Virus record (IMG/VR): IMGVR_UViG_3300045974_000462
Coordinates: 2,974 to 66,973 of that record
Length of the DNA stretch: 64,000 nucleotides
Source of the DNA: a virus
Strand: one strand, 5' to 3'
Shown here: positions 1 to 64,000 of the stretch, piece after piece
Numbering within the stretch: position 1 is the stretch's first letter
Layout: every line of letters starts with the position of its first letter
Notes under the pieces: model-generated
The model's input: the letters and a program-made list of their open reading frames with translations, nothing else
The model's database searches: none
Told to the model about the DNA's origin: nothing
Position numbers and translations under genes: made by a program

Positions 1-3000
1 GAATGGGTTGTAGGTGGTCTACAATTATGGTTGCCGTAGCTACGACCGGTCCTGTGGTTCGTCTCAGCTCTACGGTGATCTTTCCGTCTCCGGCCCCTTC
101 CAGTGCCTGCATTCTGGCTTTGATTATGCTGCGTCCCGGTTCAAAGCGGGAGTATTCGTTTCTGTCTGTCGTGACGTCGATGTGCGCTTTTATGAAAACG
201 TCAACGACCGAAACTCCAACCGATGAGTCGGATGTAACCATATCGTTTGTGGTTTGGGTCTCCCTGACTTCTGCTTTTGCCGTGATTGTTGTAATGAAGT
301 CTTGCAGGTATGCTGCAATGTCTACCGCCTGAGCTCCTGCCGTAGCCATCGCAGTTATAGTGTCGGCGAAATTGTTGATTTCAGTGACGCTGGTGGTGCT
401 GCTGGCTATCGCCGAGACGTTTTCTGCGCTGGTTTTGACTTCGTTGGCTTCTGTATTTGCCGTGATTGTTGTAATGAAGTCTTGCAGGTATGCTGCAATG
501 TCTACCGCCTGAGCTCCTGTCGTAGCCATCGCAGTTATAGTGTCGGCGAAATTTTGGACTTCCCTGGCTTCTGTATTTGCCGTGATTGTTGTAATGAAGT
601 CTTGCAGGTATGCTGCAATGTCTACCGCCTGAGTTCCTGCTGTAGCCATCGCAGTTATAGTGTCGACTAAATTATTGATTTCAGAGACGCTGGTGGTGCT
701 ATTGGCTGTTGCCGAGACGTTTTCGACTATGGAGCTTGGTGGTGCTGCTTGAACAAAAACGTCAACTGTTGCTGTTACCGCATTTGCTGTTGCCGAGACG
801 TTTTCGACTATGGTGTTTGGTGGTACGGCTTGAACAAAAACGTCAACTGTCGATGTTACCGCATTTGCTTCTGCCGAGACGTTTTCAGAAGTAATGACAG
901 CAGGAAGACCTGCAAAAACAGCTATTTGTGGAAATGAAATAAAATTATTAACATCTTTTGCAAAAATAAATAATTGTGAATTGGCGACTCCTAAAGTATT
1001 GTAAGTCGTTGGAAGGACAGAGTTCCAACGTGAATCTGTGGCTAAAGGAGTGACTGCATCTAAAGAGAGAAGATAGGCAGATACGTTTGAGCTACCATTT
1101 GTTACTGAAGCGAAAACACGAACAGAATCATCCGTTATTCTTTCAGCTATAAATTGATTTATTACAGGGGGTAATTCTATAGTCAATGCAGGGTCAACTG
1201 CTCCAGCAAAAGTTCCGGATTCACCGTAAGTAGCTACGGCTGTGTTTCTGGGTGAGTATCCTTTACGTACCCAATCTATCAAATCCTGGACTCTGTAAGT
1301 GTTTTCTCTAAGACGATATGAACTGGAATATTCCCAATAAGTACGCCATGAAGTTCCTGTGCCGGGTCTTGAGTCAACTCCAGCTACATGTGCCGTCAAG
1401 CAACGATAGTTTATAGTTAAGTTAGAATACATTGTTGAATCTGCCGCAGATACTATATCTCCAACAGAATAACTATTAGAAGAAAGCCATGCTGTGGCTG
1501 TATTGCAAAGACGGTGTGTATCATAGGATACAAAACAACGAGATGAATCTAAAAACTGCGGATCACCCGCTGCGTAGCTACCATTAGGATTAGGGGTACC
1601 TGTAGAAAATTGATTATTTACTCTACGAGAAGGCCATGTATGGAATCCGTTTCCATCAGAACCTGCATCTAAGTTCCAACCCCAGTTGTAATTAGTGTTA
1701 CTAGCAGACAATAAATCCTGCATTGACGATTGTTGTCTTACGGCAAACCAACCTGGTGTTTTTGAAGCAGGTGTCCAGTTCATATTATTCTTAAAAGAAA
1801 CAACCTCATTAACGTGATGCCCTATTGAAGCATCAGTATCACCAGAACCATCAATCAGTTCGCCTAAACCTAATGCGGTTTCAGGACTATCTGAATTTTT
1901 GTACGTTACAGTAGTGCTATTTTTGATTTCGATATTAACATTCGCTATACCCCAATAAAGGGATAGGGGTTTACCCATAGAGCCACCGTGGGCAGATGGT
2001 AATAAAATATTACTTATATAATGATGAGTAGTACCTGCTGCTTTTAATGTTGAATTACCGCAAGGCATAATAAAATCGCCTTCAGCAGAGGTTTTATCCG
2101 AATTGTCTAATACACAATTTTGCATTGTTCTGGCAGAGTTCCATGCTAACCAATTTAACGAACCATAATTAGCTATACCTAAATCACTATTGAAATAGCA
2201 ATTTGTAAGATCGCCTTCAATCTCTCGGCTGTCTGCTCCAGTTACACCCAGATAATTCCTTCTATAAGATTTAAAACCAGCTCCAGTTGTTCCTGTAGCT
2301 ACACCTTGTGTGATCGTTGGAGAACTTTTTGCAAAATAATTATTTTCTACTTCCCACGAATGTGGACCGTTGAATAATACAGTATCCGAGAAAGAATTGA
2401 ATTTACACTCGAGAGTGCCTGTGGAATTTATAGACCCGGTTAGCTGGACTGAATTCGAACCCGGATATGTAGTTCTTGTCGTATTGCAAAAAGTTATTGA
2501 CAGGGATGATGAGGTCGCTGCAATGAAAAATAAAGCACCACACTTATCAAAATTACAGTAATAAAACCGCGTAGTAGGTGTTACTGCAATATCACTTGTA
2601 AACGAACCGGCTTTTATATTACCTGAGCCAAATCCAATATAATCTGTGAATTCCCAATCGTGACCGCTAGTTCTTCCATAGACTATTGCATCTACATATA
2701 CAACTCCCATGTTTGGTAAAACTTGAATAATAGCTCTATTTCTGGGTACTCCTCTGGAATAGACTTGACAATATGGGCCTATTCTCCATATCCAAGATCT
2801 GGCAGATGGAACCGCACATTGGCTTTGATCGAATTGAAAAATACTGCCTTGATTAAGAATTAAGCTACGCTTATAGTTTGCCAGACCACTTGCTCCAGCA
2901 TTATTAGAAAAATTACCTCTAATGGTAACTGAAATATTTGGATTTATAGTTAAAGCGCCTGCTGTGGTTATTGATAATACCATTGTTGTGATATCTTCGG

Positions 3001-3127
3001 GAGATGATCCACAAATTATTGGTGTATTAACAATAACAGCATGACTTATGACAGCATTGTCCCCATCCACCCATCCGGGCATAACTGCTAACCAGTTCCC
3101 TGCTCCTGTACTTGTAACTGTTGCCAT
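1..3127 (-). CDS. Receptor-binding/tail fibre-like protein, at least 1042 aa, 3' end beyond window (absent from ORF track)
   Basis: Manual translation from ATG 3127 (GGAGG RBS) is open to position 2: MATVTSTGAGNWLAVMPGWVDGD... It has an Asn/Gly/Cys-rich beta-helix-like body, a CBM5/12-like motif AWLSSNSYSVGDIV...YRCLTAH...PGTGTSW near 1330-1500, and Thr/Ala-rich repeats. 940-3130 is visibly AT-rich. Confidence 0.8.
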   Translation of the reverse strand, partial: MATVTSTGAGNWLAVMPGWVDGDNAVISHAVIVNTPIICGSSPEDITTMVLSITTAGALTINPNISVTIRGNFSNNAGASGLANYKRSLILNQGSIFQFDQSQCAVPSARSWIWRIGPYCQVYSRGVPRNRAIIQVLPNMGVVYVDAIVYGRTSGHDWEFTDYIGFGSGNIKAGSFTSDIAVTPTTRFYYCNFDKCGALFFIAATSSSLSITFCNTTRTTYPGSNSVQLTGSINSTGTLECKFNSFSDTVLFNGPHSWEVENNYFAKSSPTITQGVATGTTGAGFKSYRRNYLGVTGADSREIEGDLTNCYFNSDLGIANYGSLNWLAWNSARTMQNCVLDNSDKTSAEGDFIMPCGNSTLKAAGTTHHYISNILLPSAHGGSMGKPLSLYWGIANVNIEIKNSTTVTYKNSDSPETALGLGELIDGSGDTDASIGHHVNEVVSFKNNMNWTPASKTPGWFAVRQQSSMQDLLSASNTNYNWGWNLDAGSDGNGFHTWPSRRVNNQFSTGTPNPNGSYAAGDPQFLDSSRCFVSYDTHRLCNTATAWLSSNSYSVGDIVSAADSTMYSNLTINYRCLTAHVAGVDSRPGTGTSWRTYWEYSSSYRLRENTYRVQDLIDWVRKGYSPRNTAVATYGESGTFAGAVDPALTIELPPVINQFIAERITDDSVRVFASVTNGSSNVSAYLLSLDAVTPLATDSRWNSVLPTTYNTLGVANSQLFIFAKDVNNFISFPQIAVFAGLPAVITSENVSAEANAVTSTVDVFVQAVPPNTIVENVSATANAVTATVDVFVQAAPPSSIVENVSATANSTTSVSEINNLVDTITAMATAGTQAVDIAAYLQDFITTITANTEAREVQNFADTITAMATTGAQAVDIAAYLQDFITTITANTEANEVKTSAENVSAIASSTTSVTEINNFADTITAMATAGAQAVDIAAYLQDFITTITAKAEVRETQTTNDMVTSDSSVGVSVVDVFIKAHIDVTTDRNEYSRFEPGRSIIKARMQALEGAGDGKITVELRRTTGPVVATATIIVDHLQPI
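277..666. repeat. Three near-identical ~90-bp coding repeats (starts 277, 457, 577)
   Basis: ttgccgtgattgttgtaatgaagtcttgcaggtatgctgcaatgtctaccgcctgag...gccatcgcagttatagtgtc x3; encodes DTITAMATAGAQAVDIAAYLQDFITTITA on the minus strand. Confidence 0.95.
711..885. repeat. 81-bp period tandem coding repeat
   Basis: gccgagacgttttc at 711, 792, 873; encodes ENVSATANAVTATVDVFVQA(A/V)PP. Confidence 0.9.
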
Positions 3128-3269
3128 ATTACGTCCTCCAACGGGTGCTGATACCGTTGACCGGAGGTCTCACTGTGGTAGCGTGGATGGTGCGGGTATC
3201 GGTGAGGTGTTTTAGGAATTTCATCGGATGACTCCCATGTCGGAGATGATGCTCTTGGTATTCGTCTTG

Positions 3270-3302
3270 AAAAAAGGGGAGATTATTAAACCTCCCCTTT
3301 TC
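3270..3302 (-). terminator. Rho-independent terminator
   Basis: GGGGAG..CTCCCC stem with T-runs downstream of the 203-aa gene. Confidence 0.7.
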
Positions 3303-3323
3303 TTGATCTGGGTATGGGATTTC

Positions 3324-3935
3324 TTACTGTAGTCGTACTTTATAGGTGATCTGTAGGCTGTCACCGGACGACAACGTTCGCGCCTGCGCCAATGCTGCAA
3401 AGGCTATAGGGTACCCGGTGTTGTTGCTACTGGATGCAATAATCGCATACGTGACGGGACCGATTGCCCCCCCGCTGGCGGTAATGGTTGTTGACTTGCT
3501 TTGGATTTCATAGTGTGACGTGGCGATAGATAGTGTCGGCCAGTCGGTACCATTTCGGGCGAGTGTTTGGTTGGCCGGATTGTATCCGTATCCCGTTGTA
3601 GGTTCTGTCGCCATGATTGTTGCCAGTGAATCAGTGGCAGCGGGTATGGTGTTTGTGAGTCTCAAATAAAACGTAGTGGGTGCGGTACCGTTCCTGAAAA
3701 AAACGTCAAGTATGGCTTGTTCTCCGGTCTGCGATAAAGCGTTGGCTCTATCGGTCTCCTGCCATTTCAGGTTGCCGATGGCGTCGTAGCAGGCAAGGGT
3801 GAAATATCCCCGCTCCTGAATCTGGACCTGACCGACTGTTTCTTTCTGGATCTGCGGGGTGGTGCATCCTCCGGCCATCAGGCAAACAGCCAGCAGCACG
3901 AGGGTGACGATAGAACAAATGGAAATGTTACGCAT
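3324..3935 (-). CDS. Phage virion structural protein (tail-associated fold) with N-terminal hydrophobic, lipobox-like leader
   Basis: NALSQTGEQAILDVFF...FYLRL...RTLSSGDSLQITYKVRL resembles common phage structural proteins; GGAG RBS. Confidence 0.55.
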   Translation of the reverse strand: MRNISICSIVTLVLLAVCLMAGGCTTPQIQKETVGQVQIQERGYFTLACYDAIGNLKWQETDRANALSQTGEQAILDVFFRNGTAPTTFYLRLTNTIPAATDSLATIMATEPTTGYGYNPANQTLARNGTDWPTLSIATSHYEIQSKSTTITASGGAIGPVTYAIIASSSNNTGYPIAFAALAQARTLSSGDSLQITYKVRLQ

Positions 3936-3967
3936 ATAGTTGCTCCTTTCTGGTTTGGTGTTGCTGG

Positions 3968-4192
3968 TTACGCGATCTTCTTCGCATCGACGGTGGCAAA
4001 CGCCGGAGTGAATCCGGTACCGGTATTCCCGTCCGGGCCTTTGGTGGCGACGGCGGAGTGGGTATGTGTCTTATATGCGGCTTTCAATTCCTCGACTTCG
4101 TCAACGAGGGCGTTGAATTCGGCACGCATGGCGGCGAGTTCTGCTCCGAAGTTCGCCTTATTGGGAAACGTGCGGGTTGTTCTGGTGGCCAT
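3968..4192 (-). CDS. Small putative virion protein
   Basis: 74 aa, GGAGG RBS, coiled coil, lies in the capsid operon. Confidence 0.6.
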   Translation of the reverse strand: MATRTTRTFPNKANFGAELAAMRAEFNALVDEVEELKAAYKTHTHSAVATKGPDGNTGTGFTPAFATVDAKKIA

Positions 4193-4247
4193 GATATCCT
4201 CCGGCTCCGGGGTTGGTCGCCCCTGAAGCTATGGGGTGGTGGTTGGA

Positions 4248-4586
4248 TTACTGGTTCTGGTTGGCGGTTGCTTCGGCTGCTTCCTTGGCGGCGAGTTCCT
4301 CAGCGGCTTTGGCTGCTTCCTTCGCGGCTTTGGCGGCGGCTTTTTTCTCTTCTGCGGTCAGCGGTTTCTCGGCCTGTTCGTCAACTTCAAATCCCGGCTT
4401 GAAAAACTCCGGAAGACCGATGCATCCGATGAGGATTTCTGCCTCGTCTTCGTCCACGAGGGCTTTGCCGATCCCGTCGCCTCGGTCGGTGAATTCCACC
4501 TTGCGCTGCTCGTCTCGGCGGGTGCAAAGGCTGACTGTCTCGTTGCAGAATTTGGCGCTGTGGACTTCGATTGTTTTGGCACTCAT
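4248..4586 (-). CDS. Hypothetical protein with Ala/Lys/Glu-rich C-terminus
   Basis: 112 aa, directly downstream of the MCP. Confidence 0.6.
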   Translation of the reverse strand: MSAKTIEVHSAKFCNETVSLCTRRDEQRKVEFTDRGDGIGKALVDEDEAEILIGCIGLPEFFKPGFEVDEQAEKPLTAEEKKAAAKAAKEAAKAAEELAAKEAAEATANQNQ

Positions 4587-4662
4587 TTCGATTCTCGCTT
4601 TCTGTGGTGAAGGTTGAGGAGGGGATTGCTCCCCTCCTTATTTTACCTTGCGGACGCTCGGG

Positions 4663-6093
4663 TTATGCCGGGACGTAGGTTCCGCAATTTTTGTAAATCC
4701 GGATACGCTCCAGTGCTTTGGGGACCAGCACGATGTACAGCAAGAGCAAAAACGGGTATGTGGTGTCGACCGCAGGCAGTTCCTTGCGGACGAGGGGTGC
4801 CATCTGGGCGATACAGATGTCTGCGGGGTTCGGTTTGACCTCGATCACGAGACCGTTCCCCTGTTTGCCGTTGGCGTCAAGCGGACGCCATGAGCCATCA
4901 TCGATGAACGTCAGGTTTCCGGATGCCGTCTGGGGTACTCTGGCGATCCATTGGGCATCGCTGAGGTCGGAGGCTTTACCGCGATAGATGCGGTAACCGG
5001 TGGCTCCGGCGAGGCGGGTCACTACAATGGTGACCTTCTGGCCATCAACGACCGCGACCGAGGAGGTCGTGACCGGTACGGATTCGCCGGTATCGTTGAA
5101 GCCGGAAACGCCATAGTAGTAGGTCCCTGCCGGAATATGGACGGTGGCGAGGGTGGCAGCGGCAGGCTGCGTGGTGATCGCCGGGGAGGCCGGTACGTTG
5201 GCCGGAGCGGCGGTCAGAGGTACACCACCAGGGACTTCTTCCAGCAGGATGGAGTGGTCAAACTCAAAGCTGCCGAATTGGGTTTCATATGCCGGTACTT
5301 TGAATCCGGGGGTCATGTTCAGGCTGGCCTTGGCGGTCTTGTCGGCCCGAAGGATGTTACGGTCCTGATATTGCGCGTTGAGTCCGGCCATTACGTGGGG
5401 GGACATCAGGCAGTTGTACCCATCCACCGTGGGCTGCTTGCCGGTGGTGATGAGGGCGAGGGCGTCGGCGTCGAGGTCGGCGTATCCAAAGGCTGCACCG
5501 GCTTTATCGATGACGCTGCCGCCGTTGGCGGACAGGTAGGTCAAGAGGCCATCAAAGTTGACTTCCTCTCCGCCTTCGTCGAGGAGCAGTTTGTTGCCGA
5601 AAATGAGTTCCCTGTCGACGCGCTCCAGCAGTTCCATCGTGCGGTCCCGGTTCTCGCGGGTTTTGGGGTCTTCAAACGATCCGCCGTTGGCGGCTGCGAT
5701 CAGCATCTGGTCGGTGATCCCGCCTCGTGCTCCGAGCCACTTGGTGTAGATGCCCGACCGGGTGAAGCTGGAGGTTCCGCCTTTCGGCCCGCCTCCCTGC
5801 CGGAAGCCGATGCTCCCGCGACTGGAGCCGAATCCGGTGTGTCGGTTCCATTCGTAGTACGGCTGTGCGGACGGGACTTTGGGCAGCATGTTGAACATTT
5901 TGAAGTGGCGCTCGCTGACGAGGACTTCCGTCATGACGGCGTCGAGGTTTTCCAGCATGAGGGGACCGGACTGGATGCCGCCTGCTCCGCTGTTGTTAGT
6001 GGTGAGGGCTTTCCGCAGTTCCTGGACGCGGTCTTCGCCAGTGATCCCGATGTTGTTGCTTTTCAGCAGTTGGTCATAGCTCTGGATTTCCAT
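4663..6093 (-). CDS. Major capsid protein, SPO1/Twort (Herelleviridae)-like
   Basis: GPLMLENLD, ELIFGNKLL...VNFDGLL, Ig-like insertion YYYGVSGFNDTGES, end LVPKALERIRIYKN; architecture matches recalled phage K/SPO1 MCP. Confidence 0.88.
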   Translation of the reverse strand: MEIQSYDQLLKSNNIGITGEDRVQELRKALTTNNSGAGGIQSGPLMLENLDAVMTEVLVSERHFKMFNMLPKVPSAQPYYEWNRHTGFGSSRGSIGFRQGGGPKGGTSSFTRSGIYTKWLGARGGITDQMLIAAANGGSFEDPKTRENRDRTMELLERVDRELIFGNKLLLDEGGEEVNFDGLLTYLSANGGSVIDKAGAAFGYADLDADALALITTGKQPTVDGYNCLMSPHVMAGLNAQYQDRNILRADKTAKASLNMTPGFKVPAYETQFGSFEFDHSILLEEVPGGVPLTAAPANVPASPAITTQPAAATLATVHIPAGTYYYGVSGFNDTGESVPVTTSSVAVVDGQKVTIVVTRLAGATGYRIYRGKASDLSDAQWIARVPQTASGNLTFIDDGSWRPLDANGKQGNGLVIEVKPNPADICIAQMAPLVRKELPAVDTTYPFLLLLYIVLVPKALERIRIYKNCGTYVPA

Positions 6094-6137
6094 CTTGTGT
6101 CTCCTTGTGTCTGTATAAGTGCGGTGTGGTTGTGTGG

Positions 6138-6752
6138 TTATGCGCCGATGACGGTCCTGACGTCTTCCGGGAGCATCTCAAGGTTCTTGTGCGTTCCGTA
6201 AGTGGAGAGCCACTTGGCGGCGACCGTGCCGTCCTGAACAGCTTTGAGCAGGGCGTCGCTGATCTCGCTCTGGCTCTTGGCCATGTCATTCGGGACTAAG
6301 TCTCGGGTAGCGCTGCCTGATCCGATGCGGGTCTCGCTGGTACCGACCGGCATTCTCCCGAGGGCTGCAATGGACTTGGTGAGTCCGACGATGGCCTGCG
6401 CTGTTTTGATGTTCAGGTTCAGATCGGCGGCGAGTGCTTTGGTCAGACCGGCGATTTCGGCGTGGATTCCGCCGATGCCGTCAGTGACCGACTTGGTCAG
6501 AGATTCAAACGCTTCCGATGCTTCCACGAGGGCTGCATCGTCCTGCTGCTGTGACCGGTAGAGGGGTTCGTCGTCGATCACGATTTCCGGGATGATTGCG
6601 CTCCCGGTAAACTCGGCCTCGGCGCTCTTGATGAGTTCGTCGAGTTCGTCGGTGGCGGATTTCTCGATGGGCTCATTTTCAAGAGCGTCGAGTTCGGCCA
6701 TAGCTTTTTTCAACTCCTCGCGTTGCTCTGCGATTTCTTTGGCGGTCTTCAT
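6138..6752 (-). CDS. Capsid scaffolding-like protein
   Basis: Start MKTAKEI at 6752 with GGAGG RBS; acidic coiled coil between protease and MCP; many LxKS/LxKA motifs. Confidence 0.7.
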   Translation of the reverse strand: MKTAKEIAEQREELKKAMAELDALENEPIEKSATDELDELIKSAEAEFTGSAIIPEIVIDDEPLYRSQQQDDAALVEASEAFESLTKSVTDGIGGIHAEIAGLTKALAADLNLNIKTAQAIVGLTKSIAALGRMPVGTSETRIGSGSATRDLVPNDMAKSQSEISDALLKAVQDGTVAAKWLSTYGTHKNLEMLPEDVRTVIGA

Positions 6753-6777
6753 GGGTACTCCTCCGTTCTGGTTTTTG

Positions 6778-7695
6778 TTAGCGGGCGGTAAAGCCTGCAT
6801 GTTTTACGAGTGCTGCTATGTCGGCGCTATTGGTGGCTTTCTCCATCAGTTGGCGCATGAAATTGATGGAGTCCTGCTTCTCGTGACCCTGGCATTTGCA
6901 GAGATGGTCAACGGCTCCGGCGATCCCGTCGCGGAATCTGCCGGTTGATTTGTATATGTGGTCGCAGGTGCCGTCGCCGTACAGAATCCCGCTCATGCCT
7001 CGGTCGAGGTTCTGTTTCAGTATCGGCTTTGCGTTGATGGTGCTCAGGGCATTCGGGGGTGCGGTGAAGGTGGCCGGTTCGGACTTGGCAATCTCGCCGA
7101 CGATCTCCTCGGCGATCTGGTGGACCTCTTGACAGGAAAGGTCGGGACGGGTATGGCACTTCCCGCAGCAGAGGCTCTTGCGGAAAAACTCGACCGTGCA
7201 TTCCTGGTTGACGGGTTTCCATGTCAGAGCGACGGCTCGGGCGACCGACTTGACGATCTTCTTGCCTCGGCGCTCCGTGATGCCTCCTTCGATGCTGTAT
7301 GCGAGGCGGCGGTCGCTGCCGCTCTTCTGGAACTGCTGACCGATCTCCCAGAAATAGTCGGCCAGCTTAAGTTCCTCAGTGGGGGTGCTCTCCGGGTGCG
7401 CCTTGAGTAGCTCTCCCTCGACCCATAGTCCCTTGTCGCGGAGTTCGACGTTTGTCGGGAAACCGATTATTACCGGGACCGTGACTCCGGCTATCTTCCG
7501 GTTCTGATGGTCGGCGTTGATGTATCCGGATTTGACCAACGGCCTGAAGTCGATACCGTTCTGGAGGATGGTCTCGCCGTCTTGGTCGAGTCCTGCCGTG
7601 CTGGCGTATCCCCTGACGATGCGACGGTCTCCCTGCTCGCTCTTTACGAGCACGGTCTCTGCTTCCATTTGAAATAAAACTTGATTCTCTTTCAT
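6778..7695 (-). CDS. Prohead (capsid maturation) protease
   Basis: VRGYAST..DQDGE, YINADH, GLWVEGEL, AYSIEG, VALTWKPVN: HK97-type protease motifs. Confidence 0.88.
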   Translation of the reverse strand: MKENQVLFQMEAETVLVKSEQGDRRIVRGYASTAGLDQDGETILQNGIDFRPLVKSGYINADHQNRKIAGVTVPVIIGFPTNVELRDKGLWVEGELLKAHPESTPTEELKLADYFWEIGQQFQKSGSDRRLAYSIEGGITERRGKKIVKSVARAVALTWKPVNQECTVEFFRKSLCCGKCHTRPDLSCQEVHQIAEEIVGEIAKSEPATFTAPPNALSTINAKPILKQNLDRGMSGILYGDGTCDHIYKSTGRFRDGIAGAVDHLCKCQGHEKQDSINFMRQLMEKATNSADIAALVKHAGFTAR

Positions 7696-7713
7696 GCTGT
7701 GGCCTCTGAATAC

Positions 7714-7752
7714 AAAAAGGCGGAGCTACTCCCGGTGGGAGTGGTTCCGCCT
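7714..7752 (-). terminator. Intrinsic terminator/attenuator just upstream of the protease gene
   Basis: AGGCGGA-ACTCCC-ACC-GGGAGT-TCCGCCTTTTT on the minus strand. Confidence 0.6.
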
Positions 7753-7800
7753 ATAACCGTTGCTTGCAATGTTGGGCTTGCGCGGGTAAGCGTTTTGCTG

Positions 7801-7974
7801 CTATTCGGTTGTAAGCACCAGACCGCCTTTGCGGGTCAGTCTCAGGCTGTATTCCTTTCCTGAGTACTGAAATTTTGCGGGGAAATCTGAAGCATTCATT
7901 ACGGTTACTTTTTCATCTGGCGTCCTCACCGACTTGCGCAGCAGGTATATTCCGGGCGTTATTTTTGGTGCCAT
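7801..7974 (-). CDS. 57-aa HemP-like small protein (below ORF-track cutoff)
   Basis: MAPKITPGIYLLRKSVRTPDEKVTVMNASDFPAKFQYSGKEYSLRLTRKGGLVLTTE; C-terminus resembles the HemP motif YxLRxTRxGKLILTK. Confidence 0.5.
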   Translation of the reverse strand: MAPKITPGIYLLRKSVRTPDEKVTVMNASDFPAKFQYSGKEYSLRLTRKGGLVLTTE

Positions 7975-8047
7975 GTCGCCAACGTATCAGGGGTTAAAGC
8001 TCCGTGTCTATTTTTTTGTTCGCGCTCGTAAAAAAAATGCGGGGCAG

Positions 8048-8120
8048 GGTGTAGCGACCATTCTGTGGCATCTTCTACTGTGTGAGGGCGCTGCTCTCTA
8101 TCCTACTCGGAGGTGTTGTC
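8048..8120 (+). promoter_or_regulatory. Conserved promoter cassette copy 1
   Basis: AGCGAC(8053)-17-TACTGT, GAGGG..CTCTC hairpin, GGAGG RBS. Confidence 0.8.
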
Positions 8121-8423
8121 ATGTTGAAAATTAAACAGGCTGTTCGGCGTCCGCTTATTTCCCGGCTCCATAAAGAGGTCAACTCCCTTTACCATTCCGG
8201 TATCCCCACTGACCAGATCGACGCCATCCTCCGCACTCGCGGCTTCATGCTCTGCTGCGAAGACGGGACGCCTTTCTCGGCCTTCTTCTGCGGCGAGTCC
8301 TCCTGTACGCTGCTGCACTTCGCCGACGTCGCTACCGGCGAGATGGTCGTTAATTGCTACCTGTCGCTGTCCTGGCACCAGATGCCTTCCGGGCGTTATG
8401 AAATCGTGGCCTATTTGACCTAA
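8121..8423 (+). CDS. Early-type hypothetical protein
   Basis: 100 aa after cassette 1; ends WHQMPSGRYEIVAYLT. Confidence 0.75.
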   Translation: MLKIKQAVRRPLISRLHKEVNSLYHSGIPTDQIDAILRTRGFMLCCEDGTPFSAFFCGESSCTLLHFADVATGEMVVNCYLSLSWHQMPSGRYEIVAYLT

Positions 8424-8463
8424 CCGAGCCCGCTGGCTCCTACCCGTTCTCTGGAGGTTTACC

Positions 8464-8655
8464 ATGAACTGTCCGCTCTGTACCGCTCCCATGAAGTTTC
8501 ACCATCGCATCCTGCACGAGTCGGCCCATGTTCCGGGCTACCACGACTCCCTGTCTTGCACTGATTGTTCCTGTGTCGTCAAGCTGGAGGTCAAGCTCCA
8601 CGAAGGCTTGCATAATATCGCCAATGGCTTAACGAGCGAGGGCGAGCCCATCTAG
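8464..8655 (+). CDS. Small Zn-ribbon protein
   Basis: CPLC...CTDC, GGAGG RBS. Confidence 0.6.
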   Translation: MNCPLCTAPMKFHHRILHESAHVPGYHDSLSCTDCSCVVKLEVKLHEGLHNIANGLTSEGEPI

Positions 8656-8677
8656 TATCGCCATTGTCTGTTGCTTC

Positions 8678-8704
8678 GGGGAGCCTTCGGGCTCCCTTTT
8701 TTTT
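8678..8704 (+). terminator. Terminator with TTCG loop
   Basis: gggagcc-ttcg-ggctccc-tttttttt. Confidence 0.85.
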
Positions 8705-8722
8705 CGTTTTTTTTCGTCGGCA

Positions 8723-8796
8723 GGGGTGAGCGACCGTTCTGTGGGATCTTCTATCATGTGAGGGCGCTGCTCTCTATCCCGCTCGGAGGTGTTGTC
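8723..8796 (+). promoter_or_regulatory. Promoter cassette copy 2
   Basis: AGCGAC(8729)-17-TATCAT, hairpin, RBS. Confidence 0.8.
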
Positions 8797-9120
8797 ATGG
8801 CAAATCCCGCAGTTAAATCCCTGAACGTCGTTGTTTCCAAAGGTTCGCAGTCTGTCTCCTACGTCGAGTTGCTGCAGGCTGGCGACTTCAAACTTCGCAT
8901 TGAAATCAAAAGCGACTCGTATGCTGCTCAGTCGTATGCCCGCATTTTGGTTTGGTCTCCGGCTGTCTTGGATTGGCATTTCGTGGAGTGCGTTCCGTCT
9001 TCTCTCATGGCTACTCCGGTTGGCCTTATTTATCTGCCGAGGGAGACCGGCGTCCACAAGTCCCATTTCCTGGCCGACCGTGGTGCTCTTGTTGCTCGGA
9101 TGCAGTTGGTCCTCTTCTAA
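8797..9120 (+). CDS. Hypothetical protein
   Basis: 107 aa from MANPAVKS after cassette 2. Confidence 0.7.
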   Translation: MANPAVKSLNVVVSKGSQSVSYVELLQAGDFKLRIEIKSDSYAAQSYARILVWSPAVLDWHFVECVPSSLMATPVGLIYLPRETGVHKSHFLADRGALVARMQLVLF

Positions 9121-9132
9121 ACCTTTCCGTCG

Positions 9133-9163
9133 CGGGAGTCCTTCGGGGTTCCCGTTATTTTTT
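9133..9163 (+). terminator. Terminator
   Basis: cgggagtcc-ttcg-gggttcccg-ttattttt. Confidence 0.75.
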
Positions 9164-9171
9164 CAATTCAT

Positions 9172-9250
9172 GGTGGTGCGACCATTCTGCGGCATCTTCT
9201 ACTATCTGAGGGCGGTGGCGCTCTCCAACAAAAAACTCGGAGGTTATGTC
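9172..9250 (+). promoter_or_regulatory. Promoter cassette copy 3
   Basis: TGCGAC(9177)-17-TACTAT, GAGGGCG/CGCTCTC hairpin. Confidence 0.8.
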
Positions 9251-9475
9251 ATGGCTATTTCGTCTCTGCAGCTCGGTTTCTTCTTTGCGGTCCCTTCCTC
9301 TAAAAAACACGTTACCGTTCCCGTCACGGCGCTTGAGTATTCCGCCATGATCGGTATGTCTATCCGGACCGCTCGTCGTCGGCTGGTTTCCCTCGCTGCC
9401 GCTGGTAAGGCCGAGTGTGTTCCCGTCACCATCCGGTCGTTGCCGATGATTCGTGAGAATCGCTATCTGCTCTAG
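9251..9475 (+). CDS. Small HTH-like protein
   Basis: LEYSAMIGMSIRTARRRLVSL resembles a winged HTH. Confidence 0.6.
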   Translation: MAISSLQLGFFFAVPSSKKHVTVPVTALEYSAMIGMSIRTARRRLVSLAAAGKAECVPVTIRSLPMIRENRYLL

Positions 9476-9484
9476 GAGGCTGTC

Positions 9485-9664
9485 ATGTCTGGTTATATCT
9501 TTTCTGGCTGTTCTGAGTATGGTGTGCGCTGGACGGAGTTCGGTCGCAATGACCGAGCGGTGTCCAAGGAGAAGTTCTTTTCCTCTCGCGAGGCTCGCGA
9601 CAAGTTCGCGGACAAGGTCCGCACCAAGGATTCCTTTTGGCGGTTCGATTCGTGGTTCAACTGA
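9485..9664 (+). CDS. 59-aa hypothetical protein
   Basis: GGAGG RBS, MSGYIFSGCSEYGVRW... Confidence 0.6.
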   Translation: MSGYIFSGCSEYGVRWTEFGRNDRAVSKEKFFSSREARDKFADKVRTKDSFWRFDSWFN

Positions 9665-9668
9665 AAAA

Positions 9669-9700
9669 ACGGGAGTCCTTCGGGGCTCCCGTTTTTTTTT
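9669..9700 (+). terminator. Terminator
   Basis: acgggagtcc-ttcg-gggctcccgt-tttttttt. Confidence 0.85.
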
Positions 9701-9709
9701 GAGTTGTAG

Positions 9710-9786
9710 GGGTAAGCGACCATTCTGCGGGATCTTCTACTATGTGAGGGGAGCGGTCCTCTCCAACAAATTTCGGAGGTTATGTC
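9710..9786 (+). promoter_or_regulatory. Promoter cassette copy 4
   Basis: AGCGAC(9715)-17-TACTAT, hairpin, RBS. Confidence 0.8.
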
Positions 9787-10095
9787 ATGGGATCGGTATC
9801 TGGTAAAATCTGGACGGCGGCTGAGGTGAAGGAAGAATTGAAAACTAAAAACTCTTGGCTCTGTCACGGCATCGTCGCCATCTATCAGCGGCAGACGGCA
9901 GACGAGCAGGCGGCTGAGACCACCATCGAGAACAACGGCGTCGGGTTCAACGGCTGCGATGGCGAGTTCCTCTCCTCCGTGGCAAAACAGTTGCTTGCTG
10001 GCCGGAAGCTGTCGGAGCGGCAGGTCACGGTGTGCCGAAAGGCCATGCTGAAGTATGCCGGTCAACTCTCCAAAATCGCAAACCATCAACTCTAG
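9787..10095 (+). CDS. Conserved phage early-type hypothetical protein
   Basis: IVAIYQRQTADEQ...ENNGVGFNGCD...LSERQ...KYAGQL. Confidence 0.8.
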   Translation: MGSVSGKIWTAAEVKEELKTKNSWLCHGIVAIYQRQTADEQAAETTIENNGVGFNGCDGEFLSSVAKQLLAGRKLSERQVTVCRKAMLKYAGQLSKIANHQL

Positions 10096-10105
10096 GGGGT
10101 ACGTT

Positions 10106-10372
10106 ATGAAAACGATAGAGCAAATTAAAGCCGACCTCGGCGTGTCCGTTGTCTCCATCCGGGTGCTCGTGATCCTCGCCGAGCAGGCTGGTCACGTTGT
10201 CGATGCTCTCGGGTGTGGTGTGAAAACCCGGCGCGACGGCTCTCAGTACGTTCCCTATGCGCAGCAGTATGGCGCTCGCCGTCCTCGCTCTACTGGCTAC
10301 CGGATCGTCGGTTCCGCTCGGGAGGTTGCCGAGTATCTGTTTTCTGAATCCTTGGAGGTGGAGTCATGTTGA
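10106..10372 (+). CDS. Hypothetical protein
   Basis: 88 aa, GGGGG RBS. Confidence 0.65.
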   Translation: MKTIEQIKADLGVSVVSIRVLVILAEQAGHVVDALGCGVKTRRDGSQYVPYAQQYGARRPRSTGYRIVGSAREVAEYLFSESLEVESC

Positions 10373-10698
10373 CCTTTAAAGAAATGCACGACGCTCGGTT
10401 CGCTCTCGTTGTGGATCAAAAACTTACCGGCGAGGCGCTGCTCTCGGCGCTTCGGTTGCTCACGCCTATCCCGGTGCTGGCCATTGACAACCACGGCCAT
10501 CAGTATCCGGTCTGCTTGGAGTCGACTCCTCGCGGCTTGGTGCTCTACTGCGTCGGCGCTCCGTCCGGGTGGTCGCTTCCTGACCTTCTGGACCGGGAGT
10601 ATTCGGGCTGCGGTCTGGCCTTCGACTACGGTCAGGGCTGGTTCTGGATGAATCCTGCAAACGTGCTGGCGTCGATTCCGGCGTATCTGCTCGGGTAG
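10366..10698 (+). CDS. Hypothetical protein
   Basis: 110 aa, GGAG RBS, followed by a terminator. Confidence 0.7.
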   Translation: MLTFKEMHDARFALVVDQKLTGEALLSALRLLTPIPVLAIDNHGHQYPVCLESTPRGLVLYCVGAPSGWSLPDLLDREYSGCGLAFDYGQGWFWMNPANVLASIPAYLLG

Positions 10699-10702
10699 CA
10701 AT

Positions 10703-10729
10703 GGGGAGCCTTCGGGCTCCCTTTTTTTT
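10703..10729 (+). terminator. Terminator
   Basis: gggagcc-ttcg-ggctccc-tttttttt. Confidence 0.85.
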
Positions 10730-10737
10730 GCGTTCAG

Positions 10738-10810
10738 GGTGGTGCGACCATTCTCCGGGATCTTGTATCCTGTGAGGGGTTTCCTCTCTATCTTACTCGG
10801 AGGTGCTGTT
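10738..10810 (+). promoter_or_regulatory. Promoter cassette copy 5
   Basis: TGCGAC(10743)-17-TATCCT, hairpin, RBS. Confidence 0.8.
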
Positions 10811-11089
10811 ATGTCCCATTCCGTCGCTTCGTCGTTCTTCACCGTTGTCCCTGAAACCAAGACCTTTGTTACTGAAATCAGCGATCTCGGCCTTGAGTTC
10901 CGTACCGGCACTACCTTTGGTCGGCGCTTCTTCGAGATCATTCACGAGGGTTTGACGCTCACCATGCTGTTCGTCTCCACCGACCGGAACGCCGACGAGG
11001 TTGTCGGGTGGCGCTTCGGTATCTCTGGTCTGAGTGCTTCCTGCTATCCCGAGTTCGCTGGCTACTCCGCTCTCATCATCAACGATTAA
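10811..11089 (+). CDS. Hypothetical protein
   Basis: 92 aa after cassette 5. Confidence 0.7.
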   Translation: MSHSVASSFFTVVPETKTFVTEISDLGLEFRTGTTFGRRFFEIIHEGLTLTMLFVSTDRNADEVVGWRFGISGLSASCYPEFAGYSALIIND

Positions 11090-11100
11090 CGGAGGTTGTC

Positions 11101-11271
11101 ATGGCGGTCAAATCTCAAATCCCTGTGCATTTTATCCTCGACCGGGTCGCTCCCTGCGGCAAGACGGCGCTCGGGTTGGCGCTCTCGACTCGGTTCTCTT
11201 CTCTTCCATCTTCCGTTCGCGGCTGTCGGGCGTGCCTGCTGGCTGCGGCAAAATTCAAGGAGGCATCATGA
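11101..11271 (+). CDS. Small Cys-rich protein
   Basis: GGAGG RBS; APCG...CRAC. Confidence 0.55.
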   Translation: MAVKSQIPVHFILDRVAPCGKTALGLALSTRFSSLPSSVRGCRACLLAAAKFKEAS

Positions 11272-11492
11272 TTTATCTGGTTCATTTCGCTCCGGAGGCT
11301 GACGGATCGCTTCCTCCGGAAAAGTGGCAGGAGGTCGAGGCGGCGTCTGAGGAGTTGGCGCTTATCGAGGGCATCAAATTGAATGCCTCGGAGCGTCCGC
11401 TGGTGGCCTATGTTGCCGATGGCGACTTCGACTTCCGGCATCCTACTGGCGCTCCGTGTGTTGTTCGGCAGTTCACCATGACGTGGGGGTAA
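11268..11492 (+). CDS. Hypothetical protein
   Basis: ATGA-coupled, GGAGG RBS. Confidence 0.6.
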   Translation: MIYLVHFAPEADGSLPPEKWQEVEAASEELALIEGIKLNASERPLVAYVADGDFDFRHPTGAPCVVRQFTMTWG

Positions 11493-11494
11493 AA

Positions 11495-11875
11495 ATGGAA
11501 CACTCGGAGGAGTGCGTGCAGGCGTTGGAGGAGTTTCGGGTGGCGCTCGCGGTCTATGTAGATCAGTGGCCGGATTACTGCCGGTCATGCAGCGGTCGTG
11601 GCGAGATCGTATTCTCGCAGTCAGTACCATATGGCTCGACGTCGGCCTCGTTCGATGTGTCCGATGTCTGCAGCGATTGCGTGGAGGAGGATAAATGTCC
11701 GAGGTGCGGCGGTCTCGTTCCGGCTGACGATGCCTGTGGTATCGGCATCCCGTCGCCGTTGTGGGGCGAAAATCCGGAGCGGGCGTGTCCGAATTGCGGA
11801 TGGAAGTGGGGAGCAGGTGGGAGTGATTACGTTCCGGAGTCGCCGGAGTGCTTCTGTTGGTTAAAACTTGACTAG
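11495..11875 (+). CDS. Multi-CxxC Zn-finger protein
   Basis: CRSCSGRG, CSDC, CPRCG, CPNCG. Confidence 0.7.
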   Translation: MEHSEECVQALEEFRVALAVYVDQWPDYCRSCSGRGEIVFSQSVPYGSTSASFDVSDVCSDCVEEDKCPRCGGLVPADDACGIGIPSPLWGENPERACPNCGWKWGAGGSDYVPESPECFCWLKLD

Positions 11876-11888
11876 GAGGGTTCATAAA

Positions 11889-12158
11889 ATGGCAAACGTG
11901 GTGCATGTGGATTTCAGTCGCGGTCGTCGTGCTGGTCGCGACGGGTCCGCAGCGAGGCGTGGCGCTGGTAACGACCGGGGGGGTGATGTCTCTGAAAGGT
12001 TGACGCGGGTCCGGGTGGAGTTGCCGGTCATCGGTATGGAGTTCGTGGTTATGGCTCGATCTGAGAAGGATGCCTTCCATCGGGTCTGGGAGCAGTTGGA
12101 TGCGGAGCAGCGGGCAGCGGTCGAGTCTCTGGAGGTGCTTGACGCGTGCTGTTGTTAA
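11889..12158 (+). CDS. Hypothetical protein
   Basis: GGAGG RBS; ends at bidirectional terminator. Confidence 0.6.
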   Translation: MANVVHVDFSRGRRAGRDGSAARRGAGNDRGGDVSERLTRVRVELPVIGMEFVVMARSEKDAFHRVWEQLDAEQRAAVESLEVLDACCC

Positions 12159-12200
12159 AAAAAGGCCGGACGGGGTTGGTTCCCTGTCCGGCCTTTTTTT
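12157..12200. terminator. Bidirectional terminator between convergent units
   Basis: aaaaaaaggccggacgggg..ccctgtccggccttttttt. Confidence 0.85.
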
Positions 12201-12217
12201 GCGTGCTATCGGTGTTG

Positions 12218-13573
12218 CTATATCCCGGCTCTTCTGTTTCGCTCCTCACGCTCCTTGGCTTGCGCGGCACGTTCGTCTGGCAGCGTGTCGTGTTCGCCTC
12301 TCTGGTAGACCTTGACCTCGTTGTTCGGCGAGTATGAGGACCATGCGGATTGTTCAAAATCTCCACCGACTCGCTGCTTGATGTCGTAGTGGTCCCTGTT
12401 AAACTTGATGTGCCGCTGCTCCGGTTCGTACTTGTCCTCGTTGGTGGTGATCTGGACTCTCGGCTTTCCTCCCGGCCATGCCTGGACGTAGACTCCGGCG
12501 TCGTGCATGCCGTATTCCTTCGCCACTTCGACCAGCTTGGTGGCGATCTCGTGCGCCTTGGCGTGCTGGTTCTTCCGAGCGCTCGCCAGTATTGTGTCGT
12601 AGTTTTTGGTATTCCTTGCGGTCGCGTCGGCGTCGTATCGCTCGGTTAGTCCATTCTGTTGGCCTCTTCCCCATGCGTTCGATAGGTCTCCGCTATGGTG
12701 CGGGTTCTTGTTTGCTCCGTGGCCGAGTATCCCGGCTCGTGTCCCGTTGGCCCATGCTTCGTCTTTGGTGGTGGCTACCGCAGCGGGTACTGGTTTCGGT
12801 GCTGGCGCTGTGGTAGGCATGACCGCGAGCGTTACCCAGACGTCTCCGCCTTTGGTGCTGCTTCCCCTCGGAGTCTTGAAAACTTTTGATGTGGTGTTTT
12901 TGCCGGACCCGGTGACGCGGATGTCGTATCCCTGCTCGGCAAACCAGTTGTGCATATCTCCATCGGGGCTCCATCGTTTTTTCAGGCTGTCATGCCTGTC
13001 GTTTCCTCCGTAGTAGTAGCTGTCATAAACCGTCAGGTTTCCCCCTGGGTCGACGGCGGTCCTACCGTTACCTCCGGCTTCGGTGTATCCGAAGTCTGAG
13101 GAGCGGAGCGCTGCTTGGACGGCGAGTGCCGACCTCTTGTCCGGCTTGACGAAGGCTGGCGTCGGTGAGGGCTCTGGCGTCGGCATGGGAGTAGGGTCTG
13201 GTACCGGGTCGGAGTATTTCGGTGGATGTGCCGTCCACTTCATCTCCCCTTTCTGGTGGCCTTCCAGCATCTCGATCTCGTGGAAGTGTCCGCCGTGCAT
13301 GTTCTCCGTGCGACCGGTGTGGCGGGCAGCGTCGCCGTTGATAAAGACCGTTGTTCCCTTCGGTCTGGCGAGCGGGACGTCCGGTGGCCTCGGGTTCTTC
13401 GCGGCGATAATGCTGCTGGTCCCGCTGCGATTGGTCCGGGTGTATCCGACGTGGTGGGGGTCGGCATTTCCGAAGAGGTCAAGTTGCGCCGGGTTGTGTG
13501 CCGCTCTCGCCTTCAGGAGTGCGACCGTGATGGCAGCGGCGTGGGATATGGCCTTCTGGAGTTGGTCGATCAT
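12218..13573 (-). CDS. Tagged putative internal head protein, 451 aa
   Basis: N-tag QLQKAISHAAAITVALLKA..QLDLFG..HHVGYTRTNRSGTSSI; Pro-rich linkers. Confidence 0.8.
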   Translation of the reverse strand: MIDQLQKAISHAAAITVALLKARAAHNPAQLDLFGNADPHHVGYTRTNRSGTSSIIAAKNPRPPDVPLARPKGTTVFINGDAARHTGRTENMHGGHFHEIEMLEGHQKGEMKWTAHPPKYSDPVPDPTPMPTPEPSPTPAFVKPDKRSALAVQAALRSSDFGYTEAGGNGRTAVDPGGNLTVYDSYYYGGNDRHDSLKKRWSPDGDMHNWFAEQGYDIRVTGSGKNTTSKVFKTPRGSSTKGGDVWVTLAVMPTTAPAPKPVPAAVATTKDEAWANGTRAGILGHGANKNPHHSGDLSNAWGRGQQNGLTERYDADATARNTKNYDTILASARKNQHAKAHEIATKLVEVAKEYGMHDAGVYVQAWPGGKPRVQITTNEDKYEPEQRHIKFNRDHYDIKQRVGGDFEQSAWSSYSPNNEVKVYQRGEHDTLPDERAAQAKEREERNRRAGI

Positions 13574-13597
13574 GGCTTATGGCTCCTCGTACCACGG

Positions 13598-14008
13598 TTA
13601 TTTGTTATTCCTGCGGGTTTCGATGTATTTAGTGCCGTGGTTTTCGCTGATTTCGTCGCGGGTATGCTGTTCTTTCCAATCCATGATGATCTTCTGGTTG
13701 TTTTCAAGCGTGCGCAGTTTCTCTATGACGACCTTGTGTTCTCCGTCGTAGAGCCCGACCTTCTCGTTGATGCTGTCGAGTTTGCCGTTTATCCCGTTGC
13801 CCATCATGACAATTATGGCGACTCCTGCCGCGAAAATCAGACCGTTAGATTTCATCCAGAATTTGTTGGTCTTCAGGGTGCTGATGGTGTCCATGTGATC
13901 TCTGCAGGCCGGGTGACTTGAGACTACATCATCTCCGTGCTCGTAGTTGTAATCGTTGAGGCCATTAGCATTGTCGTTATCGGATTTCCTGCGGTTGTGT
14001 GGCTCCAT
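13598..14008 (-). CDS. Single-TM membrane protein with coiled coil
   Basis: RRKSD N-terminus, TM LIFAAGVAIIVMM, GGAG RBS. Confidence 0.7.
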   Translation of the reverse strand: MEPHNRRKSDNDNANGLNDYNYEHGDDVVSSHPACRDHMDTISTLKTNKFWMKSNGLIFAAGVAIIVMMGNGINGKLDSINEKVGLYDGEHKVVIEKLRTLENNQKIIMDWKEQHTRDEISENHGTKYIETRRNNK

Positions 14009-14025
14009 GTTCGTATCTCCTCTTG

Positions 14026-14538
14026 CTATAGAATAACGGGTTTCCCCGGTGTGGCTTGTATTTTGGCTTTGAATTCCTGAAATGGTACGGTTTTGATGGT
14101 CCCGAAGAATCGCGGGTTATCGTAGTGCTTGTGGAATGCGGAGCGGGCCTCGGCGCTGCTCTGCATCCCCAGAAAGACCTTTTGCTCATCGATGCTCTTG
14201 AAGTCTGGCGCTTGCATGATGGTCACCACGTAGACGTTCGGGGCTTCCCGCCAAGGTCCGACAAAAACGTCTAGTTCGTCGCCGTCCATGCCGGTGACTC
14301 CCCTGATGTATCCGTAGGGTATGTGCATCCGGTGGGTGCCGCTGGTCCCGTCGTGCGGGTTGTGCCAGATTCGGTTCCGGCTGCGACCGACCTCGATGCT
14401 GACCGGGATGCCGTTGAAGTCGAGGCGTCCGTCGAGGGTCTTTGGCTGCACCAGCTTGGTGTCCATGCCGTGGCGGTCGACCTCGGCGGCGGCTCGGAGT
14501 TGTGCCTCGGTGAAAAGTGCCTTGACGAGCAGCTTCAT
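14026..14538 (-). CDS. Tagged inorganic pyrophosphatase-like protein (polyvalent-protein InPase family)
   Basis: MKLLVKA start, ATGA-coupled; PYGYIRGVTGMDGDELDVFVGP...DEQKVFLG. Confidence 0.8.
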   Translation of the reverse strand: MKLLVKALFTEAQLRAAAEVDRHGMDTKLVQPKTLDGRLDFNGIPVSIEVGRSRNRIWHNPHDGTSGTHRMHIPYGYIRGVTGMDGDELDVFVGPWREAPNVYVVTIMQAPDFKSIDEQKVFLGMQSSAEARSAFHKHYDNPRFFGTIKTVPFQEFKAKIQATPGKPVIL

Positions 14539-15047
14539 CGCCTTTGCCGTTTCCCGCCTGCTGACTGTGGATGCGCCTCGTGCTCGACAAGGTCGCGCTG
14601 ACCGTAGACGTCGGCGTAATGGTCGACCGTCCATTTGTCGAGGTGCGCGGCGCTGGCAAACGTCTTGCGCCATCGCTCCGGCTTGAGTCGGCTTCCCTCT
14701 CGTGTGCCGTGTGCCTCGATCCCGTAGTGGTCGTGGGGTATCGCTGGCGCTACCGTCCGGCTGATCTCATCGTACTCGTCATCGTTCAGCAGTCCCTCGT
14801 CGCGGGCGGCGTCGAGTTCCGGGCGGGTCACGTTGCTCCCGATATCGTGCCAGTTCTTCCGGGCGTGGTACTCGTCGTCGTTGAAGAGCCCATCCCTGTG
14901 TGCCTGCTCCAGCTCGCCTCGTGACAGGTTCGTCGGCGTCACCTTGTTGTCGTATTCGCGGCGGGTGACGGCGGTTCCTCTGGCGGTGGTGTAGTTGCTG
15001 CCGTGGACGTGGCTTTTGACCAGCAGGTACAGTCCGTTGCGTTTCAT
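14535..15047 (-). CDS. Tagged putative internal head protein with duplicated helical motif
   Basis: AGGAG RBS; YLLVKSHVHGSNYTTARGTAVTRREYDNK; ELxxAxxDGLxNDDEY occurs twice. Confidence 0.75.
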   Translation of the reverse strand: MKRNGLYLLVKSHVHGSNYTTARGTAVTRREYDNKVTPTNLSRGELEQAHRDGLFNDDEYHARKNWHDIGSNVTRPELDAARDEGLLNDDEYDEISRTVAPAIPHDHYGIEAHGTREGSRLKPERWRKTFASAAHLDKWTVDHYADVYGQRDLVEHEAHPQSAGGKRQRR

Positions 15048-17731
15048 CGTGGGGTCTCCTTGCGGCGTGGGTCCGGCAGGCGTAGCGACCTGAAAAGTGA
15101 GCCTTGAGCCCATCCGGCCCGGTCCGGCTTCTCGGTGAGCCCGGACGCGGCCAGTTCCTTGGTGTCGATATGGCGACCGGCTGCGAGTTCGGCTTTCTGT
15201 CGGGCTCGTGTTCGGGCGCTCAGTCCGTCCTCGATCTGGGCCTTGTCGGTCAGGTATGCATGGACTTGTGCCTCGGCCTCGACTACTTTCTGTCGGGTCG
15301 GCTCGTCCAGCTTGTTCCAGTGGGGCAGGTGTTCAAAGCGGTAGTGGCGGAGTTTGTGGAGGTCGTAGTGGTTGTTGGCGTGGGCGAGTTTATTCCCGTA
15401 TGACCGGACGCGGCTATCCTCGTGCTGCCTGACGAGGGTGACCGCTCCGGACGGGATGTTGCGGTAGAATTCGTGGACTAGGGCTTTCTTAAGTCCTAGT
15501 TTGGTGAGAATCCTTCCGGCAATGCTCCGGGGTCCGGCTCCTTGCTCTTTGGTACTGCGGTCTTGGGTTTTAGGGTAGTAGTCTTGGCCGGTGCAGGTTT
15601 CCCCGCTGGAGCAGGTACCGGTGCGGGTGTCGGGGCGTTGGCAGCATCCTGGAGCGCCATCTGCTTTTCGGAGATAGCTATGGCGTCCATGAGGATGCTG
15701 CGTTTCTTCGCGTAAAGTTCTTTCTGCTTCTGTTCGTCGGCCATATGTGCCTCCTGATTTGATAAGTTGCGTCAGGTATCTTACCGATTTTTCAGCGTTA
15801 TCGCTACTCTTTAATTTCGCAAACGCTCCGGTGACTACCTGCTTCTTGTCCTTTGGCTGGTATGGCGTAGCGAAGAAGTCCTCTTGATCGACTTCCTTGG
15901 TGCGGTTGACGATCTCGTTGTGTATGGCCTGCGCGATGGACCCGAGCATGGTGCCGAGTTTGTCGGCGCTCCCGACGTGCTTCTCGATGGCCAGTGCAAA
16001 TTCCTTACCGTAGTCCGTGGCGAATCCCTGTTGATTGCGGTCCGTTCCGTCTCCTCCCAGACCCATGTCGCTCTGTTGAAACATTTGGGAGATGGTGCTG
16101 TTGCCGTTGCGGGCCCGGATGACGTTGCGTATGGCCTCTGTCATGTCAGGTATCACGTTGAATTCGTCGTTTCCATGAAGTTTGGCAAAATGGCCGACTG
16201 CGTTATTGAGCCCACCGATGATCCGCTTCATCCCGCTGTTGGCGCTCTCGGCCATCTGCTTGATCAGTGGTAAGTCTTGATAAATTTTGGCGAAAATTGC
16301 GGACTGTATCCGTTCTGCGCATTGCTTGTTCGGGGTGCCGTTTTCGTCTACGAGACCATCGGCCTCGTTGCGGCCTATCTTCGCAAAAAATCCCTGAATG
16401 AAGGGCAGGCTCGATTGCGCTTCAACATCAAATTCCCCGTCTTCGTTCGGGTTGAATTTGGCGAGCAGGGCGTCGTCTATCCGTCCTCCGTCCACGACTG
16501 CCTGTTGCGTCGGGCTCTCCTTTTTCTGCATTGGTACGTTGGCCTCGTGGGCGAAATTGGCGCGGTTGACTCCCTCCTGTGGCTCCCTGACCCGGACGAT
16601 CATCGGCATCTTCATGCCTTCGGCGGCTGCGGGGTCGATCCCGAATTCCTGCTGTGCGTTCTCGGTGATCCAGTCCTTGTATTCCTTCGCCTTGTCAGGG
16701 TTGGTCTCGTAGGCCATTTTGATTGCCAGAGACCGACCGTTTCCGCTCTCGACCATTCCGTCCTTGCCGACTATGGGCGATCCGTCTGACGCGAGCGGGT
16801 TCTTGCCAAATAACTCAGGCTCCAGCTTGTTCGCCAGTTTGACAATCTGCATCCGGCTGGCGACAGACGATCGGTCTCGGGGCTGGAGTTCGCTCGGGTA
16901 GTCGGTGTTTTCCGCTCCCTCTGCGCTGTGGCTGGTGGTCAAGCTGTCGCCGTCGACGAGGGCGTACTGCACCGGGTACTTCCCGAGGGTGTGGGTGATC
17001 GCGTTGGCCTTGTGTCCGAAGACGAACGTGGGCGCGGCTTTCTTTCCAGAGGAGAACTGCTCCTTCTTTCGCTCCGTCAGGTCGACGGCTCCCTTGATTT
17101 TGCGGTCCGGGTCGCCTCCTGCGGCCTCGACGGTTCCGTCCTTGCCGAGAATAACTTGGTGGCCGTTCTTCTCCATGACCGTGTGTTGTTCGGAGTCGTC
17201 GGCCTCGTGTCCGAAGTGCTTTAGGAGTTTCGTGCGATAGTCGTCTTCGGCCTGGGTATACAGGTTGCTCCGCGAGGTCTTGAATGCCTTTAGGTGGGCG
17301 ACGGGGTCGTCTCCTCCTGTCGCTGTGTGCATTGCCTTTATCTTGGTATTGGAGGTTTTGCGGGCGTCGTTGGTCTTGTTACGCTCCGTCTCGGGATAAA
17401 GGTTTGACTCAAAGTCTGGCCGGTCCTTGGCTTTACCTTCCGGGAGGTCTTTGTTGCGCTTGATGGCTGACTGCTCGCGCTTCTGCCATCCGGAGTCGGT
17501 CAGGTGCTGGAGGAGTTCGGCGTGGTGCGCCAGCTTATTGCCGGGGGAGACTTCTTCGCCGTGGCGGCGCTCGTGGGCGACGAGGTCAGGGTGCTTTATC
17601 ACCTTATTGTCGTGCTCCCTGACCAGAGTCCCGTCTTGACGGGTGTACTGGTGGATATGGCTTTTGGTCAGGGAATCAAAAAAAAAAGGTGCTTCCCCTG
17701 AAGCGGGCCTCCATTTGTCACGGCTACCCAT
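15044..17731 (-). CDS. Large tagged protein with DdrB-like ParB domain; start uncertain, possibly a frameshift fusion to the upstream sigma-like gene
   Basis: LTKSHIHQYTRQDGTLVREHDNK tag; YALVDGDSLTTSH...ELQPRDRS...DGSPIVGKDGMVESGNGRSLA; second tag LKKALVHEFYRNIPSGAVTLVRQHEDSR. Confidence 0.75.
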   Translation of the reverse strand: MGSRDKWRPASGEAPFFFDSLTKSHIHQYTRQDGTLVREHDNKVIKHPDLVAHERRHGEEVSPGNKLAHHAELLQHLTDSGWQKREQSAIKRNKDLPEGKAKDRPDFESNLYPETERNKTNDARKTSNTKIKAMHTATGGDDPVAHLKAFKTSRSNLYTQAEDDYRTKLLKHFGHEADDSEQHTVMEKNGHQVILGKDGTVEAAGGDPDRKIKGAVDLTERKKEQFSSGKKAAPTFVFGHKANAITHTLGKYPVQYALVDGDSLTTSHSAEGAENTDYPSELQPRDRSSVASRMQIVKLANKLEPELFGKNPLASDGSPIVGKDGMVESGNGRSLAIKMAYETNPDKAKEYKDWITENAQQEFGIDPAAAEGMKMPMIVRVREPQEGVNRANFAHEANVPMQKKESPTQQAVVDGGRIDDALLAKFNPNEDGEFDVEAQSSLPFIQGFFAKIGRNEADGLVDENGTPNKQCAERIQSAIFAKIYQDLPLIKQMAESANSGMKRIIGGLNNAVGHFAKLHGNDEFNVIPDMTEAIRNVIRARNGNSTISQMFQQSDMGLGGDGTDRNQQGFATDYGKEFALAIEKHVGSADKLGTMLGSIAQAIHNEIVNRTKEVDQEDFFATPYQPKDKKQVVTGAFAKLKSSDNAEKSVRYLTQLIKSGGTYGRRTEAERTLREETQHPHGRHSYLRKADGAPGCCQRPDTRTGTCSSGETCTGQDYYPKTQDRSTKEQGAGPRSIAGRILTKLGLKKALVHEFYRNIPSGAVTLVRQHEDSRVRSYGNKLAHANNHYDLHKLRHYRFEHLPHWNKLDEPTRQKVVEAEAQVHAYLTDKAQIEDGLSARTRARQKAELAAGRHIDTKELAASGLTEKPDRAGWAQGSLFRSLRLPDPRRKETPR
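15496..15744 (-). CDS. 82-aa Pro/Ala/Lys-rich ORF nested out of frame in the DdrB-like ORF
   Basis: Strong AGGAGG RBS; MADEQKQKELY... Confidence 0.5.
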   Translation of the reverse strand: MADEQKQKELYAKKRSILMDAIAISEKQMALQDAANAPTPAPVPAPAGKPAPAKTTTLKPKTAVPKSKEPDPGALPEGFSPN

Positions 17732-19029
17732 TGGCCTTCGGGGTGGAGATCATCGAGGCGCTCTCCCTGTCGGCTCTTTCTGAATTCCTCGGTGCAGAGA
17801 AAAACCCGGCGACCGTCGATGGTCTTGACCTGTGGCCGGTTCTTCCGGGCCTTCTGCAGCGTCCGGAGTTCCTGTATCGACCGGAGGAGGTCGTGCAGTT
17901 GCGCGACGCCTTTGTTCTGCCCGAGTTCTTCCAGCAGGTTCATGACGCGGCGGTGGGCGAGGCGGTCGTTCCATTCGTAGTCGTAGTTTTTGGCGGTGAC
18001 GTAGGGTACTCCCATCTCGTTCATGGCGTCGGCCAGTTCCCGGTATGTGTGCTCCTCGTGTGGCGCGAGTCCGAATCTGCGGTATATGATGTCTTGGTTG
18101 ACGGGATCGAGGTCGTCAATGGCGGCATTGATCCGCTCCGCTATCAGCTTCTCTTCCTGTGCCTTCTCGTAGAGGGATTGCGGGGTGTTCTCGTCGGCGA
18201 TGTTGTCGAGGGGGTCGGTGTCGCCGTCATCATCGTCGTGAAGGAGTGGGTCGCGGAGTTCCTTGCGGATATCGGTCAGGCGCTTGACGTCGGCGAGGGC
18301 GACCGTCTTCGCTTCTCGGTTCATGGCGACAAAAATGCGGGAGTTTGGTCGACCTTTGATCGAGACGGCTTCGGGGTCTTTGAGCCATGCGTCGTAATGG
18401 TCGAGGTCTTCTTTAAAGGCGGAGATGTCCTCTTCGGTGGCGGTGGCGGCTTCCCGGCGCAGGGAGTTCATTATTCCGATGGTGGCCTCGGCGTCGAGGT
18501 TGTCCCAATCGTCAGACTCGCGGTCGATGCTGTTGGTCCCGGCGTAGTTGGCGACGACGGCTCGCTTCATGTTCTGGATCTTGGGGTGCATCAAGATAGC
18601 GCCTTCCGTCATCCCCATCCGGACCGGGATGCTCTCGGCTCGCTCGTTGGAGACGGTGGCAGTCAGGCGGCGTCCCTTGGTGCTGGTCGTTTCCATGTTC
18701 GGGTTGGTGGCATATTTGTAGGCTTGGTTCTCGGAGTGTTCCTCTGGTGTCCAGATCATGTCCTCGTGGATATGGTGCTGTGGTCTCTGGCGGGTGCCTC
18801 TGAGCATCTTGCCTTGCACCACGAAGTGCTCCGCCATGTGGCTGTCATGGACAATGGTTCCCCTGCGGGCCTTTGGTGACCCGGCCACTTTATAAAAAAC
18901 GTCTTGGCCGGGGCTAAACTTCTGACCGACGTGGATCATGGCTCCGGTGATCGGATTGCGGCGATTGTATGCGACGTGACCGCGTTCTCCTGTGGTGGCG
19001 AGTGCTCCGGATTTTACCATAAGCAACAT
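17668..19029 (-). CDS. Sigma70-family-like factor carrying the N-terminal head tag
   Basis: MLLMVKS..GHVAYNRRNPITG tag; region 2-like DNLDAEATIGIMNSLRR; region 3-4-like DPLDNIADENTP...AAIDDLDPVNQDIIYRRFGL..EEHTYRELA; GGAGG RBS. Confidence 0.75.
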   Translation of the reverse strand: MLLMVKSGALATTGERGHVAYNRRNPITGAMIHVGQKFSPGQDVFYKVAGSPKARRGTIVHDSHMAEHFVVQGKMLRGTRQRPQHHIHEDMIWTPEEHSENQAYKYATNPNMETTSTKGRRLTATVSNERAESIPVRMGMTEGAILMHPKIQNMKRAVVANYAGTNSIDRESDDWDNLDAEATIGIMNSLRREAATATEEDISAFKEDLDHYDAWLKDPEAVSIKGRPNSRIFVAMNREAKTVALADVKRLTDIRKELRDPLLHDDDDGDTDPLDNIADENTPQSLYEKAQEEKLIAERINAAIDDLDPVNQDIIYRRFGLAPHEEHTYRELADAMNEMGVPYVTAKNYDYEWNDRLAHRRVMNLLEELGQNKGVAQLHDLLRSIQELRTLQKARKNRPQVKTIDGRRVFLCTEEFRKSRQGERLDDLHPEGQWVAVTNGGPLQGKHLFFLIP

Positions 19030-19071
19030 GGGGGGTGTCCTCCGTGGGTGCGTGTGTAGGTTATTGCTCAG

Positions 19072-19099
19072 ACTATATCGGAATGTTTCTTGTGCTCAA
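19072..19099 (-). promoter_or_regulatory. Sigma70-like promoter for the sigma-like gene, back-to-back with cassette 6
   Basis: TTGAGC-16-TATAGT on the minus strand. Confidence 0.4.
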
Positions 19100-19116
19100 A
19101 CTTTTTTGTCATTCTG

Positions 19117-19190
19117 GGTGGTGCGACCGTTCTGCGGGATCTTCTACTCTCTGAGGGGTTTCCCCTCTATCTGCTTTTGGAGGTGTTGTC
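19117..19190 (+). promoter_or_regulatory. Promoter cassette copy 6
   Basis: TGCGAC(19122)-17-TACTCT, GAGGGG-TTT-CCCCTC hairpin, RBS. Confidence 0.8.
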
Positions 19191-19385
19191 ATGGCACAGA
19201 AATTCGTGGCTGTCAGTTTCACTTTTGCTCTCCCTGGTTACTGGTTAGTGAAACCTGACGGAGAGAACGTGTACTCGTATCGCGGCGAAGAGTTGACCGA
19301 GGCTGGTCGGGCGCTGGCTCACCAGTTTCCTTGTAACTGCGACAAACCGTTACTTCCGCATCATCTCGTGGGGGTGGCGTCATGA
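19191..19385 (+). CDS. Hypothetical protein
   Basis: 64 aa after cassette 6. Confidence 0.65.
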   Translation: MAQKFVAVSFTFALPGYWLVKPDGENVYSYRGEELTEAGRALAHQFPCNCDKPLLPHHLVGVAS

Positions 19386-19579
19386 AACGTGCTATTGCTC
19401 GTGTGTTTCGCAAAGACGGAAATAAGCGCTTTGTCTGGGCGTCGGTATCGCGGCTCCATCTGTATCATCCCGAGTGCGCTCCAGTTGGCGAGGGCGTCGA
19501 GAAGTTCGTCTCTACTCAGCGGTCTGCCTGCCATGTCTGTCACGGCAGGCTCGACCGGAATCCGGAGGTGATGTCATGA
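19382..19579 (+). CDS. Hypothetical protein
   Basis: ATGA-coupled on both sides. Confidence 0.6.
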   Translation: MKRAIARVFRKDGNKRFVWASVSRLHLYHPECAPVGEGVEKFVSTQRSACHVCHGRLDRNPEVMS

Positions 19580-19884
19580 CGCCTGCCGATCAAATCGTCC
19601 ACAATCTCGGCGGTCGGCGCTTCTTGGCCATGACCGGTGCTCATTCCCTGCTGTCTGTTGACCGCGACACCTTGCAGTTCAAGCTGCCGAGGTTCTCTGG
19701 CGTCAAGATCAATTGCGTCAGGATTACCCTGAACTGGCGCGACCTGTACGATGTCGAGTTCGGTCGCGTCGCCAAATCTCAGGGCGTCCCGACGTATGTC
19801 ATGCTGTCTCGGTCCGAGAATGTCTTTTGTGAGGATCTGGTTCAGGTGTTTGAATCCGCGACCGGTCTCGCTACTCGTCTGTAG
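19576..19884 (+). CDS. Conserved phage early-type protein
   Basis: IVHNLGGRRFLAMTGA...LQFKL...INCVRITL...DLYDVEF. Confidence 0.8.
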   Translation: MTPADQIVHNLGGRRFLAMTGAHSLLSVDRDTLQFKLPRFSGVKINCVRITLNWRDLYDVEFGRVAKSQGVPTYVMLSRSENVFCEDLVQVFESATGLATRL

Positions 19885-19930
19885 GTCAATCGGGAGGCTT
19901 CGGTCTCCCCTTCTTTCTGGGGGTGTTATT

Positions 19931-20146
19931 ATGGCAATGGGGAAAGTGTTTTTTCACGGTGTCGATCCGTCACAAATCGTGACCCGGTGCATGGATGATG
20001 GTCTGGTTCAGAAATGGGTGGCCTTGTCGGGCGCTCGCTATAATCACGCTCCGGGGTCTCGGGACCAGATTGCTTATGGTCCGACTGAAATCGACGCAGT
20101 CTATAACCTTGGCTATCAAATCCGAAGTTTGGAGGTAGAGAAATGA
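19931..20146 (+). CDS. Hypothetical protein
   Basis: 71 aa, coupled to the next gene. Confidence 0.55.
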   Translation: MAMGKVFFHGVDPSQIVTRCMDDGLVQKWVALSGARYNHAPGSRDQIAYGPTEIDAVYNLGYQIRSLEVEK

Positions 20147-20463
20147 AAAAACCGTATTCTGCTGGTCCGTGGCACGTCGCCGATGCTGATGGTTCCATCG
20201 GGACCGTCGAGTCCTTCGACGGCAAGGTGGTTGCTCAAGCGCAGCAGGTTGTCCCGGTCCGCGATGATCTGCGGCAGGAGGAGCGCCGGTCAAATGCGCA
20301 GCTTATCGCGGCGGCTCCTGAAATGTTGGCGGCGCTCGCTCTCTGTATTCTGGCCTATGAGGAGCACCGGGATGGTCAACCGACCGGGCATCTCTGGGCG
20401 GACCCGAATCACATTTATTTCGCTCGGTTGGCTTTCGCCAAGGCGACGGGAGGTGGTGAATGA
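20143..20463 (+). CDS. Hypothetical phage protein
   Basis: GPWHV...NAQLIAAAPEMLAAL, a common phage motif. Confidence 0.75.
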   Translation: MKKPYSAGPWHVADADGSIGTVESFDGKVVAQAQQVVPVRDDLRQEERRSNAQLIAAAPEMLAALALCILAYEEHRDGQPTGHLWADPNHIYFARLAFAKATGGGE

Positions 20464-20828
20464 AAAACGTAATTTTCACGGTGTGGCTGGCGGTTGTTCT
20501 TGCTGCTGCGATGTTTGCCTTTCACACTTCGGCGCATGGTGCGGAGTGGGTCCGGGTATCTTCTCACCGGGGTCTGACGGTATCGTATCTCTCCGGAACC
20601 GTCCGGCCTCTGCTTCCCGGTTGGATGTCGGTGGTAGTTGGCATCTGGGATCAGGATAAACAGACGGGTCGAGTCTGCCTGTTCAACGTGTCGCATAATG
20701 CTGCCCGCATGGTTGAGTGCTTCGACGGTAATTCTTCGATTCGCAGTGATGAAGTGTCGCCAATCGCTAAGGGTTCGGCGCTTGAAAAGGTGGCGCGAGT
20801 GGTATTCGCTTCGGGAGGTGTCCGGTGA
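20460..20828 (+). CDS. Exported protein
   Basis: Signal peptide ending SAHGA. Confidence 0.65.
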   Translation: MKNVIFTVWLAVVLAAAMFAFHTSAHGAEWVRVSSHRGLTVSYLSGTVRPLLPGWMSVVVGIWDQDKQTGRVCLFNVSHNAARMVECFDGNSSIRSDEVSPIAKGSALEKVARVVFASGGVR

Positions 20829-21070
20829 AAGTTACGGAGCGGACGTTATTTGATCTGGCGCGGCTGGTCACCAAGGCGCATATGCATGACCTTGCGTTTG
20901 GGGTTAAAATCATAACGGTCGAGGTTGGCTGGTATGAGGTCCATCGGCAGTGGCGGCGTCCCGGTCTCGGTTGCGACCAGTTGTCGGACCCGTTACCGGC
21001 TCGGGAATGCTACCGGTGGCTGCAGGGGTTCGCTGTGGCCTGTGCTCATCGTGGGGAGGTGAGGTCGTGA
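20825..21070 (+). CDS. Hypothetical protein
   Basis: GTGA-coupled, GGAGG RBS. Confidence 0.55.
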   Translation: MKVTERTLFDLARLVTKAHMHDLAFGVKIITVEVGWYEVHRQWRRPGLGCDQLSDPLPARECYRWLQGFAVACAHRGEVRS

Positions 21071-21073
21071 AAT

Positions 21074-21102
21074 GGGGCGGGCCTTCGGGTCCGCCTTTTT
21101 TT
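21074..21102 (+). terminator. Terminator
   Basis: ggcgggcc-ttcg-ggtccgcc-ttttttt. Confidence 0.85.
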
Positions 21103-21110
21103 GCTTTCAG

Positions 21111-21181
21111 GGTGGTGCGACCATTCTGCGGGATCTTCTTCTTACTGAGCCAGTGTGCTCCATCAAACTCGGAGGTGGGTT
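21111..21181 (+). promoter_or_regulatory. Promoter cassette copy 7
   Basis: TGCGAC(21116) core, GAGC/GCTC hairpin, RBS. Confidence 0.8.
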
Positions 21182-23707
21182 ATGACCCTGTCAAAAATTA
21201 ACGGTAAGTATGTTGCGGCTACTTCGTATGCGGAAAAAGACGTACCAAAGGCGGCGGGTTTCCGTTGGGACGGCGTCAACAAGTGCTGGTGGACCGACGA
21301 CGTCAAGAAGGCGGCGCGGCTGGCCGAGTTCGCTGCCGACGATATCAAGGCGGAGTTGACCGCCATTTCCGAAAACCGGACCGAGGCGCTGGCTGCGTCG
21401 CGTGCTTCCGACCTCGTGATCGATCTTCCCGTTCCTGACGGGCTCGCCTATCTGCCGTATCAGCGGGCTGGCATCCACTATGCCTCGCAGCGTCCGGCGA
21501 CTCTGATCGGCGACGAGATGGGCCTCGGTAAAACCATCCAGGCTATCGGCGTGATCAATGCCGATGCCTCCATCAAGAACGTGCTCATCATCTGTCCGGC
21601 GTCGCTCCGTCTCAATTGGAAGAAGGAACTGGTCAAGTGGTTAACGTCTCCCATGTCCATCGGCATCGCAAACGGGACGTTTCCCGAGGAGTCGATCTGC
21701 ATCATCAACTACGACATTCTGAAAAAGCACCACGGCGCGATCATGGCTCGCTCGTGGGATCTGCTGGTGGTCGACGAGGCGCACTATCTGAAAAACGGCA
21801 AGGCGCAGCGGACCGAGTACGTGCTCGGGGCGAAGGAGAAAAAGGACAAGGTGACGAAGGAAATCACCAAGGCGGCGATCCCGGCTATCGCTGCTCGGCG
21901 TCGCGTCTTCATGACCGGGACGCCTATCGTGAATCGTCCGGTCGAGTTGTTTCCTCTGGTAAAGTCCCTCGATCCTGACGGGCTCGGTAAAAACTTTATG
22001 ACCTATGCCTATCGGTATTGCGCTGCTCACCAGACTCGGTTCGGGTGGGATTTCACCGGTGCGTCCCATCTCGATGAGTTGCAGGACAAACTCCGCGAGT
22101 CCATTATGGTCAGGCGCTTGAAGTCGCAGGTGCTGGTTGATCTCCCGGCGAAGCGGCGGCAAGTCATAGAAATCCCGGCTTCGGGTGCTATGGCTGTCGC
22201 TATCGATGTCGAGCGTCGGGCGTGGTTGCTCCATGAAGATGCTCTTGATGAACTGCGGGCCAAGGTTGAAATCTCCAAGGCCAGTAGTAATCCCGAGGAC
22301 TACGCGACTGCGGTCCGGAATCTCCGCGAGGCTGCAAAGGTCGCCTTTGAGGAAATCTCCAAGGTCCGCCATGATACTGCTGTTGCGAAAATTCCCGCCG
22401 TGGTCGAGCATGTAAAGCAACTACTTGAAAATGTTGACAAAATTGTCATTTTCTGCCACCATCACGACGTCGTAAATGGTCTTGTAAAGGAGTTTTCAAA
22501 TGGGGAATATGGTAGATTTGACGGGGATGGTATTCGGGAAGTGGACAGTGTTGTCTCGGGCGGAAAACGGGCGGTGTCGGCAGATAATGTGGAGTTGTCG
22601 ATGTCTCTGCGGAGTCGTCAGGGACGTGATGGGGAACTCCCTGAAATCGGGCAGGTCGTTGGGCTGCCTTGCTTGCCGACCTCAAAAACACGGACAAGCT
22701 CGGACGAGGGAGTATCGTTGGATGGTTCAGGTCAAGAAGCGAGCGAAAAATTCCGGGGTTCTGTTCGATCTGAAGTTGTCGGATTTTGTGATGCCGGAGA
22801 AGTGTCCGCTTCTGGGTATTCCGATCTTCTTCACGGACCAGAGGTTTTGCGACAACAATCCGTCGATAGACCGGATCGATCCGGCGTTGGGCTACGTCAG
22901 GGACAACATCTGGGTGATCAGTTGGCGGGCGAATGCCATCAAACACAATGCCTCTCTGGAAGAGTTGGAGATGCTGTCCGCAAACCTACGCTTGAAATTA
23001 AAGGTGGGGTGATGGTTGCGGTCCTGACCGGCGAGACGAAGATGGCCGACCGGCAGGCGGCTGTCGAGCGGTTCCAGTCCGATCCCTCCTGTCGCTTGTT
23101 CATCGGGTCCATCGGCGCTGCCGGTGTCGGCCATACCCTGACCGCTGCCTCCACGGTATTGTTCGCCGAGTTGGATTGGGTTCCGGGTAATGTCTCGCAG
23201 TGCGAGGACCGCTGCCATCGTATCGGGCAGACCGGTTCCGTGCTGGTTCAGCATCTGGTTCTGGAAGGCTCGCTGGATGCGCGGATGGCTGAGATTCTCG
23301 TCTCCAAGCAGTCAGTGATCGATTCTGCTCTTGACCGTGTCCACGGCGACAAGGTGTCGGCGGCGGTTGCTCATGCCGCGAAACTGGCGGCGGATACTCC
23401 GGCTGTTCCAGGTGCCGCTGCTACTACCGGGTCGGTGTCTCGGGAGCAGGTTGAACGCGAGGCGCTGGTGCTCACGGCGGCTCAGGTTGAGGCGATCCAT
23501 TCCGGTCTGCAGATATTGGCCGGGATGTGTGACGGTGCTTCGTCCCATGACGGTATGGGGTTCTCCAAGGTGGACGCCTATATCGGTCGGCAGTTCGCGT
23601 TGCAGGAGTCGCTCTCTGCTCGGCAGGCTGTTGTCGGCCAGAAGATCGTCAACAAGTACCGGCGTCAGCTTCCGTCTGCTCTACTGGAGGCGGCGATGGG
23701 TCGGTGA
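21182..23707 (+). CDS. SNF2/HARP-like (annealing) helicase with DUF5710-like N-terminus and a ~170-codon insertion
   Basis: DEMGLGKTIQA, LVVDEAHYLKN, MTGTPIVNRP, KIVIFCHH, AAGVGHTLT, QCEDRCHRIGQ. Confidence 0.92.
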   Translation: MTLSKINGKYVAATSYAEKDVPKAAGFRWDGVNKCWWTDDVKKAARLAEFAADDIKAELTAISENRTEALAASRASDLVIDLPVPDGLAYLPYQRAGIHYASQRPATLIGDEMGLGKTIQAIGVINADASIKNVLIICPASLRLNWKKELVKWLTSPMSIGIANGTFPEESICIINYDILKKHHGAIMARSWDLLVVDEAHYLKNGKAQRTEYVLGAKEKKDKVTKEITKAAIPAIAARRRVFMTGTPIVNRPVELFPLVKSLDPDGLGKNFMTYAYRYCAAHQTRFGWDFTGASHLDELQDKLRESIMVRRLKSQVLVDLPAKRRQVIEIPASGAMAVAIDVERRAWLLHEDALDELRAKVEISKASSNPEDYATAVRNLREAAKVAFEEISKVRHDTAVAKIPAVVEHVKQLLENVDKIVIFCHHHDVVNGLVKEFSNGEYGRFDGDGIREVDSVVSGGKRAVSADNVELSMSLRSRQGRDGELPEIGQVVGLPCLPTSKTRTSSDEGVSLDGSGQEASEKFRGSVRSEVVGFCDAGEVSASGYSDLLHGPEVLRQQSVDRPDRSGVGLRQGQHLGDQLAGECHQTQCLSGRVGDAVRKPTLEIKGGVMVAVLTGETKMADRQAAVERFQSDPSCRLFIGSIGAAGVGHTLTAASTVLFAELDWVPGNVSQCEDRCHRIGQTGSVLVQHLVLEGSLDARMAEILVSKQSVIDSALDRVHGDKVSAAVAHAAKLAADTPAVPGAAATTGSVSREQVEREALVLTAAQVEAIHSGLQILAGMCDGASSHDGMGFSKVDAYIGRQFALQESLSARQAVVGQKIVNKYRRQLPSALLEAAMGR
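22500..23012 (+). mobile_element. HNH-type homing endonuclease gene overprinted (+1 frame) inside the helicase gene
   Basis: DLTGMVFGKWTV..WSCRCLCG..GCLAC; CPLLG..PSIDRIDPALGYVRDNIWVISWRANAIK; AAGGAG RBS; TGATG overlap with an internal helicase Met. Confidence 0.85.
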
Positions 23708-23711
23708 AATT

Positions 23712-23739
23712 CGGGGAGTCCTTCGGGGCTCCCTTTTTT
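23712..23739 (+). terminator. Terminator
   Basis: gggagtcc-ttcg-gggctccc-tttttt. Confidence 0.85.
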
Positions 23740-23743
23740 CGTC

Positions 23744-23834
23744 ATGCGGTCGTTATGCGGTCGCATACCGGTCGCACTGCGGGAGCTATGCCCCTTCTCC
23801 TACTCCTTCTCCTACTCCTTCTCCTACTCCTTCT
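23744..23834. repeat. Iteron-like TGCGGTCGCA repeats plus CTCCTACTCCTT x3
   Basis: Intergenic; closely resembles 60109-60200 inside the initiator gene. Confidence 0.7.
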
Positions 23835-23864
23835 TATAAACAAAACCGTTTTTTTTGCGTATCA

Positions 23865-23938
23865 GGGTGGTACGACCATTCTCCGGGATCTTGTTCTTAC
23901 CGAGGGCGCTGCTCTCTATCCTGCTCGGAGGTGCTTTA
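23865..23938 (+). promoter_or_regulatory. Promoter cassette copy 8
   Basis: TACGACCATTCTCCGGGATCTT, hairpin, RBS. Confidence 0.8.
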
Positions 23939-24118
23939 ATGAAAACGAATAATGATCCTGTCCACTATTTCAGATTTCTTACTCCTGACGACGGCGACGT
24001 TTCTGCTTGCGGTATCAATCTCACCAGAAATGGTGTCAACCGAGTTAGCTATTCTTTTAATGTCAAAAATGTAACGTGCGCCAAATGTGCCAGAAAATTA
24101 AATGAGGTGCGGTCATGA
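23939..24118 (+). CDS. Small Zn-binding protein
   Basis: HY..ACG..VTCAKC. Confidence 0.65.
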   Translation: MKTNNDPVHYFRFLTPDDGDVSACGINLTRNGVNRVSYSFNVKNVTCAKCARKLNEVRS

Positions 24119-24339
24119 CCTTCGACGAGGCGGCGGTTCGTATTCTGGTTTCGGGCTCCTCTGAAAAGGTAAAGCAGGAGCAGCTTGCGGCTCTGGCTAA
24201 ACAGGCGGCTGCGGCTATACGCGGGGAGTGTCCCGAGTGTGGGTCTTCCGAGGTTGTCGACAATGGTGCGCGGCGGCAGATCGATCTTTCTTTCTGCTGT
24301 CAGGGTTGTGGTCATCAATGGGACATGGTTCCCCTGTGA
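24115..24339 (+). CDS. Zn-ribbon protein
   Basis: CPECGS...CQGCGHQW. Confidence 0.65.
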   Translation: MTFDEAAVRILVSGSSEKVKQEQLAALAKQAAAAIRGECPECGSSEVVDNGARRQIDLSFCCQGCGHQWDMVPL

Positions 24340-24572
24340 GGCGGTATCATGACGGATTCGTGCGGCAGGTCGGTGTCGGTTGCGGAGCGGGACCGGCGCT
24401 TGGATGATCGGGTAAACAGGTTGCTGGCGCTCCGCGTCGGCTCGGTGTTCGTGGCTAAAAATAAATCGGTGGAGGTGCGGCGTGCTGCGTGATTGTCTGG
24501 TCCTGGCGGCGGTGGTATGGGGTATCGGTTTCGTTAACTGGCTGTTGTCGTGGCCGTTCTAGGGGGTGGGGT

Positions 24573-24926
24573 ATGCAGTTCCGTGATCACGAATGTCTGC
24601 GCTCATCGTTTGATTGCGATGGTGTAAAAGTCCTTTTTTTCGCAAACAGGGAAACCGGGGACTTTCAGATTGCTACTCGGTGGTGCGTCCTCTGTACTTG
24701 GCGCTTATCTCTGATCAGTGACCACAACTTCCGGATCACAATGGAGCGGGCCTTGGCAGCGTTTGAGGTCTGTTGCCAGTATGGTGGTGTTGCTGGCGTG
24801 GCCCGACTTGCTAAAAAAGTAGTTGACGGTATTGACCCGTCGCGGATGGCCGATCCTCGTTCGGCTAACTTTGAGCGCATGGTGCTCCATCGCTTTGCTG
24901 ATAAATTTTCGGAGGTTTCACTATGA
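24573..24926 (+). CDS. Hypothetical protein
   Basis: 117 aa, coupled to the next gene. Confidence 0.55.
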   Translation: MQFRDHECLRSSFDCDGVKVLFFANRETGDFQIATRWCVLCTWRLSLISDHNFRITMERALAAFEVCCQYGGVAGVARLAKKVVDGIDPSRMADPRSANFERMVLHRFADKFSEVSL

Positions 24927-25273
24927 CGAAGGCGGAAGAGATCAAAGCGCTGGCGGCGTTCGCTCGTAAACTCGGCCCGGACACCTATCTGGGTCCGGCG
25001 CTGTCAAAGCTGGTGCCGTGGATGGAGTTGGAGGTCCGCTCGGACATCGAGCCCGATATCGTGGGTCAGTTCCGGAAAATGACCGACGATCTGGTCTTGG
25101 TGCGGACGCAGTTGTCGGCGGAGCAGACTCGCTTCCGGGTTCTGGCTACTGAAATTGGCGCTCGGGAGGCGGAAATCAAACGGCTCGACCGGGGCGTCGA
25201 TGCGGCTCGGGAGCGGGCCTCGGAGGCGCTGCGGGAACTGTCGCGGCTGGCTATCTCGGGGGTGGTCCGATGA
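24923..25273 (+). CDS. Coiled-coil hypothetical protein
   Basis: GGAGG RBS, heptad pattern. Confidence 0.7.
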   Translation: MTKAEEIKALAAFARKLGPDTYLGPALSKLVPWMELEVRSDIEPDIVGQFRKMTDDLVLVRTQLSAEQTRFRVLATEIGAREAEIKRLDRGVDAARERASEALRELSRLAISGVVR

Positions 25274-25584
25274 AGCGGGTAGTTATCGAATCTCCCTATG
25301 CCGGTCGCGTGGCCGACCACGTCTCGTATGCCCGTCGCTGCCTGCTGGATTCGCTCCGGCGCGGCGAGGCACCGATTGCCTCCCATCTGCTGCATACGCA
25401 GGTGCTGGATGATACCGTTCCCGAGGACCGTAGCTTGGGTGTCGCGGCTGGCCATGCGTGGATTCCTTTCGCGGATGCCGTGGTGGTCTATGTCGACTAC
25501 GGGTATTCCGTGGGGATGCAGAATGGTATCGATGCTGCCAAATTTTACGGCGTGCCTGTGGAGGTCCGGGTGCTCGACAAGTAG
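25270..25584 (+). CDS. Nucleoside deoxyribosyltransferase-like (flavodoxin-fold) small protein
   Basis: VIESPYAG...GEAPIASHLL...ADAVVVYVDYGYSVGM. Confidence 0.65.
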   Translation: MKRVVIESPYAGRVADHVSYARRCLLDSLRRGEAPIASHLLHTQVLDDTVPEDRSLGVAAGHAWIPFADAVVVYVDYGYSVGMQNGIDAAKFYGVPVEVRVLDK

Positions 25585-25790
25585 CGATTTGCCTCTCGAC
25601 TCTGGTCGGGAGGCTTTTTTTGTCTGGAGGGAGTCGCGGGCTCCGTGGTGGCGATGAGAATTTTCCGGGTAGGCGTCTCGTTCCTGGTCCGGTCCTTATC
25701 CCGGCCTGCCTTGGGAGGTGAAAACGGCTTACAGGTCATTTTTGCTCGTCGCATCTTTTTTTGGCCAGCTTCGCTATTTTTGTCATTTAT

Positions 25791-25845
25791 GGTGAAGCGA
25801 CCATTCTGCGGGATCTTCTACTGTGTGAGGGGCATGGTCCTCTCC
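25791..25845 (+). promoter_or_regulatory. Promoter cassette copy 9
   Basis: AGCGAC(25796)-17-TACTGT, hairpin. Confidence 0.8.
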
Positions 25846-25938
25846 GGTCTGATTGAGGTGCGTGGGTGCGCTTGGATTGCACTCTGGTGCCTGCCGGGTC
25901 CGCTGGTTTCGGCGCTGTCAACTATGGGAGGTGTAGTC

Positions 25939-26127
25939 ATGGCTCGCAAGGAATGTAAGGAATGCGGCGGGATTATGGACGCGACTCGGGACGTGGATTC
26001 TGCTCCTGTTTGGGAGTGCCGTTGCTGCTGGCGGGTGTTTCCTCGTATCGTTCGCGTCTCGGCGAAACGTGCGGCTAGAAATGCTGGTTTCGACCGGCTT
26101 GTTGCCGAGTTGCTGTCTAACCAATAA
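25939..26127 (+). CDS. Zn-ribbon protein
   Basis: CKECGG...WECRCC; GGAGG RBS. Confidence 0.6.
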   Translation: MARKECKECGGIMDATRDVDSAPVWECRCCWRVFPRIVRVSAKRAARNAGFDRLVAELLSNQ

Positions 26128-26140
26128 TGGAGGTGTAGTC

Positions 26141-26347
26141 ATGTTTGAATTGAGCGAGTTCGTGCGGGTAAATGGGGCGCTGGCTACGGTGGTGCGGTGG
26201 GACGAGGATGATTGCTTGCTGCTGGTTTCCTTCTTCGGGACCACCGACGTGGCGGAGGCGGGTTCGGAGTTGTGGCTGGAGTTCACCGACGACAACGAGT
26301 GGGTTTCTGACGGGACCGGGGTGGCTGTCGAACTGGTCCGGCAATAA
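26141..26347 (+). CDS. Small acidic protein
   Basis: GGAGGTGTAGTC leader identical to the previous gene. Confidence 0.6.
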   Translation: MFELSEFVRVNGALATVVRWDEDDCLLLVSFFGTTDVAEAGSELWLEFTDDNEWVSDGTGVAVELVRQ

Positions 26348-26486
26348 AGGGGGGCGTAGTCATGAAACTGACGGATTTTGAGCGGGCGCTCGTGCGGCGA
26401 TGGCAGTGGTGCGGGTGGTCTCAGTGGGAGATCGCCTCGGAGTTGCGGGAGTATCGGTGGCAGCGGGATAACTTGGCGGAGGTGGC

Positions 26487-26723
26487 ATGATGGCGGAGTA
26501 TTCGGTTGGAACTGTGGACGTGGATGGTCCGGGGGGTGTTCGGCGCTATAAGACTCTGAAGCGGGCAGTTGCTCGGTTTCAGGATATGGCCGGGTTCCAT
26601 CCTGACGTGGCGCTGGCCGAGGAGGGGCGCGGGAATCTGGCGGCGCTTGAAAGTTGGGGCGGCAGCTACTCGATTCGGGGTGTGTCGCAGTTCGGCTGCG
26701 TGGTGACGTTGCGCAATCGGTAA
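26487..26723 (+). CDS. Hypothetical protein
   Basis: GGAGG RBS; terminator follows. Confidence 0.6.
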   Translation: MMAEYSVGTVDVDGPGGVRRYKTLKRAVARFQDMAGFHPDVALAEEGRGNLAALESWGGSYSIRGVSQFGCVVTLRNR

Positions 26724-26727
26724 TATT

Positions 26728-26755
26728 GGGGAGCCTTCGGGCTCCTCTTTTTTTT
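26728..26755 (+). terminator. Terminator
   Basis: gggagcc-ttcg-ggctcct-ctttttttt. Confidence 0.8.
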
Positions 26756-26763
26756 CGTCTCCA

Positions 26764-26835
26764 GGGTGGTGCGACCATTCTGCGGCATCTTGTTCTTACC
26801 GAGCCTACGGCTCTATCCCATTTGGAGGTGTCTTC
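26764..26835 (+). promoter_or_regulatory. Promoter cassette copy 10
   Basis: TGCGAC(26770) core, GAGCC-TAC-GGCTC hairpin, RBS. Confidence 0.8.
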
Positions 26836-27216
26836 ATGTTCCGTCCTGCTCTCTCGACTCTCGTTGTTGGCGACAAGGCTTTCTACAGCACTCGTCATGG
26901 TTCTCGCGTCATTGCTCCGGTGATCAAGATCACCAAGACCCAGATCACGGTCGGTTCTGGCAATTCGGTCAAACGCTTTATGCTGGACAACGGTCGCGAG
27001 GTCGGCGGATCGACGTACCACTCGGCTCATCTCTGTGTCCTTACCGCTGAGGACGAGGTCAACGTGGTTGCCGAAATGGAGCGGAATGCGCTGATTCGCA
27101 AGGCGCAGGATCTTGTGGACAAGGTGGCCGGTATCAGTTGCCGTCGCGAAGAGAACGACCGGCTGGAGGCCATCATCGCGGCGCTCTCTCCTCTCTTCTC
27201 GGGGGTGTCTCCGTGA
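26836..27216 (+). CDS. Hypothetical beta-barrel-like protein
   Basis: VVGDKAF..VIKITKTQITV. Confidence 0.75.
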   Translation: MFRPALSTLVVGDKAFYSTRHGSRVIAPVIKITKTQITVGSGNSVKRFMLDNGREVGGSTYHSAHLCVLTAEDEVNVVAEMERNALIRKAQDLVDKVAGISCRREENDRLEAIIAALSPLFSGVSP

Positions 27217-27485
27217 CGCGGGATTTGCACTTTGCGGAGTGGGGAAACGGGACGCAGTACGGTCCCTCGTGGGTCGGTCCTCGGTACCGGTATGGCTATC
27301 GTAACCGGCCATTCGCCTATGCGCATCAACCGGACGGTTTTCTGGGTGGTCCCGGTGCGATTGACAGTAACTTTCGCGATCCGGTGGCGGGCATCCGTCA
27401 CGGCTGGATCGACTATCCGTTTGAACTGACGGAGCGCGAGGTCGATGCGTATGAGTTGGTTCCGATGGGGGAGGTGACGGTATGA
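27213..27485 (+). CDS. Hypothetical protein
   Basis: YGYRNRPFAYAHQPDG...YPFELTEREVDAYEL. Confidence 0.65.
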   Translation: MTRDLHFAEWGNGTQYGPSWVGPRYRYGYRNRPFAYAHQPDGFLGGPGAIDSNFRDPVAGIRHGWIDYPFELTEREVDAYELVPMGEVTV

Positions 27486-27621
27486 GTTTCGACGACGGTA
27501 ATTATAACGACCGGGAGTCTTTTCCCTGTCCGTGCGGCGGCGACGTCGTGTTCTTTGAGGATACCGGACTCTGGATCTGCCAAGAGTGCGGGTGTCTTCC
27601 GGGGATGTTGGAGGCGAAACC

Positions 27622-27888
27622 ATGAGTGAGTTCGACGTAAAATTGCCGGGGTGGAATGTCGCTATGACCGTCGAGAGGGCGCTGGCGGTCCAGTCGGAGC
27701 AGTTGGATTGGTATTGCCGTAATCTGTCGCCGGAGAAAGCGGCGGCGCTGCGGGAGCAGGCAGCGCTCCGTACCTGCGTCCGAGATCTGGTTCCTGGTCA
27801 GGAGTATCCGGTGACGTTCATTAATCGGTTCGTGCCTCGTGGCGGGAGCATCGAGTCGCTGCTTGGTATCGATGGAGGTGGACCATGA
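27622..27888 (+). CDS. Hypothetical protein
   Basis: GGAGG RBS, coupled. Confidence 0.55.
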   Translation: MSEFDVKLPGWNVAMTVERALAVQSEQLDWYCRNLSPEKAAALREQAALRTCVRDLVPGQEYPVTFINRFVPRGGSIESLLGIDGGGP

Positions 27889-28358
27889 CTGGTCATGCTT
27901 CAGAGATGGTGCTGTGTCGCATTCATGCTGCGCTGGATGCTCTTGGTGTCCCTGAACATGGCGGGAAAACAAGGACGGGCAGGTACCGGCTGGTGGCCAC
28001 TAAAACCGGTTACTCGGATGGCCGGATTTCGGACCTGCTCAACGGTAAGGGTGGCATAAGCGTCCGCTTTATTACTGTTTTCTGTAACGCCTTCGGGGTG
28101 CGTCGGGATTTCGTTCTTTATGGGATGGGACCGATACTGGTTGGTGTGGTATCGGCTGCGCCAGACTCGCTGCCGTGGTCGCGGCTGTTCGCTGCCGGGT
28201 GGCGCATCGTCGGCCTGAATCATTACCGGCTCCGGGGGGTGACGTATCTGTTCTGCGCCATGACCAAGGACGATCGCTGCATTGTGGCGGAGCATGCCTG
28301 CGATGCCGAGGTGTTTGCCGAGTTGGAAAAGAAGGCGGGCCTGGGGGGTGGTCCATGA
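27885..28358 (+). CDS. XRE-type HTH protein
   Basis: LVATKTGYSDGRISDLLNGKGGIS...FCNAFGVRRDFVLYG. Confidence 0.7.
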   Translation: MTGHASEMVLCRIHAALDALGVPEHGGKTRTGRYRLVATKTGYSDGRISDLLNGKGGISVRFITVFCNAFGVRRDFVLYGMGPILVGVVSAAPDSLPWSRLFAAGWRIVGLNHYRLRGVTYLFCAMTKDDRCIVAEHACDAEVFAELEKKAGLGGGP

Positions 28359-28630
28359 TCACCAGTAGGGTCGGTTGTCGGACGTGGTCTGCTGAAATCC
28401 GGGAGCAGGGGTATCGAGAAACGCGGACGGTATTCTTTCAGGCGTTCTATCGGGCGTGGTTCTTCTTCGGTGTCCGGGTGTGGTCGTTCGACCTGTTCGC
28501 CGAGGAGGTTCCCATCTGGGCGAAGGCGCAGCTATCCTGTATCGGCTGGACCGATTGGAAGTCGGCGGCTCCGCAGTGGATGCATGACGAGGCAAATAAA
28601 AACGCGAGACCGCGAGGGGGTGGGCTGTGA
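28355..28630 (+). CDS. Hypothetical protein
   Basis: ATGA-coupled. Confidence 0.5.
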   Translation: MITSRVGCRTWSAEIREQGYRETRTVFFQAFYRAWFFFGVRVWSFDLFAEEVPIWAKAQLSCIGWTDWKSAAPQWMHDEANKNARPRGGGL

Positions 28631-28756
28631 GAGACCGTATCGTTATCGCCTGTTTCAATCATCGGTACTGGAGTGGCAATAATCCGGATCGCTTCTATCT
28701 GGTGGTGGATGTGGGGAAAGACGTCTATTTCTACGACAGCATGGAGGGGTGACACC

Positions 28757-29047
28757 ATGACCGATCAGGAAACTCTGCAAAAGCTGACCGCCAAGTACGA
28801 GGCGGTGGAGGCGCGGCGCAGGCTGGCGGAAACTCCCAAGGAAAGGCGCGACCTGTATCGGGAGGCCAGCAGGCTCGACCGGCTGATTGGCAAGCTAAAG
28901 GATAAAATGCGGCCTGGGGATATCCCCATCCCGGTGTTTGTCCGCAATGGGGATATATTTGAAACCGAGAACTGTTACGTGGGTCCGACTCAGTATGGGT
29001 CGTCTCTGGGTGACGGGTGCTATTGGCGGAAGTCGGGGCATCATTGA
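28757..29047 (+). CDS. Hypothetical protein
   Basis: GGAGG RBS; ends at bidirectional terminator. Confidence 0.6.
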   Translation: MTDQETLQKLTAKYEAVEARRRLAETPKERRDLYREASRLDRLIGKLKDKMRPGDIPIPVFVRNGDIFETENCYVGPTQYGSSLGDGCYWRKSGHH

Positions 29048-29051
29048 CAAC

Positions 29052-29088
29052 AAAATGCCGGAGGCGATTGCTCGCTTCCGGCATTTTT
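29052..29088. terminator. Bidirectional terminator
   Basis: AAAATGCCGGAGGCGA-TTGC-TCGCTTCCGGCATTTTT. Confidence 0.85.
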
Positions 29089-29105
29089 GCGTTCTGTGTT
29101 CGGGG

Positions 29106-29756
29106 CTACCTGTTGCTCCACGTCTTGGTGTGGACGTGGTTCTCGCCTCGGTTGCTCCATGTTCCGTATTGGTTGTGCTCGCTGGCGTCGACCTTCTGCC
29201 ATTTGGGTCGGGTGGTCGGCTTTTTGTCAGCTTTTGCGGTATGGTGTTCTGCCATCTTCTGGTGGTATCTTTCCGTTTCCTTGTCCAGTGCCTTCCCCGC
29301 TGCTCGGCGGTGCGCCATCGCTGCGGCGTTGTGGGAGGCGTAGTCGTCGGCCTCTCCGCTGGCGATCTCGGCTTTCTCTCGGCGGTCCTGATAGAGACCG
29401 TGCAGTGCGTTCCTGCTATTGGTATGCGCCGTTGGCGCTCCCTTCGCGGAGACGTTGCTGACGGCTCCGCTCTGGCTGGTCCGGGTGTATGCGCGGTGGT
29501 GCGCGGCCTGCTGTTCGTGGTATTTCTTGGCGCTGCGTTCACCGTGTTGCGCCGACAGGTCCGCTGCGTTCTGGTGCAGGTCGGCAGCGTATTTGTGGGC
29601 TTCCGGTGTCCCGGATTGATTGGCTCCGTGCGAGGCAGATTCCGCTGCGTCGGTTTCCGAGTTCATCTGATGCAGGGCTTGTGCCGAATGTTCCCTGTAT
29701 CCCTTTTTCAGCAGCTCGACCGCTGCTCCGGTTGCCATCGCTATGGCCTTCTCCAT
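29106..29756 (-). CDS. Tagged His/Ala-rich putative internal head protein
   Basis: MEKAIAMATGAAVELLKK...HHRAYTRTSQSGAVSNVSAKG. Confidence 0.75.
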   Translation of the reverse strand: MEKAIAMATGAAVELLKKGYREHSAQALHQMNSETDAAESASHGANQSGTPEAHKYAADLHQNAADLSAQHGERSAKKYHEQQAAHHRAYTRTSQSGAVSNVSAKGAPTAHTNSRNALHGLYQDRREKAEIASGEADDYASHNAAAMAHRRAAGKALDKETERYHQKMAEHHTAKADKKPTTRPKWQKVDASEHNQYGTWSNRGENHVHTKTWSNR

Positions 29757-29773
29757 CCCTTCGATTTATTTCA

Positions 29774-29801
29774 TTGCCGTCTCCTCGTTGTCTGATATAA
29801 T
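29774..29801 (+). promoter_or_regulatory. Sigma70 extended -10 promoter, antisense to the late operon
   Basis: TTGCCG-16-TATAAT with TGn; ATG follows 6 nt after the -10. Confidence 0.55.
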
Positions 29802-29807
29802 CCTGCC

Positions 29808-30059
29808 ATGAATCCTTCCGCTCTCCATCCCCTGCAGAATCCTGACCGCCAGTCGTTCGCGCTCCGCCTTGGGTGGCGCGAGGGTTGCCGGTCCTTCGCT
29901 ACTCGTCCCTGTCATGACCTCGTGTTCGGCGATATCGGCCTGCGCCTCGACTGTCGACAGTTCCCTCACCGGACCGATTGCGTCGGGTGCTCCGTCTGCC
30001 CTAAGTGCGGCGCGAGGGAGTTTACCGACTTCTGCTGGCGCTGCGGGATGTACGGTTAG
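29808..30059 (+). CDS. 83-aa Cys-rich (double Zn-ribbon-like) protein, probably leaderless
   Basis: CVGCSVCPKCGAREFTDFCWRCG. Confidence 0.45.
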   Translation: MNPSALHPLQNPDRQSFALRLGWREGCRSFATRPCHDLVFGDIGLRLDCRQFPHRTDCVGCSVCPKCGAREFTDFCWRCGMYG

Positions 30060-30061
30060 CC

Positions 30062-31075
30062 TTACTGGTTGTCGTAGAGCATCTTCCTGACCTCGTCCAC
30101 TACGGTCTCCGCGCCATCCCGTCCATTAAAAAGCAGTCTTCTCGCGTCGTCGAGGCGTTCCGATCCCTGCGTGAATACCTGTTTATCCTTCCCGCTCATC
30201 GTGGCTGCGGCTTGCTCCATCCTGCGCGAGATGTCGGTGAGTTTCTGTCGTACGGCGTCTGCATCGTGAAACTGCAGGCTCGACAGGTCTCCTCGGATGT
30301 CCCGGTGGATCTGCTCCCTGTTGGCGGTAGTCGTTGGCGTCATCCCTCTCGCCAGTTCATGCATTTTCGCTATGGCGCTGTGGGCCTCCATTTTGTACCG
30401 GTGGCGGTCCGCCGTGGCGTAGTTCCCGGCCATTTCCGCATTGTCGGCCTTATGCTCGTAGACGCTCGACTGTGACCAATGGTGCGCCTCTGCTGCGGCG
30501 TGGTCGGCTTTGTCCCATCCTAGCGATCCGAAATGGTTAGCGACTGCTTGGCCGTGGGCTCTCGTGACGTTGCCTCGGTCGGGGTCGCCGTCTGAGTTGT
30601 GCGTCGACTCGATGTCGTATGCCGAGTGCGAAATCGCGGGCGTGGTATCGGCGGAGAACTTTGCGGGTTGTTCCACTTGCCGGTTGATGGTGGTCCGTGG
30701 TTTCCGTGGCGGCTTCATTCTGCCAGCTATGGCGTAGTGGTGCATCGCGGCTTCGCTATGGGCGTTTGGGTCGCTGGCGTCTCCGCTGTTACCGAATGCT
30801 TTTTGATGGGCTCTGAAGGCGTCGATGTGGTCCTGGTGGGTTCCGCTGTAGTTCGCCTTGCGGGTTGCCTCGTTTGCGGCTGCGGCGTCTGCCGACAGTG
30901 GGGCTCTCCCTCTGGCTGCGACGGTGCTCACGTGACCGCTCTGGTTGGTCCTGGTGTATGCGACGTGGTGGGGCTCGGGCGATCCACCGAATAACGACAG
31001 TTGCTCGCTCTTTTTCAGCAGCTCGACCGCTGCTCCTGCGGCCTGCTGGATTGCCTTGTTTAGTTCCGTGGTCAT
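30062..31075 (-). CDS. Tagged His/Ala-rich putative internal head protein
   Basis: ELNKAIQQAAGAAVELLKKSEQLSLFGG..HHVAYTRTNQSGHVSTVAARG. Confidence 0.8.
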   Translation of the reverse strand: MTTELNKAIQQAAGAAVELLKKSEQLSLFGGSPEPHHVAYTRTNQSGHVSTVAARGRAPLSADAAAANEATRKANYSGTHQDHIDAFRAHQKAFGNSGDASDPNAHSEAAMHHYAIAGRMKPPRKPRTTINRQVEQPAKFSADTTPAISHSAYDIESTHNSDGDPDRGNVTRAHGQAVANHFGSLGWDKADHAAAEAHHWSQSSVYEHKADNAEMAGNYATADRHRYKMEAHSAIAKMHELARGMTPTTTANREQIHRDIRGDLSSLQFHDADAVRQKLTDISRRMEQAAATMSGKDKQVFTQGSERLDDARRLLFNGRDGAETVVDEVRKMLYDNQ

Positions 31076-32262
31076 GGTCCTTTCCTCCTGAGTAGTAGTG
31101 CGGCAAACGCCTTGACCAGCTTGCGCCAGAGCACTCGGTTGCGTTTCGGGTCAAACTTCATTCTGTCCGCGATGTAACCGGTAACCACGGAGTAATAACT
31201 TCCGCTGGCGTCCTTCCTGGCCTCCACGACGTGGATCTTCTGCCTGCCGTCGTGCTCCGAAACGAGCGCGATCCGGTTACCGTCGAGGGCGTATATGACG
31301 TTAAAATTGGCGAGCACGTCGGCGACAAAGGCTTGCTCATCGGGGTATCCTGCGGCCTTGATTTCCGCTCCGTGCTGCTGCCGGATGTGCTCCAGTCCGA
31401 ATCCGCGATGATCGTCGATCTGCTTGCCTTGGGTCAGGCGGATCGTGGTCGCTCCCATCTTCTTGGCGACCTCGGGCGGTATCTGGTAGTCGTGGACCGG
31501 GGCGTCGGGGTTACTGCGGGTCTCTGGCTTTCTGTTGCCTCCCAAGACAACGATCTCGGTTTCGATGATGTTGCCATGTCCTGTTGCCGGGGTGCTGAAG
31601 ATGTAGCGTGCAGGGATGTCTGCCTCGACCACTTCTCCGCCTGCCTCCTGTCTTACCCAGCTATCGTCAAGAGCCCAGCAGGAGAAGGTCTTGTCCTCTG
31701 CCATCCCGCCTTTGCGGTGCGCGTGGACGCTGGTGATGCCTCGCTCCTTGAGCCACTCCTGCGTGGTGTCGTAAATAGTCGATCCTAACGAGTGGAGGCA
31801 GCGGGTGATTCCCTCTTTTCCGTTGTCCTTGCACCATTGTTCGATTCTTGCGGCCTTGTCGTATTCGGGGGTATTGAGTCCGGCGTGTCTGGCGGCGTAG
31901 TTCATTATCACGCTGTTCTCGTTACCTCCGGCGCTTCCGGTGTGCTCTTTAAGCAGTTGGTAGATGACTGCCTCTTTGCGGTATTCGGTGCTCGCTTCCG
32001 GCTTGAATTTATAACCGCTGTATGCGGTGTACTCATCGAGGTCTTTGCGGTCAACGTCCCACCGTGCTGCCACTTTTTGTGCGGTCTTTTCTATGTGTCC
32101 GTACATCGACAGGTCATGTCCGTCCTTCAGGTCGTGCTTGGTGAGGGTGCGCGTCTCGGGTTTTCGCTGGCGGCGGTCGTCGTAGGCGCGGACGGTGCCG
32201 CTGGCTCCGGAGGCGTAGTGGCGCTCGTGCTGGTCGACGTGGGACTTTATAAGCAGGCGCAT
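31072..32262 (-). CDS. Tagged polyvalent protein: ADP-ribosyltransferase-like domain plus PBECR-like RNase
   Basis: MRLLIKSHVDQHERHYASG tag; HR..FSCW..IPARYIFST..TG.G..ETEIVVLG (R-S-E); IRLTQG..GFGLEHIRQQH...YYSVVTGY. Confidence 0.7.
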   Translation of the reverse strand: MRLLIKSHVDQHERHYASGASGTVRAYDDRRQRKPETRTLTKHDLKDGHDLSMYGHIEKTAQKVAARWDVDRKDLDEYTAYSGYKFKPEASTEYRKEAVIYQLLKEHTGSAGGNENSVIMNYAARHAGLNTPEYDKAARIEQWCKDNGKEGITRCLHSLGSTIYDTTQEWLKERGITSVHAHRKGGMAEDKTFSCWALDDSWVRQEAGGEVVEADIPARYIFSTPATGHGNIIETEIVVLGGNRKPETRSNPDAPVHDYQIPPEVAKKMGATTIRLTQGKQIDDHRGFGLEHIRQQHGAEIKAAGYPDEQAFVADVLANFNVIYALDGNRIALVSEHDGRQKIHVVEARKDASGSYYSVVTGYIADRMKFDPKRNRVLWRKLVKAFAALLLRRKGP

Positions 32263-33125
32263 AGGGTTTGCTCCTTCGCGGCTCTTATCTTCCTTCTCCG
32301 TTCGCGGTTGTATTCAACCATTTTCGCGTACTGCTCCGGTTGCTCTATCTTAATTTTCTGGAATGCGACCTTTTTCTTGGCGAGTATGGCGTCCCTTGTC
32401 TTGGCTCGGTACTGCTTTCGGTATTCTGTGAATCGTTCCTTGTTTTGCGAGTCGTACTCTTTTTTCTTGTCGGGATTTTCTTTTCTCCGTTTTTTTGCTC
32501 CATCTCTGTTGCGCTTTTTCCTTCGTTCTTCCCTGAACTGGTCGTCGACCTGCTGGAGTCCTTCTTTCCTGAAACCCGAGACTTGGTTGATTCCGAGTTC
32601 CTTTTCGGTCAAAACTACATAAACGATTCCCTTCTCTTTCAGGTGTTCTCTGGCAACTTCGTATTTTGCTGTATTCGCTGCGTGGTCTCTTGACCATGCT
32701 GGCTTGATTTCTTCTATCGTTATCCCTGTGGACCGGTTGACGGTGAAGTCTGGGATGTACTTCTTCCCGTTCGGCATGGGTATTGGATCGACTGTTCGTG
32801 TCCACGAAATGACGCTTTCGTCGGCGTCCAGTTGCTGCATCCTGACCAATTCGTATGAGGACATTCCATGTTCCCATTTGCCGGTTTTGGTGGATTGCCA
32901 CCATCCTCCGTTTCCGTGGTAGACTCCCGTTGGCCTCTGCTTGTATGTGGGTACGGCTCTTGCTTCGGAGTGGGTTCGCGTTGCTCCGAATTTATCTAAT
33001 CTGGAATAAATGACTCTCTTGGTAACTCCTAGCCTTTGAGAAATTGCTGATGGTGGCATTTTCTCGTCTCGGTATAATCTTATTATTTCTGCGACTACGT
33101 CGTTACTGGTTGTGTTGGTTCCCAT
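32247..33125 (-). mobile_element. Free-standing TnsA-N-like PD-(D/E)XK homing endonuclease with HTH and basic coiled coil
   Basis: SSYELVRMQQLD..YIPDF..IEEIKP; lower GC; overlaps both neighbours. Confidence 0.7.
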
Positions 33126-34321
33126 CCGTGCGCTCCTGCTATGTACTCTCTCACTGGACTACAGCCACACCAAGGGTGCAATGGGCCTGCTGTCGCTTTA
33201 AGTGTTTCTTGGCCGTCCGGTCTTTCTGTTGAGTGTACCTTTCCGCTCCGTGTCGGCATCGGCTTGCGTCCTATGTTATTACCGTTCAATATTAAATCTT
33301 TAAGCCTGAACAGTCTAGGAGTTTGTCCGTCTGCTTCTAACAGTAAATGCTTGCATTGGGCGCAGGCTGTTGGCAGCGGTCTCCTGAAAACTAAGGCGTC
33401 CGGTCCGATGATTCGCATGAGTTCGTGGGCGTGGCCTTGCTTCGTTGCGCTGTTTATTTCAAAAAAAGCCACTCGCTGCCAGTCCCTCGCCTTGTCGTCC
33501 ATCGCGTGGTAAAGTTCGGAGGATAGCTGCTGCCAGTTCGTGATCGGCAGGTCCAGTATCTCCTCGCCGAGTTCCTGCTTCTCTTCCCGGTCAAGGACGC
33601 GGCGGGTCAGGGTCCGCTGGTGGTAGTCGACTGCCATCTGGCGGACGGTGTCGGCCTGCCGTTGAGCCCACTTCTGTCCGACCTCGGTCGCGATGTCATT
33701 GCCGAAGTTCTGAATGTAGAGCCCGGTCTCCCTCTCCGCGACCGCTATGGCGTCGAGGTCCGGCTTCAGTAGCGGCATCTCCTTGCTCAACCGGAGGACG
33801 TCGTGGTATGTCTCCCCTCGCTCGACGGCGTCCCAGAGTCGGCCAAAAATAAACGCGTTCCGGATCAGGTAGGCGTCGGGTCCGGCGACGATCTCCGCAA
33901 AGTTCAGCGGCGTGGTCTCCGGGGGGCATAGTCCCATGTCCTTCCATCGCTGGAGCGTCGGATCGTCCGGCTGGTAGTCCGTCTGCATCTGGCCTGCCAT
34001 GAAGTCGAAGCGGTCCTTGATGGTCTGGAGGACGTCGCGGATCTGGCTGGCGGTCAGGATCACCGACTTCCGCAGGTGGCGACCGGTGCCGACTATCTGG
34101 CGGAGGTCGTCCATTGCTTCCCGGTATCGCTGCTGAAACTGGTAGAAAAGACCGGCGACGGCAGGCTCGCGGGGCTCCTTCGGTTCGTCGTCGCAGGCGC
34201 AGGCTTTGAGGAGTTGACCGGCGACGTCCGGTCCGATGCCGCTGGCGTCAGCGAGTCGGGCGAGTGCCTTGGTCAACTCCTCGGGGCTCAGGTTGTGGTG
34301 TATCGATGCCTTCATGGTCAC
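33095..34321 (-). CDS. MuF/SPP1 gp7-like minor head protein
   Basis: RDWQRVAFFEI, ACAQCKHL, GPLHPWCGC signature. Confidence 0.8.
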   Translation of the reverse strand: MTMKASIHHNLSPEELTKALARLADASGIGPDVAGQLLKACACDDEPKEPREPAVAGLFYQFQQRYREAMDDLRQIVGTGRHLRKSVILTASQIRDVLQTIKDRFDFMAGQMQTDYQPDDPTLQRWKDMGLCPPETTPLNFAEIVAGPDAYLIRNAFIFGRLWDAVERGETYHDVLRLSKEMPLLKPDLDAIAVAERETGLYIQNFGNDIATEVGQKWAQRQADTVRQMAVDYHQRTLTRRVLDREEKQELGEEILDLPITNWQQLSSELYHAMDDKARDWQRVAFFEINSATKQGHAHELMRIIGPDALVFRRPLPTACAQCKHLLLEADGQTPRLFRLKDLILNGNNIGRKPMPTRSGKVHSTERPDGQETLKATAGPLHPWCGCSPVREYIAGAHGWEPTQPVTT

Positions 34322-35397
34322 CTTCTTGCTTGGTGTCGGTGCTGGTTGACCTTCGTTCCGTGGTACTCGTGCTCTTTCTCCAGTCCCTCGTCCTCGGCCA
34401 TCATCCCTGCTTCCTCGTGTGCCGATTCCGCATCCTTATGGTGACCGATCTGCCCGGTCCTGTTCGCCTTGGTAGATAGGGCGTCAGCGGATTTTCTGGC
34501 CGACTGGTATTCCGGTGATCCTGTCTGGCCTTCCTGCTTCGCGATATCCTTTCCGAGCGAGGCGTCCGCCTTGGCCTGATGCTCCTTGGCTTTGACCTTG
34601 TGATCCGCTTCGCCTTCGGAGTCGTAGTCAAGGTGCGCGGCGATGGAGTGCAGGCGGCTGGCCTTTTCGTGGTCGTCCTTTGACCCACTCTTGTTCGCCT
34701 TGGCGCTGGCGGAGTAGGCTTCGTCGCGGGCTTTTGTGGATATCCTGGTGATCCGCTGGACCTCGGCTCCGTGCTCCAGTGCCATCTTGCGGTGGTGTTG
34801 TGCGTGTGTTACCGCTGCGTCAGCCATGTGCTCCGGTCCATCATTGGCGAGTTCCTTGGCGTGATGTTCTGCTCGTTGGTGCTGTTCCATTGCGAGCAGG
34901 TGCATCCCGCTGGCTCTGTTGAGATCCTGTGAGTTATCGAGTTTTTTGTGGCTGGCGTTGTATGCGTGACTGGTCAGGTTGTCTGCGGCAATAGTGGCAC
35001 TGTTGGAATTCTGCACCAGTTTTCCGTCCCTGGCGTAGTTGTGCAGGGACGCGATCGCGCCAAGGTGGCGGCTGGCGGCATGGAGGTGGTTCGATATGTC
35101 ACTGTTGTCTGTTGCCATGTTTGCGGCTTCGACGTGGGAGAATGCGGCGTGGTGGTGCTGTCCTGCTGCTCCCCTTATCTCCTTGCTCGGGGCGTCTCCA
35201 CTGAAAGCGTGGCGGCTGGCGCGGTCGGCGTTTACGGATGCTTCTTGCGATGATTTCCGCTTGTCGTCATAGGCGCGGACCTGGGAGACGGCTCCGGATG
35301 CCGAGTGGCGCTCGTGCTCTTTAACGTGGCTCTTGGCGAGGTTGGCGGAGGCGAATCCCGCGAGGGCAATGGCTTTGACTAGGCTGTCGGTGTTCAT
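34318..35397 (-). CDS. Tagged His/Ala-rich repeat protein
   Basis: LVKAIALAGFASANLAKSHVKEHERHSASGAVSQVRAYDDKR; HxxAxxxHxxA repeats. Confidence 0.8.
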   Translation of the reverse strand: MNTDSLVKAIALAGFASANLAKSHVKEHERHSASGAVSQVRAYDDKRKSSQEASVNADRASRHAFSGDAPSKEIRGAAGQHHHAAFSHVEAANMATDNSDISNHLHAASRHLGAIASLHNYARDGKLVQNSNSATIAADNLTSHAYNASHKKLDNSQDLNRASGMHLLAMEQHQRAEHHAKELANDGPEHMADAAVTHAQHHRKMALEHGAEVQRITRISTKARDEAYSASAKANKSGSKDDHEKASRLHSIAAHLDYDSEGEADHKVKAKEHQAKADASLGKDIAKQEGQTGSPEYQSARKSADALSTKANRTGQIGHHKDAESAHEEAGMMAEDEGLEKEHEYHGTKVNQHRHQARR

Positions 35398-35399
35398 GG

Positions 35400-35855
35400 T
35401 TATCTCCTGTACTTGGTGTTGGCGTGTCGCATCGCATGGTCGTCATGGTGGTCGATCATGTCCTCCATTGCGTCTCTGTCTTCGCCGTGGACATTTTGCA
35501 GGTCGTCCCTGAATGCTTCGGAGGCGTGCGCGTGTATTTTGGACGCGGCGTGGTGCGCTTCTTCCTTGCGTTGCCGGATGGCGTTGTCTGTTGCCTTGTC
35601 GGCCATTTCGCTCATGTTGCCGGAATGGTCCCGCTCGCCGTCCTTGTTGGACTCCATCCGGTCGATGTGCTGGAGTGCTGCGTGGTTGTTGCCTGCGTTG
35701 AGGCAGGCGTTAGCGGCTCTCCGGCTGTCCTCGTATTCCTTGCGGTTGACCGTGGTCCCGCTGGCGTTGGTGTAGGTGGTAGCCTTTACGTGGCTCTTGA
35801 TCAAGCTGGCGGTGGCGCGGGCGGCGTGGTCGATGGCTTTCTGCAGGTCGTTCAT
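35400..35855 (-). CDS. Tagged small His-rich protein
   Basis: DLQKAIDHAARATASLIKSHVKATTYTNASGTTVNRKEYEDSRR. Confidence 0.8.
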   Translation of the reverse strand: MNDLQKAIDHAARATASLIKSHVKATTYTNASGTTVNRKEYEDSRRAANACLNAGNNHAALQHIDRMESNKDGERDHSGNMSEMADKATDNAIRQRKEEAHHAASKIHAHASEAFRDDLQNVHGEDRDAMEDMIDHHDDHAMRHANTKYRR

Positions 35856-35867
35856 GGTGTGGCTCCT

Positions 35868-37067
35868 TTATCGGGGGATCATGTCGTCGGAGACGAAGAA
35901 TATGGTGGTTGGTTCGATGGACGAGTCTTCGATGCGGATGCCGCTCCCGGCGATCTCGTCCATAAGTCCGGGGGCTATTCGTTGGAAGGCTTCCCGCTGC
36001 CGCTGTATGGTGAGCCCGGTCATGGTGGGGCGTCCGCCAATGGAGAGCGCTTCTCCCCTTCCGCCTCGCTCGGCTTTGTAGCCAATGGTGACCATGTTGT
36101 GGTCGTGGCGGACGGTCAGTTGCAGGGGCTCCGTCGATCCGTTCCCGGCTATGAAGGCAAGGGTACCGTATTCCCGCTTGACGATGTCCGCTATCAGTCC
36201 CTTCGGGTCGCCGAGGTGGCGCTGGCCGAGGCTGGTCATTTCGTCAGCCAGATTGGCTCCGGCTCGCTCGGATTCCTCGTTGGCGTTGTGGTATGCGGAG
36301 TCTAGGCAGTCATCGCAAAACTGACCGTAGAAGGTGTCGCCTGCGTTGTCTGCGTCGCTGGCGGTCCTGACCGGGGCGTCGGCTCCGCAGTGCTCGCATT
36401 GCCCGTCTTCGGTCTCGAATTCGTTGTAGTCGAAGTTCCCGTCATTGATGAGGCGGGTCATGGTTGCGAGTTTCGTCTCGCCTCCGTCGTTCACCAGTCC
36501 CTGCCATCGCGGGTTGGTCTTATTGCCAAACTTCGCGATCTCCTTCGGTCCGTGGAGTTCGTACTTTTCCGTGCGCGAGTTGGGGTTCAAGCGGTGGATG
36601 AAGACTCCGCCTTCTTTGCCGGGGAGCAGTTCGTCTCCTGGCTTCATGTTCCTCTTCGCGGTCCCGGCTGACTTGTATGGCTGCATCCCCTTGGCGGCGA
36701 TCTGGCTGACCGCTCCCGATTGCGTCCTGCGGGAGTAGGCGGTGTGGTGAAATGCTGCCTTTTCCCGGTGGTATTCGGCCTCGTTGTGCTGGCCTGCGGA
36801 GACCGCGAGGTCTGCGGCCTTCTGGTGAAGGTCTCGGGCTCGCTTGTGCTCCTCTGCCGGTCGTTCTCCCCTGCGGCCTGTTGCCACCAGCAGATCGCTT
36901 GCCTCTTGCGCGATGTTGCTGGCGTCCTTGGCGGCGCGACCTATTGAGTGGTTCGGGCTATGGATGCTGTCGGTCGGGAATTCAAACCCGAGTTGCGTGC
37001 TTTTCTTCAGCAGTTCGACCGCCGCGTCCGCTGCCTGCTGGATCGCTTTGTTCAGTTCTTCGCTCAT
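35868..37067 (-). CDS. Tagged putative internal head protein with CxxC Zn module
   Basis: ELNKAIQQAADAAVELLKKSTQLGFEF...HHTAYSRRTQSG; CEHC..CDDC. Confidence 0.8.
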   Translation of the reverse strand: MSEELNKAIQQAADAAVELLKKSTQLGFEFPTDSIHSPNHSIGRAAKDASNIAQEASDLLVATGRRGERPAEEHKRARDLHQKAADLAVSAGQHNEAEYHREKAAFHHTAYSRRTQSGAVSQIAAKGMQPYKSAGTAKRNMKPGDELLPGKEGGVFIHRLNPNSRTEKYELHGPKEIAKFGNKTNPRWQGLVNDGGETKLATMTRLINDGNFDYNEFETEDGQCEHCGADAPVRTASDADNAGDTFYGQFCDDCLDSAYHNANEESERAGANLADEMTSLGQRHLGDPKGLIADIVKREYGTLAFIAGNGSTEPLQLTVRHDHNMVTIGYKAERGGRGEALSIGGRPTMTGLTIQRQREAFQRIAPGLMDEIAGSGIRIEDSSIEPTTIFFVSDDMIPR

Positions 37068-37102
37068 CGTTATGTCCTCCTGCTTGGATTTGCTTTCTCT
37101 AT

Positions 37103-37138
37103 GGGATACAAGATGCCGCAGAATGGTCGCTGACCCCT
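37103..37138 (-). promoter_or_regulatory. Promoter cassette core, minus-strand copy (13th)
   Basis: GGGGTCAGCGACCATTCTGCGGCATCTTGTATCCC upstream of 37067. Confidence 0.8.
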
Positions 37139-37157
37139 GCGGCTCTGTTATTTCTGC

Positions 37158-37463
37158 TTAACAGACCGATCCTGCCGGTTGCTGGTCGAGGCCATTGTCG
37201 TATGGCAGGTCCGGGTCGTCTTCGATGTCCACAAACGTGACGTCTGTCTCCGGGCTCTGCTTCAGGTTCATGGCGGCGCAGTGTAAGTCCGAGGGTGCAG
37301 CGTTGTTGCCGATAAGGTGTCCGAAGGCTCCGTATGCCGTGGCGAGCCAGTCGCGGGCGATGTCGGCTCCGGGTCCGGTGATCTCAAACGGTCCGAGTCG
37401 GTTCCATTGCTGGTGGGTATGGACGATCGCTTTTCCTGCGGGGGTGGCGACGGTTATGGTCAT
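37158..37463 (-). CDS. Untagged hypothetical protein, possible immunity/partner
   Basis: ATGA-coupled to the zincin gene; AYGAFGHLIG..PSDLH. Confidence 0.7.
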   Translation of the reverse strand: MTITVATPAGKAIVHTHQQWNRLGPFEITGPGADIARDWLATAYGAFGHLIGNNAAPSDLHCAAMNLKQSPETDVTFVDIEDDPDLPYDNGLDQQPAGSVC

Positions 37464-38662
37464 TTGCGGCTCCTCGTTTTCTTGGGTTTTTTAACCGGCT
37501 TGGTCTGGATGTAGTGGATCATCCCGAGCATGAAGTGGAAGTGTTCCGGGTCGTCTTGGGCGAAGCGGGTCAAACCGTAGCGCGAGGAGAATTGCTGCAT
37601 CCCCATCGAGACGACCTCGCTGTAATGCCTGCCATAATCCTTGCCGACGTATGGGCTCACAAAATTGTCTACCCATGCCGACTCGCCATCCTTGTAATTG
37701 CTGCCGGGGACCAGTTCCTTCAGCGGCTTCAGTTCGATATTGTTTCTGCCGGTGGTCGCCTTGTAGTGACGACGGCAGCGGTCGATTACGAAATCGCAGG
37801 ATGCCTCAGTGATCTCCGGGTGGCTCATCTCGATGTGGTGTCCCATCTCGTGCATGATGGTATTGTCGGCTGTTCTCCGGTTCATGGTAAACCATCCAGC
37901 AGGGTTGGCACTGGCTCGCTCGCCTTCGACAAGGTCGTCCTTGATGAATTTGAGGGTCGGAGTCTTGTCGGTGCCGATGATTTGGTAAAACTTTGTGATG
38001 GCTTGTTCCTGGTTGCTGTCGAGGCCGATCATCATGTCTTTGGTCAGTTGGTCCTTGGCGTCTGCGGCCTCGTAGAATGGCGTCTGTTCCTGCAGGTGCT
38101 TCAGTATGCTGTGGTAGGAGTTGTTTATCTCTTGCTCGACTCTGATCCGTGATGCGGCAGATAGTCGCTCTCTCATGTCCAGTTCGTCGTTGGCGGCGGT
38201 TATTATCCGGTGCGATGCTCCCTTGTCGTACAGTTTTGTAACCTTGGCCTTTGCCGACTCGTAGTCCTTCTTGAATGCCTCATAGGCGTCGAGTGCCGCT
38301 GCGACCTTTGGTGCCATGAATTCCAGCACGGCTTTGCCGTTGTTGACGAGGATCTTGTGCTTGGGCTCCGCGAGTTTGGTCGGCCTTCCGCTCGTTGCGT
38401 CTCGCATCCACTTGGCTGTCGGCAGCGGCGTCAGCTTGAGTTCCGTTATGGTCTTGGGCTTCGGCGGTGGAGGGGGTGGAGGGGGTGGAGGCAGCGGTCG
38501 GGAGAAGTCGAGACCGAGTTGGTGAGCGTGCGGGTTGCCGCGTTGTGCTATCCGGCTGGCGGTGCCTCTCTGGTTGGTCCGGGTGTAGCTGATATGGTTC
38601 GGTCGGCTGGTCCCGAAGTTAAACCCGAGTTGCTCGCTCTTGAGCAGAAGGTAGCGGATCAT
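37460..38662 (-). CDS. Tagged zincin metallopeptidase (MPTase-like)
   Basis: MIRYLLLKSEQLGFNF tag; HEMGH, SPYVGK, SEVVSMG. Confidence 0.85.
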   Translation of the reverse strand: MIRYLLLKSEQLGFNFGTSRPNHISYTRTNQRGTASRIAQRGNPHAHQLGLDFSRPLPPPPPPPPPPKPKTITELKLTPLPTAKWMRDATSGRPTKLAEPKHKILVNNGKAVLEFMAPKVAAALDAYEAFKKDYESAKAKVTKLYDKGASHRIITAANDELDMRERLSAASRIRVEQEINNSYHSILKHLQEQTPFYEAADAKDQLTKDMMIGLDSNQEQAITKFYQIIGTDKTPTLKFIKDDLVEGERASANPAGWFTMNRRTADNTIMHEMGHHIEMSHPEITEASCDFVIDRCRRHYKATTGRNNIELKPLKELVPGSNYKDGESAWVDNFVSPYVGKDYGRHYSEVVSMGMQQFSSRYGLTRFAQDDPEHFHFMLGMIHYIQTKPVKKPKKTRSRK

Positions 38663-38673
38663 GGTGGCCTCTG

Positions 38674-39825
38674 TCAGTATCGGTTGCGCCGGGGTGGTGG
38701 GGCGTCCGGTTTGTTCTTGAGGTGGTGGAGCATCCCGATTATGAAGTGGGCGTGTTCCGGGTCTTTGTCGAGCAGTTTGATAAAGTCGTTATGTTTGCCG
38801 AGGTGCTGCATCCCCATCGAGACGACCTCAGTGCTGCCGTCTGAGTAAAACTTGCCGACGTATGGGCTGACGAATTTGTCCGTCATGGCTCGCTCGTCGG
38901 CATCGTACCTGCTGCCGGGGACTATCTCCTTTAGCGGTTTCAGGCTGGTGCTGCCTCCCTTGCGCTCGCACTTGCTGTACCTGAATTGCGCGGCGGCTCG
39001 CTCGACCTCGGGGTGGGAGAATTCTATGTGGTGCGCTATCTCGTGGATGACCGTGGTGCGGTTGGCCTTCTCGTCCAGCTTGATGTATCCGGTAGGGCTA
39101 GCGCAGGCTCTAAAGTCTTTACCCATGCTCTCGGTCCATCGGTATGTGGGCGTCTTTCCGGTACCGACCATCGCGTAAAAGTCGCCGATGGCCTTCTGCT
39201 GCTCCCTGTTCTTCAGTCCTCCGCCTGTGACCTCTTTCGCCTTCGTGCGGCATCGCTCTATGTCGTTGCCTTCCTGCAGCCATGCGATGACCTTTTCGTA
39301 CTCGTCTTTTCCGGAGTCGCGCTGTGCTTTGAGGTGATCGTCCAGCATTCGGTCGTGTTCCATGCTAAGTCGCTTGACCTCAGGATGTGCCGCCAGGATG
39401 TCCTGGTATCCGGTGTGGTCGGGGTGCTCCTTCGCTGCTTCCTTGTATGCCGTGGAGTACCTCAGGTATGCGTCGTGTCGCTCCTGCTTCAGCTTATCCT
39501 TGTGTGCTTGGCGGTCCTTGGCGGTCCGGCCACCAGTAAGCAGTTCCAGTATGTTTCTGCCGTTGTCGATGAATCCCTGAAAGCTGGAATCCTCGCGGAC
39601 CACGTCGGCGATAGTCTTCTGCTTCGGTGGCGGCGGTGGCGCTGGCCGGGAGAAGTCGAGGCCGAGTTGCTGTGGCTTCGGCGCTCCCCTCTGGGCGACA
39701 ATGGAGACCGTGCCTCGGGAGTTGACGCGGCGGTATCCGACGTGGTGCGGGTTCGGGTTGGTACCTCCGGTGCCGAAGTCGAAGAGTCCCGGTTGCGTGC
39801 TCTTGATGAGCAGAAAGCGGATCAT
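38674..39825 (-). CDS. Tagged zincin metallopeptidase, paralogue of the previous gene
   Basis: MIRFLLIKSTQPGLFDF tag; HEIAH, SPYVGK, TEVVSMG. Confidence 0.85.
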   Translation of the reverse strand: MIRFLLIKSTQPGLFDFGTGGTNPNPHHVGYRRVNSRGTVSIVAQRGAPKPQQLGLDFSRPAPPPPPKQKTIADVVREDSSFQGFIDNGRNILELLTGGRTAKDRQAHKDKLKQERHDAYLRYSTAYKEAAKEHPDHTGYQDILAAHPEVKRLSMEHDRMLDDHLKAQRDSGKDEYEKVIAWLQEGNDIERCRTKAKEVTGGGLKNREQQKAIGDFYAMVGTGKTPTYRWTESMGKDFRACASPTGYIKLDEKANRTTVIHEIAHHIEFSHPEVERAAAQFRYSKCERKGGSTSLKPLKEIVPGSRYDADERAMTDKFVSPYVGKFYSDGSTEVVSMGMQHLGKHNDFIKLLDKDPEHAHFIIGMLHHLKNKPDAPPPRRNRY

Positions 39826-39827
39826 GG

Positions 39828-41573
39828 TCAGTCCTCCAAGGTAATCTGTAAAAACTTGACCGGTGGCGCTCCGTCTCCCTTCGGCCTGCGGGCCTTGCGG
39901 AGCACGCTGCCGTCGACGGCTGATTTCTGGGTGTCGGGCGGACCGTCCTGACCGTCACCTTGGTCCTGGGGCTGGTTCAGCATTTGGAAGGTATTAAGGT
40001 AGTTTGGTATGGGGACGTCACAAGGGAAGTTCCAGGGGTTCTCTGGGTCATCCGGGTCGCCGATGGGCTCCATATCTTCTTCCATCCGGGCCTCGTTCCG
40101 GGTCAGGTATTTGCTGACGCGGGCTCCTCGGATATCGATGGCTTCCTTCTCGTTCTCCGGTTCCAAGTTGACCACGACCAGCTTCAGGTCGTCGTATCGC
40201 GGCTTGATGATGGCGTCTGTCAACCACTCGCAGTTGTCCTGAATGCTCGGCTTGAGCCATCGCTCGTCGCTGCTCTCGATCTCGTAGCTGTTGTCGTGAC
40301 CGAACATCGAGCCACCAGATTGTCCGGAGTCGATGCCAAGGTTCAGGATGCTGGCGTGGGCTCCGTATGCGCTGCACTTGACCATCAAAAGCAGGCGGAT
40401 TAGCGTGTCGAAGAGCATATCTTTCGGGGTGTCCCTTAATTTTATACTCTCGATTTTGAACATATTGGGGTCGCCTGCCGGGATGACGGGCAGTCGCCAG
40501 TTGTTGCCGACTCCTCCGGCTTCGCCGAGTATCTGCTGCTTGAAGGCGGCGAGACCTTCCTTGTCGTAGTCTCCGGCGACGGTCAGTACCTGCTCTGGGT
40601 AGTTCGTCTTGAACATCTCCCGGTTGTAGTTCCATGCGAAAAGCAGGACCGTTGTAACGTCGAGGCTCATCTCCAGTCGGCTGGTTCCGTATCCCCACCT
40701 ATTGAGGCGATCGCTTGGGTTGGTGATGTGGACCGAGATTTCCTTGTCGGTGTAGGCGTTGACGATCATGCCGTCGATCATCTGCACAAAGCTGGCCTGC
40801 GCGATGTCGAATCCGCAGGCGGCGCTCATCCTGTCGATGGTGTGCTGCTGGACTTTCTTGGTGGGCTCGTTCTTGTATGCCCACAGCTTGAGGGTCTCAT
40901 CGACGTTCTTGATGCTGTCGCCGGGTATCCAGTGAAAGCAGGAGTAGCCTTTGCCGTCCGCTCGCTTGTATCTCCGGATTACCTTCCGGTCTATGATCAA
41001 CTCGGACCGGGTCAGGATGCCCATAAGTTCCTTCAGGCGCTGGTGCGGTCGCAGTCCCTCCGGATAAAACCGGTACGGCTGTCCGCTGCCGTCTGTGAAG
41101 ACTCCGGCGTATTCCTCGGGGCTCGGGTCGGATAGGACGTCTTCCATTTCCCGGCAGCGTTCGTCGATCAGCTTGCTGCCTTTGAAGTCCTTGTCGTCGT
41201 GACGTTCGTGGACGACTTTAAATCCGACCTGTTTGGATTTCCCGTTGCTCGCCTTGCCCCATATCTGCTTCATCTGGTCGATGCGGGCTTGGATGATGAT
41301 GGCGTCAATAAAGGATTTTTCGGACGCTTCGTAAAGGATGGATGCCTGCGGCGTGCCGACCGGCTTTTCGCGGGCTCCGAAGACGAGGGAATTGAGGGAG
41401 AATTGGGAGAAAAATTTGGTTTTATTGTCGAGGATGCGCTGCTTGGTGGCTTCGGCCTTGACCAACGACTCCATGCTGCGGCTCGGGACGATTAATCCAG
41501 CAGGGGTCTCAACCGGATTGACGAGGTCGTGCGGGGTGGGTCTCATAGGCGCTCCGTTCCGTTGTTTTACCAT
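39828..41573 (-). CDS. Portal protein
   Basis: LIIDRKV, HWIPGDSI, GYGTSRLE, WRLPVI, PSIQDNCEWLT, YLTRNEAR; alternative start 41546. Confidence 0.88.
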   Translation of the reverse strand: MVKQRNGAPMRPTPHDLVNPVETPAGLIVPSRSMESLVKAEATKQRILDNKTKFFSQFSLNSLVFGAREKPVGTPQASILYEASEKSFIDAIIIQARIDQMKQIWGKASNGKSKQVGFKVVHERHDDKDFKGSKLIDERCREMEDVLSDPSPEEYAGVFTDGSGQPYRFYPEGLRPHQRLKELMGILTRSELIIDRKVIRRYKRADGKGYSCFHWIPGDSIKNVDETLKLWAYKNEPTKKVQQHTIDRMSAACGFDIAQASFVQMIDGMIVNAYTDKEISVHITNPSDRLNRWGYGTSRLEMSLDVTTVLLFAWNYNREMFKTNYPEQVLTVAGDYDKEGLAAFKQQILGEAGGVGNNWRLPVIPAGDPNMFKIESIKLRDTPKDMLFDTLIRLLLMVKCSAYGAHASILNLGIDSGQSGGSMFGHDNSYEIESSDERWLKPSIQDNCEWLTDAIIKPRYDDLKLVVVNLEPENEKEAIDIRGARVSKYLTRNEARMEEDMEPIGDPDDPENPWNFPCDVPIPNYLNTFQMLNQPQDQGDGQDGPPDTQKSAVDGSVLRKARRPKGDGAPPVKFLQITLED

Positions 41574-41618
41574 GCGGAACAGTATTACCTATGTGGGCGG
41601 CGCTCTGCAATTTTTTTG

Positions 41619-41972
41619 CTATCTGCCTAAAATGTGAACTGCGAATGCTACCATAAAAAGCGTGGTAAGCAGCACGAGGATATCAAGGAATGGGTCGTAG
41701 TACCCTTCAGGCATTGGTGGCTTGCTCCTGCGAGCATGCGACGGTGTATTGCGTGGTGGCGGCGGTGGGTTCTTGGCTCGCTCGTACTTGTCCTCGACCT
41801 CTCGCCAGTTGTCGCGGATGGTCTCAAGGTTGGCGATCCGCTCGACCAGTTGCATGGCGTCGCCGATGGACAGGTTTGCTGGAAGGTTGAGGAATTCGGG
41901 GAGATCTTCAAAGTTCGCGGCGGCGCGGTCGTAGCGGGCCTTGATGGAGGTGATGAGTTCTGCGTCGGTCAC
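41619..41972 (-). CDS. Membrane protein (C-terminal TM)
   Basis: GGAG RBS; ILVLLTTLFMVAFAVHIL. Confidence 0.6.
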   Translation of the reverse strand: MTDAELITSIKARYDRAAANFEDLPEFLNLPANLSIGDAMQLVERIANLETIRDNWREVEDKYERAKNPPPPPRNTPSHARRSKPPMPEGYYDPFLDILVLLTTLFMVAFAVHILGR

Positions 41973-42145
41973 GGTGTTCTCCGTCTATCGTTTCGGTTGA
42001 ATATGGTGCTCTGAAAGGTATAGGCTCCAGTCACATCGACTCTCCTTGTTGGTTTCGCAGGTCTTCAGTTTGAGTTGGTTGTTGCGGTAGAATGGTCGAC
42101 GCCAGTCCATGCATACTCCGTGGTGGGGGCAGGGGTGCTTGGCGC

Positions 42146-42376
42146 TCATGCTTTGGTGGCGGCGTCTCGCTCTGACCGGTCGTATCTCTGCTTCAGGTTG
42201 TAGGTTCTGGCTCCGAATGTACCCAGAACTGAGTGTAGGTCGTTCACGATCTGGGCATGCTCTTGGCAGTAACCGGTGGCGTCGCCGATGTCGTTGACTC
42301 TATGGAGCATGACCTCGTTTGCGTCTATGGCGGCTAGGACTCTGACGGCTTTGTCGGATAGGCTTTCGTGGGTCAT
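42146..42376 (-). CDS. Hypothetical protein
   Basis: ATGA-coupled to the GIY-YIG gene. Confidence 0.5.
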   Translation of the reverse strand: MTHESLSDKAVRVLAAIDANEVMLHRVNDIGDATGYCQEHAQIVNDLHSVLGTFGARTYNLKQRYDRSERDAATKA

Positions 42377-43071
42377 GGCGCGACCTCGCTCTGTGCAGAT
42401 TTGGGTTGAAATCCGTTTTTGTGGCGACCTGTTGCGTGTGCGGTCACCATTCCTTGGCGTATCTTGGACTTGTGGTCTTCGGAGAGTTTGTTTCCATAGT
42501 GAGCAATGCTGAGTTTATGCTTTTGCTCATCGCTAAGTGGTCCGTATGTTCTGCTGGCGTTTGCTTTTTTCCCCATCTCTCTCATTGTGTCGATGTTGGT
42601 TCTTAATTTCGCGGATGTGCTCATTTTGGCTCTTGCTTCATCGGTGGACTTTCGGCCTTTGTGTGTTTCGCTTATCTGTGCCTTCTGCTCGTCGGTTATT
42701 GGACCTTTAGGGTTTTTCTTGAATCTTGCTATTTGTGCTTCGGACATTTTCCGTCTTGTCTGCTCTCCGTGTATCATTACTCCTTCTCGGTCAGGTGCCT
42801 GCATGGTGTTAAATGACCGCTCTGTTTTGGATAGTATTGCTCTTTCCCTGTCTCTAAGGCTATTCGGTGGTTCGACGGTTTCAATCAGATTGAAGTTGAA
42901 ATCCGCAGCTCCGTGTTTCGACCATGCTCTTTGTAACCACGGAGCGTGGTGTCTGCCACAGTCGAGGTCGCTTTTGTGTCGCTTCCATCGTCGGCTTATG
43001 TTTGTGGAGCTACCGATATAAGAAATGCCTGTGGTGATCTGGGTGATGGCGTAAATACCGCTTATCTTCAT
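42373..43071 (-). mobile_element. GIY-YIG homing endonuclease with NUMOD3 repeats
   Basis: SGIYAITQITTGISYIGSS...R; RRKMSEAQ, KAQISETHKG, RAKMSTS. Confidence 0.9.
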
Positions 43072-43075
43072 TTCT

Positions 43076-43471
43076 TCACCTTGTCCATCCTACTATGGGT
43101 TCTGGCAGTATCCATAAGTGCCTGAGATTTCCGACGTTGACAATTTCTTTATCTGCCGGGTAAACCTCGACGGCGTAACTGTCGCCGTGGCCTATCTCCC
43201 GCTTGACCTGCATCATCTCGTCCCATGTGATGCGGTCTTCCCACTCCCCGACCTCGTTGAGCATGGTACGGCAAATGGAAACGCGGACGACTCCATTCCC
43301 CTCTTCAAAGACTTGGGCGAGGTAGCGGTTGCTGCGCCAGACCTCGCGTATCTTGCTGTCGCCGTGCTCCGGACATATCTCCGGGGGTACAAAGGCCATT
43401 CTGCTCGGCTGTTTCGCGTTTGCTGCCATCATTTCCCTGCGGGCAATGCGGAGGGCGTTCGGTCGTTTCAT
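43076..43471 (-). CDS. Conserved phage protein
   Basis: ITWDEMMQVKREIG..AVEVYP...VNVGNLRHLW. Confidence 0.8.
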   Translation of the reverse strand: MKRPNALRIARREMMAANAKQPSRMAFVPPEICPEHGDSKIREVWRSNRYLAQVFEEGNGVVRVSICRTMLNEVGEWEDRITWDEMMQVKREIGHGDSYAVEVYPADKEIVNVGNLRHLWILPEPIVGWTR

Positions 43472-43482
43472 GGTTGCTCCTG

Positions 43483-43671
43483 TCAGTATCTGTCGAAGAG
43501 GGTCTGCAGGTACTCTTCCTGTTTCGTGGTCAGGGTGCCGTTGCGGTCGAGGCGGGCCTTGACGTTGCCGATGAAGTCGATGGCGTAGTCGTCGTCGATC
43601 CTTCCGTGATCGGCCTCGATTTTCAGCTTGTTCGCCATCATTTTGTGGCGCTGGTCGGTAACTATGGGCAT
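43483..43671 (-). CDS. Small hypothetical protein
   Basis: DFIGNVKARL..LTTKQEEYLQTLFDRY. Confidence 0.5.
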   Translation of the reverse strand: MPIVTDQRHKMMANKLKIEADHGRIDDDYAIDFIGNVKARLDRNGTLTTKQEEYLQTLFDRY

Positions 43672-43889
43672 GGCACCATCCCGCAGTAACCTTTGCCGGT
43701 GCGCTGGTAGTCGCGCTTCCGTGGTTTGTTCGGCGGTCCGGGGAATGCTTGCGGTGAGTCCGGGATGGCCTTGGACGCTTCCGTCTCTTCCACTTCGTAT
43801 CGCCATGCCATGCAGACGGTGGATGCGCATTGCCGGTTGACGGTGCAGCAGTATTTGTCTCGGGCGTCTCTGGGGTCGATTGCGGTCAT
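43662..43889 (-). CDS. Cys-rich small protein
   Basis: CC...CASTVCMAWRY...GYCG. Confidence 0.65.
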   Translation of the reverse strand: MTAIDPRDARDKYCCTVNRQCASTVCMAWRYEVEETEASKAIPDSPQAFPGPPNKPRKRDYQRTGKGYCGMVPCP

Positions 43890-43894
43890 GGCGG

Positions 43895-44113
43895 TCAGGT
43901 CTCCGGTACTTCGTGGTGGACGCTCTCGATCATGACGTCGTGGCCGATGGCTCCGCAAAAGGTGGATTGTCCTCCGTTGGTATGCATCCAGAGTTCTACG
44001 TCTCCGCCTTCTGCTGCGATAGTCATGAATCTGACGAGCGCCTTGTGCAGCTTGGTCGCTTGGTCGACGTTGCTCATGGTGATCGATACGGTTGTCTGGG
44101 TGTCGTTTATCAT
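43895..44113 (-). CDS. Hypothetical protein
   Basis: ATGA-coupled. Confidence 0.55.
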   Translation of the reverse strand: MINDTQTTVSITMSNVDQATKLHKALVRFMTIAAEGGDVELWMHTNGGQSTFCGAIGHDVMIESVHHEVPET

Positions 44114-44514
44114 ATCGGTAGCCTCAGTTGTCCTTCGTGTTGGCGCTCCCGGATTCCGTGGCGGCGGGTGGCGGCGTCGTATCGGTTATGGCATTGCTGG
44201 CATAATGCCCGGAGGTTGTCGTCGGCGACGTTCTCCGGCTGGTGGTCGAGGTGGGCGATGGTCAGCACGATCATGATCAGTCCGGCAGCGGAGAGCGCCT
44301 GCTGTTTGCTGTGGTGGCTGTGGAGTTTGTCATGGTAGATGTCCCATTGTCCGGGGTATGGGTGGCGAAATGTCCCGGCCTTGTCCCTTGTCCCGATGCT
44401 GTGGTTGTGGAGCCCGCATTCCTCGCAGCGGTTACCGGCACGGCGGAGAATCGCGGAGCGTATCTCCTTCCAGTTCTCCGGGTAGCGCTGGCGGTTCTCG
44501 GGGCGTATCGGCAC
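44110..44514 (-). CDS. HNH endonuclease-like protein
   Basis: RAGNRCEECG..VLTIAHLDH..NLRALCQQCHNRYD. Confidence 0.85.
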   Translation of the reverse strand: MPIRPENRQRYPENWKEIRSAILRRAGNRCEECGLHNHSIGTRDKAGTFRHPYPGQWDIYHDKLHSHHSKQQALSAAGLIMIVLTIAHLDHQPENVADDNLRALCQQCHNRYDAATRRHGIRERQHEGQLRLPI

Positions 44515-44680
44515 GGTCAGGTCTCCCGGCCTATGTCGAACTGGCGCAGCGGCTCGTTCTTAATCTTGACCGACTTGCCGTGGTGCTGGCGGTGCTCCTG
44601 ATATTCCTTGTCGGGGTATCCGGCTCCGTAGCGAATGACGACCTTGTCGGCGGTGAAGCGGCAGCTTGCGGTTTGCTCTC

Positions 44681-44872
44681 TCATTTCTTTTTCCTCCCGA
44701 GCATACCAAACAGTTCGTCTGTAAACTCCCGGTTGAAGTTAGGAGTTGGTCCCGGTCTTGGTGGTTGGCTGCAAGGTCCGCAAACATGGACGATGTCCTT
44801 GCGTAGCTTGGCGTCGCGGATTACTCCGAGGTAGGTCTGGCACTTGTGGCAGTGGATGTCGCGGTCGCTCAT
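44681..44872 (-). CDS. Zn-ribbon protein
   Basis: CHKC...CGPC. Confidence 0.6.
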   Translation of the reverse strand: MSDRDIHCHKCQTYLGVIRDAKLRKDIVHVCGPCSQPPRPGPTPNFNREFTDELFGMLGRKKK

Positions 44873-45054
44873 GGTGTTCCGGTCTCCCCTACTACTGAGA
44901 TTGGTACCTTGCTTACCGTGATGGTTGCCGTGGCGAGTTTGTCAATCTCGCAGGTCCATGCGACGCTCCGTACCAGTTCCAGCTTCTCACCGGTATCGGC
45001 GTTGGTGACGTGGGTTCCCATTGGAGTTCCGTCGCTGATGATCTTGATTTTCAT
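44869..45054 (-). CDS. Small beta protein
   Basis: KIKIISDGTPMGTHV..TGEKL. Confidence 0.65.
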   Translation of the reverse strand: MKIKIISDGTPMGTHVTNADTGEKLELVRSVAWTCEIDKLATATITVSKVPISVVGETGTP

Positions 45055-45226
45055 GCTCTCACCTTCCGGGGTCGTCCCGGCTTGTAGCAGTCCTTGTTTC
45101 CTATTTGCCAGTGGCCTTGGCAGCGGGGTCCGCAGGTGATGCGCTTCTCGAAATGGTCACGGCGCTCGCCTTCGCGACGGACCAGTGGCAGTCCGCAGCG
45201 GATGGAGGCGCAGTGTTTGGTGGCGG

Positions 45227-45517
45227 TCATATCGCTCCCTGTCCATCGAGTGCTTCCCGATACCGGTCGCGCTCGGCTTCGGCGGCTGTTAATCGTTCTC
45301 GCAAGGCGTTGTTGGCTTTGTTTTCGCTTACAATCATCAGCTCTTGCAGATCGATGGTTTCCTGCCGTGCGTCGCGCTCGGCTTCGGCGCGTTGCTGACA
45401 AGATTGTGCGTATTCCAGGTTTTTGGATAATTCGACAACTACCTCCTGCAGTCGCTCTATCTCTTGGGTCAGTCCAGCTTCGGTGTCTTCAACTAGCGCC
45501 AGAATCGCTCTTGTCAT
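45227..45517 (-). CDS. Coiled-coil protein
   Basis: GGAG RBS; AEAERD repeats. Confidence 0.6.
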   Translation of the reverse strand: MTRAILALVEDTEAGLTQEIERLQEVVVELSKNLEYAQSCQQRAEAERDARQETIDLQELMIVSENKANNALRERLTAAEAERDRYREALDGQGAI

Positions 45518-45924
45518 TTCTCCCCCTCCTTGAGTAGGTCGCATGCTATATCGCCATAATCCCCTACCCGACGTTCGTGTTCGGGCAGGTACGGCAATGC
45601 TGCAATTCGCTTCAGTCCTTCCCTGTACTTGTTACACTCGGCTTCGGCGGCTTCTCTCGCTTTGAATTGTTCATCTCGGGCTTTGCGGTCGATTTCTTGG
45701 CGCATTATCCCCAGGTCGACCTCTTCTTGCCGCGAGTCGTATCCGGCCTGAAACGCGACCTTCTGGTCTCCGGGGTAGATACTGCTGGCGAGGAATGGTC
45801 GTTCACCTCTCTTTATCTTCGCTATCTGGCCTGCCCACCATTCGTCAAATGTATCGGTGTCCTTGGTGTCCATTCGCATCCCGTTGGTGGTCAGTTCCGG
45901 CTGGCTACTGTCCTTGGTGTCCAT
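45514..45924 (-). CDS. Hypothetical protein (start uncertain)
   Basis: MDTKD duplicated; coiled coil. Confidence 0.5.
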   Translation of the reverse strand: MDTKDSSQPELTTNGMRMDTKDTDTFDEWWAGQIAKIKRGERPFLASSIYPGDQKVAFQAGYDSRQEEVDLGIMRQEIDRKARDEQFKAREAAEAECNKYREGLKRIAALPYLPEHERRVGDYGDIACDLLKEGEK

Positions 45925-46187
45925 TTCGCCTTCCTTCCATCCTGTTTTGTTGAGAAATCGGACGATTTGTCCCATCCCGATGGATAACCAGACCAGCAGT
46001 ATGGAATGCGACAGCAGTTGAAAAATGATTATTCCGTCGTTTGCTATCATGGTTGCTTCCGGTGGGGGCAAAACGGGCAGGCTGGTGAACCGTTTCTTGC
46101 CGGTGCGCACGGAATCTCACGACATGCCTGCTGGTGGCTGGCGGCTATTTCCGCCTTGGTCATCTTCTTCTCGGTGCTGGCCATCGG

Positions 46188-46367
46188 CTACTGGAGTTCC
46201 TTCAGTTCGACGCGGAGTTCAAGCAGCAGCTTCCGGGCGGTATTGGCGTGTACCCTGGCGCGTGTGGCTGCGGCCTTGTTACCGTCGATTGCCTTGCTCC
46301 GTTCGGCGCTCATGTCGGCGATGGCGGCGTGGACCTTGTCGATGGTGGTCAGGTTGTTGTGGCTCAT
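46188..46367 (-). CDS. Histone H1-like Hc1-family nucleoid protein
   Basis: KAIDGNKAAATRARVHANTARKLLLELR matches the GNKAAGTRAR motif; AGGAG RBS. Confidence 0.7.
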   Translation of the reverse strand: MSHNNLTTIDKVHAAIADMSAERSKAIDGNKAAATRARVHANTARKLLLELRVELKELQ

Positions 46368-47053
46368 GGTGCTGTCTCCTTTTGGTTGGTGGTCAGTAGC
46401 TTCTCGGCGTCGCAGCAGCGGCATCCGTTGCCGTTCTGGTATTTGTGGCTGTCAGAGTCGCAGTCGTAACCGTCGCGGATTCCTTCGGCGAATTCCCGGA
46501 GCGCCTTGTTCTCCGCCTTCAGAGCCTTGATGGTCGCGAGGGCTACCTTGATGTCGGTGGTTCCGAGTTCCTTCTCGACTTCGCGGGCTATGCGTTGACC
46601 GGTTGCTGCCAGTTCCGGTTGGCTACCGTCTTCGGTGGAGCAGTTCGGTTTCGGCATGGTCTGCGTCGGGAACAGTATGGGTTCCCAATGGTCGCGGTCC
46701 ATGCCGAGGGGGTGGTCCGGGTCCGGTGGTCGTTCCGTCCAGGCGCGGCGGTAGTTGAGGGCGGTCTTGACCTCGTAGACGAGACTGCTGTTGTGGCCTC
46801 CTCCGGCGTATCCGTATCCGCTGTTCGGTCCGAGGTCCGGGCAGAGAATCCGCTGGAGGGCGTCGGTGACCTGCGTCAGTCCCTGTTCTCTCTGGCGCTG
46901 CCATTCGTCGCGATCGCCTTCGAAGTGCTCCATGACGATCCGCCATTGCCCCATCTTGGCCCGGTGGAAAACCTCCAGGGCTTCGCTGACGGCTGCGGCG
47001 TGCTCCCGGCTCAACCGGAGCAGGTAGGTCGGTTGCTTCTTGTCACCACTCAT
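46364..47053 (-). CDS. Hypothetical protein
   Basis: 229 aa, coupled on both sides. Confidence 0.7.
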   Translation of the reverse strand: MSGDKKQPTYLLRLSREHAAAVSEALEVFHRAKMGQWRIVMEHFEGDRDEWQRQREQGLTQVTDALQRILCPDLGPNSGYGYAGGGHNSSLVYEVKTALNYRRAWTERPPDPDHPLGMDRDHWEPILFPTQTMPKPNCSTEDGSQPELAATGQRIAREVEKELGTTDIKVALATIKALKAENKALREFAEGIRDGYDCDSDSHKYQNGNGCRCCDAEKLLTTNQKETAP

Positions 47054-47228
47054 CGTCGGCTCCTTCGGTCATCAGGGCGAGGGTCGGTCCGGCGTGCTCC
47101 TCGCAGAGTTCGGAGAATTCCATGAAGGGCGAGCACTGCGTGTCGTTCGGGTCGGCGGGTCCGATGTATGTTCCCGGTCCCGGCAGGAAGGCGCGACCGC
47201 ATCCGGGGTGGGTGCAGGTGAAGGTCAT
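47043..47228 (-). CDS. Small Cys/His protein
   Basis: CTHPGCGR..CEEH. Confidence 0.55.
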   Translation of the reverse strand: MTFTCTHPGCGRAFLPGPGTYIGPADPNDTQCSPFMEFSELCEEHAGPTLALMTEGADDEW

Positions 47229-47905
47229 TTAAGCTCCAGTCTCATGTTGAATTCTGCGAGGACTTCTTTTATTTGGTGGACGCTTTTTCTGCCCATGTGT
47301 GGTATTGCGAGCAGTTCGCTTTCGCTTTTGCTTGTCAGTTCTTCGATGTTTGTTATTCCTGCTTTCAAGAAACAGTTGTTAACTCTAACTGTGAAATAGT
47401 CGTAAAGTTCCCATCTATCAAATTCTTGGCGCAGCTTTTTATTTTGCTCTCGCAGTCTGTCTTGCAATACTTGTGCTGCCCATACCCTTACTTCCAGTAT
47501 CTTGCGTATGGGTTCTAGTCTTGCAATTGTTTCAAGTTCTTTGTTCTTTTCCCTCCGGTTCTTTAGGTCTTCTTTATATTTATCTGTCTGCCTATAATTG
47601 CTCCACCATTCTTTTTTGTGGTTTTTGTATTCTTCCGTCTCCATTAGGCGCTTGCGCTCTGGGCTGTTTCTATATTGCTTTTGCCATTCCTTTCTTGATT
47701 GATCGCTTGGCGTGCTTCGTCTCGGGCTAGGTAGTCCGCTCTTTACTCTCTGAGTGTAGTTTTCATTCCATTTTTTTTGTAGTACGCGGTCCTCTGGGGT
47801 ACTGCGTATCGCTTTTCTGCAAGCGATACAGGCTCCTCCCTTGTTGACGTTGTCCGGCGTTCTCGGGTGGCCTCGTTTGCAAAGTTTGACCTCTGCTGTT
47901 TCCAT
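47225..47905 (-). CDS. Zn-finger/coiled-coil protein with C-terminal RNA polymerase alpha-CTD-like domain
   Basis: CKRGH..CIAC; FTVRVNNCFLKAGITNIEELTSKSESELLAIPHMGRKSVHQIKEVL. Confidence 0.8.
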   Translation of the reverse strand: METAEVKLCKRGHPRTPDNVNKGGACIACRKAIRSTPEDRVLQKKWNENYTQRVKSGLPSPRRSTPSDQSRKEWQKQYRNSPERKRLMETEEYKNHKKEWWSNYRQTDKYKEDLKNRREKNKELETIARLEPIRKILEVRVWAAQVLQDRLREQNKKLRQEFDRWELYDYFTVRVNNCFLKAGITNIEELTSKSESELLAIPHMGRKSVHQIKEVLAEFNMRLELK

Positions 47906-48594
47906 CAGAATCCCTTTCCATTCTTCGGCGGTCGGTGCTGGTTGCGGTCATCGTTGCGGTGAATGGCTGCGACTAGTTCCGTCTCCATCCCGTTTCCTGC
48001 GGCGTAGCTGAAAACGCGGAGGACGATGTCGGCCAGTTCCTCGACTACCGAGTACCGGTCGATGATGGTGCTGTGGTCGTGGTGGTCGGTCGCGGTGCGC
48101 CGATATGCCTCGTGCCGATCTGCTGCCTCCACAATGGCTGTGCAAAAGGAGACCGTTTCTTGCGACGTGACCTGTATCTCGTCTATCCATCCGAGCGTCT
48201 CGGCGACCTCTCCGGCGATCCCGCTGATGCAGGTAGCGTGTTGTGTCAGGTCGATGCCGTTGTCGGTGCTGGTCTTCGCGGCCTTGCGCATCAGGTTGGC
48301 GAGGTGCTGGTCGCCGTAGCGCTGCATGGCTGCTGCTTCAGGGTCGTGCTTCGGGTCCGCTGGCATGAAGTCGGGACGGTTGAGCAGTTCGTTGAGTTGG
48401 TCTCTGGTGGCGAGTGCGGCCTTGCGCATCTCGGGGACGCCTTTCTGCTTACCGGATGCTAAGAGCACGGAACAGAAGACTTGCGCGATGGAGGTTATAT
48501 CTTCGGTGATGGTTGAAGGTGGCGGGATGTTCGGGCTCAGTCCGCGTTGGTGCAGGGCTTCTTCGCTGGCTCGGATGATCTGGTTGTGGTTCAT
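47905..48594 (-). CDS. MazG-like nucleotide pyrophosphohydrolase
   Basis: IAGEVAE...VVEELADIVLRVF. Confidence 0.75.
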   Translation of the reverse strand: MNHNQIIRASEEALHQRGLSPNIPPPSTITEDITSIAQVFCSVLLASGKQKGVPEMRKAALATRDQLNELLNRPDFMPADPKHDPEAAAMQRYGDQHLANLMRKAAKTSTDNGIDLTQHATCISGIAGEVAETLGWIDEIQVTSQETVSFCTAIVEAADRHEAYRRTATDHHDHSTIIDRYSVVEELADIVLRVFSYAAGNGMETELVAAIHRNDDRNQHRPPKNGKGF

Positions 48595-48604
48595 GCGGAC
48601 TCCC

Positions 48605-48979
48605 TTACCATAATACTTTGAAGTTGCGTTTTCTGCAGGCGTTGTACCCTCTTGCTTTTTTCCCACACTCGCTACATCTGGTAGATCTTTTTGTTTCTGT
48701 CATTAGGTTGTTTCTGCGGATCAATGAGTCCCTTCCGCATATCGAGCAGTTGCAAACGTACCAGTATACTCCGGCATCATCCTTCCCGCTGTATTCCAAA
48801 ACGGTGAGCCATCCTATTTTATTGCCAACAATGTCTTGTGGGTCGACTTTTCCGTTAAACACGATGGACTCTTTTTTCGGGTGACATGGCTTATCCTTCC
48901 TATGTTTTGCGTCCGGGTCCGGCTTCCGCTCCATTCGCCATTCGTCTTGGCCTACCCGGTTCTCGTTGGGGTGAATCAC
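48605..48979 (-). CDS. Zn-binding domain typical of HNH/AP2 homing endonucleases, no nuclease domain
   Basis: GNKIGWLTVLE..WYVCNCSICG..RCSEC. Confidence 0.6.
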   Translation of the reverse strand: MIHPNENRVGQDEWRMERKPDPDAKHRKDKPCHPKKESIVFNGKVDPQDIVGNKIGWLTVLEYSGKDDAGVYWYVCNCSICGRDSLIRRNNLMTETKRSTRCSECGKKARGYNACRKRNFKVLW

Positions 48980-49005
48980 GCAGGCGATCCCCTTTGGTAT
49001 TTCTG

Positions 49006-49347
49006 TTAGACTACTGCTGCTTCAAGGTCGGCGGTGGCGTCATCGATGATCGCGTCGATGGCGGCGATGTCGGCGTCGGTGACGGGGACGTTGTTGGCGA
49101 TCTGCGCCTGAAGTTCCGCGACCTGCGCTTTGATAGCGCCGAGGGCGGTGACCACGGTCTGGGCGACGTCGTGATTCTTTTGGGCGGCGTCGAGTACCTG
49201 TTGAAGTCTGATGTCCATGAAGTCCAACCTCCTGATGATTTTGTTGATGCTGTCCGGAATTTCGAGAAACTTCTTTACGGTAGTTCTGAATCCTGAAAAG
49301 CTCACTTCATTCGGTACCTCCTGTGCTTGTTTTTGGCGGTGGTGCAT
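49006..49347 (-). CDS. Small coiled-coil phage protein (start uncertain)
   Basis: LQQVLDAAQK..VAELQAQIAN..DADIAAIDA. Confidence 0.6.
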   Translation of the reverse strand: MHHRQKQAQEVPNEVSFSGFRTTVKKFLEIPDSINKIIRRLDFMDIRLQQVLDAAQKNHDVAQTVVTALGAIKAQVAELQAQIANNVPVTDADIAAIDAIIDDATADLEAAVV

Positions 49348-49546
49348 TTCCGGGGTGCCGGGTCCGGATTATTCGTAAACGTGCCAGACGAATGGTCCTT
49401 GGACAAAACTTCCGAGGTGTTCTACTGTCCCGCTTATTGCAAAACTTACTGGGCAGAGTCGCCTTGCGTAGTGCTTGCGTAATAGCCAAGGTTCCGCCTC
49501 TGCTGGCTGTATTGACTGCACTTCGATCTGGTTCATTTGGTATCTC

Positions 49547-49849
49547 CTATCCCCTTATCGCCTTGCAGTAGCGCACAGCCAGTTCCTGTGTCCAGTTTCG
49601 GCGTCCGTTCTCCAGGTCGCACAGGTAGCTGGCCGATATTCCCATGCTCCGGGCGGCGGCTCGCAGCGTAGCTCCGGCTCCGGCGTGGACGCGTGCGGTG
49701 CGCTCCGCCTTCAGTGTAGCGGCGAGCCATTGCTGGTCGATGATGGCTCCAGTGCCGTGGCAGGCGCGGCAGTGGACGTATCCCTCTTGCTCTATCTCTC
49801 GGCTCAATGGGTGCGGCGGGCAGGTTGCGTGTTCGCTTTGTTCGCTCAT
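49547..49849 (-). CDS. XRE HTH regulator with CxxCxGxG Zn finger
   Basis: CRACHGTG; TLRAAARSMGISASYLCDLENGRR. Confidence 0.8.
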   Translation of the reverse strand: MSEQSEHATCPPHPLSREIEQEGYVHCRACHGTGAIIDQQWLAATLKAERTARVHAGAGATLRAAARSMGISASYLCDLENGRRNWTQELAVRYCKAIRG

Positions 49850-49907
49850 TCTTCTTTTTTACCATGCGGAGCAGTAAAGAGTAAAGCGTTTTCTTCGCTC
49901 CTGTGGG

Positions 49908-51446
49908 CTATTTTGTACATTTCCCCATACTGTGTCCTTCGGCTGCGAGTTGTGCCGTCTGGCCTTCTTTGGTCACGACGGTGATCCCGCATTTGTTGCA
50001 TCCGAAGTGCCGGGGGTTGGCTCCGCTCTGTATCCAGATGTGCTGGCCTTTGCCTGCGTTGGCCTCGGCCTCTTCTCTGTAATCCTGGAATGCCTGACCG
50101 GTCATTTTTCTGACGTGGTTGACAAAAATGGTCAGGGCGTCGACTTGATCGTCGTGGGCTCCGTTCGGGAATGTGGCCAGTTCGTCTATGAAGTCCAACA
50201 ACCACGGAGCGTTCTCCGGCAGGTAGACGCGGCCTGCCTGCACCGTGGGGCTGGCGGCGTTCGCTCGGGAGACCTTGTCGGAGTCGACCTTGATTGGTAT
50301 CACCGGGTGCGGCGTGTCGCGCTTGAGTTCCTGAATCAGCGACTGACCGCTGGCCTTGTCCTCTATCAGCAGTAGGCGAGGGTTCCACTTGTTGGCGATG
50401 GCGTTGGCGGTCGTCTTGAGTCCGTGAAATTCGACTTTCTGTCGCCAGACGTCGAGGATGTAATATCCCGTCTTGGTGACTCCCCAAACTATGAAGACCG
50501 AGTAATCGTTGTCTTCGCCTTTCTTGAAGGCGCTGTCGCAGGTGATGCAGATCCATTGGAAGGCGGGCGCTTCGCGGTAGTATTGCCACCACTCTCGCTT
50601 GAAAATCTCACCGTCTTCTGCCGCTGGTCGCTGCTGGTAGAGTGCCTGGAAACTACCGCGCATTCTTCGGTGGGTCCGGTTGAGCCATGCCTCGTCGTAT
50701 CGCTCGGGGCAGAGCGCTTCTCCCTCGGCTCTCCCCAGGGGGTCGTCCTTCTCCGCGAGCGCCGGGAGGTTGACCACGGTCCATTCTTCGGCTTCTTCGC
50801 TGGCAAGTATGCGACCGGCGAGGTCGTCTTCGTGCCACCGGGTCATGATCAATATGACCTGCCCACCGGGCTCCAGGCGGGTCATCAAGTCGTCGGTGTA
50901 CCACGTCCAGCAGCGTTCTCGGTAGGTCTCGCTGTTGGCCTCTTCGCGGTTCTTCACCGGGTCATCGATGATGACGACGTCTCCGCCCATCCCGGTGATC
51001 CCGCCTCCTACGCCGACCGCTCGCAGTCCTCCGCCTTCGATGGTTTCCCAATCGTCGACGGCGGTCCGGTCGGTGGAGATGGCGACGCGGCCTGCGGCTA
51101 TTCTTCGGGTCTTGCGGGAGAATTTGTTAGCGAGGGTCTGGTTGTATGCGCCGACGATGACTCGTTTGTGGTTCCATCGTTCCAAAAGGTAAGCGGGCAG
51201 CCGGACGGTGACCGTCTCGCTCTTGGTGTGGCGCGGCGGCATGAAGATCATCAACTTCTCGATCTTGCCGTCGATGAACTGCTGCACCTTATCGACGAGA
51301 TAGATCGTGTGCTTCCAGTGCCATGTGTAGGTGGGGCTGACCTCGGGGAGCCATTCGGCGTAGGGCTTGAATGGGGGTTCTACCTTGGCAGGCTCGTTCT
51401 TGGCGAGTTCCTCCCGGCGCTCCTGTTCCTCAAGGTACCGGAGCAT
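49908..51446 (-). CDS. terL: Terminase large subunit
   Basis: MPPRHTKSE Walker A, IIDDP Walker B, MTRWHEDDL, CDSAFK, IEDKASG, HDDQVDA. Confidence 0.95.
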   Translation of the reverse strand: MLRYLEEQERREELAKNEPAKVEPPFKPYAEWLPEVSPTYTWHWKHTIYLVDKVQQFIDGKIEKLMIFMPPRHTKSETVTVRLPAYLLERWNHKRVIVGAYNQTLANKFSRKTRRIAAGRVAISTDRTAVDDWETIEGGGLRAVGVGGGITGMGGDVVIIDDPVKNREEANSETYRERCWTWYTDDLMTRLEPGGQVILIMTRWHEDDLAGRILASEEAEEWTVVNLPALAEKDDPLGRAEGEALCPERYDEAWLNRTHRRMRGSFQALYQQRPAAEDGEIFKREWWQYYREAPAFQWICITCDSAFKKGEDNDYSVFIVWGVTKTGYYILDVWRQKVEFHGLKTTANAIANKWNPRLLLIEDKASGQSLIQELKRDTPHPVIPIKVDSDKVSRANAASPTVQAGRVYLPENAPWLLDFIDELATFPNGAHDDQVDALTIFVNHVRKMTGQAFQDYREEAEANAGKGQHIWIQSGANPRHFGCNKCGITVVTKEGQTAQLAAEGHSMGKCTK

Positions 51447-51477
51447 CTCCTCGACGGCTCCCTTGGATAAAACTCTT

Positions 51478-51849
51478 CTACGACTGCCGGGGAGTGCTCT
51501 CAAGGATTGCCCGTACCTCTGCGGCGCTTTTGCCTTCTAAGTTAATGGTCCCGGCCTCGACGATGGTGGTGGTGACCCATCCTCCCTTGGCCTCAAGGTA
51601 GAATTTAATCAGTTGTGCGTTGCCTACGTTGACCTGCTCCATCAACTTGGACGCGACCAGTTGGACGCCTTTTGCTTGGCCTCTCTCTATGGCCTCTAAA
51701 AATTGTGAGTTATCCCGCTTCCTTTTGTATAGGGTGGCTAGGCAAATTCCAGAGGCTGCTGCTATTTGGGTGTCTGTCATGCCGAGGGCTGCACATTTTT
51801 CGACCATTACGAGGTCGAGTGGTTTCGGCTTTCTGCCTGCGGTTCCCAT
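51478..51849 (-). CDS. terS: Terminase small subunit
   Basis: HTH GMTDTQIAAASGICLATLY; AIERGQAKG; directly upstream of TerL. Confidence 0.8.
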   Translation of the reverse strand: MGTAGRKPKPLDLVMVEKCAALGMTDTQIAAASGICLATLYKRKRDNSQFLEAIERGQAKGVQLVASKLMEQVNVGNAQLIKFYLEAKGGWVTTTIVEAGTINLEGKSAAEVRAILESTPRQS

Positions 51850-51854
51850 TGATG

Positions 51855-52106
51855 TTACCTCTTCCTCCCGGCGAAACAGAGGACGCGGCATGCGCGTGAC
51901 TGGCATTCCTCTCCGGTGGGGGTGCGGAAGTGTCGCGACTTCCGGTTGATGGTTTTAAACGTCCCGAATTTGGCTATGACGACTCGTTCCGTCTCGGCGA
52001 TGGTCTTGATGGCGGTGATGGTGGCGTTTACCGCTTCCGTTGCGGCGCGACGTCCCATCCCTGTTGCCTTGGCTACGGCATCGATGATGCCTTGCTTACC
52101 TCCCAT
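51855..52106 (-). CDS. HU/IHF-like DNA-binding protein
   Basis: KQGIIDAVAKATG..VVIAKFGTFK..RTPTGE. Confidence 0.85.
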   Translation of the reverse strand: MGGKQGIIDAVAKATGMGRRAATEAVNATITAIKTIAETERVVIAKFGTFKTINRKSRHFRTPTGEECQSRACRVLCFAGRKR

Positions 52107-52151
52107 GCTGTTTCTCCTTGTGGTGTATTTTCTCGGGTGCAAGCGGCGAAT

Positions 52152-52565
52152 CTAGCCGTTACGCAGTTCGCCGACGATTCGTTTCGCTCTTGCTCCGACC
52201 TGCTGGTACCATTGCGACTGGCGGGCCTCTTCGGCTGCGGCTATCCAGTCTCCCCTATCGATGGCTGCGTTCATGCGTTTGAATTTGAGAAATGTCGGCG
52301 CTCCCATGTTATAAACCATGTCGGTGAGGGCGTCGGCACGGGTTTCGGTTAAGTCATGGCCTGCAAAGTATCGAACTACAAAGGCGATCGCGTCATCAAG
52401 CGATTCTTCGAGTTCGCGTTCGGCGTTGTCTCTCGTCGTGTTTCCGGGTCCGTCCGTGGCGGTTCCGTATCCCCATGACCACTGCTTGTTGTCCCAGAAG
52501 GCGTGCTCTGAGTACCCTTCCTCCTGCTTGATTCGTTTGATCAGTTTGTCTCGGTTCGGCTGCAT
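52152..52565 (-). CDS. Endolysin, GH24 phage lysozyme
   Basis: IKQEEG..WDNKQWSWGYGT..LTDMVYNMG..QWYQQVGARAKR. Confidence 0.88.
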   Translation of the reverse strand: MQPNRDKLIKRIKQEEGYSEHAFWDNKQWSWGYGTATDGPGNTTRDNAERELEESLDDAIAFVVRYFAGHDLTETRADALTDMVYNMGAPTFLKFKRMNAAIDRGDWIAAAEEARQSQWYQQVGARAKRIVGELRNG

Positions 52566-53050
52566 TGGTGCTCCTCGTGGTATTTTTTCGGGTGCAAGCG
52601 CTATTTTTCAATCAAAAAGGAAGGCGACGTGAGGCATTCCAGTAGTCTCGCGTTCATCTTCAGTATTGTCTCGTTCTGCTCCAGCACTTTGTGCGTCAGG
52701 GCTATTATGTCAGGGTCTGGCTTGATACGCTCGACTTTTGCGCTCAGGATGCTTTGCCAGGGTTCGTTCATGGTTTTCCCCTCTGTATCAGTTGGTAGTC
52801 TCGGCAGAGTTTGTGGACGGTTTTTACATTGTTGTCGACTACAACCATCGTTCGGTTCTGGCTACTCGTGATCTCTTTCCCGCAAATGTGGCACTTCTTC
52901 TTTTTCATTTCTTCGGCTCCTTACAGACGGTCCGTGGGTTCATGCAGATTCGGCATCCCGGCCATTGCTCCTGTGGTATGGCGTATGCGCATGGTCGCTT
53001 GCGACTCACTGGAGTCCGGTGCTTGTTCTGGGCGGTCCATGCCTTGGCTC

Positions 53051-53287
53051 TCATGCGGCGTGCATGGGCGGCTGTTTTGATGGTGGGTTCATCAGGGTGG
53101 CGAGCGTTTCGTGGTCTCCGTCGCGGATCACTATGCAGGTGGTGCGTGCGGCCATGCAGTGCAGTAGTTGGTCCCGTTCGTAGATCACTTTTGCGGCTAT
53201 GTCTGCGAGTCTCCGCTTGGTGCTCTCGGCTTCTTTGATTCGATCTATAAGTTCATCGCGGGTGGCGGTGGTCGTGTCGAACTGCAT
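53051..53287 (-). CDS. Hypothetical protein
   Basis: GGAG RBS, 78 aa. Confidence 0.55.
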   Translation of the reverse strand: MQFDTTTATRDELIDRIKEAESTKRRLADIAAKVIYERDQLLHCMAARTTCIVIRDGDHETLATLMNPPSKQPPMHAA

Positions 53288-53455
53288 GGTCGTTCTCCTT
53301 GTTGGTGATCGTATGCATTTGTCCGTGGCAGGCGACTATGGTCTGCCCGGTGACGTGGTCTGTAAATACTCGGTCGACTGGCCTGCTGCAGACGTTGCAA
53401 TGCGGCCAGTAAGTCAGGTCTGGTTCTACGTGGGTGAAGATGCGTATCGCGGGGC

Positions 53456-54166
53456 TCATGGCTTGTCGCTCTTGATGTTGAGTTCCGTTTTCGCGAGGTT
53501 GACCCACTCTATTGCATGGGGTATGCATCGACCGTGGGTGGGGCATTCCGGCACGGCTTTCAGCAATTCCTCAAGCTGGCGCAGTAGCTGGTCGTCGACT
53601 GTGACCTCTTCCATGAGTTCGGCGTTGCGCTTCTGCGCTGCTTCGCAGAGTCGCATGGCCTCTTCCATCCTTTTCCTTGTCCTGTCGAGTCGGTCCTGCA
53701 GCGTGCGTATTTGCTGTGTCTTGGTCGCGGTGATCTCCCGAAGGCGGGAGATGATGCCGTCCTTGACCGTGTCGTTTTCGGTACTGCGTTTTCTGCTGAA
53801 TCCTCCGAGTGAAGCGTGGACCTCATCCATCGTCATTGGTTCCTTGATGAATCCGGGGATGTGGTCCGCGAGTTCGCTCGGTATTGGTATGCGCAGTGCT
53901 CGCAGCCATTCCATGTTCTTTTTCACTTCGCGGCGTTGCGCATTAAGCCGTGGCAGGTCGTGGTACCATTTCTCCATCCGTTCCTGTTGCTCTTGCGTCG
54001 GGTCCGCTGCGGGGTCGTCTATGATGAAGACGTCGGCGCTCCGGCCTTGGGTAAGTTGGTGGTCGTTCCATGCTTCGCCTCGTATCTTCTTGACGTTCTC
54101 CGGGTCGGATAGCTCCCGCAGGAGTCGTCTAAATCTCTTCTGTTCGCGGCAGTATCTCTTGCTCAT
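53456..54166 (-). CDS. Coiled-coil hypothetical protein
   Basis: ATGA-coupled; C-terminal AVPECPTHGRCIPHA. Confidence 0.7.
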   Translation of the reverse strand: MSKRYCREQKRFRRLLRELSDPENVKKIRGEAWNDHQLTQGRSADVFIIDDPAADPTQEQQERMEKWYHDLPRLNAQRREVKKNMEWLRALRIPIPSELADHIPGFIKEPMTMDEVHASLGGFSRKRSTENDTVKDGIISRLREITATKTQQIRTLQDRLDRTRKRMEEAMRLCEAAQKRNAELMEEVTVDDQLLRQLEELLKAVPECPTHGRCIPHAIEWVNLAKTELNIKSDKP

Positions 54167-55587
54167 GCCTTCCCCCTGACCTGTTTTACCTCGCTGTAGG
54201 GCATCAGTGTGCCGTCCATCTTCTCCAGTTGCGGTTCCGTCCGGCTGTATCCCCAGAATCGTTCAAGGATGACCGTGGCGTACTTCGGGTCGTACTCCAT
54301 GATGCGGGAGCGGCGGAGGTTCTTCTCGGCGGCGATCATCGTGGTTCCGCTGCCTCCAAATAGGTCAAGGATCAACTCCCCCTCTTGGCTGGAGTTCTTC
54401 AGCATGATTTCTACCAGTGCGACGGGCTTCGTCGTGGGGTGGAGTTCGCTCTTGCTCGGCTTGTCGATCCGGATGATGCTCTCCGGTATCCGTGTCCGGA
54501 GTTCCTTGACCATGCCGAGCAGTTGGCGCTTGTCCATCAGTTCGATGTTCGGCTCGTCATCGATGATGGTGGTGTTCGTGAAATCTTGGTTGAAAAAGTG
54601 GGCGGCTCCTGGTTTCCATCCGTACAGGATTGGCTCGTGCTTCCAGTTGTAGTCCTGTCTGCTCATGGGTGCGCTGTTCTTTACCCAGATCAGGCATTGC
54701 TTTGGTAGAAATCCGACCGCCGAGAAAGTCTTGCGGAAAATGGTACCGAGGTCTCCCCCTTCCGCGTGGGCGACGTAGATGCATCCTCCGGCCTTGGTGG
54801 CCTGTATGGCCGACATGAATGCTGCAGTCAGGAATTCCTCAAAGGCTGCGTTGCTCATGTCGTCGTTCTGTATTTTCCCGGCGCTCCCCTCGTAGGCGAC
54901 GTTGTATGGCGGGTCGGTCCAGACCAAGTCCGCGAGTTGTCCCGCCATGAGATGCAGCACTTGCTCCTGCTTGGTGCTGTCTCCGACCATGAGTCGGTGG
55001 CCTCCGCATACCCAGACGTCTCCCATCTCGGCGACGGCGGTATCGACTTCTGGTACCTCATCCGGGTCCGTCTGCTGGCCGGGTGGTGTAATGCCGAGGA
55101 GGGCGTCGATCTCGTCAGTGGTGAAACCGGTTAGGTCGAGGTCGGTACTGCTCTCGTATAACTCTCGTAGGAGTTCCGTCAAGGAATCCAGCACGAATTC
55201 TCCGGATATCCTGTTCAGGGAAATGTTGAGCGCCTTCTCCTGCAGTTCCGTTAAATCGACGCGGACGCAGGGGACCGTCTCCATGCCGATGATCCGTGCG
55301 GCCTTGCATCGTTGGTGGCCTCCGACGAGGACGTTCTCCCTGCCCGGATGGCTGTTCAAAATAACCGGGTCCACGAATCCGAATTCTGTTATTCCCTTGA
55401 CCAGCTTGTTGAGTTGCTCTTGGCTGATATCTCTCGGGTTGTATGGCGCGGCGTTGATTTCGTCGAGGGGTATGTACTCGACCGTCAGGTCCAGCACGCG
55501 GTGTGCCTTGTCGGGTACCTTCAGCGGCTCGTCGTTCTTCGGTTTCTTGCCTCGGTACTTGTCCTTGATTTTGTCGGCTCTGCTCAT
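54163..55587 (-). CDS. ParB-N-fused DNA (N6-A/N4-C) methyltransferase
   Basis: YNPRDI..GFVDPV..GGHQR; DPPY; HPTTKP; LDLFGGSGTT. Confidence 0.93.
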   Translation of the reverse strand: MSRADKIKDKYRGKKPKNDEPLKVPDKAHRVLDLTVEYIPLDEINAAPYNPRDISQEQLNKLVKGITEFGFVDPVILNSHPGRENVLVGGHQRCKAARIIGMETVPCVRVDLTELQEKALNISLNRISGEFVLDSLTELLRELYESSTDLDLTGFTTDEIDALLGITPPGQQTDPDEVPEVDTAVAEMGDVWVCGGHRLMVGDSTKQEQVLHLMAGQLADLVWTDPPYNVAYEGSAGKIQNDDMSNAAFEEFLTAAFMSAIQATKAGGCIYVAHAEGGDLGTIFRKTFSAVGFLPKQCLIWVKNSAPMSRQDYNWKHEPILYGWKPGAAHFFNQDFTNTTIIDDEPNIELMDKRQLLGMVKELRTRIPESIIRIDKPSKSELHPTTKPVALVEIMLKNSSQEGELILDLFGGSGTTMIAAEKNLRRSRIMEYDPKYATVILERFWGYSRTEPQLEKMDGTLMPYSEVKQVRGKA

Positions 55588-55877
55588 CGCTGTTCCTTGT
55601 GCTTCATTTTCTCGCGCATCATTCTCGCGGTCTCGGGGTGCATTACGAGGACTCCGTTGGGTAGCTTGGCTACGTCGCGTCGGGGTACTCTGATAGTGTA
55701 GCTCTCGATGCGGGTCTTGCACCAAGGTTCAAACGGGAGGAGGACCGGGTGCAGCAGCGGGTATAGCCATCGCTCTTTAAATGTTCGCTTTACGGTTTTT
55801 TTGCCGGTGACCTCTTTGGTCATGTGGATGCTCTCAAGGATATGAAATCCGCACAGCTCGCTTAGGTAGGTGGTCAT
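55584..55877 (-). CDS. Hypothetical protein
   Basis: ATGA-coupled. Confidence 0.55.
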   Translation of the reverse strand: MTTYLSELCGFHILESIHMTKEVTGKKTVKRTFKERWLYPLLHPVLLPFEPWCKTRIESYTIRVPRRDVAKLPNGVLVMHPETARMMREKMKHKEQR

Positions 55878-56206
55878 GCGATCTCCCATGTCATAACTAC
55901 GGAAGCGTGCGACTTCCGGTTGGCTGGTCGGGTGTATCCGACGTGGCGAATGAGGCCGGATTTCAGGGCTCCGTTCATGGCGGCTCCCCAGCAGTTACTG
56001 TGGTGGGGCTCCTCAATCAATCCGCTCCGGCGTATCTCCTCGGTGGTGAAGGCACGCCGTGCTTGTCTGCCATACGTGACGATGGCGTCCCGTACCCGGT
56101 CTGACCACTTTCCGGGCGGCGTGCTGTCTTCCTTGTTGAGCGTTGCGGCCATGCCTGCGTCGCGGCCTCGCTCTGCTGCGGCGAAATCAAAGAGGGGCTG
56201 TGTCAT
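55874..56206 (-). CDS. Winged-HTH-like phage protein
   Basis: AERGRDAGM..FTTEEIR..PHHSNCWGAAM. Confidence 0.7.
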   Translation of the reverse strand: MTQPLFDFAAAERGRDAGMAATLNKEDSTPPGKWSDRVRDAIVTYGRQARRAFTTEEIRRSGLIEEPHHSNCWGAAMNGALKSGLIRHVGYTRPANRKSHASVVMTWEIA

Positions 56207-56217
56207 GTCATGTCCTT

Positions 56218-56457
56218 TTATGCGGTCGCATTGCGGTCGCATTCCGCGAGCAGTGCGGTCGCATTCCGCGAGCAGTGCGGTCGTAATGCGTCCGCATTGA
56301 CGGGGATGATGTGGAACTTTCCGAGGAGGTAGTTGGCTTGCATTTGCAGTCCGAGTCTGGTCTCTTCGGAGATGTCTTTCCATAGATGGTTTTGTCCCTC
56401 CTCGCAAAAATTGCTTGCCTCGTGGAGTTCCTTGGCGAGTTCTTCGTTTCCAATCAT
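56218..56457 (-). CDS. Hypothetical protein ending in the repeat
   Basis: GGAG RBS; MIGNEELAKELHE. Confidence 0.6.
   Translation of the reverse strand: MIGNEELAKELHEASNFCEEGQNHLWKDISEETRLGLQMQANYLLGKFHIIPVNADALRPHCSRNATALLAECDRNATA
56219..56296. repeat. Tandem TGCGGTCGCA iteron-like repeats (22-bp unit twice plus partial copies)
   Basis: atgcggtcgcattgcggtcgcattccgcgagcagtgcggtcgcattccgcgagcagtgcggtcgtaatgcgtccgcat. Confidence 0.85.
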
Positions 56458-57023
56458 GTTTGCTCTCCTCTCCGTTTATGGTATCTGGGGTTTTCGATAA
56501 CCTTGCCGAGCAGGATAATTACCGGGCGCTGCTCCTCGGTTTTGTCGGGGTGGTTTTTCCATGTCCGGTACTGCCTAAAGTGTGTTTCACAGACCATTAG
56601 TGGGTGTCCGTCTCCGGCATCAATAAGGCGGTGCTCGTAGGGGGTCCATTTGCATCCGGTGACGGCGCATCTCCCATCCTCTATCTCTGCTGGCCGGGGG
56701 TGGAAGTGGTCACAAAAATAAAAGGCTCCGCATTGCACGCAGGCTTTGGCTTCCTGCACCATTACGCCGTCGCTCCTGAAGTGGACGATGTGGTGGTCGA
56801 TCCTTACGTTGCCTCCGCAGTTCGGGCAGTTGCGGCAGGTGCGGCATTGTGGCGTGGATTGTCTCCTGCGGCAGGAAGGAGTGGGGTCTCCTACAAAATT
56901 GCGGCATCCGGTGAAATACCGACCATCAAAGGCCATTCGCCTCTGTCGGTCGGCAGCGTGGGCTGCGTCCGCCTCCCTTTCCTCAAACGAGCGGGGCATT
57001 GACCCATCCGTTAAAATCGGCAA
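56454..57023 (-). CDS. Cys-rich Zn-finger protein
   Basis: CRTCRNCPNCGG, CVQCG, CAVTGC..CETH. Confidence 0.7.
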   Translation of the reverse strand: MPILTDGSMPRSFEEREADAAHAADRQRRMAFDGRYFTGCRNFVGDPTPSCRRRQSTPQCRTCRNCPNCGGNVRIDHHIVHFRSDGVMVQEAKACVQCGAFYFCDHFHPRPAEIEDGRCAVTGCKWTPYEHRLIDAGDGHPLMVCETHFRQYRTWKNHPDKTEEQRPVIILLGKVIENPRYHKRRGEQT

Positions 57024-57567
57024 GCATGGCAGAGAATTGTTCTGGGCGGATATCCTTCGTGCTCTGTACCCGTAGGTACTCCTTGGTGGCGTGCTTGGTG
57101 CTTTCGGGGCATCCTTCTATTAGCGCTCCGGTCCGGGTGCGGATGAAGGTTTGAAACTTCGGATTGACGAAAAAGGAATGGTGCAGGGCTGCGATCTGCT
57201 TGGCGTCGATGGTTGTCGCTTTTGGTTCCCTCTGCTTGGCGTCTATGGGGCTTATCCGCAGGGAGCAGTTTTGTCCGATCAGTTCCGTGAGTCGGGGTCC
57301 GATGCTTGTCTGGTGGTCGTAGCAGGTCTCTATCAGGAGTAGAAATTTTCCCTTGCGTGGTGAGACATCGACGATGCATGCCGGATTAATGGTGGCGGTG
57401 ACGGTCCCGGTAATGGTGACGGCTACCTGTCGCTCAATGAGTGCCGTCAGCATTACCGGGATGTCGTGGCTGCAGGGTATGGCGAGGGTTAGTCGCCATG
57501 CCTTGGTTCCTCGCAGCCATCGTCGGTCTTCGACAGTGACGGGGATGCTCTCTGGTAGTCCTGTCAT
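56983..57567 (-). CDS. Hypothetical protein
   Basis: 194 aa, ATGA-coupled. Confidence 0.65.
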   Translation of the reverse strand: MTGLPESIPVTVEDRRWLRGTKAWRLTLAIPCSHDIPVMLTALIERQVAVTITGTVTATINPACIVDVSPRKGKFLLLIETCYDHQTSIGPRLTELIGQNCSLRISPIDAKQREPKATTIDAKQIAALHHSFFVNPKFQTFIRTRTGALIEGCPESTKHATKEYLRVQSTKDIRPEQFSAMLADFNGWVNAPLV

Positions 57568-57776
57568 TGCTGCTGGCAGTCTTCTGCTGTGCGCAGCAGA
57601 TCGTCAAGGGCTATCGGGCTCAGGACGTAGCCATCAATTGGGGATGCTTGGCCTTTCGATACAGGGTGGGGCTGGCTGTCTCCCGATAGGTAAACCGTCG
57701 CCTGTTTGGTTGCGCATCCGGTTCCTCCTGATAGCATCAATCCGAGCAGCAAGAGCATCAACGTTAATTTCCGCAT
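57564..57776 (-). CDS. o-spanin (Rz1-like lipoprotein)
   Basis: Signal peptide ending GTGC, overlaps the 3' end of the i-spanin. Confidence 0.7.
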   Translation of the reverse strand: MRKLTLMLLLLGLMLSGGTGCATKQATVYLSGDSQPHPVSKGQASPIDGYVLSPIALDDLLRTAEDCQQQ

Positions 57777-57900
57777 TGTCTTTTCTCCCCTGTTGTATCG
57801 ACTGTTGCCGTGCAGCCTCGGTCCGGGCGGGTTTGCTGTCCTGCCATGCCTTGAGCAGCAGCATGATAATGGTCAAGGCTGACGCTATGATCGCTTCCAT
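57634..57900 (-). CDS. i-spanin (Rz-like)
   Basis: N-terminal TM followed by coiled coil. Confidence 0.6.
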   Translation of the reverse strand: MEAIIASALTIIMLLLKAWQDSKPARTEAARQQSIQQGRKDNAEINVDALAARIDAIRRNRMRNQTGDGLPIGRQPAPPCIERPSIPN

Positions 57901-57901
57901 A

Positions 57902-58588
57902 TCAACTCGTCACTTTCTCACTGGTGTAGTTTGGAATTGTCGGCTTGGTGGGGGTCATGCTGTAGGCTATGCCGTGCAGGAGCCCGCTTATGGCGTCGCT
58001 GGCCATTGCCTGCACGGTGTCTTTCAGGTTTTCGTTTGGCTGTGGCGGACCGACGTCGGTTCCGGGCACTTGCAGCGAATTGGCGGCTGTCTCTGCATAA
58101 ATTGCAGACGTAACGCCGAGCATGCCTGTCGCTCCGATGCCGGGAATCTTCGCGAGGGTGGCATCTACTAGGTTATGTGCTTGTGGGACCGTGATGCCGG
58201 GTATCTTGTCAGTGATGGTGTTTATGGCGTTCATCAACTTGTCAGAGCTCGACCATTTTGTCAGTCCTAGTTTTGCTGCTGCTGCGGCTCGCTCCTCTAC
58301 TGCCATTACGGCAGCGGTGGCGATCTGGTCTATGTGACCTTTAGTGTCGTCACTGATCGCTATTCCGGTCTTGGCTCGTAGAAACTGGACGCCGTATGCG
58401 CAGAGTGCTGAAACCAGAATACCGACCGTGGCTTCGATGAATGGCTGCACAAATTTGTCGAATGCTCCGGGTGCTGTCGCGGCGATGGTGTCGGCTGCGT
58501 GGGCGTAGGTGAAGGCGAGGAGGCTGGCGATAATGATCAGGATGCTGGTTGCAAGTATAGCGCTGGCCTGTTTGATGCATGTCTTCAT
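57902..58588 (-). CDS. Holin (LL-H-like)
   Basis: TM segments; IATAAVMAVEE..DKLMNAI..LVDATL. Confidence 0.65.
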   Translation of the reverse strand: MKTCIKQASAILATSILIIIASLLAFTYAHAADTIAATAPGAFDKFVQPFIEATVGILVSALCAYGVQFLRAKTGIAISDDTKGHIDQIATAAVMAVEERAAAAAKLGLTKWSSSDKLMNAINTITDKIPGITVPQAHNLVDATLAKIPGIGATGMLGVTSAIYAETAANSLQVPGTDVGPPQPNENLKDTVQAMASDAISGLLHGIAYSMTPTKPTIPNYTSEKVTS

Positions 58589-58636
58589 GTTCGTCTCCTG
58601 GTACGTGGGATGTGTGTTACATGTGGAGGTGCTTCT

Positions 58637-58900
58637 GTGTCTGATCGCGATCCGTTATATCGTGACTACGTTCGTGGTCTCTCATGTTGCAAATGTCATG
58701 CCTATTTTCCATCGGTACCGCATCATCAACCGGCTGTGGGTCAGGGCGCTGTTGGCCTGAAGTGTTCCGACTACCGGTGCGTTCCTCTCTGCGCTGTTTG
58801 TCATGATAGTGTTCATCGTGTGGGTCGGGACTCTTTCTGGGGTTCGGTTGACCCCGATGCCATAATAATTCGGCTGGTCGCTGCTTTTTTCTTCGATTAG
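58637..58900 (+). CDS. DUF968/HNH-like Zn nuclease
   Basis: [31 protein letters not shown]. Confidence 0.8.
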
Positions 58901-58964
58901 GGTGGTGCGACCATTCTTCGGAATCTTGTACCGGGTGGAGTCAAATTTATTGTTGGAGGTTTGT
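58901..58964 (+). promoter_or_regulatory. Promoter cassette copy 11
   Basis: GGTGGTGCGACCATTCTTCGGAATCTT, RBS. Confidence 0.75.
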
Positions 58965-59438
58965 ATGGCGTGTTTGAATAAAGTTATGTTGATTGGCCGG
59001 TTGGGGAAAGATCCCGAGGTGCGGTATACCGCTTCGGGTGTTGCGGTGGCGTCCTTCTCGATTGCGACGTCGGAGAAATTCAAAAAAGATGGCGAGTGGG
59101 TTGAAAAGTCCGAATGGCACAACATTGTGCTCTGGGACAAAAAGGCGGAACTGGCGAAAGAATACCTCTCGAAAGGTAAACTCGTCTATATCGAGGGTCG
59201 GCTGCAAACCCGGAAATGGGAGGACCGGGATGGGAAGGACCGCTGGTCTACTGAAATCGTTGGTGACCAGATGCAGTTCCTGTCTCCGAAAGGTGACGGC
59301 GAGGGTGGTGGTTCCGGTCGTGCCTCGGGTCACAACCATGATTCCGGTGCCGATAATTACGACTCGGGTCAATTCAATCCAGACGACGATATCCCGTTTT
59401 TCCAGGCGCGGCGCTTCTTCGATTCTTCCCTCGGTTAG
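58965..59438 (+). CDS. ssb: Single-stranded DNA-binding protein with C-terminal extension
   Basis: [42 protein letters not shown]. Confidence 0.95.
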
Positions 59439-59510
59439 TCCTTATGCCCGGATGGCGTATGTTGTCCGGGCGCTTCTCTCTCCTGGTAAAAAGAAAGGTC
59501 AGGTGTTGTT

Positions 59511-59705
59511 ATGTCTTCTTCTGTTAAACGTTCCCCCCCTGTGAAACTCTCCCCTCTCAATCGTCGCCTGTCGACTCGGGTTACCGATTCGGATTGGATG
59601 GCGGTATTTCATGCTTCCCGTCGTCGTGGCTGCACCGAGGAGCAGATGGTGCGTTTCATCATTCGGCGCTATGTTGATGCCAATCCTCGGGAGGTGTCTC
59701 CATGA
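59511..59705 (+). CDS. Ribbon-helix-helix-like small protein
   Basis: RLSTRVTDSDW..EEQMVRFIIRRYV. Confidence 0.55.
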   Translation: MSSSVKRSPPVKLSPLNRRLSTRVTDSDWMAVFHASRRRGCTEEQMVRFIIRRYVDANPREVSP

Positions 59706-60604
59706 ATACCGATATTCGTATTTCCGTGTCGTTCAAAGGTCACCGTAAAAGAAAACGGCTTAGAGCTCTCCTTGGTCCCGACTCCACCGACTATCTTCTG
59801 GATCTCTGGTTGACCGTGGCGATGGATCGTCCCGAGGGTGTTCTCTCTGGCCTTGACAATCTCGATGTCTCTATCATGAGTGGCTGGCCGGGTGATCCCG
59901 ATGTCTTCGTTTCGGCGCTGCTGCAGACCGGTTTCCTTGACCGCTCCGAGGATGGGGTTCTCTCCCTGCACCAGTGGGACCAGCACAATGGGTACGCATC
60001 CCATGCTGGCAAACGATCTGAATCGGCGCGGCTTGCTGCTTCTGTCAAATGGGACAGAATTCGTGCCGCTCGTGAGCGTCGCTCTGCTGGTGAATCGTGC
60101 GACTCCGATGCGGTCGCATTGCCTTCGGACTCCGGGGGTTATGCCCCTTCTCCTTCTCCTTCTCCTTCTCCTTTACCATCTCCTACTCCTACTCCTACTA
60201 AAAAGAAAAACACGACCCGACCGGCTTCGGGTGTATTGCATCCGGGATTCGATGATTTCTGGGCTGTGTATCCTCGGCGCGATGTTTCTAAATCCTTAGC
60301 GGTGACGGCGTGGAATAAAGCAATGCCTCCGCTCGATGCGGTTCTTGCGGCGTTAGCGTGGCAGACTGTCGGCGATCAATGGACTAGCGAGGATGGTCGC
60401 TTTGTTCCTATGGCTACTACGTATCTCAACCAGAGGAGGTGGGAAGGTGAAAGACCTAAAAATGGAAACGGTGGACCCGGTGGTTCTGGCGGCGCAGGAT
60501 CGGCTCGTGGCGGCTCGGCGCGACGTCCGGCCACCGACGTCACCATCTTTACTGACGCTGCCGCAATTCGCGGTGACTTCCCCGAGCGTCCCGATGCCTA
60601 CTGA
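59702..60604 (+). CDS. Replication initiator (lambda O/DnaD-like)
   Basis: YLLDLWL N-domain; PSPSPSP linker; FDDFWAVYP..VPMATTYLNQRRWE. Confidence 0.85.
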   Translation: MNTDIRISVSFKGHRKRKRLRALLGPDSTDYLLDLWLTVAMDRPEGVLSGLDNLDVSIMSGWPGDPDVFVSALLQTGFLDRSEDGVLSLHQWDQHNGYASHAGKRSESARLAASVKWDRIRAARERRSAGESCDSDAVALPSDSGGYAPSPSPSPSPLPSPTPTPTKKKNTTRPASGVLHPGFDDFWAVYPRRDVSKSLAVTAWNKAMPPLDAVLAALAWQTVGDQWTSEDGRFVPMATTYLNQRRWEGERPKNGNGGPGGSGGAGSARGGSARRPATDVTIFTDAAAIRGDFPERPDAY

Positions 60605-61316
60605 TCCAGTTTCTGACTGCTGGTGCCATGTGCATCCTGCCGAGGGCATTCCCTGCCGGGTCTGTGCTGACCAATCGGCCTATAAGGAGCGGGTCAACCA
60701 GCAGAGGTTGGCAGCGGCTCGTGCTGTTGCAGCGGCTCGTGTGGCCTCGATCGGTATCGGTCTGCGCTATGTAAATTCGTCTTTCGACAATTATGTCACC
60801 AATGGTCGGGCTGATTCGGTCCGGGCTCTTGACTTGTGTCGGCGCTTCGCAGCGACCTTCTCCGACCGGCTGGCGGCAGGGGATTCCCTGTTGCTTCTCG
60901 GCAATCCTGGGACCGGCAAAAATCACCTTGCAGCGGCTGTTTGCCATGAGGTTGCCGGGGCAGGCTTCTCGGTCTGCCATACTCGGGCTCTTAAAATGGT
61001 TAGGCGCATTCGGCAGTCGTGGGGTAAAGGTTCGGGTGGCGAGGATGAACAGGCGGCTATCGATCTGTTTGTGGCTCCGGACCTGCTGGTGCTCGATGAG
61101 GTTGGGGTGGACTATGGCAGCAATGCCGAGCGGGTATTGTTTTTCGAGGTGCTAAACGATCGGTACGAGAATCTAAAACCGACCATCTTAGTTTCTAACC
61201 TCTCAATCTCTGAAATGTCCGTATCGCTCGGTCCGAGAATTATTGAGCGATTCCGCGAGGGAAAGTCGCGGGTTATCGCTTTCACTTGGGAATCGTTCCG
61301 GGGGTCCGGAGCGTGA
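60594..61316 (+). CDS. DnaC/IstB-like helicase loader
   Basis: GNPGTGKNHLA, LLVLDEVG, ERYEN..PTILVSNL. Confidence 0.92.
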   Translation: MPTDPVSDCWCHVHPAEGIPCRVCADQSAYKERVNQQRLAAARAVAAARVASIGIGLRYVNSSFDNYVTNGRADSVRALDLCRRFAATFSDRLAAGDSLLLLGNPGTGKNHLAAAVCHEVAGAGFSVCHTRALKMVRRIRQSWGKGSGGEDEQAAIDLFVAPDLLVLDEVGVDYGSNAERVLFFEVLNDRYENLKPTILVSNLSISEMSVSLGPRIIERFREGKSRVIAFTWESFRGSGA

Positions 61317-61804
61317 GTTGTCCAGTGGGTCGCGCTCGTGATGATGCTCATGCTACCTGCATCTCCTGTCTCCGGCAGGGGCTGGTGGTGTGCGTCAAAC
61401 CGACCAAGGCGAAAACCGGCGAGGGTGTGCGGGTCTGGCACTCTGGCCGGGTGCTGTCAACAACGGCGTATCTGGAGTCTTCTAACTGCTGGCATGGTCG
61501 GCCTCGGGGCGTCTACCTGGGGGAGCGTAAAAAGTGGGACCATGTCTTCCGAGGGACGCTGTTCCTCTGGGGAGCGCAGGGCGCAGGGCGGAGAGTGGTC
61601 GAGGTGCGGCGTTACGTGGCGGCATCTCGGTTTCTGGTCAAAGATCGAGACAATCTCGTCGGGGGCATCAAACCTCTGAAGGATTGCCTCGTGCGTGCCG
61701 GGGTGCTGCGGGACGACCGGGACGTCGACGTGGTGTTTTCGGTGGTGCAGTCGGTGGACCCGGTGGCTCGGGTTGAGGTGGAGGTCTATAATGAGGAGGT
61801 ATGA
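61313..61804 (+). CDS. RusA-like Holliday junction resolvase
   Basis: DRDNLVGGIKPLKDCLVRAGVLRDD. Confidence 0.75.
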   Translation: MSCPVGRARDDAHATCISCLRQGLVVCVKPTKAKTGEGVRVWHSGRVLSTTAYLESSNCWHGRPRGVYLGERKKWDHVFRGTLFLWGAQGAGRRVVEVRRYVAASRFLVKDRDNLVGGIKPLKDCLVRAGVLRDDRDVDVVFSVVQSVDPVARVEVEVYNEEV

Positions 61805-62082
61805 TGGCGGTTATCGTGTGTCTATGGTGTGGCAAGAGGCGAGTAGTATCGGAGTGCCGGACGCATTTGATGTACTGTTGCGTGGCCTGCTTCAGGGCGT
61901 CGCAACAACCGGACCCGGTGGCGGTTGCGTCCCTGGGTCGGCGCGGTCTGACGCAGCGGGAGGCTGCGGAGGTGATCGGTATCAGCTATCCGCAGTTTCG
62001 GCGATGGGTCAAGTCGTTAGGGCTCCGGGATATGTTTCCCGCCAATGGGGCGGCGGCTTCGTTCGCAGTTAGTCTGCGGTAA
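61801..62082 (+). CDS. Zn/HTH protein
   Basis: CLWCG..YCCVAC; LTQREAAEVIGIS. Confidence 0.7.
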   Translation: MMAVIVCLWCGKRRVVSECRTHLMYCCVACFRASQQPDPVAVASLGRRGLTQREAAEVIGISYPQFRRWVKSLGLRDMFPANGAAASFAVSLR

Positions 62083-62117
62083 TTTTTTTCGTTTTTCTTC
62101 AAAAAAAGACGCAGCAG

Positions 62118-62195
62118 GGTGGTGCGACCATTCTGCGGGATCTTGTAACTCGTGGTGGACCCGTCTCGGCGGTTATCTTTTATGTGGAGGTAGGT
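62118..62195 (+). promoter_or_regulatory. Promoter cassette copy 12
   Basis: GGGTGGTGCGACCATTCTGCGGGATCTTGTAACT after a T-tract. Confidence 0.8.
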
Positions 62196-62561
62196 ATGAA
62201 CAAAACGGCTTCTGAGTGTGTGGCCGAGGAGGACCGGACGTCTCTCCTCAATCTTGGGCGTGGCTCGGCCATTGAGCGGTTCGATGATGAGTTGGCGCGG
62301 GTGGTCGACAATATCCTCGACGTCAATACCACGGACGCGGCGCGGACCATTACCCTGACGGTCACGTTCAAACCGGCGAAGGATCGTGGTCGGTGCGACG
62401 TGGGCGTCAAAATCGCCAGCAAGCTGGCACCGGCAGAGCCTTTTGAAACGGTGATTTTCGTCGGTCGCGATGGTCGCGGTCCGATTGCCGTCGAGCACAA
62501 TCCGGATCAGATGAAGATGTCGTTTATGTCTACTGCTCCGCAACTTCGGGAGGTCGTGTAA
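62196..62561 (+). CDS. Conserved phage protein (so-called replication-terminator-like family)
   Basis: AIERFDDELARVVDNILDVNT..RTITLTVTFKP. Confidence 0.75.
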   Translation: MNKTASECVAEEDRTSLLNLGRGSAIERFDDELARVVDNILDVNTTDAARTITLTVTFKPAKDRGRCDVGVKIASKLAPAEPFETVIFVGRDGRGPIAVEHNPDQMKMSFMSTAPQLREVV

Positions 62562-63274
62562 TGCTGAGATCATTTGTTGAGAAAATTCTGGAACTGCGAC
62601 AACCGGTGACCTTGGAGGTTGCCGGTCGTCCCTACTCCACCGTTGGCCTTATGTCGGTGATTCCTCCCTCTCCTGACTGCCTCAAGGTTAACACCTTGAC
62701 CGGTCTGGTGGACTACCTGCGGGAAAACCGCGACGGGCTCCTTGTGGAGCAGTTGATTGTCCATGTCGTTGATCCGGTCACGGTCGTGGTTCGCTCTCCT
62801 ATCATGCCACCGTTCCAGCAGCGGCGGGCGTATCTATCGGCGCACTATGCTCCTCCGGCGTTCCCCTTCGGCCAGTTCATGCCGATGGAGGAGTTCGTGA
62901 TCAATGTGCTCGCCAAGTTCGCGGGGTCCAATAGTCAGACGGAGCTCTTGAAGGTGCTTGGCAATATCACCGGCGAGGCTTCCAAAAACTTAGCCGATGA
63001 CGGGGTGACGCAGATCATAACTGCTCGGACCGGGGTGGCTCGGGTGGGCGAGGTCGCTATCAAGAATCCGGTCATGTTGTCTCCGTTCCGGACCTTCTCC
63101 GAGGTTGACCAACCGTTGTCGCCGTTTATCTACCGGCTCAAGGATTCCGGTGGCGGTAACTTCACCGGTGCGCTGTTTGAGGCCGATGGTGGTCAGTGGC
63201 GGCTCGCTGCCATTGACAATGTCGCGACGTATCTGCGGGATTCTCTGCCGGACGACGTGGCGGTCCTGTCGTAA
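62561..63274 (+). CDS. DUF2303-like conserved phage protein
   Basis: VNTLTGLVDYL..NPVMLSPFRTFSEVDQP..ALFEADGGQW. Confidence 0.75.
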   Translation: MLRSFVEKILELRQPVTLEVAGRPYSTVGLMSVIPPSPDCLKVNTLTGLVDYLRENRDGLLVEQLIVHVVDPVTVVVRSPIMPPFQQRRAYLSAHYAPPAFPFGQFMPMEEFVINVLAKFAGSNSQTELLKVLGNITGEASKNLADDGVTQIITARTGVARVGEVAIKNPVMLSPFRTFSEVDQPLSPFIYRLKDSGGGNFTGALFEADGGQWRLAAIDNVATYLRDSLPDDVAVLS

Positions 63275-63342
63275 CTGTTGGCGCTGTTATCTTTAACCGG
63301 GCGGGGGCGATGGCTCCCGCCTTTTCTCACGGAGGTGGGGTT

Positions 63343-64000
63343 ATGAGTGACAATGAAACGACCGACAATACTACCGGTATTTCGGGGATTATTGAAAACG
63401 GGGACGCCGATGAGGTCCGCATGATTCTCGGCGACCGGACTCGGGTTCGGCATGCTGGTATGGTTCGTCCCGGCATCAAGCGTCCGGTGCAGGCTTGCAC
63501 GGATGCCCAGAAGAAACTCTACCAGCAGATGCTCGACGAGGGTCACGGCTTCCGGGCTATCGATGAGGCAATGCTCAAGCTGGAGGCTAAAGGGTCCAGT
63601 CGTAAGTCCTGCCTGACTCCGCAAAACGCGGACTACTTCACGGTGCGCGGTGAAGACTTCCGGCGTCCGTCCGATGCTGACTTCATCGTCAAAAACTACG
63701 GGGATGCCGATGGAAAGGTCCGGCGCATTCCGATCTGGTTGCCGTCCGGTGACCTCGACGCGGTCATCCCGCATAACTTCCGGGCCTTTGATGGTGCTGG
63801 CAATCTCCGGTGTGTCTCGTTCTACGATGGCGACGTCCTGAAATTCCGCTATCTCAAAAAGGAGACCAAGCTCCCGGCGAAGGAGGCCGATTGGCTTATC
63901 CTGAATACCGACGATGAAGACAAGGCGACCGCTGCCTGCGGTTACAAGGTGCAGTTCGGTGGTGCCTATCGGGTGTTCGTTCCCGGCCTGAAAACGGCGG
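63343..64000 (+). CDS. Recombination-associated (RDF/Gp3-like) protein, truncated by window (absent from ORF track)
   Basis: GGAGG RBS; open to the end; AGMVRPGIK..NADYFTVR..IPIWLP. Confidence 0.6.
   Translation, partial: MSDNETTDNTTGISGIIENGDADEVRMILGDRTRVRHAGMVRPGIKRPVQACTDAQKKLYQQMLDEGHGFRAIDEAMLKLEAKGSSRKSCLTPQNADYFTVRGEDFRRPSDADFIVKNYGDADGKVRRIPIWLPSGDLDAVIPHNFRAFDGAGNLRCVSFYDGDVLKFRYLKKETKLPAKEADWLILNTDDEDKATAACGYKVQFGGAYRVFVPGLKTA

What the first reader, a model, noticed from the sequence alone, without database searches (positions are those of the whole stretch)
12218..39825. Addressed virion-cargo array: ~13 genes share a modular N-terminal tag fused to unrelated effectors
Seen: genes at 13573, 14538, 15047, 17731, 19029, 29756, 31075, 32262, 35397, 35855, 37067, 38662 and 39825 begin with variants of (L-x-KA-helix)-L-L/I/V-K-S/A/K. 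Most then carry H-V/I-x-x-Y/H-x-R-x3-4-(S)G-x-V-x-V...Y/H-D/E-D/N-x-R. Parts are near-identical in DNA (ttcagcagctcgaccgctgctcc near 29705 and 31015, similar near 37010). C-termini differ: sigma-like, DdrB-ParB, InPase, ART plus BECR nuclease, two zincins, His-rich helices. All lie between portal and prohead protease. Known: prohead proteases cleave capsid-targeting propeptides (T4 CTS, phiKZ head proteins), and polyvalent proteins deliver these same effector families. Inference: this is a polyvalent protein split into separately addressed modules, packaged through the tag, trimmed at K/S-A and injected. The constant tag could also act as a recombination handle for swapping effectors.
Basis: partly seen in the sequence, partly recalled or inferred. 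Interest (0 to 1): 0.9.

Follow-up and report, generated by a model that had tools for sequence, protein, structure and literature searches.

The report
Shared leader tag on phage-head cargo
An uncultured pond phage puts one conserved peptide in front of a dozen unrelated enzymes encoded between its portal and head-protease genes; the same peptide joins the domains of giant multi-enzyme proteins in hundreds of other uncultured phages, so it is probably the joint where head-loaded, injected proteins are cut apart, and I found no published description of it.

Summary
Twelve minus-strand ORFs between portal (39828-41573) and prohead protease (6778-7695) carry 13 copies of a composite peptide. It has an optional amphipathic leader helix, a cut-site-like L-h-K|S/A, sometimes a Q-L-x-L-F linker, and a basic beta-hairpin (H-V-x-x-Y/H-x-R-x3-S-G-x-V-x-x-V). 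Nothing else in the 69-kb genome matches it. Once the tag is removed, only the two zincins resemble each other.

A profile of the tag finds 278 protein clusters elsewhere. Half of the copies are internal, sitting between ddrB-ParB, InPase, ART-PolyVal, SNF2 and LPD1 domains of true polyvalent proteins. Close relatives in IMG/VR have the same modules fused that are separate genes here.

The L-h-K|S/A motif also occurs at the major capsid protein N-terminus and in the conserved portal N-terminal region. It is enriched in scaffold proteins of five phages. This points to the prohead protease as the cutter, but that is inferred, not shown.

Packaging, cleavage and injection are untested, and which part is the "address" is unresolved. 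Earlier notes of this scan describe similar junction tags on other DNA. I rate it a new variant of T4-CTS-like or P1-Dar-like cargo loading, applied to polyvalent-protein modules.

The parts
39828..41573 (-). Portal protein; its N-terminal region holds a conserved L-V-K|A-E-A motif near residue 39.
   Evidence: PHROG 12 portal, E 7.5e-15. Homologues at E about 1e-220 in 13 IMG/VR loci all keep L-[IVN]-K-[SA] at this place.
38674..39825 (-). Tagged zincin 1. Order: short leader M-I-R-F-L-L-I-K|S, Q-x-G-L-F-D-F linker, type-2 hairpin, poly-Pro, HExxH metallopeptidase domain.
   Evidence: tag 55 bits. PHROG 20397 at E 1.2e-17 and minor head protein PHROG 19443. tblastn matches C-termini of phage minor head proteins.
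37460..38662 (-). Tagged zincin 2, a paralogue of zincin 1 (32% identity), with the same short leader and type-2 hairpin.
   Evidence: E 1.3e-48 to zincin 1.
35868..37067 (-). Tagged protein with a split type-2 tag. Leader helix, L-L-K-K|S and Q-L-G-F-E-F occupy residues 1-31. The hairpin lies at residues 105-127, after a His-rich helical insert. The C-terminus is Cys-rich and of unknown function.
   Evidence: A helix-only profile built from other phages hits the leader at E 3e-5.
35400..35855 (-). Small tagged protein: leader helix, L-I-K|S, type-1 hairpin, then His-rich helices.
   Evidence: (50.6 bits).
34318..35397 (-). Tagged protein: leader helix, L-A-K|S, type-1 hairpin, then long His-rich helical repeats.
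   Evidence: AF2 of this tag with 41 homologues gives helix 3-19 and hairpin 28-31/37-40, pLDDT 78. Homologous modules lie fused in L012 and L020.
33095..34321 (-). MuF-like minor head protein. It has a leader-like helix (L-T-K-A ... L-L-K|A) but no hairpin, and an H-P-W-C-G-C motif near its end.
   Evidence: Language-model neighbours at 0.94; 83 of the 100 nearest clusters share the best hit's family set, PF04233 Phage_Mu_F. Pfam itself is silent. Homologues in L005, L008 and L012 continue into tag plus cargo.
32247..33125 (-). Untagged low-GC gene (TnsA-like nuclease plus HTH), probably a mobile insertion between the MuF-like gene and the next tagged gene. Not part of the cargo set.
   Evidence: Pfam Tn7_TnsA-like_N at E 1e-6 and HTH_23. 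GC3 is 0.54, against about 0.72 in neighbouring genes.
31072..32262 (-). Tagged protein: short leader M-R-L-L-I-K|S, type-1 hairpin, an unverified ART-like middle and a PBECR-like C-terminal domain.
   Evidence: Structural neighbours of residues 253-395 are PBECR1/2/3 clusters, TM 0.6-0.77 by row.
30062..31075 (-). Tagged protein with the full type-2 tag: helix, L-L-K-K|S, E-Q-L-S-L-F, hairpin. Cargo unknown.
   Evidence: 57 bits. AF2 with 23 homologues gives helix 2-21, a flexible linker and hairpin 39-43/49-53.
29106..29756 (-). Tagged protein with a split type-2 tag: leader ending L-L-K-K-G, hairpin at residues 85-106, then His-rich helices.
   Evidence: A 27-nt stretch is identical to the leader of the 31075 gene (D6).
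17668..19029 (-). Sigma-factor-like protein with short leader M-L-L-M-V-K|S and a diverged type-2-like hairpin.
   Evidence: Sigma70_r4, E 0.0095, below cut-off; 0.91; all ten best neighbours are sigma families; tag not recovered by leave-one-out. Homologous modules in relatives start with G-H-[VI]-A-F-x-R-x-N/S-x-S-G.
17678..17687 (-). T10 run. A -1 shift here joins the sigma-like ORF in frame to F-F-F-D-S-L-T-K|S-H-I-H, the tag of the DdrB-ParB ORF.
   Evidence: The ATG at 17731 has no SD. The run and frame relation are unchanged in the source-sample contig and in a roughly 90%-identical relative from another study. Relatives are fused (L004, L028, L009, L020) or cleanly split (L026).
15044..17731 (-). 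895-aa composite ORF. Order: type-1 (D-G-T variant) tag, ddrB-ParB domain, L-I-K|S site, an odd ~75-aa stretch overlapped by a separate 82-aa ORF (15496-15744), a second tag at residues 742-777, and a C-terminal module.
   Evidence: Pfam ddrB-ParB at E 1.7e-32. Two tag copies score 39.5 and 42.3 bits. The same order tag, ddrB-ParB, tag, module is seen in P0002, P0007, P0013 and L026.
14535..15047 (-). Tagged protein: leader ending L-L-V-K|S, type-1 hairpin, then two SHOCT-like repeats.
   Evidence: (DUF1707, weak). Its C-terminal part lies fused inside 660-700-aa proteins in L007 and L010.
14026..14538 (-). InPase (polyvalent-protein type pyrophosphatase) with only the short leader M-K-L-L-V-K|A and no hairpin.
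   Evidence: Pfam PF18823 at E 6.8e-27. In L013/L022 and in the polyvalent proteins of L017, L018, L023 and L024 the InPase is followed by a tag and further modules.
12218..13573 (-). Tagged protein with the full type-2 tag: helix, L-L-K|A, Q-L-D-L-F, hairpin. Cargo unknown.
   Evidence: Its module 119-258 lies fused with other modules in L003, L008 and L010.
6778..7695 (-). Prohead maturation protease, the candidate cutter. It is itself rich in h-h-K|S/A.
   Evidence: PHROG 1028 at E 5.6e-37. 9 of its 22 Lys are followed by S/A, p 0.0014.
6138..6800 (-). Scaffold-like protein with eight K-S/A sites, most in the form L-x-K|S/A.
   Evidence: 8 of 14 Lys are followed by S/A, p 0.004. Homologues in L013 and L021 give p 0.005 and 0.0001. 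Scaffolds of Mecenats66 and Touem01 give p 0.0005 and 0.003.
4663..6093 (-). Major capsid protein. Residues 9-12 are L-L-K|S, which would leave an 11-residue propeptide.
   Evidence: PHROG 752 at E 5.8e-38. N-termini of three close homologues (L013, L011, L021) and a distant one (L024) were read: L013, L021 and L024 keep h-h-K|S/A near the N-terminus and L011 does not. Mecenats66 and Touem01 have M-M-K|S and L-Q-K|S at residues 28-31.

Best explanation
This is the head-cargo gene set of an uncultured pond phage. Each cargo module starts with a composite maturation tag. The tag has four parts:
- an optional amphipathic leader helix (L-x-K-A-I...)
- a site L-h-K|S/A
- in 'type 2' tags, a flexible Q-L-x-L-F linker
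- a basic two-stranded beta-hairpin that stays on the module.

Shown:
- The tag is real, is confined to this array, and is fused to unrelated cargo.
- It is the same element that joins the domains of fused polyvalent proteins in hundreds of other uncultured phages.
- Those phages include close relatives whose fused chains contain the modules that are separate genes here.

Inferred:
- The proteins enter the prohead during assembly, either as chains hanging on a MuF-like head protein or singly.
- The prohead protease, which appears to cut the capsid protein, portal and scaffold after Lys before Ser/Ala, cuts every joint.
- Each module then lies free in the head with the hairpin at its new N-terminus.
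- The modules leave with the DNA and act early. They include a sigma-like factor, a DdrB-type ParB nuclease, a pyrophosphatase, a PBECR RNase-like domain and zincins.

Fused and split gene layouts would then give the same mature products, which would explain why both occur. Which part is the loading signal (leader helix or hairpin) is open. The hairpin is the only part common to all copies.
For: Tag specificity:
- The profile hits only the array in the whole genome.
- Leave-one-out recovers 12 of 13 copies.
- Cargo parts are unrelated except the zincin pair.

Generality:
- 278 cluster representatives match at E<=1e-3, and 46 at E<=1e-10.
- In the best 150 proteins there are 248 copies, 125 in the first 70 residues and 123 internal, with up to 5 per protein.
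- The carriers hold ddrB-ParB, LPD1, SNF2, InPase and ART-PolyVal, with tags lying between the domains.
- Inter-tag modules fall into 84 BLAST clusters.

Relatives:
- 28 IMG/VR loci carry the tag.
- 13 of them also have a portal at E about 1e-187 to 1e-224, with tagged genes directly downstream.
- The same modules occur fused or split.

Cut site:
- L-h-K|S/A occurs at the capsid protein N-terminus, in the conserved portal N-terminal region and in scaffolds.
- Lys followed by S/A is enriched in five scaffolds (p 0.004, 0.005, 0.0001, 0.0005, 0.003) and in the protease (p 0.0014). It is not enriched in terminase, methylase or helicase.
- P1' is S in 58% and A in 41% of 153 type-1 sites; K at P1 and H at P2' were fixed by the pattern that picked these sites, so they are no test of conservation.

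Fold: AF2 on two alignments gives helix, flexible linker and beta-hairpin, pLDDT 77-78.

Context: the array lies between portal and protease/scaffold/capsid genes. Precedents for N-terminal head-loading signals are the T4 CTS and the DarB N-terminal 30 residues in P1 (PMC9024508).
Against: - There are no virion, proteomic or expression data for this phage or any tag-bearing relative. Cleavage, packaging and injection are all inferred.
- The protease-plus-tag complex prediction gave no answer.
- A four-residue site motif is weak evidence on its own, and one capsid homologue (L011) has L-L-Q-A-A instead of K|S/A.
- Leaders can be as short as M-I-K, so the leader cannot be a general address.
- In two genes the hairpin lies about 80 residues from the site, so it is not simply the primed side of the cleavage site.
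- Two tagged zincins could be the processing enzymes instead, as Iyer et al. predicted for polyvalent proteins (PMC5512222).
- In L004 the tagged polyvalent gene has no head gene within the 17 kb held.
- The resemblance of the leader helix to the scaffold N-terminus and the protease C-terminus is by eye only; a helix profile does not reach them (E 2.7-4.7).
Confidence: 0.6

Rival explanations
1. The joints are cut by the tagged zincin metallopeptidases (37460-38662, 38674-39825), not by the prohead protease. This could happen in the head or after injection, as Iyer et al. proposed for polyvalent proteins in general. The tag would be the zincin's recognition element.
For: Two paralogous HExxH zincins lie directly after the portal. 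PMC5512222 predicts MPTase-mediated processing of polyvalent proteins.
Against: The same L-h-K|S/A motif sits in the capsid protein, portal and scaffold, which are classic prohead-protease substrates. It also does so in Mecenats66 and Touem01. I did not check whether tag-bearing contigs in general hold a zincin.
Confidence: 0.15
2. The conserved hairpin, and in type-2 tags the Q-L-x-L-F element, work in the infected cell rather than in the head. For example, they could tether injected effectors to the host sliding clamp or to nucleic acid. Cleavage would only expose them.
For: Q-L-S-L-F and Q-L-D-L-F match the clamp-binding pentapeptide consensus (own knowledge). Q-[LM]-x-[LF]-[FD] lies behind the site in 37 of 57 type-2 hairpins of database proteins, in a low-confidence flexible linker. 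The hairpin is basic. No clamp gene was found in the 69-kb record.
Against: No binding test was possible and the host is unknown. Type-1 tags lack the motif. The motif could equally dock on a head protein. This reading does not exclude the main one.
Confidence: 0.15
3. The tag is kept mainly as a DNA-level recombination handle that lets cargo cassettes be swapped between genes and phages.
For: There is a 27-nt identical stretch between the leaders of the 29756 and 31075 genes, and 77% identity over 92 nt between the 31075 and 37067 genes. Modules are shuffled among relatives with breakpoints at tags.
Against: Most tag copies are only 63-81% identical in DNA. Conservation is at protein level across very diverged phages, including AT-rich ones (L023-L025). 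Invariant residues (K, H, R, G) argue for a protein function.
Confidence: 0.05
4. This is an ordinary paralogous gene family from tandem duplication, or a chance resemblance.
For: The genes are neighbours, and two of them (the zincins) are true paralogues.
Against: All other cargo parts are unrelated. The tag occurs on 84 module clusters elsewhere. Leave-one-out E-values reach 3e-13.
Confidence: 0.02

Closest known systems
Capsid targeting sequence (CTS) of phage T4 internal proteins IPI-III and Alt (Mullaney and Black 1996, as cited in PMC9024508)
   Same: A short N-terminal peptide is shared by otherwise unrelated head-internal, injected proteins. It is removed by the prohead protease at that protease's own consensus site. 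Genes for such proteins vary between related phages.
   Different: There is no sequence likeness. The T4 site is L/I-x-E, whereas here it is L-h-K|S/A. The T4 CTS is about 10 residues and is wholly removed. Here a conserved 22-residue hairpin stays on the cargo, and the element also serves as an internal joint of multi-domain chains. Nothing has been tested experimentally here.
Phage polyvalent proteins (Iyer, Burroughs, Anand, de Souza, Aravind 2017, PMC5512222)
   Same: The effector domain families are the same (ddrB-ParB, InPase, PBECR, zincin MPTase; ART-PolyVal, LPD1 and SNF2 in the relatives). The location in head modules and the predicted packaging and injection also match.
   Different: Here most modules are single genes rather than one chain. 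The paper proposes MPTase processing and, in the text I searched, does not describe a conserved junction peptide or prohead-protease sites.
Phage P1 Dar system: DarB N-terminal 30-residue packaging signal; DdrB, DarA and Hdf as processed head proteins (PMC9024508, PMC12810830)
   Same: Several anti-restriction proteins, including a DdrB-type ParB protein, are loaded into the head. An N-terminal signal is sufficient for loading in P1, and some members are proteolytically processed.
   Different: P1 components load in an ordered chain of protein dependencies and share no common tag. There is no similarity to the tag here.
MuF / SPP1 gp7-type minor head proteins with C-terminal toxin or effector domains
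   Same: A MuF-like gene lies within the array (33095-34321). In relatives it is fused through the tag to further modules.
   Different: Here the MuF-like protein stands alone, and most cargo is not fused to it.
Propeptides of phiKZ and SPN3US head and ejection proteins cut by the prohead protease (PMC5694885, PMC7411985, PMC10052503)
   Same: Many head-internal ejection proteins are trimmed by one protease at a simple consensus site.
   Different: The consensus differs (S/A/G-x-E there). No shared modular tag plus hairpin has been described for them.

Membership tests
Phage polyvalent proteins (Iyer et al. 2017) | Carries effector domains typical of the class (ddrB-ParB, InPase, PBECR, MPTase, ART-PolyVal, LPD) | tested here: met
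   InPase at E 6.8e-27 and ddrB-ParB at E 1.7e-32, both above Pfam cut-offs. HExxH zincins. PBECR-like by structural neighbours only.
Phage polyvalent proteins (Iyer et al. 2017) | Two or more such domains in one polypeptide | tested here: not met
   Most genes here hold one module. Only the 895-aa ORF has two tag-delimited modules. The feature is met in relatives (P0002, P0007, P0018).
Phage polyvalent proteins (Iyer et al. 2017) | Encoded among virion or head genes of a portal-terminase phage | tested here: met
   Terminase, portal, protease, scaffold-like and capsid genes flank the array.
T4-type capsid targeting sequence | Short N-terminal peptide common to unrelated head-internal proteins | tested here: met
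   13 copies with unrelated cargo. That the proteins are head-internal is inferred only.
T4-type capsid targeting sequence | Removed by the prohead protease at its consensus site | tested here: inconclusive
   The site motif is shared with capsid, portal and scaffold proteins and is enriched there. There are no cleavage data, and the complex prediction gave no answer.
T4-type capsid targeting sequence | Sufficient to load a foreign protein into the head | not testable with these tools
   Needs a cultured host, or a prohead assembly system with a tag-reporter fusion.
T4-type capsid targeting sequence | Sequence relationship to the T4 CTS and L/I-x-E sites | tested here: not met
   The site here is L-h-K|S/A. 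The T4 rule is from own knowledge and the scan's cited papers.
MuF (PF04233) minor head protein | MuF domain detectable | tested here: inconclusive
   Pfam and NCBIfam are silent for 33095-34321. Language-model neighbours score 0.94, mostly Phage_Mu_F clusters, sharing 167 features.
Bacterial sliding-clamp-binding motif (Q-L-[SD]-L-F) | Consensus penta- or hexapeptide in a flexible or terminal segment | tested here: met
   Q-L-S-L-F (31075 gene) and Q-L-D-L-F (13573 gene), with variants in four more genes. Recurs in 37 of 57 type-2 tags elsewhere. The linker has low pLDDT.
Bacterial sliding-clamp-binding motif (Q-L-[SD]-L-F) | Binds the beta clamp | not testable with these tools

The most novel reading that the evidence does not exclude
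The tag is a portable three-function label used by a large, unstudied group of phages. Its leader or hairpin loads any protein into the prohead. The L-h-K|S/A site lets the head protease free it. In type-2 tags the cut exposes an N-terminal sliding-clamp-binding peptide, so that injected effectors are delivered straight to the host replisome. Gene fission and fusion at the tag, and perhaps slippage on the T10 run, let the phage reshuffle its injected arsenal freely.
Probability: 0.2. Interest if true: 0.8.

Novelty: new variant of a known kind. Interest (0 to 1): 0.62.

Why it matters
If the reading holds, it would answer a question left open since polyvalent proteins were described: how these giant chains are cut into working enzymes. 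The proposed answer is a defined joint recognised by the head protease, rather than by their own zincins. It would also explain why the same effector modules occur fused in one phage and as separate genes in the next.

It also defines a searchable marker, about 30-60 residues long and absent from Pfam, NCBIfam and PHROGs. The marker flags candidate injected anti-defence or take-over proteins in uncultured phages, many of them with unknown folds. In addition it offers a candidate portable tag for loading foreign proteins into phage heads, as the T4 and P1 signals do.

Because the scan has met comparable junction tags with other sequences in other phages, tag-delimited cargo may be a general design of phage heads rather than a curiosity.

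Tried and rejected
- **Protease-tag complex.** I ran a prediction of protease residues 1-200 with the tag of the 35855 gene (residues 1-55). It gave no verdict (score 0.00, partner pLDDT about 42). This is not evidence either way.
- **Known families.** Pfam at E up to 1 (tag pieces and head proteins), NCBIfam (one type-1 tag piece and head proteins) and PHROGs (whole tagged proteins) match no family over the tag.
- **Cultured phages.** tblastn of a five-tag protein against INPHARED hit only its unrelated DUF6496 N-terminus. Mecenats66 and Touem01, the nearest cultured portal relatives at about 27% identity, lack the hairpin tag between portal and protease. They do share the K|S/A pattern.
- **Bacterial genomes.** A pattern scan of 185,579 species genomes found no confirmed copy. 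The pattern was narrow, so this is weak evidence of absence.
- **Failed search.** The search for related loci with the broad alignment A2 failed for lack of a conserved stretch. The narrower A3 worked.
- **Leader helix as mimic.** I tested whether the leader helix mimics the scaffold N-terminus or the protease C-terminal tail. A helix-only profile built from other phages finds the window's leaders (E 5e-6 to 0.004) but not the scaffold, MuF-like protein or protease (E above 2). The idea stays an impression by eye.
- **Self-cleavage.** Cleavage by the Ser after the Lys (N-to-O acyl shift) is rejected, because 41% of sites have Ala there.
- **Paralogous family.** Rejected.
- **ART domain in the 32262 gene.** Not confirmed. 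Pfam is silent, only one homologue was found, and structural neighbours of the middle part are unnamed.
- **Protease family.** phmmer against PDB gave nothing.

Full report
**What the DNA is.** The window is 64 kb of a 69,374-bp single-contig virus record. IMG/VR classes it as linear and about 79% complete. It came from a pond metagenome. On the minus strand lie the following head genes:
- large terminase (49908-51503, PHROG 38, E 4e-124)
- portal (39828-41573)
- prohead protease (6778-7695, PHROG 1028, E 5.6e-37)
- a scaffold-like gene (6138-6800)
- the major capsid protein (4663-6093, PHROG 752, E 5.8e-38).

The nearest cultured phages share only about 25-27% identity in portal and capsid protein.

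**The observation.** Most have a good Shine-Dalgarno sequence. Twelve ORFs hold 13 copies of a common peptide (alignment A1). It comes in two forms.
- Type 1 (6 copies): a leader ending in L-h-K-S/A, then H-V/I-x-x-Y/H-x-R-x3-S-G-x-V-x-x-V-x-x-Y/H-D/E-D-x-R.
- Type 2 (7 copies): the leader, then a Q-L-x-L-F-like stretch, then H-H-V-x-Y-x-R-x-N-x-S-G-x-V-S-x-V/I. In the 37067 and 29756 genes about 70 residues are inserted before the hairpin.

The InPase gene has only a short leader, M-K-L-L-V-K-A.

A profile of the 13 copies matches nothing else in all six frames of the genome. Profiles built without each copy in turn still find 12 of the 13, at E 3e-13 to 6e-6. The copy on the sigma-like gene is the weak one. 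With the tags removed, BLASTP finds only the two zincins alike. So this is a modular tag on unrelated cargo, not a paralogous family.

**The cargo.**
- InPase and ddrB-ParB pass Pfam cut-offs.
- The two genes next to the portal have HExxH and match the C-terminal metallopeptidase part of phage minor head proteins.
- The sigma-like reading rests on a sub-threshold region-4 hit and consistent language-model neighbours.
- The C-terminal half of the 32262 gene resembles PBECR domains in predicted structure. Its ART half is unconfirmed.
- An untagged gene in the array (33095-34321) is probably MuF-like.
- Another untagged gene (32247-33125) is a low-GC TnsA-like/HTH gene, probably a mobile insertion.
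- The array is not continuous. A 10-kb plus-strand block with an SNF2 helicase lies between 19100 and 29100.

**The tag elsewhere.** The profile was scored against 1.84 billion cluster representatives. It found 278 proteins at E<=1e-3 and 46 at E<=1e-10.
- In the best 150 there are 248 copies. Of these, 125 lie within the first 70 residues and 123 are internal.
- There are up to five copies per protein, in proteins of up to 2131 residues.
- The consensus over 153 type-1 sites is L-[LIQ]-K-[SA]-H-[VI]-K-x-[YH]-T-R-x-T-x-S-G-x-V-x-x-V-K-E-H-[DE]-D-[SK]-R-x-K-K.
- The K, the H and the S/A choice were required by the pattern that picked these sites. Within it, S is 58% and A 41%.
- Long carriers are genuine polyvalent proteins with ddrB-ParB, LPD1, SNF2, InPase and ART-PolyVal. 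The tags lie between the domains. For example, in P0018 ART ends at 530 and a tag starts at 536; InPase ends at 840 and a tag starts at 855.
- The stretches between tags form 84 BLAST clusters, 65 of them singletons.
- No Pfam, NCBIfam or PHROG model matched any stretch carrying the tag.
- The founding paper on polyvalent proteins does not mention such a joint in the passages I searched. It proposes processing by zincins.

**Relatives.** A pattern scan of IMG/VR gave 28 loci with the tag.
- Thirteen also carry a portal at E 1e-187 to 1e-224 to the window's. Some carry the capsid protein (to 1e-187), the protease and the MuF-like gene.
- In these loci, tagged genes start directly after the portal.
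- The same modules are joined differently from phage to phage:
  - The sigma-like, DdrB-ParB and C-terminal modules are one 1564-aa chain in L004. They are also fused in L028, L009 and L020. In L026 they are two genes, each with its own ribosome-binding site.
  - MuF-like proteins in L005, L008 and L012 run on through a tag into further cargo.
  - InPase is followed by a tag and another module in L013.
  - Parts of the 13573 and 15047 genes lie in one protein in L010.
- Tags always mark the breakpoints.

**The cut site.** The four residues before the hairpin, L-h-K-S/A, recur in proteins that prohead proteases normally cut.
- Capsid protein: it begins M-E-I-Q-S-Y-D-Q-L-L-K-S. Two of three close homologues and one distant homologue keep h-h-K-S/A near the N-terminus; one (L011) has L-L-Q-A-A.
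- Portal: all ten portal homologues shown keep L-[IVN]-K-[SA]-E/V-A about 35-45 residues in.
- Scaffold-like proteins: Lys is followed by Ser/Ala far more often than composition predicts.

| Protein | Lys followed by S/A | p |
|---|---|---|
| Window scaffold-like | 8 of 14 | 0.004 |
| L013 scaffold | 10 of 21 | 0.005 |
| L021 scaffold | 13 of 23 | 0.0001 |
| Mecenats66 scaffold | 13 of 23 | 0.0005 |
| Touem01 scaffold | 8 of 13 | 0.003 |
| Window protease | 9 of 22 | 0.0014 |
| Terminase | – | 0.9 |
| Methylase | – | 0.17 |
| SNF2 helicase | – | 0.7 |

The capsid proteins of the two cultured phages have M-M-K-S and L-Q-K-S at residues 28-31. The 1371-aa protein between portal and protease of Mecenats66 begins M-K-R-L-M-I-K-A.

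I therefore infer that this clade of proteases cuts after Lys before Ser/Ala, and that every tag holds such a site. This is inference. No N-terminal sequence data exist for any of these phages, and the complex prediction gave no answer. Self-cleavage through the Ser is unlikely, because Ala is as acceptable at that position.

**Shape and parts of the tag.** AlphaFold2 on two alignments predicts an N-terminal helix, a flexible stretch holding the site, and a two-stranded hairpin. The alignments were 42 type-1 and 24 type-2 tags. Mean pLDDT is 77-78, and highest in the helix and hairpin.

A helix-only profile made from other phages finds the window's leaders at E 5e-6 to 0.004, so the helix is a homologous part. 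It is optional, though. Among N-terminal type-1 copies elsewhere, the Lys lies either at residues 5-9 or at 15-24. Five genes here have leaders of only 6-8 residues.

The hairpin is the one constant part, and it is kept in internal copies too. Its role is open. Possibilities are retention in the head or DNA binding (it is basic), an exit signal, or a docking element for the protease. The last is less likely for type 2, where the hairpin is 15-80 residues from the site.

Type-2 tags add Q-L-S-L-F, Q-L-D-L-F or Q-M-x-F-D-F right after the site. This recurs in 37 of 57 type-2 hairpins elsewhere. These peptides fit the bacterial clamp-binding consensus (own knowledge), so cleavage might expose a clamp-binding N-terminus.

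**DNA level.** The leaders of the 29756 and 31075 genes share 27 identical bases. Other tag pairs are 63-81% identical over 48-92 nt. This fits one recent exchange plus protein-level conservation. It does not show that the tag exists as a recombination handle.

**Side issue bearing on 'split'.** The sigma-like ORF ends in a T10 run (17678-17687). A -1 shift there continues into the tag of the DdrB-ParB ORF, whose own ATG lacks a ribosome-binding site. Contigs of the source sample built by another assembler are identical across 12100-32099. A roughly 90%-identical relative from another study keeps the run and the frame relation. So this is not an obvious assembly error. Slippage could give both separate and fused products, but this is untested.

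**Verdict.** The best reading (confidence about 0.6) is a maturation joint for head cargo: a leader, a prohead-protease site and a retained hairpin. This makes fused and split gene layouts equivalent. It works like the T4 capsid-targeting sequence and the P1 Dar loading signals (PMC9024508), but it is unrelated in sequence, keeps a conserved piece on the cargo, and doubles as the inter-domain joint of polyvalent proteins. Hence 'new variant of a known kind'.

Earlier notes of this scan describe comparable junction tags in other phages. One has a similar V-x-x-H-x-R-x-D-G hairpin followed by Q-x-[SD]-L-F, and another describes F-x-K-[SAG] sites. Those are unchecked notes, not independent evidence. 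They do suggest the design is widespread.

Noticed in passing
window 17678-17687 (minus strand): T10 run at the end of the sigma-like ORF. A -1 shift fuses it in frame to the tag of the DdrB-ParB ORF, whose ATG (17731) has no Shine-Dalgarno. The run and frame relation are kept in a roughly 90%-identical relative from another study. Relatives are either fused or cleanly split. Possible programmed slippage.
   Followed up: partly
window 15496-15744 (minus strand): An 82-aa ORF with a strong Shine-Dalgarno lies in another frame inside the 895-aa ORF, just in front of its internal tag. The long frame stays open across it but reads as odd Cys/Gly/Thr/Arg-rich sequence. This ~75-residue stretch is absent from the homologues in L026 and L004. 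It may be a small gene inserted at a joint.
   Followed up: partly
window 32247-33125 (minus strand): Low-GC gene with a TnsA-like nuclease domain and an HTH, overlapping both neighbours by 16-30 nt. It sits between the MuF-like gene and the tagged PBECR-like gene. It looks like a mobile endonuclease gene inserted at a module boundary.
   Followed up: partly
window 19100-19166, 21094-21160, 23849-23915, 25774-25840, 26748-26814: Five copies of a 67-nt cassette (core GGTGGTGCGACCATTCTGCGGGATCTT) precede plus-strand genes. A common GGAGGTG..ATG start context recurs in the same block, twice just downstream of a cassette copy. Probably a phage-specific promoter or regulatory element of the block that interrupts the cargo array.
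   Followed up: no
window 13394-13573, 30905-31075, 36975-37067, 38528-38662, 39676-39825: Sliding-clamp-binding-like peptides (Q-L-S-L-F, Q-L-D-L-F, Q-L-G-F-E/N-F, Q-Q-L-G-L-D-F) lie directly after the putative cut site of type-2 tags. They are conserved in 37 of 57 type-2 tags of other phages. No clamp gene was found in the record.
   Followed up: partly
L001 (Morganella phage Mecenats66) 17905-22020 and 9754-10497: The 1371-aa 'helicase' between portal and prohead protease of this cultured phage begins M-K-R-L-M-I-K-A, like the short leaders here. Its NUDIX hydrolase has a weak tag-like N-terminus (L-M-A-K-A-I-I-S-G-Y-R-R-A-D-G-T-V-V). This could be a cultured entry point for experiments.
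   Followed up: partly
window 23793-23834: Three and a half tandem copies of a 12-nt unit (CCTTCTCCTACT) lie at the end of the SNF2 helicase gene region.
   Followed up: no
window 1-4000: GC content drops from about 0.58 to 0.44. A 1427-aa minus-strand ORF runs off the window start. It may be a horizontally acquired tail fibre or similar gene.
   Followed up: no

Follow-up and report, generated by a model that had tools for sequence, protein, structure and literature searches.

The proteins of this phage pose the question of what a short glutamine-headed peptide is doing close behind the putative cleavage site of N-terminal leaders. The window analysed here is the whole 64-kb stretch of a metagenomic virus record, in which the phage proteins are known from their genes alone. 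An initial annotation had listed eight such Q motifs, had read QL[S/D]LF as the canonical bacterial clamp-binding (DnaN) peptide, and had proposed that injected effectors might thereby be brought to host replisomes or inhibit them. When we scanned the window in six frames, we found all eight where the annotation had placed them, and all on the minus strand (Table 1).

Table 1. Head genes, Q motifs, hairpins and class II cargo in the 64-kb window
Feature	Position	Strand	Remarks
Major capsid protein	4663-6093		carries L-x-K|S/A site
Scaffold	6138-6800		carries L-x-K|S/A site
Head maturation protease	6778-7695	(-)	phrog_1028, E 5.6e-37; L-x-K|S/A sites in the protease itself too
H1 hairpin motif PHHVGYTRTNRSGTSSIIAAK	13397-13459	(-)	451-aa cargo protein 12218-13573
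QLDLF	13472-13486	(-)	residues 30-34 of 451-aa tagged cargo protein 12218-13573; 9 residues after LLK|A
QGSLF	15092-15106	(-)	near C-terminus of 895-aa ORF 15044-17731
H1 hairpin motif PHHVAYTRTNQSGHVSTVAARG	30908-30973	(-)	337-aa cargo protein 30062-31075
QLSLF	30989-31003	(-)	residues 25-29 of 337-aa tagged cargo protein 30062-31075; after LLKK|SE
Class II tagged cargo genes	31072-32262, 34318-35397, 35400-35855 (span 31072-35855)	(-)	without Q motif
Untagged TnsA/HTH gene	32247-33125		among class II cargo genes
MuF-like gene	33095-34321		among class II cargo genes
QLGFEF	36978-36995	(-)	399-aa tagged cargo protein 35868-37067; after LLKK|ST
QLGLDF	38504-38521	(-)	second Q motif, zincin-like cargo protein 37460-38662; between hairpin (38537-38602) and poly-Pro linker
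QLGFNF	38615-38632	(-)	first Q motif, zincin-like cargo protein 37460-38662; after LLLK|SE
QLGLDF	39652-39669	(-)	second Q motif, zincin-like cargo protein 38674-39825
H1 hairpin motif	39685-39750	(-)	zincin-like cargo protein 38674-39825; sole folded element of module
QPGLFDF	39775-39795	(-)	first Q motif, zincin-like cargo protein 38674-39825; after LLIK|ST
QPLFDF	56183-56200	(-)	residues 3-8 of untagged 110-aa winged-helix-like protein 55874-56206; neighbour is ParB-methylase gene

Besides a major head protein and a portal, the window encodes a head maturation protease. The Q-motif proteins begin with a helical leader, at the end of which stands L-x-K|S/A, a site shared with the head proteins, and the protease is presumably the enzyme that acts there. 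Written as [LIVMF][LIVMT]K(K/R)[SA], the site was counted 27 times (4.2 expected) in a set of 18 head and cargo proteins, 16 of the sites falling within the first 40 residues (0.40 expected); it was not enriched in 14 other proteins. The internal proteins and Alt of T4, with their capsid-targeting sequences, and the Dar cargo of P1 bear N-terminal leaders that direct them into the prohead, where the prohead protease removes the leaders at the consensus of the capsid and scaffold proteins; such cargo leaves the virion along with the DNA and has its effect on the host. The window cargo has the same kind of leader, with a site common to cargo, capsid protein and scaffold and with a prohead protease encoded, and from this we infer cleavage at K|S, encapsidation and ejection. 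Unlike T4 cargo, the mature protein would retain a Q motif and a hairpin, and the site is L-x-K|S/A rather than the L/I-x-E of T4; the virion is podophage-like with an SU10-type capsid protein, which also sets it apart from T4 and P1.

Polyvalent-protein domains adjoin the head genes (ddrB-ParB, E 1.7e-32; InPase, E 1.3e-26), and the InPase cargo matches PHROGs annotated as minor head protein, virion structural protein and DarB-like antirestriction, which lends indirect support to its inclusion in virions. Homologues of the zincin-like domain are fused to Phage_Mu_F in relatives, and P0082, P0055 and P0077 are polyproteins, the first of them a 1614-aa protein collinear with four window genes. 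The cargo that carries the N-terminal module described below bears domains of the polyvalent-protein type and belongs to an uncultured podophage lineage. The ddrB-ParB and InPase domains and the zincin-like peptidase fused to MuF in relatives are shared with the polyvalent proteins of phages and conjugative elements (Iyer, Aravind and co-workers 2017), whereas the window phage has most of its domains in genes of their own, every one of which is provided with a leader and a module. Cargo cassettes also turn over: of the first zincin gene, the relative L001 retains no more than a 48-aa remnant.

The initial annotation had set the motifs directly behind the putative cleavage site, and this held in part. 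Five of them start 2-9 residues after L-x-K|S/A. The two QLGLDF copies lie about 45 residues after it, past a beta-hairpin, and QGSLF is found near a C-terminus. Its counterparts in P0082 and P0105 (QARLF, QQMMF) preserve the pattern GW-x-Q-x-x-[LM]-F and stand upstream of the next K|S site, so that QGSLF is not behind a site at all. The distance of the glutamine from the scissile bond varies, being P2' in the wider family, P3' in the window and P10' in the 451-aa protein, whose orthologue P0028 retains QLDLF. Homologous second copies (QGVLDF, QGALDF, QGTLDF, QPELDF) are present in P0074, P0087, P0106, P0112, P0117 and P0082. A homologue of the untagged QPLFDF protein in Xanthomonas phage Tabio adjoins a gene annotated 'Primosomal protein I'.

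The Q motif is not a product of chance. Among 32 minus-strand proteins, QLxLF or QLxLxF was observed 4 times against 0.12 expected, and the looser Q..[LF].?F 11 times against 2.26; none of 2000 shuffles reached either count. However, the window copies are paralogous, four of them having the DNA start CAACTCGG in common, and independent support was therefore taken from the wider family. A profile of the N-terminal module matched 94 metagenomic proteins, the matches being partly biased to motif-bearing sequences, and the Q peptide is conserved in about 80 related protein families. It is present in 77 of the 84 members from outside the window, as 22 pentamers Q-[ML]-S-L-F and 55 hexamers Q-M-[ASG]-[FL]-D-F, and the two forms (QMSLF, QLSLF, QLGLF; QM[SAG][FL]DF) swap within the family. 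In 66 aligned members the glutamine is invariant (66/66), as is the final phenylalanine where present (61/61), the hexamer aspartate is found in 47/50, and the linker from motif to hairpin runs from 3 to 57 residues. Glutamine and phenylalanine persist across clusters separated at 50% identity while the adjoining linker is freely variable. Loss of the motif in homologues, which the initial annotation had named as an outcome that would speak against its reading, is thus the reverse of what the alignment returned.

This pattern bears on whether the motif has a partner of its own. It could instead be extended substrate context for the prohead protease, or a fragment that was passed down with a shuffled leader cassette; it adjoins the site, the DNA common to the window copies suggests common descent or gene conversion, and the remnant in L001 attests to cassette turnover. 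Yet the sites of the capsid protein, the scaffold and class II cargo have no Gln motif, the distance to the scissile bond varies, second copies lie far from any site, and glutamine and phenylalanine stay invariant beside a freely variable linker. We regard this explanation as quite improbable.

Behind the first Q motif comes the H1 hairpin, with the consensus HHVAYTRTNASGTVSxIxAKG (also HHV[AG]YTRTNxSGTxSxIxxKG), in which H, Y, R and G are invariant across the family; in the 399-aa cargo protein an H1-like motif lies some 75 residues past QLGFEF. For the zincin-like protein 38674-39825, AlphaFold predicted H1 as strands 30-34 and 40-44 with a pLDDT of about 86 (29-34 and 40-45 in the full-length model). 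The first Q motif had a pLDDT of 53-57 and no secondary structure, residues 1-25 of the full-length model fell below 50, and the second Q motif reached about 60. The folded domain spans residues 72-370, and both Q motifs lie outside it and outside the hairpin, so that in these models they would sit in disordered tails, as known clamp-binding motifs do (PMC11139829). Each window motif is a copy of a single short linear motif, conserved and disordered, that reads Q-[LM]-x-[LF]-(D)-F. Together with the beta-hairpin this motif forms what we call the class I N-terminal module, borne by cargo that we take to be capsid-packaged. The class I module had no match in Pfam, PHROG functions, NCBIfam or the PDB, and we found no description of the whole leader-K|S-Q-hairpin arrangement in the libraries and literature searched.

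Class II cargo is built differently: K|S is followed directly by a hairpin SHVxx[HY]xRxxxSGxxxxV and then by [AE]Y[DE]D[SKR]R. Since 7 of the 12 tagged cargo proteins, including class II of the same phage, are without the Q motif, it is not a packaging signal and is dispensable for packaging. Its partner might still be a component of the phage head interior (portal, core, scaffold or inner capsid surface, for example). Together with H1 the motif would then hold class I cargo in place or in order, so that it is retained or can exit through the portal, and the likeness to clamp ligands would be coincidental. That the motif almost always lies 1-2 residues past the cleavage site and is coupled to H1 suits such a partner and counts against docking on the clamp; hairpins of the same type in every cargo class, and the restriction of a module without database matches to one phage lineage, point the same way. 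On the other hand, class II cargo shows that the motif is not generally needed for packaging or exit, the second copies are about 45 residues from the site, several variants occur within one phage, and a similar motif heads an untagged non-virion protein. Taken by itself an in-virion partner is rather unlikely, but it is nearly as likely as docking on DnaN.

How well, then, does the motif fit the sliding clamp? The clamp-binding consensus is Q-aliphatic-x-[LM]-[FL] or Q-aliphatic-x-[LM]-x-[FL], pentamers and hexamers bind equally, and ligands include Pol II (QLGLF), the C-terminus of Pol III alpha (SEQVELEFD) and Hda (PAQLSLPL); QLDLF is the strongest binding peptide and LQLELDF was picked by phage display (PMC11139829). 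The window motifs share with these ligands, and with the QL[SD]LF of Dalrymple, the invariant glutamine, the hydrophobic position 2, the free position 3, leucine followed by phenylalanine (except in the copies with Phe at position 4), the interchange of 5-mers and 6-mers, and the disordered terminus. Three of the peptides, QLDLF, QLSLF and QLGLF, coincide exactly with proven ligands or with consensus peptides, which bears out the annotation's reading of QL[S/D]LF (PMC11139829). They differ in standing on cargo that is apparently processed by the protease and packaged in the capsid, and not on replication or repair enzymes. Position 1 is Gln in all eight window copies. Position 2 of the seven copies behind a site is Leu in six and Pro in one (QPGLF), and Met or Leu in about 70 of the 77 family copies. 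Position 4 is Leu or Met in QLDLF, QLSLF, both QLGLDF copies, QPGLF, all 22 family pentamers and 17 hexamers, and every window copy has Phe at position 5 or 6, like the aligned family. Judged by the published consensus, 4 of the 7 window copies behind a site and 38 of the 77 family copies fit.

The remainder count against clamp docking. In the family, Met and not the optimal Leu predominates at position 2, and position 4 is Phe in QLGFEF, QLGFNF and 38 of 55 family hexamers, whereas no residue other than Leu or Met is found at this position in natural clamp ligands, and E. coli assays showed weaker inhibition by peptides with Phe (PMC11139829). These departures from the optimum favour an in-head partner, and Phe at position 4 with the near-invariant Asp at position 5 may also suggest a pocket not identical to E. 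coli beta. The motif could accordingly dock, after ejection, on another host hub such as a chaperone, a protease adaptor, RNA polymerase or an envelope component; its disorder and conservation, its retention on the mature protein and the fact that packaging does not require it all suit such a role. Several copies are, though, identical to proven clamp ligands, and we know of no other bacterial hub that takes an invariant Gln and such a hydrophobic pattern in interchangeable 5-mers and 6-mers; we judge another hub improbable.

Phage proteins are known to reach for the clamp. MuC of phage Mu binds DnaN via two motifs, QHDLF and QPDLF, as was shown experimentally (PMC12867686). Like the zincin-like cargo, MuC and its Mor/C family are non-replisome phage proteins with two motifs, one at the extreme N-terminus, conserved across the family, and QPDLF provides a functional Pro at position 2 as in the window QPGLF (PMC12867686). 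MuC is nevertheless a transcription factor made during infection, not virion cargo, and has no leader or cleavage. Gp168 of phage Twort is likewise aimed at the host clamp and is reported to block the DNA channel of the clamp (PMC8565349). It is an early gene product and not virion cargo.

Judged from sequence, the leading candidate for the role of the Q motif is docking on host DnaN, although we hold it tentatively. Head maturation at L-x-K|S/A would place the new N-terminus 1-2 residues ahead of the motif; after ejection the motif would dock in the hydrophobic pocket of DnaN, the beta sliding clamp of the host, and tether a subset of the delivered proteins to clamp-loaded DNA, and the two zincin-like proteins, with two copies each, could occupy both pockets of the clamp dimer. 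The QP-type motif at the head of an untagged protein of the same phage lends support. Conversely, it is not obvious what the cargo domains that bear the motif (zincin-like domains and unknown folds) would do at the clamp, and the cargo copies per virion are probably few relative to the clamps of a cell. The phage encodes a DnaC/IstB-like helicase loader, and we saw no polymerase, clamp or dnaN in the viral record; it thus probably needs the host replisome, and the suggestion that the effectors inhibit host replisomes is unlikely. This seeming dependence was itself counted against clamp docking. The fuller picture is possible but doubtful: the lineage may pre-pack effectors, among them two metallopeptidase-like proteins with two motifs each, whose clamp-binding N-termini are made by head maturation and dock on host clamps at once upon infection, with the class II hairpin and its EHEDSR-type motif serving as a second, clamp-independent address code.

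Little is known of how phage-injected proteins reach their targets when infection is only seconds old, and a conserved linear motif on mature cargo offers a concrete and cheaply testable hypothesis. If DnaN is bound, the sliding clamp would be one more hub that effectors delivered by virions exploit, and phage 'clamp clients' (Mu MuC, T4 gp33, gp55) would extend to pre-made cargo; were the clamp-docking effector reading true, this would be the first virion-borne cargo addressed to a replisome hub. If a head component is bound, leader, Q motif and hairpin would make up a new two-part cargo addressing code, which could help to load capsids with foreign proteins. In both cases the leader-K|S-Q-hairpin module is a marker of cargo genes in metagenomic phages.

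The Q motif, a peptide of the form Q-[LM]-x-[LF]-(D)-F that resembles the binding motif of the bacterial sliding clamp (beta-clamp, DnaN), is the first of two elements of an N-terminal cargo module that is conserved, occurs in about 80 protein clusters and is in no library searched. The second element, behind the motif, is the H1 hairpin, P-H-H-V-[AG]-Y-T-R-T-N-x-S-G-T-x-S-x-I-x-x-K-G. In a search of 1.84 billion representative proteins, a profile built from the five modules of the window matched 94 at E <= 0.001 and 29 at E <= 1e-10, and all the matches that we looked up were metagenomic. The family consensus reads L-x-K-A-I-E-x-A-A...L-K-K↓S-Q-M-[SA]-[FL]-D-F-x(3-12)-P-H-H-V-A-Y-T-R-T-N-A-S-G-T-V-S-N-I-x-A-K-G, the arrow marking the predicted scissile bond. 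No entry in Pfam, NCBIfam, annotated PHROG or the PDB (the last by sequence search with the module profile) covers the module, and scanning 185,579 species genomes with the profile gave no prophage copy and therefore no clue to the host. Scans of IMG/VR retrieved five related loci only, and a degenerate DNA pattern run on metagenomes gave 32 hits, of which six were true and most arose by chance.

The motif is indeed conserved in homologues, being kept in 77 of the 84 members from outside the window; the other seven have the hairpin without it. Among 66 aligned members the Gln (66/66) and the final Phe (61/61) never vary, the Asp of the hexamers is present in 47 of 50, and the His, Tyr, Arg and Gly of the hairpin are invariant, while the linker between motif and hairpin is unconserved, with a length of 3-57 residues and a median of 6. 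An invariant motif on a free linker points to a disordered stretch that carries a short linear motif; that it should have no separate function at all seems to us very unlikely. The 77 motifs comprise 22 pentamers (QMSLF 10, QLSLF 5, QLGLF 2, QLDLF 1, and others) and 55 hexamers of the form Q-M-[ASG]-[FL]-D-F, with Phe in 38 and Leu in 16 at the fourth position. The subfamily related to the zincin-like proteins of the window has recurrent second copies after the hairpin (QGVLDF, QGALDF, QGTLDF, QPELDF).

The module also occurs within long polyproteins, in every case right behind an internal K↓S site. P0082, a metagenomic polyprotein of 1614 aa, matches four window genes collinearly (sigma-like, ddrB-ParB, 14535-type and zincin-like), and each of its junctions is marked by a module and an internal K↓S site. 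The 895-aa window ORF has internal sites of its own (LIK↓S at about residue 656 and LKK↓A ahead of a second hairpin). One and the same cargo is therefore encoded either in separate genes or in a single polyprotein. An untagged gene for an HTH_23 and TnsA-like endonuclease lies inside the cargo cluster of the window, and in the 778-aa metagenomic protein P0055 these two domains stand behind a class II tag (described below) and ahead of a module with Q motif, that is, within a tagged polyprotein. The close relative L001, a locus whose portal is 92% identical, has neither of the zincin-like genes nor the 399-aa QLGFEF gene; at L001:3586-3891 (+) only a 48-aa remnant ORF (P0064) is left, which runs from the leader through QPGLFDF into the first part of the hairpin. 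Loss or exchange of cargo genes takes place at module boundaries.

A sequence scan recovered all eight motifs of the initial annotation at their stated coordinates. Five of them start 2-9 residues behind the putative cleavage site (contexts in the table). Each zincin-like protein has one QLGLDF as its second copy, some 45 residues past the site and directly before a poly-proline linker. QGSLF differs from these: it lies 20 residues before the end of the 895-aa ORF, and its counterparts in relatives (GW-x-QARLF, GW-x-QQMMF) precede the next internal K↓S site in polyproteins. Strict QLxLF/QLxLxF motifs number 4 against 0.12 expected and the looser family pattern 11 against 2.26, counts that were reached in none of 2000 shuffles. 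The copies in the window are paralogous, as four of them share the codons CAACTCGG, and are thus not independent events.

Features of the window that bear on the cargo module and its setting
Feature	Coordinates	Strand	Remark
Fibre protein like podophage GP4 gp80	3324-3935		
Major head protein, SU10 type	4663-6093	-	Pfam; phrog_752
Scaffold-like protein	6138-6800	-	
Head maturation protease	6778-7695	-	phrog_1028, E 5.6e-37
Tagged protein, 451 aa	12218-13573		L-L-K-A-(7 residues)-QLDLF
Genes collinear with P0082	14535-19029	-	
Class II N-terminus	14535-15113	-	
ddrB-ParB, 895-aa ORF	15044-17731	-	class II N-terminus
Sigma-like gene	17668-19029		
Tagged protein, 337 aa	30062-31075		K-K-S-E-QLSLF
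Class II N-termini	31072-35855	-	
HTH_23 and TnsA-like endonuclease	32247-33125	-	
Tagged protein, 399 aa	35868-37067		K-K-S-T-QLGFEF
Zincin-like protein	37460-38662		L-K-S-E-QLGFNF
Zincin-like protein	38674-39825		I-K-S-T-QPGLFDF
Portal	39828-41573	-	
Gene unusual for a phage	47225-47905	-	
Large terminase	49908-51503	-	
Winged-helix-like protein, 110 aa	55874-56206	-	phrog_27658; motif 56183-56200
DnaC/IstB-like helicase loader	60393-61316		

The source record (69 kb, estimated 79% complete, of which the window covers 64 kb) has no close cultured phage, the best capsid protein identity being <=25%. Between its head genes and its portal lie a dozen minus-strand genes whose products include ddrB-like ParB and InPase domains and two zincin-like paralogues, a domain set that corresponds to the "polyvalent protein" repertoire. 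The motif H-E-x-x-H-x-x-E is nearly invariant among homologues of the two zincin-like proteins, these homologues are frequently fused to Phage_Mu_F, and Foldseek with the zincin-like model returned metallopeptidase rows only, all of them weak (E > 0.8). For the 337-aa QLSLF protein the homologue search returned only itself, and the ESM Atlas had no usable match for the two Q-bearing proteins of unassigned function. Elsewhere in the window, the first 4000 nt have a G+C content of 44% (against 54-60% in the remainder) and hold, besides the fibre gene, the end of an ORF of > 1042 aa; they are probably a recently acquired host-recognition module. From 4000 to 58000 the plus-strand AT skew is strong and uniform, at -0.25 to -0.45 (A > T on the minus coding strand), a degree that is unusual for a 57% G+C genome. 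The product of one gene unusual for a phage (see the table) may have host transcription as its target.

A leader ending in L-x-K↓S/A begins 12 proteins of the cargo cluster, either as about 20 residues predicted to be helical (L-x-K-A-I-x-x-A-A...L-L-K-K↓S) or in a short form (M-x-x-L-L-x-K↓S). The capsid protein has the same site at residue 11, the scaffold has six copies and the protease several, and the portal has it near both ends. Head and cargo proteins together hold 27 such sites against 4.2 expected, and 16 against 0.40 in their first 40 residues, an enrichment absent from other proteins encoded on the same strand. Since only head and cargo proteins show this strong enrichment, we infer on good grounds, by analogy with the capsid-targeting sequences of T4, that the prohead protease cleaves there. 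The portal may also be trimmed by this protease, as its C-terminus, like those of the related loci L002, L039 and L040, has a K↓S/A-type site ahead of a conserved tail, K-F-L-x-I-T-[LIV]. The Q motif was rejected as a protease subsite, because its distance to the scissile bond varies and the capsid and scaffold sites lack it.

The Q motif is missing from 7 of the 12 tagged proteins. In several of these (class II) a related hairpin, S-H-V-x-x-[HY]-x-R-x-x-x-S-G-x-x-x-x-V, comes directly after the site and is succeeded by an acidic-basic motif (AYDDKR, EYEDSR or EHDNKV, and EHEDSR in relatives); this second conserved element never co-occurs with a Q motif. As the Q motif is absent from these seven proteins, and as relatives carry both classes of cargo side by side, it would be dispensable for packaging and, in general, for leaving the capsid; the alternative that it serves packaging only is thereby weakened.

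In an AlphaFold2 model of the 66-residue module, run with the family alignment, only the hairpin is folded (strands 30-34 and 40-44, pLDDT ~86) and both Q motifs are low-confidence coil. The full-length zincin-like model has a mean pLDDT of 86.9, with residues 1-25 below 50, the second motif at ~60 and the folded domain starting at about residue 72. On these models the Q motifs are thus part neither of a mini-domain nor of the enzyme fold. A strand pairing of the motif with the hairpin was rejected, as AlphaFold packs them apart and the linker spans 3-57 residues.

Natural clamp motifs are Q-aliphatic-x-[L/M]-[F/L] and Q-aliphatic-x-[L/M]-x-[F/L], located in disordered N- or C-termini or loops, as in Pol II (...GQLGLF), Pol III alpha (...SEQVELEFD) and Hda (PAQLSLPLYL); QLxLF and QLxLxF bind best, pentamers and hexamers equally well, the strongest known peptide is QLDLF, and LQLELDF was selected in phage display (2024 review, PMC11139829). 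Position 4 of natural ligands is Leu or Met only, and Phe gives weaker inhibition (PMC11139829). Of the window motifs, QLDLF, QLSLF and both QLGLDF are canonical, QLGFEF and QLGFNF show Phe at position 4, and QPGLF shows Pro at position 2, a variant that is functional in MuC. Family-wide, 38 of 77 motifs are canonical (21 of the 22 pentamers and 17 hexamers), Phe occupies position 4 in the remaining 38 hexamers, and Met dominates over Leu at position 2. The match thus looks good in architecture, given the invariant Gln and terminal Phe, the interchange of pentamers and hexamers, the Asp before the last Phe and the disordered terminus, and imperfect at one key position for half of the family. 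MuC of Mu binds DnaN through two motifs, QHDLF and QPDLF, which are conserved across the Mor/C family (PMC12867686); by this precedent the clamp does serve non-replisome phage proteins, in some cases through two motifs. In the literature searched we found no relevant report of clamp motifs on virion or polyvalent proteins.

We know of no bacterial hub other than the clamp that recognises the Q-motif pattern, and docking of the cargo on the sliding clamp is for this reason the best single candidate, tentative as it is; another host hub is an unlikely partner. A partner inside the virion is nearly as likely as the clamp. A like motif occurs on a non-virion protein: the untagged 110-aa winged-helix-like protein, whose gene adjoins the ParB-methylase gene, starts M-T-QPLFDF, a near-match to the QPGLFDF of the cargo. 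Its homologues start QPEFDW, QANFDR and QIEMDF (Xanthomonas and Pseudanabaena phages), and one TDLFAF, so that the Gln is not invariant; in Xanthomonas phage Tabio the homologue adjoins a gene annotated 'Primosomal protein I'. QPLFDF is perhaps the N-terminal clamp-binding motif of a replication-module protein. Its presence outside the virion cargo lends weak support to a host partner over one in the head, although this N-terminus could be structural instead. The C-terminal RHVGYTR of the same protein was rejected as an H1 homologue, as it is consistent with a winged-helix wing strand and its profile match is weak (E 0.04).

The virus encodes a DnaC/IstB-like helicase loader, and neither a DNA polymerase nor a clamp gene (dnaN) was found in the 69-kb record, which is 79% complete; because of this gene content the phage probably replicates with the host replisome, so that blocking the clamp would harm the phage itself. 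The proposal that injected effectors inhibit host replisomes is accordingly disfavoured. Against clamp docking stands that metallopeptidase-like cargo and cargo of unassigned function have no evident role on clamps. Docked cargo would be tethered or localised rather than blocking the clamps, and tethering or localisation is a more plausible form of the clamp hypothesis than inhibition.

Follow-up and report, generated by a model that had tools for sequence, protein, structure and literature searches.

Phages are known to start transcription either by borrowing the host holoenzyme or by injecting a whole polymerase, and the locus described here raises the question of whether a phage might also carry a sigma factor of its own into the host. 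Phage factors of the sigma-70 family, such as phiEco32 gp36 / SU10 gp32, SPO1 gp28 and T4 gp55, are made after infection. Capsid-borne transcription proteins include N4 vRNAP and the phiKZ-like virion RNA polymerases, complete polymerases that are ejected with the DNA and read non-host early promoters at once, and T4 Alt, a head-packaged ADP-ribosyltransferase that reprograms the host RNA polymerase on entry. We analyzed 64,000 nucleotides (the window) of an uncultured 69-kb phage, in which a sequence-only reading had proposed a tagged, possibly virion-delivered sigma factor at 17668-19029 on the minus strand. This is a real ORF encoding a 453-aa protein (P0001), as that reading had it. A ribosome-binding site read from the sequence (GGAGGA, 19038..19043, minus strand) lies 8 nt before the ATG at 19029, and a host-type promoter candidate (TTGAGC, 16-nt spacer, TATAGT; 19072..19099, minus strand), identified by consensus match only, agrees with the consensus at 9 of 12 positions. 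With this candidate, ordinary post-infection expression of P0001 fits equally well. Among 5.8 billion proteins, the only 100% match to P0001 was its own record; among 50,697 phage records, we found no sequence match to the protein and no relative of the phage.

Sigma likeness in sequence and fold

We would divide P0001, on the minus strand throughout, into an N-terminal tag (residues 1-35; 18925..19029) that is homologous to the N-termini of its relatives and disordered in the structure model, a Tudor/SH3-like beta-barrel (36-95; 18745..18924) upstream of the sigma-like part, a sigma-2-like helical domain (124-259; 18253..18660) containing a region-2.2-like helix (171-188), an acidic disordered linker (260-283; 18181..18252; pLDDT < 50) that aligns to the acidic stretch of region 3.2 in RpoS/RpoD, a sigma-4-like helix-turn-helix (HTH) domain (284-396; 17842..18180) whose C-terminal helix aligns to the sigma-70 tail, and a C-terminal extension (397-453; 17671..17841) delimited by alignment with relatives and modelled at low confidence. 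The resemblance to the sigma-70 family spans residues ~124-396. In NCBIfam, 12 of 13 matches were sigma-70-family models (residues 246-337, E 2e-5 to 7e-3), all under the curated full-length cut-offs, and Pfam Sigma70_r4 reached 15.9 bits against a cut-off of 24.1. When a profile of 26 family members was compared with the PDB, ~55 sequences matched, nearly all of them sigma region 4 (best E = 7e-6), and these matches cover 4.1, 4.2, the recognition helix and the sigma-70 C-terminal tail; P0001 itself matched RpoS in the PDB at E = 0.003. At the sequence level, these results point to a likeness in region 3.2/4 that is beyond chance and specific to sigma-70 rather than to generic HTH families, and they uphold the region 3.2/4-like segments noticed earlier. 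The sigma-4 recognition helix is kept, and is near canonical in relatives free of the insertion (T-K-E-K-V vs T-R-E-R-I), an insertion of ~11-16 residues in the HTH turn that is long and variable in the family. In addition, by their ESM Atlas features, residues 100-400 group with clusters of phage sigma factors (score 0.94).

For region 2, searching the contig with PF04542 (Sigma70_r2) gave nothing at a threshold as loose as E <= 10, and a profile of the sigma-2-like domain found no sigma among PDB sequences at E <= 10. In helix 230-259 (S-R-I-F...), the place of region 2.3, inspection by eye revealed no obvious counterpart of the sigma-70 tryptophan pair. Fold evidence for this part of the protein comes from the alignment-based structure model (pLDDT 78). 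Its best Foldseek matches in the PDB were sigma-32, sigma-S and SigA, and the best 14 matches in AFDB Swiss-Prot were all sigma factors (E 7e-5 to 5e-3), with SigK, SigE, RpoH and SigA as the best, aligning query residues 98-395 to nearly full-length sigmas, collinear over both domains. Sigma factors thus stand at the top of the fold search, as the earlier proposal would have it, and the model predicts a sigma-2 fold in collinear order before the linker and sigma-4, the sigma-2 match being at fold level only, with a middling Z. In its order of sigma-2, flexible acidic linker and sigma-4, P0001 resembles group 4/ECF-type and group 3 sigmas; unlike them, it lacks the Sigma70_r2 signature, has an extra sigma-2 helix and a long insertion in the sigma-4 turn, and adds the N-terminal Tudor-like domain and the C-terminal extension.

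We also modelled P0001 against a substitute partner, residues 225-345 of E. coli beta-prime. The docking model gave an ipSAE of 0.68 (best control, 0.02). Of 80 solved complexes, 58 attained the mark used, as did 2 of 110 mismatched pairs; these counts hold only roughly because our own alignment was used. The runs had at least 89% of contacts in common, with a partner pLDDT of at least 84. In the modelled interface, beta-prime 263-305 meets P0001 171-188 and the invariant E142, which reproduces the sigma-2-to-clamp-helices mode with conserved residues, and the predicted core-binding surface is the best-conserved part of the sigma-2-like domain. P0001 is therefore predicted by this model to contact the beta-prime clamp helices as sigma-2 does; since solved sigma-beta-prime complexes exist, the docking pass speaks for likeness rather than for binding by this copy, and the prediction may reflect that likeness. 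The sigma70-like identity proposed by the sequence-only reading accordingly stands for region 4 by sequence and for regions 2 to 4 by fold, language-model features and the docking model, with sigma region 2 unmatched in sequence; the segment it had called region 2-like (residues 174-190) has no sequence-level support and is placed by the model in a helix of the sigma-domain-2-like domain.

Cargo array, tag and T10 run

P0001 is encoded first in a tagged cargo operon that lies on the same strand as the structural genes. The cargo array begins directly after the portal gene (39828-41573) and runs towards the protease, scaffold and capsid genes, the capsid protein being of the SU10 type. Array proteins match PHROGs annotated 'minor head protein', 'virion structural protein' and 'DarB-like', and H-E-x-x-H motifs occur in two array ORFs (37460-38662 and 38674-39825), which also match PHROGs to which polyvalent proteins belong; these putative peptidases matched no peptidase family model. 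The next ORF after P0001 (15044..17731, minus strand) encodes a DdrB-like ParB domain (PF18763, E = 1.7e-32) and carries two copies of the tag, one where the ORF begins and one at ~15496 (tag HMM E = 6e-12 and 3e-9). Two further tagged cargo ORFs follow with ATGA overlaps (14026..15047, minus strand), a 170-aa SHOCT-like ORF (start 15047) and InPase (start 14538), so that the polyvalent module order is split here over four ORFs. P0001 has a conserved tag in common with neighbouring genes of the kinds that mark phage head cargo, among them DdrB-ParB, InPase and putative zinc peptidases, and to this extent the earlier reading is supported.

An exhaustive HMMER search returned 33 relatives of P0001. 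In ~25 of them, the sigma-like module is the N-terminal part of polyvalent proteins of 1,000-2,100 aa located between portal and capsid genes, nearly always as the first module, with DdrB-ParB, InPase, SNF2 or LPD1 as partners. P0006, for example, combines the sigma-like module with DdrB-ParB and InPase in a prophage, flanked by a portal gene and an SU10-type capsid gene; P0004 and P0011 carry SNF2, and P0010 carries LPD1. The module is fused in frame to the counterpart of the DdrB-ParB ORF in P0006, P0008, P0014, P0017, P0019, P0020, P0023, P0025 and P0026. Stand-alone relatives of ~400 aa occur outside head modules, namely P0007 in an integrase/AlpA island and P0005 adjoining DnaB. The earlier reading missed that P0001 is the first module of a polyvalent protein that has been split, rather than the product of a sigma gene standing by itself.

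The border between P0001 and the DdrB-ParB ORF has a distinct sequence. A 5-bp hairpin (17704-17691), ACC and a T10 run (17687-17678), together at 17678..17704 on the minus strand, lie just before the TGA stop (17670-17668), and a -1 shift at the run enters the frame of the DdrB-ParB ORF. Judging from these letters, a slip within the T10 run can join the two ORFs. This arrangement bears on a further explanation, namely that a homopolymer error in one long polyvalent gene made a false stop and that the 453-aa protein is not a real product. The frame changes precisely at the T10 run and the relatives have a single continuous frame, as such an error would predict; against this, an independent contig from another sample (L004, ~90% identical) has the same T10 and the same stop, and in the comparison the substitutions follow compensating patterns that switch frame at the run. 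Moreover, the other module borders in the window are clean ATGA overlaps with ribosome-binding sites, which makes splitting the rule in this phage. We regard a broken gene or assembly artefact as highly improbable.

The tag of P0001 consists of a hydrophobic head with K-S, a 10-residue insert and H-V-A-Y-x-R-R-N..G..I-H-V. It is a family-wide feature, as the relatives' N-termini open with the same motif, and tag HMMs built from relatives match 9-10 ORFs in the window, all inside the cargo array. The compact-form HMM did not match the N-terminus of P0001, which marks its tag as a split, weaker version. An HMM of the second half of the motif, built from relatives only, matched it at E = 0.015 and ranked it 8th of 941 six-frame stretches, the better matches all lying within the cargo array. 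The tag described earlier is thus present and homologous in the relatives, and in P0001 it is weak and split, with the half-motif match as its only HMM support. It also recurs internally in the long relatives, at module borders, and its role may therefore lie in processing or in linking modules no less than in targeting; being both weak in P0001 and internal in relatives, it need not be a targeting signal. In the C-terminal extension, the L-Q-K-A and F-R-K-S motifs that had been pointed out are both there, the family keeps a corresponding F-L-K-S / L-R-K-S pair, and P0001 has a small beta unit in common with P0010, P0013 and P0022.

The capsid signal of T4, a short peptide with cleavage at L-x-E, measures ~10 residues and is unrelated in sequence to the ~30-residue tag seen here; N-terminal tagging and the proposed head packaging are alike. 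As in capsid-targeting-signal cargo (T4 internal proteins, P1 DarB), an N-terminal signal is common to several head-gene-linked proteins. N-terminal capsid targeting is proven for P1 DarB (PMC9024508), whose signal differs from the tag motif here. For large polyvalent proteins with DdrB-ParB/InPase, packaging has been predicted, followed by an injection that would 'jump-start' transcription or replication (Iyer, Burroughs, Anand, de Souza, Aravind 2017, PMC5512222). The array resembles these proteins and P1 DdrB/DarB as multi-module head-block cargo with DdrB-ParB, InPase, SNF2, LPD1 and zinc peptidase modules; what sets it apart from the surveyed proteins is the division of the polyprotein into separate tagged ORFs. 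No sigma domain appears in that survey, the word 'sigma' occurring 0 times (PMC5512222), and our literature search found no paper describing a sigma-like module in a phage virion protein.

Promoter-like cassettes and competing explanations

The sequence-only reading had reported 13 promoter-like cores, and our count agrees: there are 12 plus-strand copies and 1 minus-strand copy, and ~19 of their positions are invariant. The copy nearest to P0001 (19100..19192, plus strand) is divergent from its gene. In the 12 plus-strand cassettes, the -35/spacer core is invariant and the -10 is weak. The phage encodes a separate alpha-CTD-like protein, and the cassettes have T-tracts upstream, on which this protein may later act. 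No second sigma and no phage RNA polymerase were detected in the contig, whose completeness is estimated at 79%, which leaves room for a further polymerase or sigma in the missing part.

Our best explanation, to which we give about an even chance, is that P0001 is a divergent sigma-70-family protein, the lead module of a split head-cargo polyprotein, that is packaged, ejected and redirects the host polymerase to phage promoters. Several observations weigh against it. A late-made sigma that acts on early promoters would have to remain inactive up to packaging, and P0001 has no obvious region-2.3 tryptophan pair, a long insertion in the HTH turn and a host-type promoter candidate of its own. P0001 might instead be an ordinary phage sigma, made post-infection from that promoter and never packaged, which switches the host polymerase to cassette or late promoters like SPO1 gp28 or phiEco32 gp36, its N-terminal motif being a module linker, a processing site or similar. 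The promoter candidate and strong ribosome-binding site directly upstream, the stand-alone P0007 and P0005 and the weakness of the tag are in keeping with this, and every sigma-likeness result applies equally. We nevertheless consider it rather unlikely, as most relatives have the module covalently joined to DdrB-ParB/InPase cargo in a head gene block, and P0001 itself heads a tagged-cargo operon on the structural strand and is fusable to the next ORF at the T10 run; free phage sigmas are not known to carry a tag or fusion of this kind. Like phiEco32 gp36/SU10 gp32, SPO1 gp28 and T4 gp55, P0001 is of the sigma-70 family and would bind the host core and redirect it to phage promoters; it differs from these free-standing early/middle genes, which are without cargo tag, Tudor-like domain and fusion partners. 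A single sigma peptide was found in an SU10 particle preparation, and as it came alongside DNA polymerase and other non-structural proteins, it is no evidence of packaging (PMC4281155).

Two other explanations give up promoter recognition altogether. P0001 could be a sigma mimic, an injected effector that occupies the sigma sites of the core polymerase for host shut-off or for tethering attached cargo domains, and perhaps the entering DNA, to the polymerase, with no promoter recognition or melting. The conservation of the predicted core-binding surface above the rest of the domain, the expected -10 melting region without a sequence match to sigma, the variable insertion in the HTH turn and the occurrence of the module on multi-effector proteins with a general role in host takeover (PMC5512222) would suit a mimic. 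Retention of the recognition helix and of the full collinear layout of sigma-2, linker and sigma-4 argues otherwise, as do the 12+1 unusual promoter-like elements in a contig where no other sigma or polymerase was found, and we judge a mimic unlikely. The module might also have no link to polymerase and be a helical adaptor, DNA-binding or structural, through which polyvalent cargo is held at the portal, scaffold or DNA in head assembly, its sigma likeness reflecting a common HTH/helical-bundle arrangement. Its position as first module recalls the head-anchoring MuF domains of other polyvalent proteins (PMC5512222), and the sigma-2 match is confined to the fold. We find this quite improbable given sequence matches that are specific to sigma-70 region 3.2/4 and reach the sigma-70 tail, top structural matches that are sigma factors only and collinear over both domains, and a docking model in the sigma-2-to-clamp-helices mode.

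A proposed packaged specificity subunit

On sequence and model evidence, this sigma relative belongs to a set of tagged proteins that phages probably pack into their heads, and the phage may therefore deliver a promoter-recognition subunit of its own when its DNA enters the cell. In the packaged-sigma reading, which we prefer, the polyvalent protein would be split into translationally linked, individually tagged ORFs, with slippage at the T10 run re-fusing P0001 to DdrB-ParB. P0001 would be made together with the head genes, loaded into the capsid via its tag, freed at L-x-K-S-type borders and ejected with the DNA. In the host, sigma-2 would sit on the beta-prime clamp helices and sigma-4 on the beta flap of the core RNA polymerase, and the bound core would be redirected to phage promoters. 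A fuller version, in which P0001 is loaded both alone and T10-fused to DdrB-ParB, captures the core polymerase where the genome enters and activates the 12 plus-strand cassettes ahead of all phage protein synthesis, strikes us as doubtful. As proposed here, P0001 shares capsid-carried transcription capacity with N4 vRNAP and the phiKZ-like RNA polymerases, while supplying only the specificity subunit and relying on the host's catalytic core.

If true, carrying a specificity subunit in the virion would give phages a third and cheaper way to start transcription, beside the host holoenzyme and the virion polymerase, and it would explain how the programme starts in a phage whose non-structural genes all lie behind one non-host promoter type. 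The model also offers a concrete predicted interface, E142, E181 and M187 against the beta-prime clamp helices. Polyvalent cargo has so far been described mainly by nucleases, methylases, peptidases and ADP-ribosyltransferases; independently of the packaged-sigma reading, a recurrent first domain that is sigma-derived and probably polymerase-binding adds a transcription-hijack domain to this cargo.

Sigma-like domains of P0001 at the sequence level

The sigma-like protein P0001 belongs to an uncultured viral contig of 69 kb from a pond sample (completeness estimate 79%) and is encoded on the minus strand at 17668-19029, where we confirmed the open reading frame (ORF) of 453 residues that had been reported from the sequence alone. 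A ribosome-binding site (GGAGGA) lies on the same strand 8 nt 5' of the ATG at 19029, and a candidate host-type promoter (TTGAGC, 16 nt, TATAGT) is found at 19099-19072, minus strand. Public gene calls start the protein at the second Met, three codons downstream of this ATG. We favour the first Met as the probable start because both the spacing of the ribosome-binding site and the consensus of the tag, the N-terminal motif (residues 1-35) that P0001 has in common with neighbouring ORFs and relatives, fit it. Word-indexed protein searches with the single protein and with a sigma-2-to-4 profile returned only its own record, and P0001 as a query found no relative among viral contigs. An exhaustive HMMER search yielded 33 relatives.

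To P0001 itself, Pfam gave a sub-threshold Sigma70_r4 match (E = 0.0095), and a search of PDB sequences gave RpoS (E = 0.003). Among 13 NCBIfam matches, 12 were models of the sigma-70 family (RpoS, SigK, RpoD, RpoH, SigE, and ECF), all of them on residues 246-337, with E values from 2e-5 to 0.45 (10 of the 12 at 7e-3 or below). A family profile built from 26 of the 33 relatives, with seeds that included no sigma factor, produced about 55 matches to PDB sequences, nearly all to sigma region 4 (best E = 7e-6). The alignment extends from region 4.1 across the helix-turn-helix and its recognition helix into the L-R-x-F-L tail at the C-terminal end of primary sigmas, with an insertion of about 11 residues relative to PDB sigmas in the turn of the helix-turn-helix; relatives that lack this insertion carry T-K-E-K-V at the position of T-R-E-R-I in sigma-70. 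The 12 NCBIfam models and the family profile thus support the region 3.2/4-like segments proposed in the sequence-only reading. Sigma70_r2 had no match anywhere in the contig, and a profile of the sigma-2-like domain retrieved no sigma. At the level of sequence, sigma support in P0001 is therefore limited to region 3.2/4, and the sigma-2 part is without it. A second weak Sigma70_r4 match (around 33003-33089) was ruled out as a sigma, being the HTH_23 domain of a TnsA-like endonuclease ORF. We also observed an unusual architecture in two relatives, P0018 (449 aa) and P0024 (560 aa), in which a unit resembling sigma region 4 is repeated in tandem about six times (Sigma70_r4, E of about 1e-21).

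Modelled fold and core binding

A single-sequence AlphaFold model of P0001 was unusable (pLDDT 37). With the 26-sequence alignment the model reached a pLDDT of 78, exceeding 90 over residues 40-260 and 290-380, with the tag (1-34) and an acidic linker (263-283) disordered. The structure comparison proposed in the sequence-only reading bore out a sigma70-type fold: residues ~127-390 matched sigma factors. Among the matches listed for the N-terminal barrel there were no polymerase-binding Tudor domains of the CarD/Mfd type.

For docking, the sigma-2-like domain and its alignment were paired with residues 225-345 of E. coli beta-prime, used as a stand-in. The pair scored an ipSAE of 0.68 (best control, 0.02), and three runs had at least 89% of contacts in common, with a partner pLDDT of at least 84. 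Of 80 solved complexes, 58 reach the docking mark, as do 2 of 110 mismatched pairs; both counts are rough here because we supplied our own alignment. On the beta-prime side, the modelled interface is the clamp-helices coiled coil (263-305); on the P0001 side it comprises E142 and residues 171-188, the segment described earlier as region 2-like. This segment has no sequence match to sigma region 2; its contact with beta-prime is seen in the model. The contact positions rank among the most conserved of the 26-sequence family: E142 is invariant, L146 is kept in 21 of 26, position 177 is acidic in 23 of 26, E181 is kept in 17 of 26, and position 187 is M, I, or L. The E-x5-M spacing in P0001 equals that of E407 and M413 in region 2.2 of sigma-70. 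Because solved sigma-beta-prime complexes exist, the docking pass is read as predicted likeness to the sigma-beta-prime binding mode, not as proof of binding by P0001. Together, these findings support the sigma reading of P0001 strongly for the sigma-4 part and moderately for the sigma-2 part.

Promoter-like cassettes and polymerase-related genes

The 13 non-canonical promoter-like cores to which P0001 had been linked are present in the window as 12 plus-strand copies (at 8029-10813, 19098-19192, 21092-21165, 23847-23941, 25772-25866, 26746-26819, 58884-58937, and 62101-62154) and one minus-strand copy (around 37131) of a repeated cassette. Each cassette comprises a terminator, a T-tract, a core of about 30 nt (19 of its positions invariant), a TAnnnT that is only weakly conserved, a leader, and GGAGGTG-ATG, and the genes behind the cassettes are non-structural, for example a SNF2 helicase. 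By our own count, the stretch most like a host promoter (GCGACC-16-TACTAT) agrees with about 7 of 12 consensus positions, and conservation is strongest in the -35 and spacer region, not in the -10. The core was found in no viral contigs; in metagenome contigs it gave 30 single matches, all without a flanking cassette or a sigma-like gene, which is chance level. It is likewise absent from the prophage relative L010, where the repeated intergenic words differ. One of these, a 20-nt word (GTAGCG-C/T-ATA..CAAACAA) unlike the cassette core, occurs there in six copies in both orientations (8210-8229, 9798-9817, 14977-14997, 16228-16247, 19763-19783, and 23626-23646).

The contig yielded neither a further sigma nor a phage polymerase; a family search for T7-type polymerases had no match, but was uninformative since its control had none either. 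An ORF of 226 aa (47225-47905, minus strand) has a Cys-rich N-terminus and then a basic coiled region, followed by the C-terminal domain of RNA polymerase alpha (PF03118, 52.8 bits against a cut-off of 23.8), and is without the cargo tag. It is a second polymerase-subunit-like protein of this phage, and the cassette T-tracts sit where an UP element would be expected. A link between P0001 and the cassettes is an attractive possibility and, from context only, a reasonable one.

A lead module of polyvalent, probable head-cargo proteins

P0001 is not in kind a free-standing sigma. In most relatives, the P0001-type module makes up the N-terminal ~400 residues of a much longer protein (1,000-2,100 residues), in the order tag, barrel, sigma-2-like domain, linker, sigma-4-like domain, and an F-L-K-S / L-R-K-S segment, to which DdrB-like ParB, InPase, SNF2 helicase, LPD1, or HAD domains are attached. 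These long relatives belong to the class of polyvalent proteins (Iyer et al., 2017; PMC5512222), a survey in which a sigma domain goes unmentioned, and our literature search found no paper that assigns a sigma domain to polyvalent proteins or to virion cargo. A sigma reported in SU10 particles was rejected as packaging evidence, as it was a single peptide among many non-structural proteins (PMC4281155). A few relatives of ~400 aa stand alone, in integrase/AlpA or DnaB contexts. Two of them (L005, 6829-8070; L007, 5869-7059) lie in small integrase/AlpA islands or adjoin DnaB and a 746-aa transglycosylase, settings that may represent satellites or another type of mobile element.

P0006, encoded in a prophage (assembly GCA_008369015.1) between the genes for the portal and for an SU10-type capsid protein, combines the sigma-like module, DdrB-ParB, and InPase on one chain. 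The window has the same order in split form: the sigma-like ORF, an 895-aa DdrB-ParB ORF, a 170-aa ORF, and an InPase ORF. Three consecutive cargo ORFs are joined by ATGA stop-start overlaps at 14535-14538 and 15044-15047 on the minus strand: the 170-aa ORF, which also has a good ribosome-binding site, and the InPase ORF each have one. The longer starts that the ORF finder proposed are probably unused.

At the N-termini of relatives, the tag consists of a hydrophobic head, K-S, and H-V-x-x-Y-x-R-x-x-x-G-x-x-V, and in long relatives it repeats internally at module borders (three times in P0009, for example). A tag HMM built from relatives only gave nine significant matches in the window, all on the minus strand and all within the array from the portal gene to P0001, including the start of the DdrB-ParB ORF next to P0001 (E = 6e-12). 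The tag claimed earlier for P0001 is present, but in a split form whose second half reaches only E = 0.015. Some 13 tagged ORFs make up the array, which follows immediately downstream of the portal gene and occupies 27000-39825 and 12218-19029 of the minus strand. Its members include ART/RNase-like, DdrB-ParB, and InPase proteins as well as two with an H-E-x-x-H motif, and some match PHROGs named minor head protein, virion structural protein, and DarB-like antirestriction. One tagged ORF of 451 aa (12218-13573, minus strand) matches ribosome modulation factor below threshold over residues 272-312 (PF04957, E = 1.7e-4). A second tag copy lies within the 895-aa ORF (around 15496). The tag may direct loading, mark a site of processing, or do both; since each split ORF retains the residues upstream of K-S, it would be more than a cleavage site.

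At the 3' end of P0001, a 5-bp hairpin, ACC, and ten T residues (the T10 run; 17678-17704, minus strand) precede the stop codon TGA, and at T10 the -1 frame continues into the tag of the DdrB-ParB ORF. The run and the stop are kept in L004 (250-290), a 1.2-kb contig obtained independently from a different sample. Upstream of T10, all three nucleotide differences between L004 and the window are silent in the P0001 frame and replacements in the overlapping frame; downstream, conservation tracks the -1 frame, the switch falling exactly at the run. Because L004 keeps T10 and the stop and the substitution pattern changes frame at the run, the junction is real. The hairpin and T10 point to conserved -1 frameshifting or transcriptional slippage that would create a sigma-DdrB fusion, and the junction most likely allows P0001 to be made both as the 453-aa protein and, through slippage of the ribosome or of transcription, as a fusion of ~1,330 aa.

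Among cultured-phage records there was no DNA match, and neither P0001 nor residues 1-440 of P0009 matched any protein. The array amounts to a polyvalent protein whose modules are spread over separate genes, and delivery of P0001 with the virion is, from context only, a reasonable possibility.
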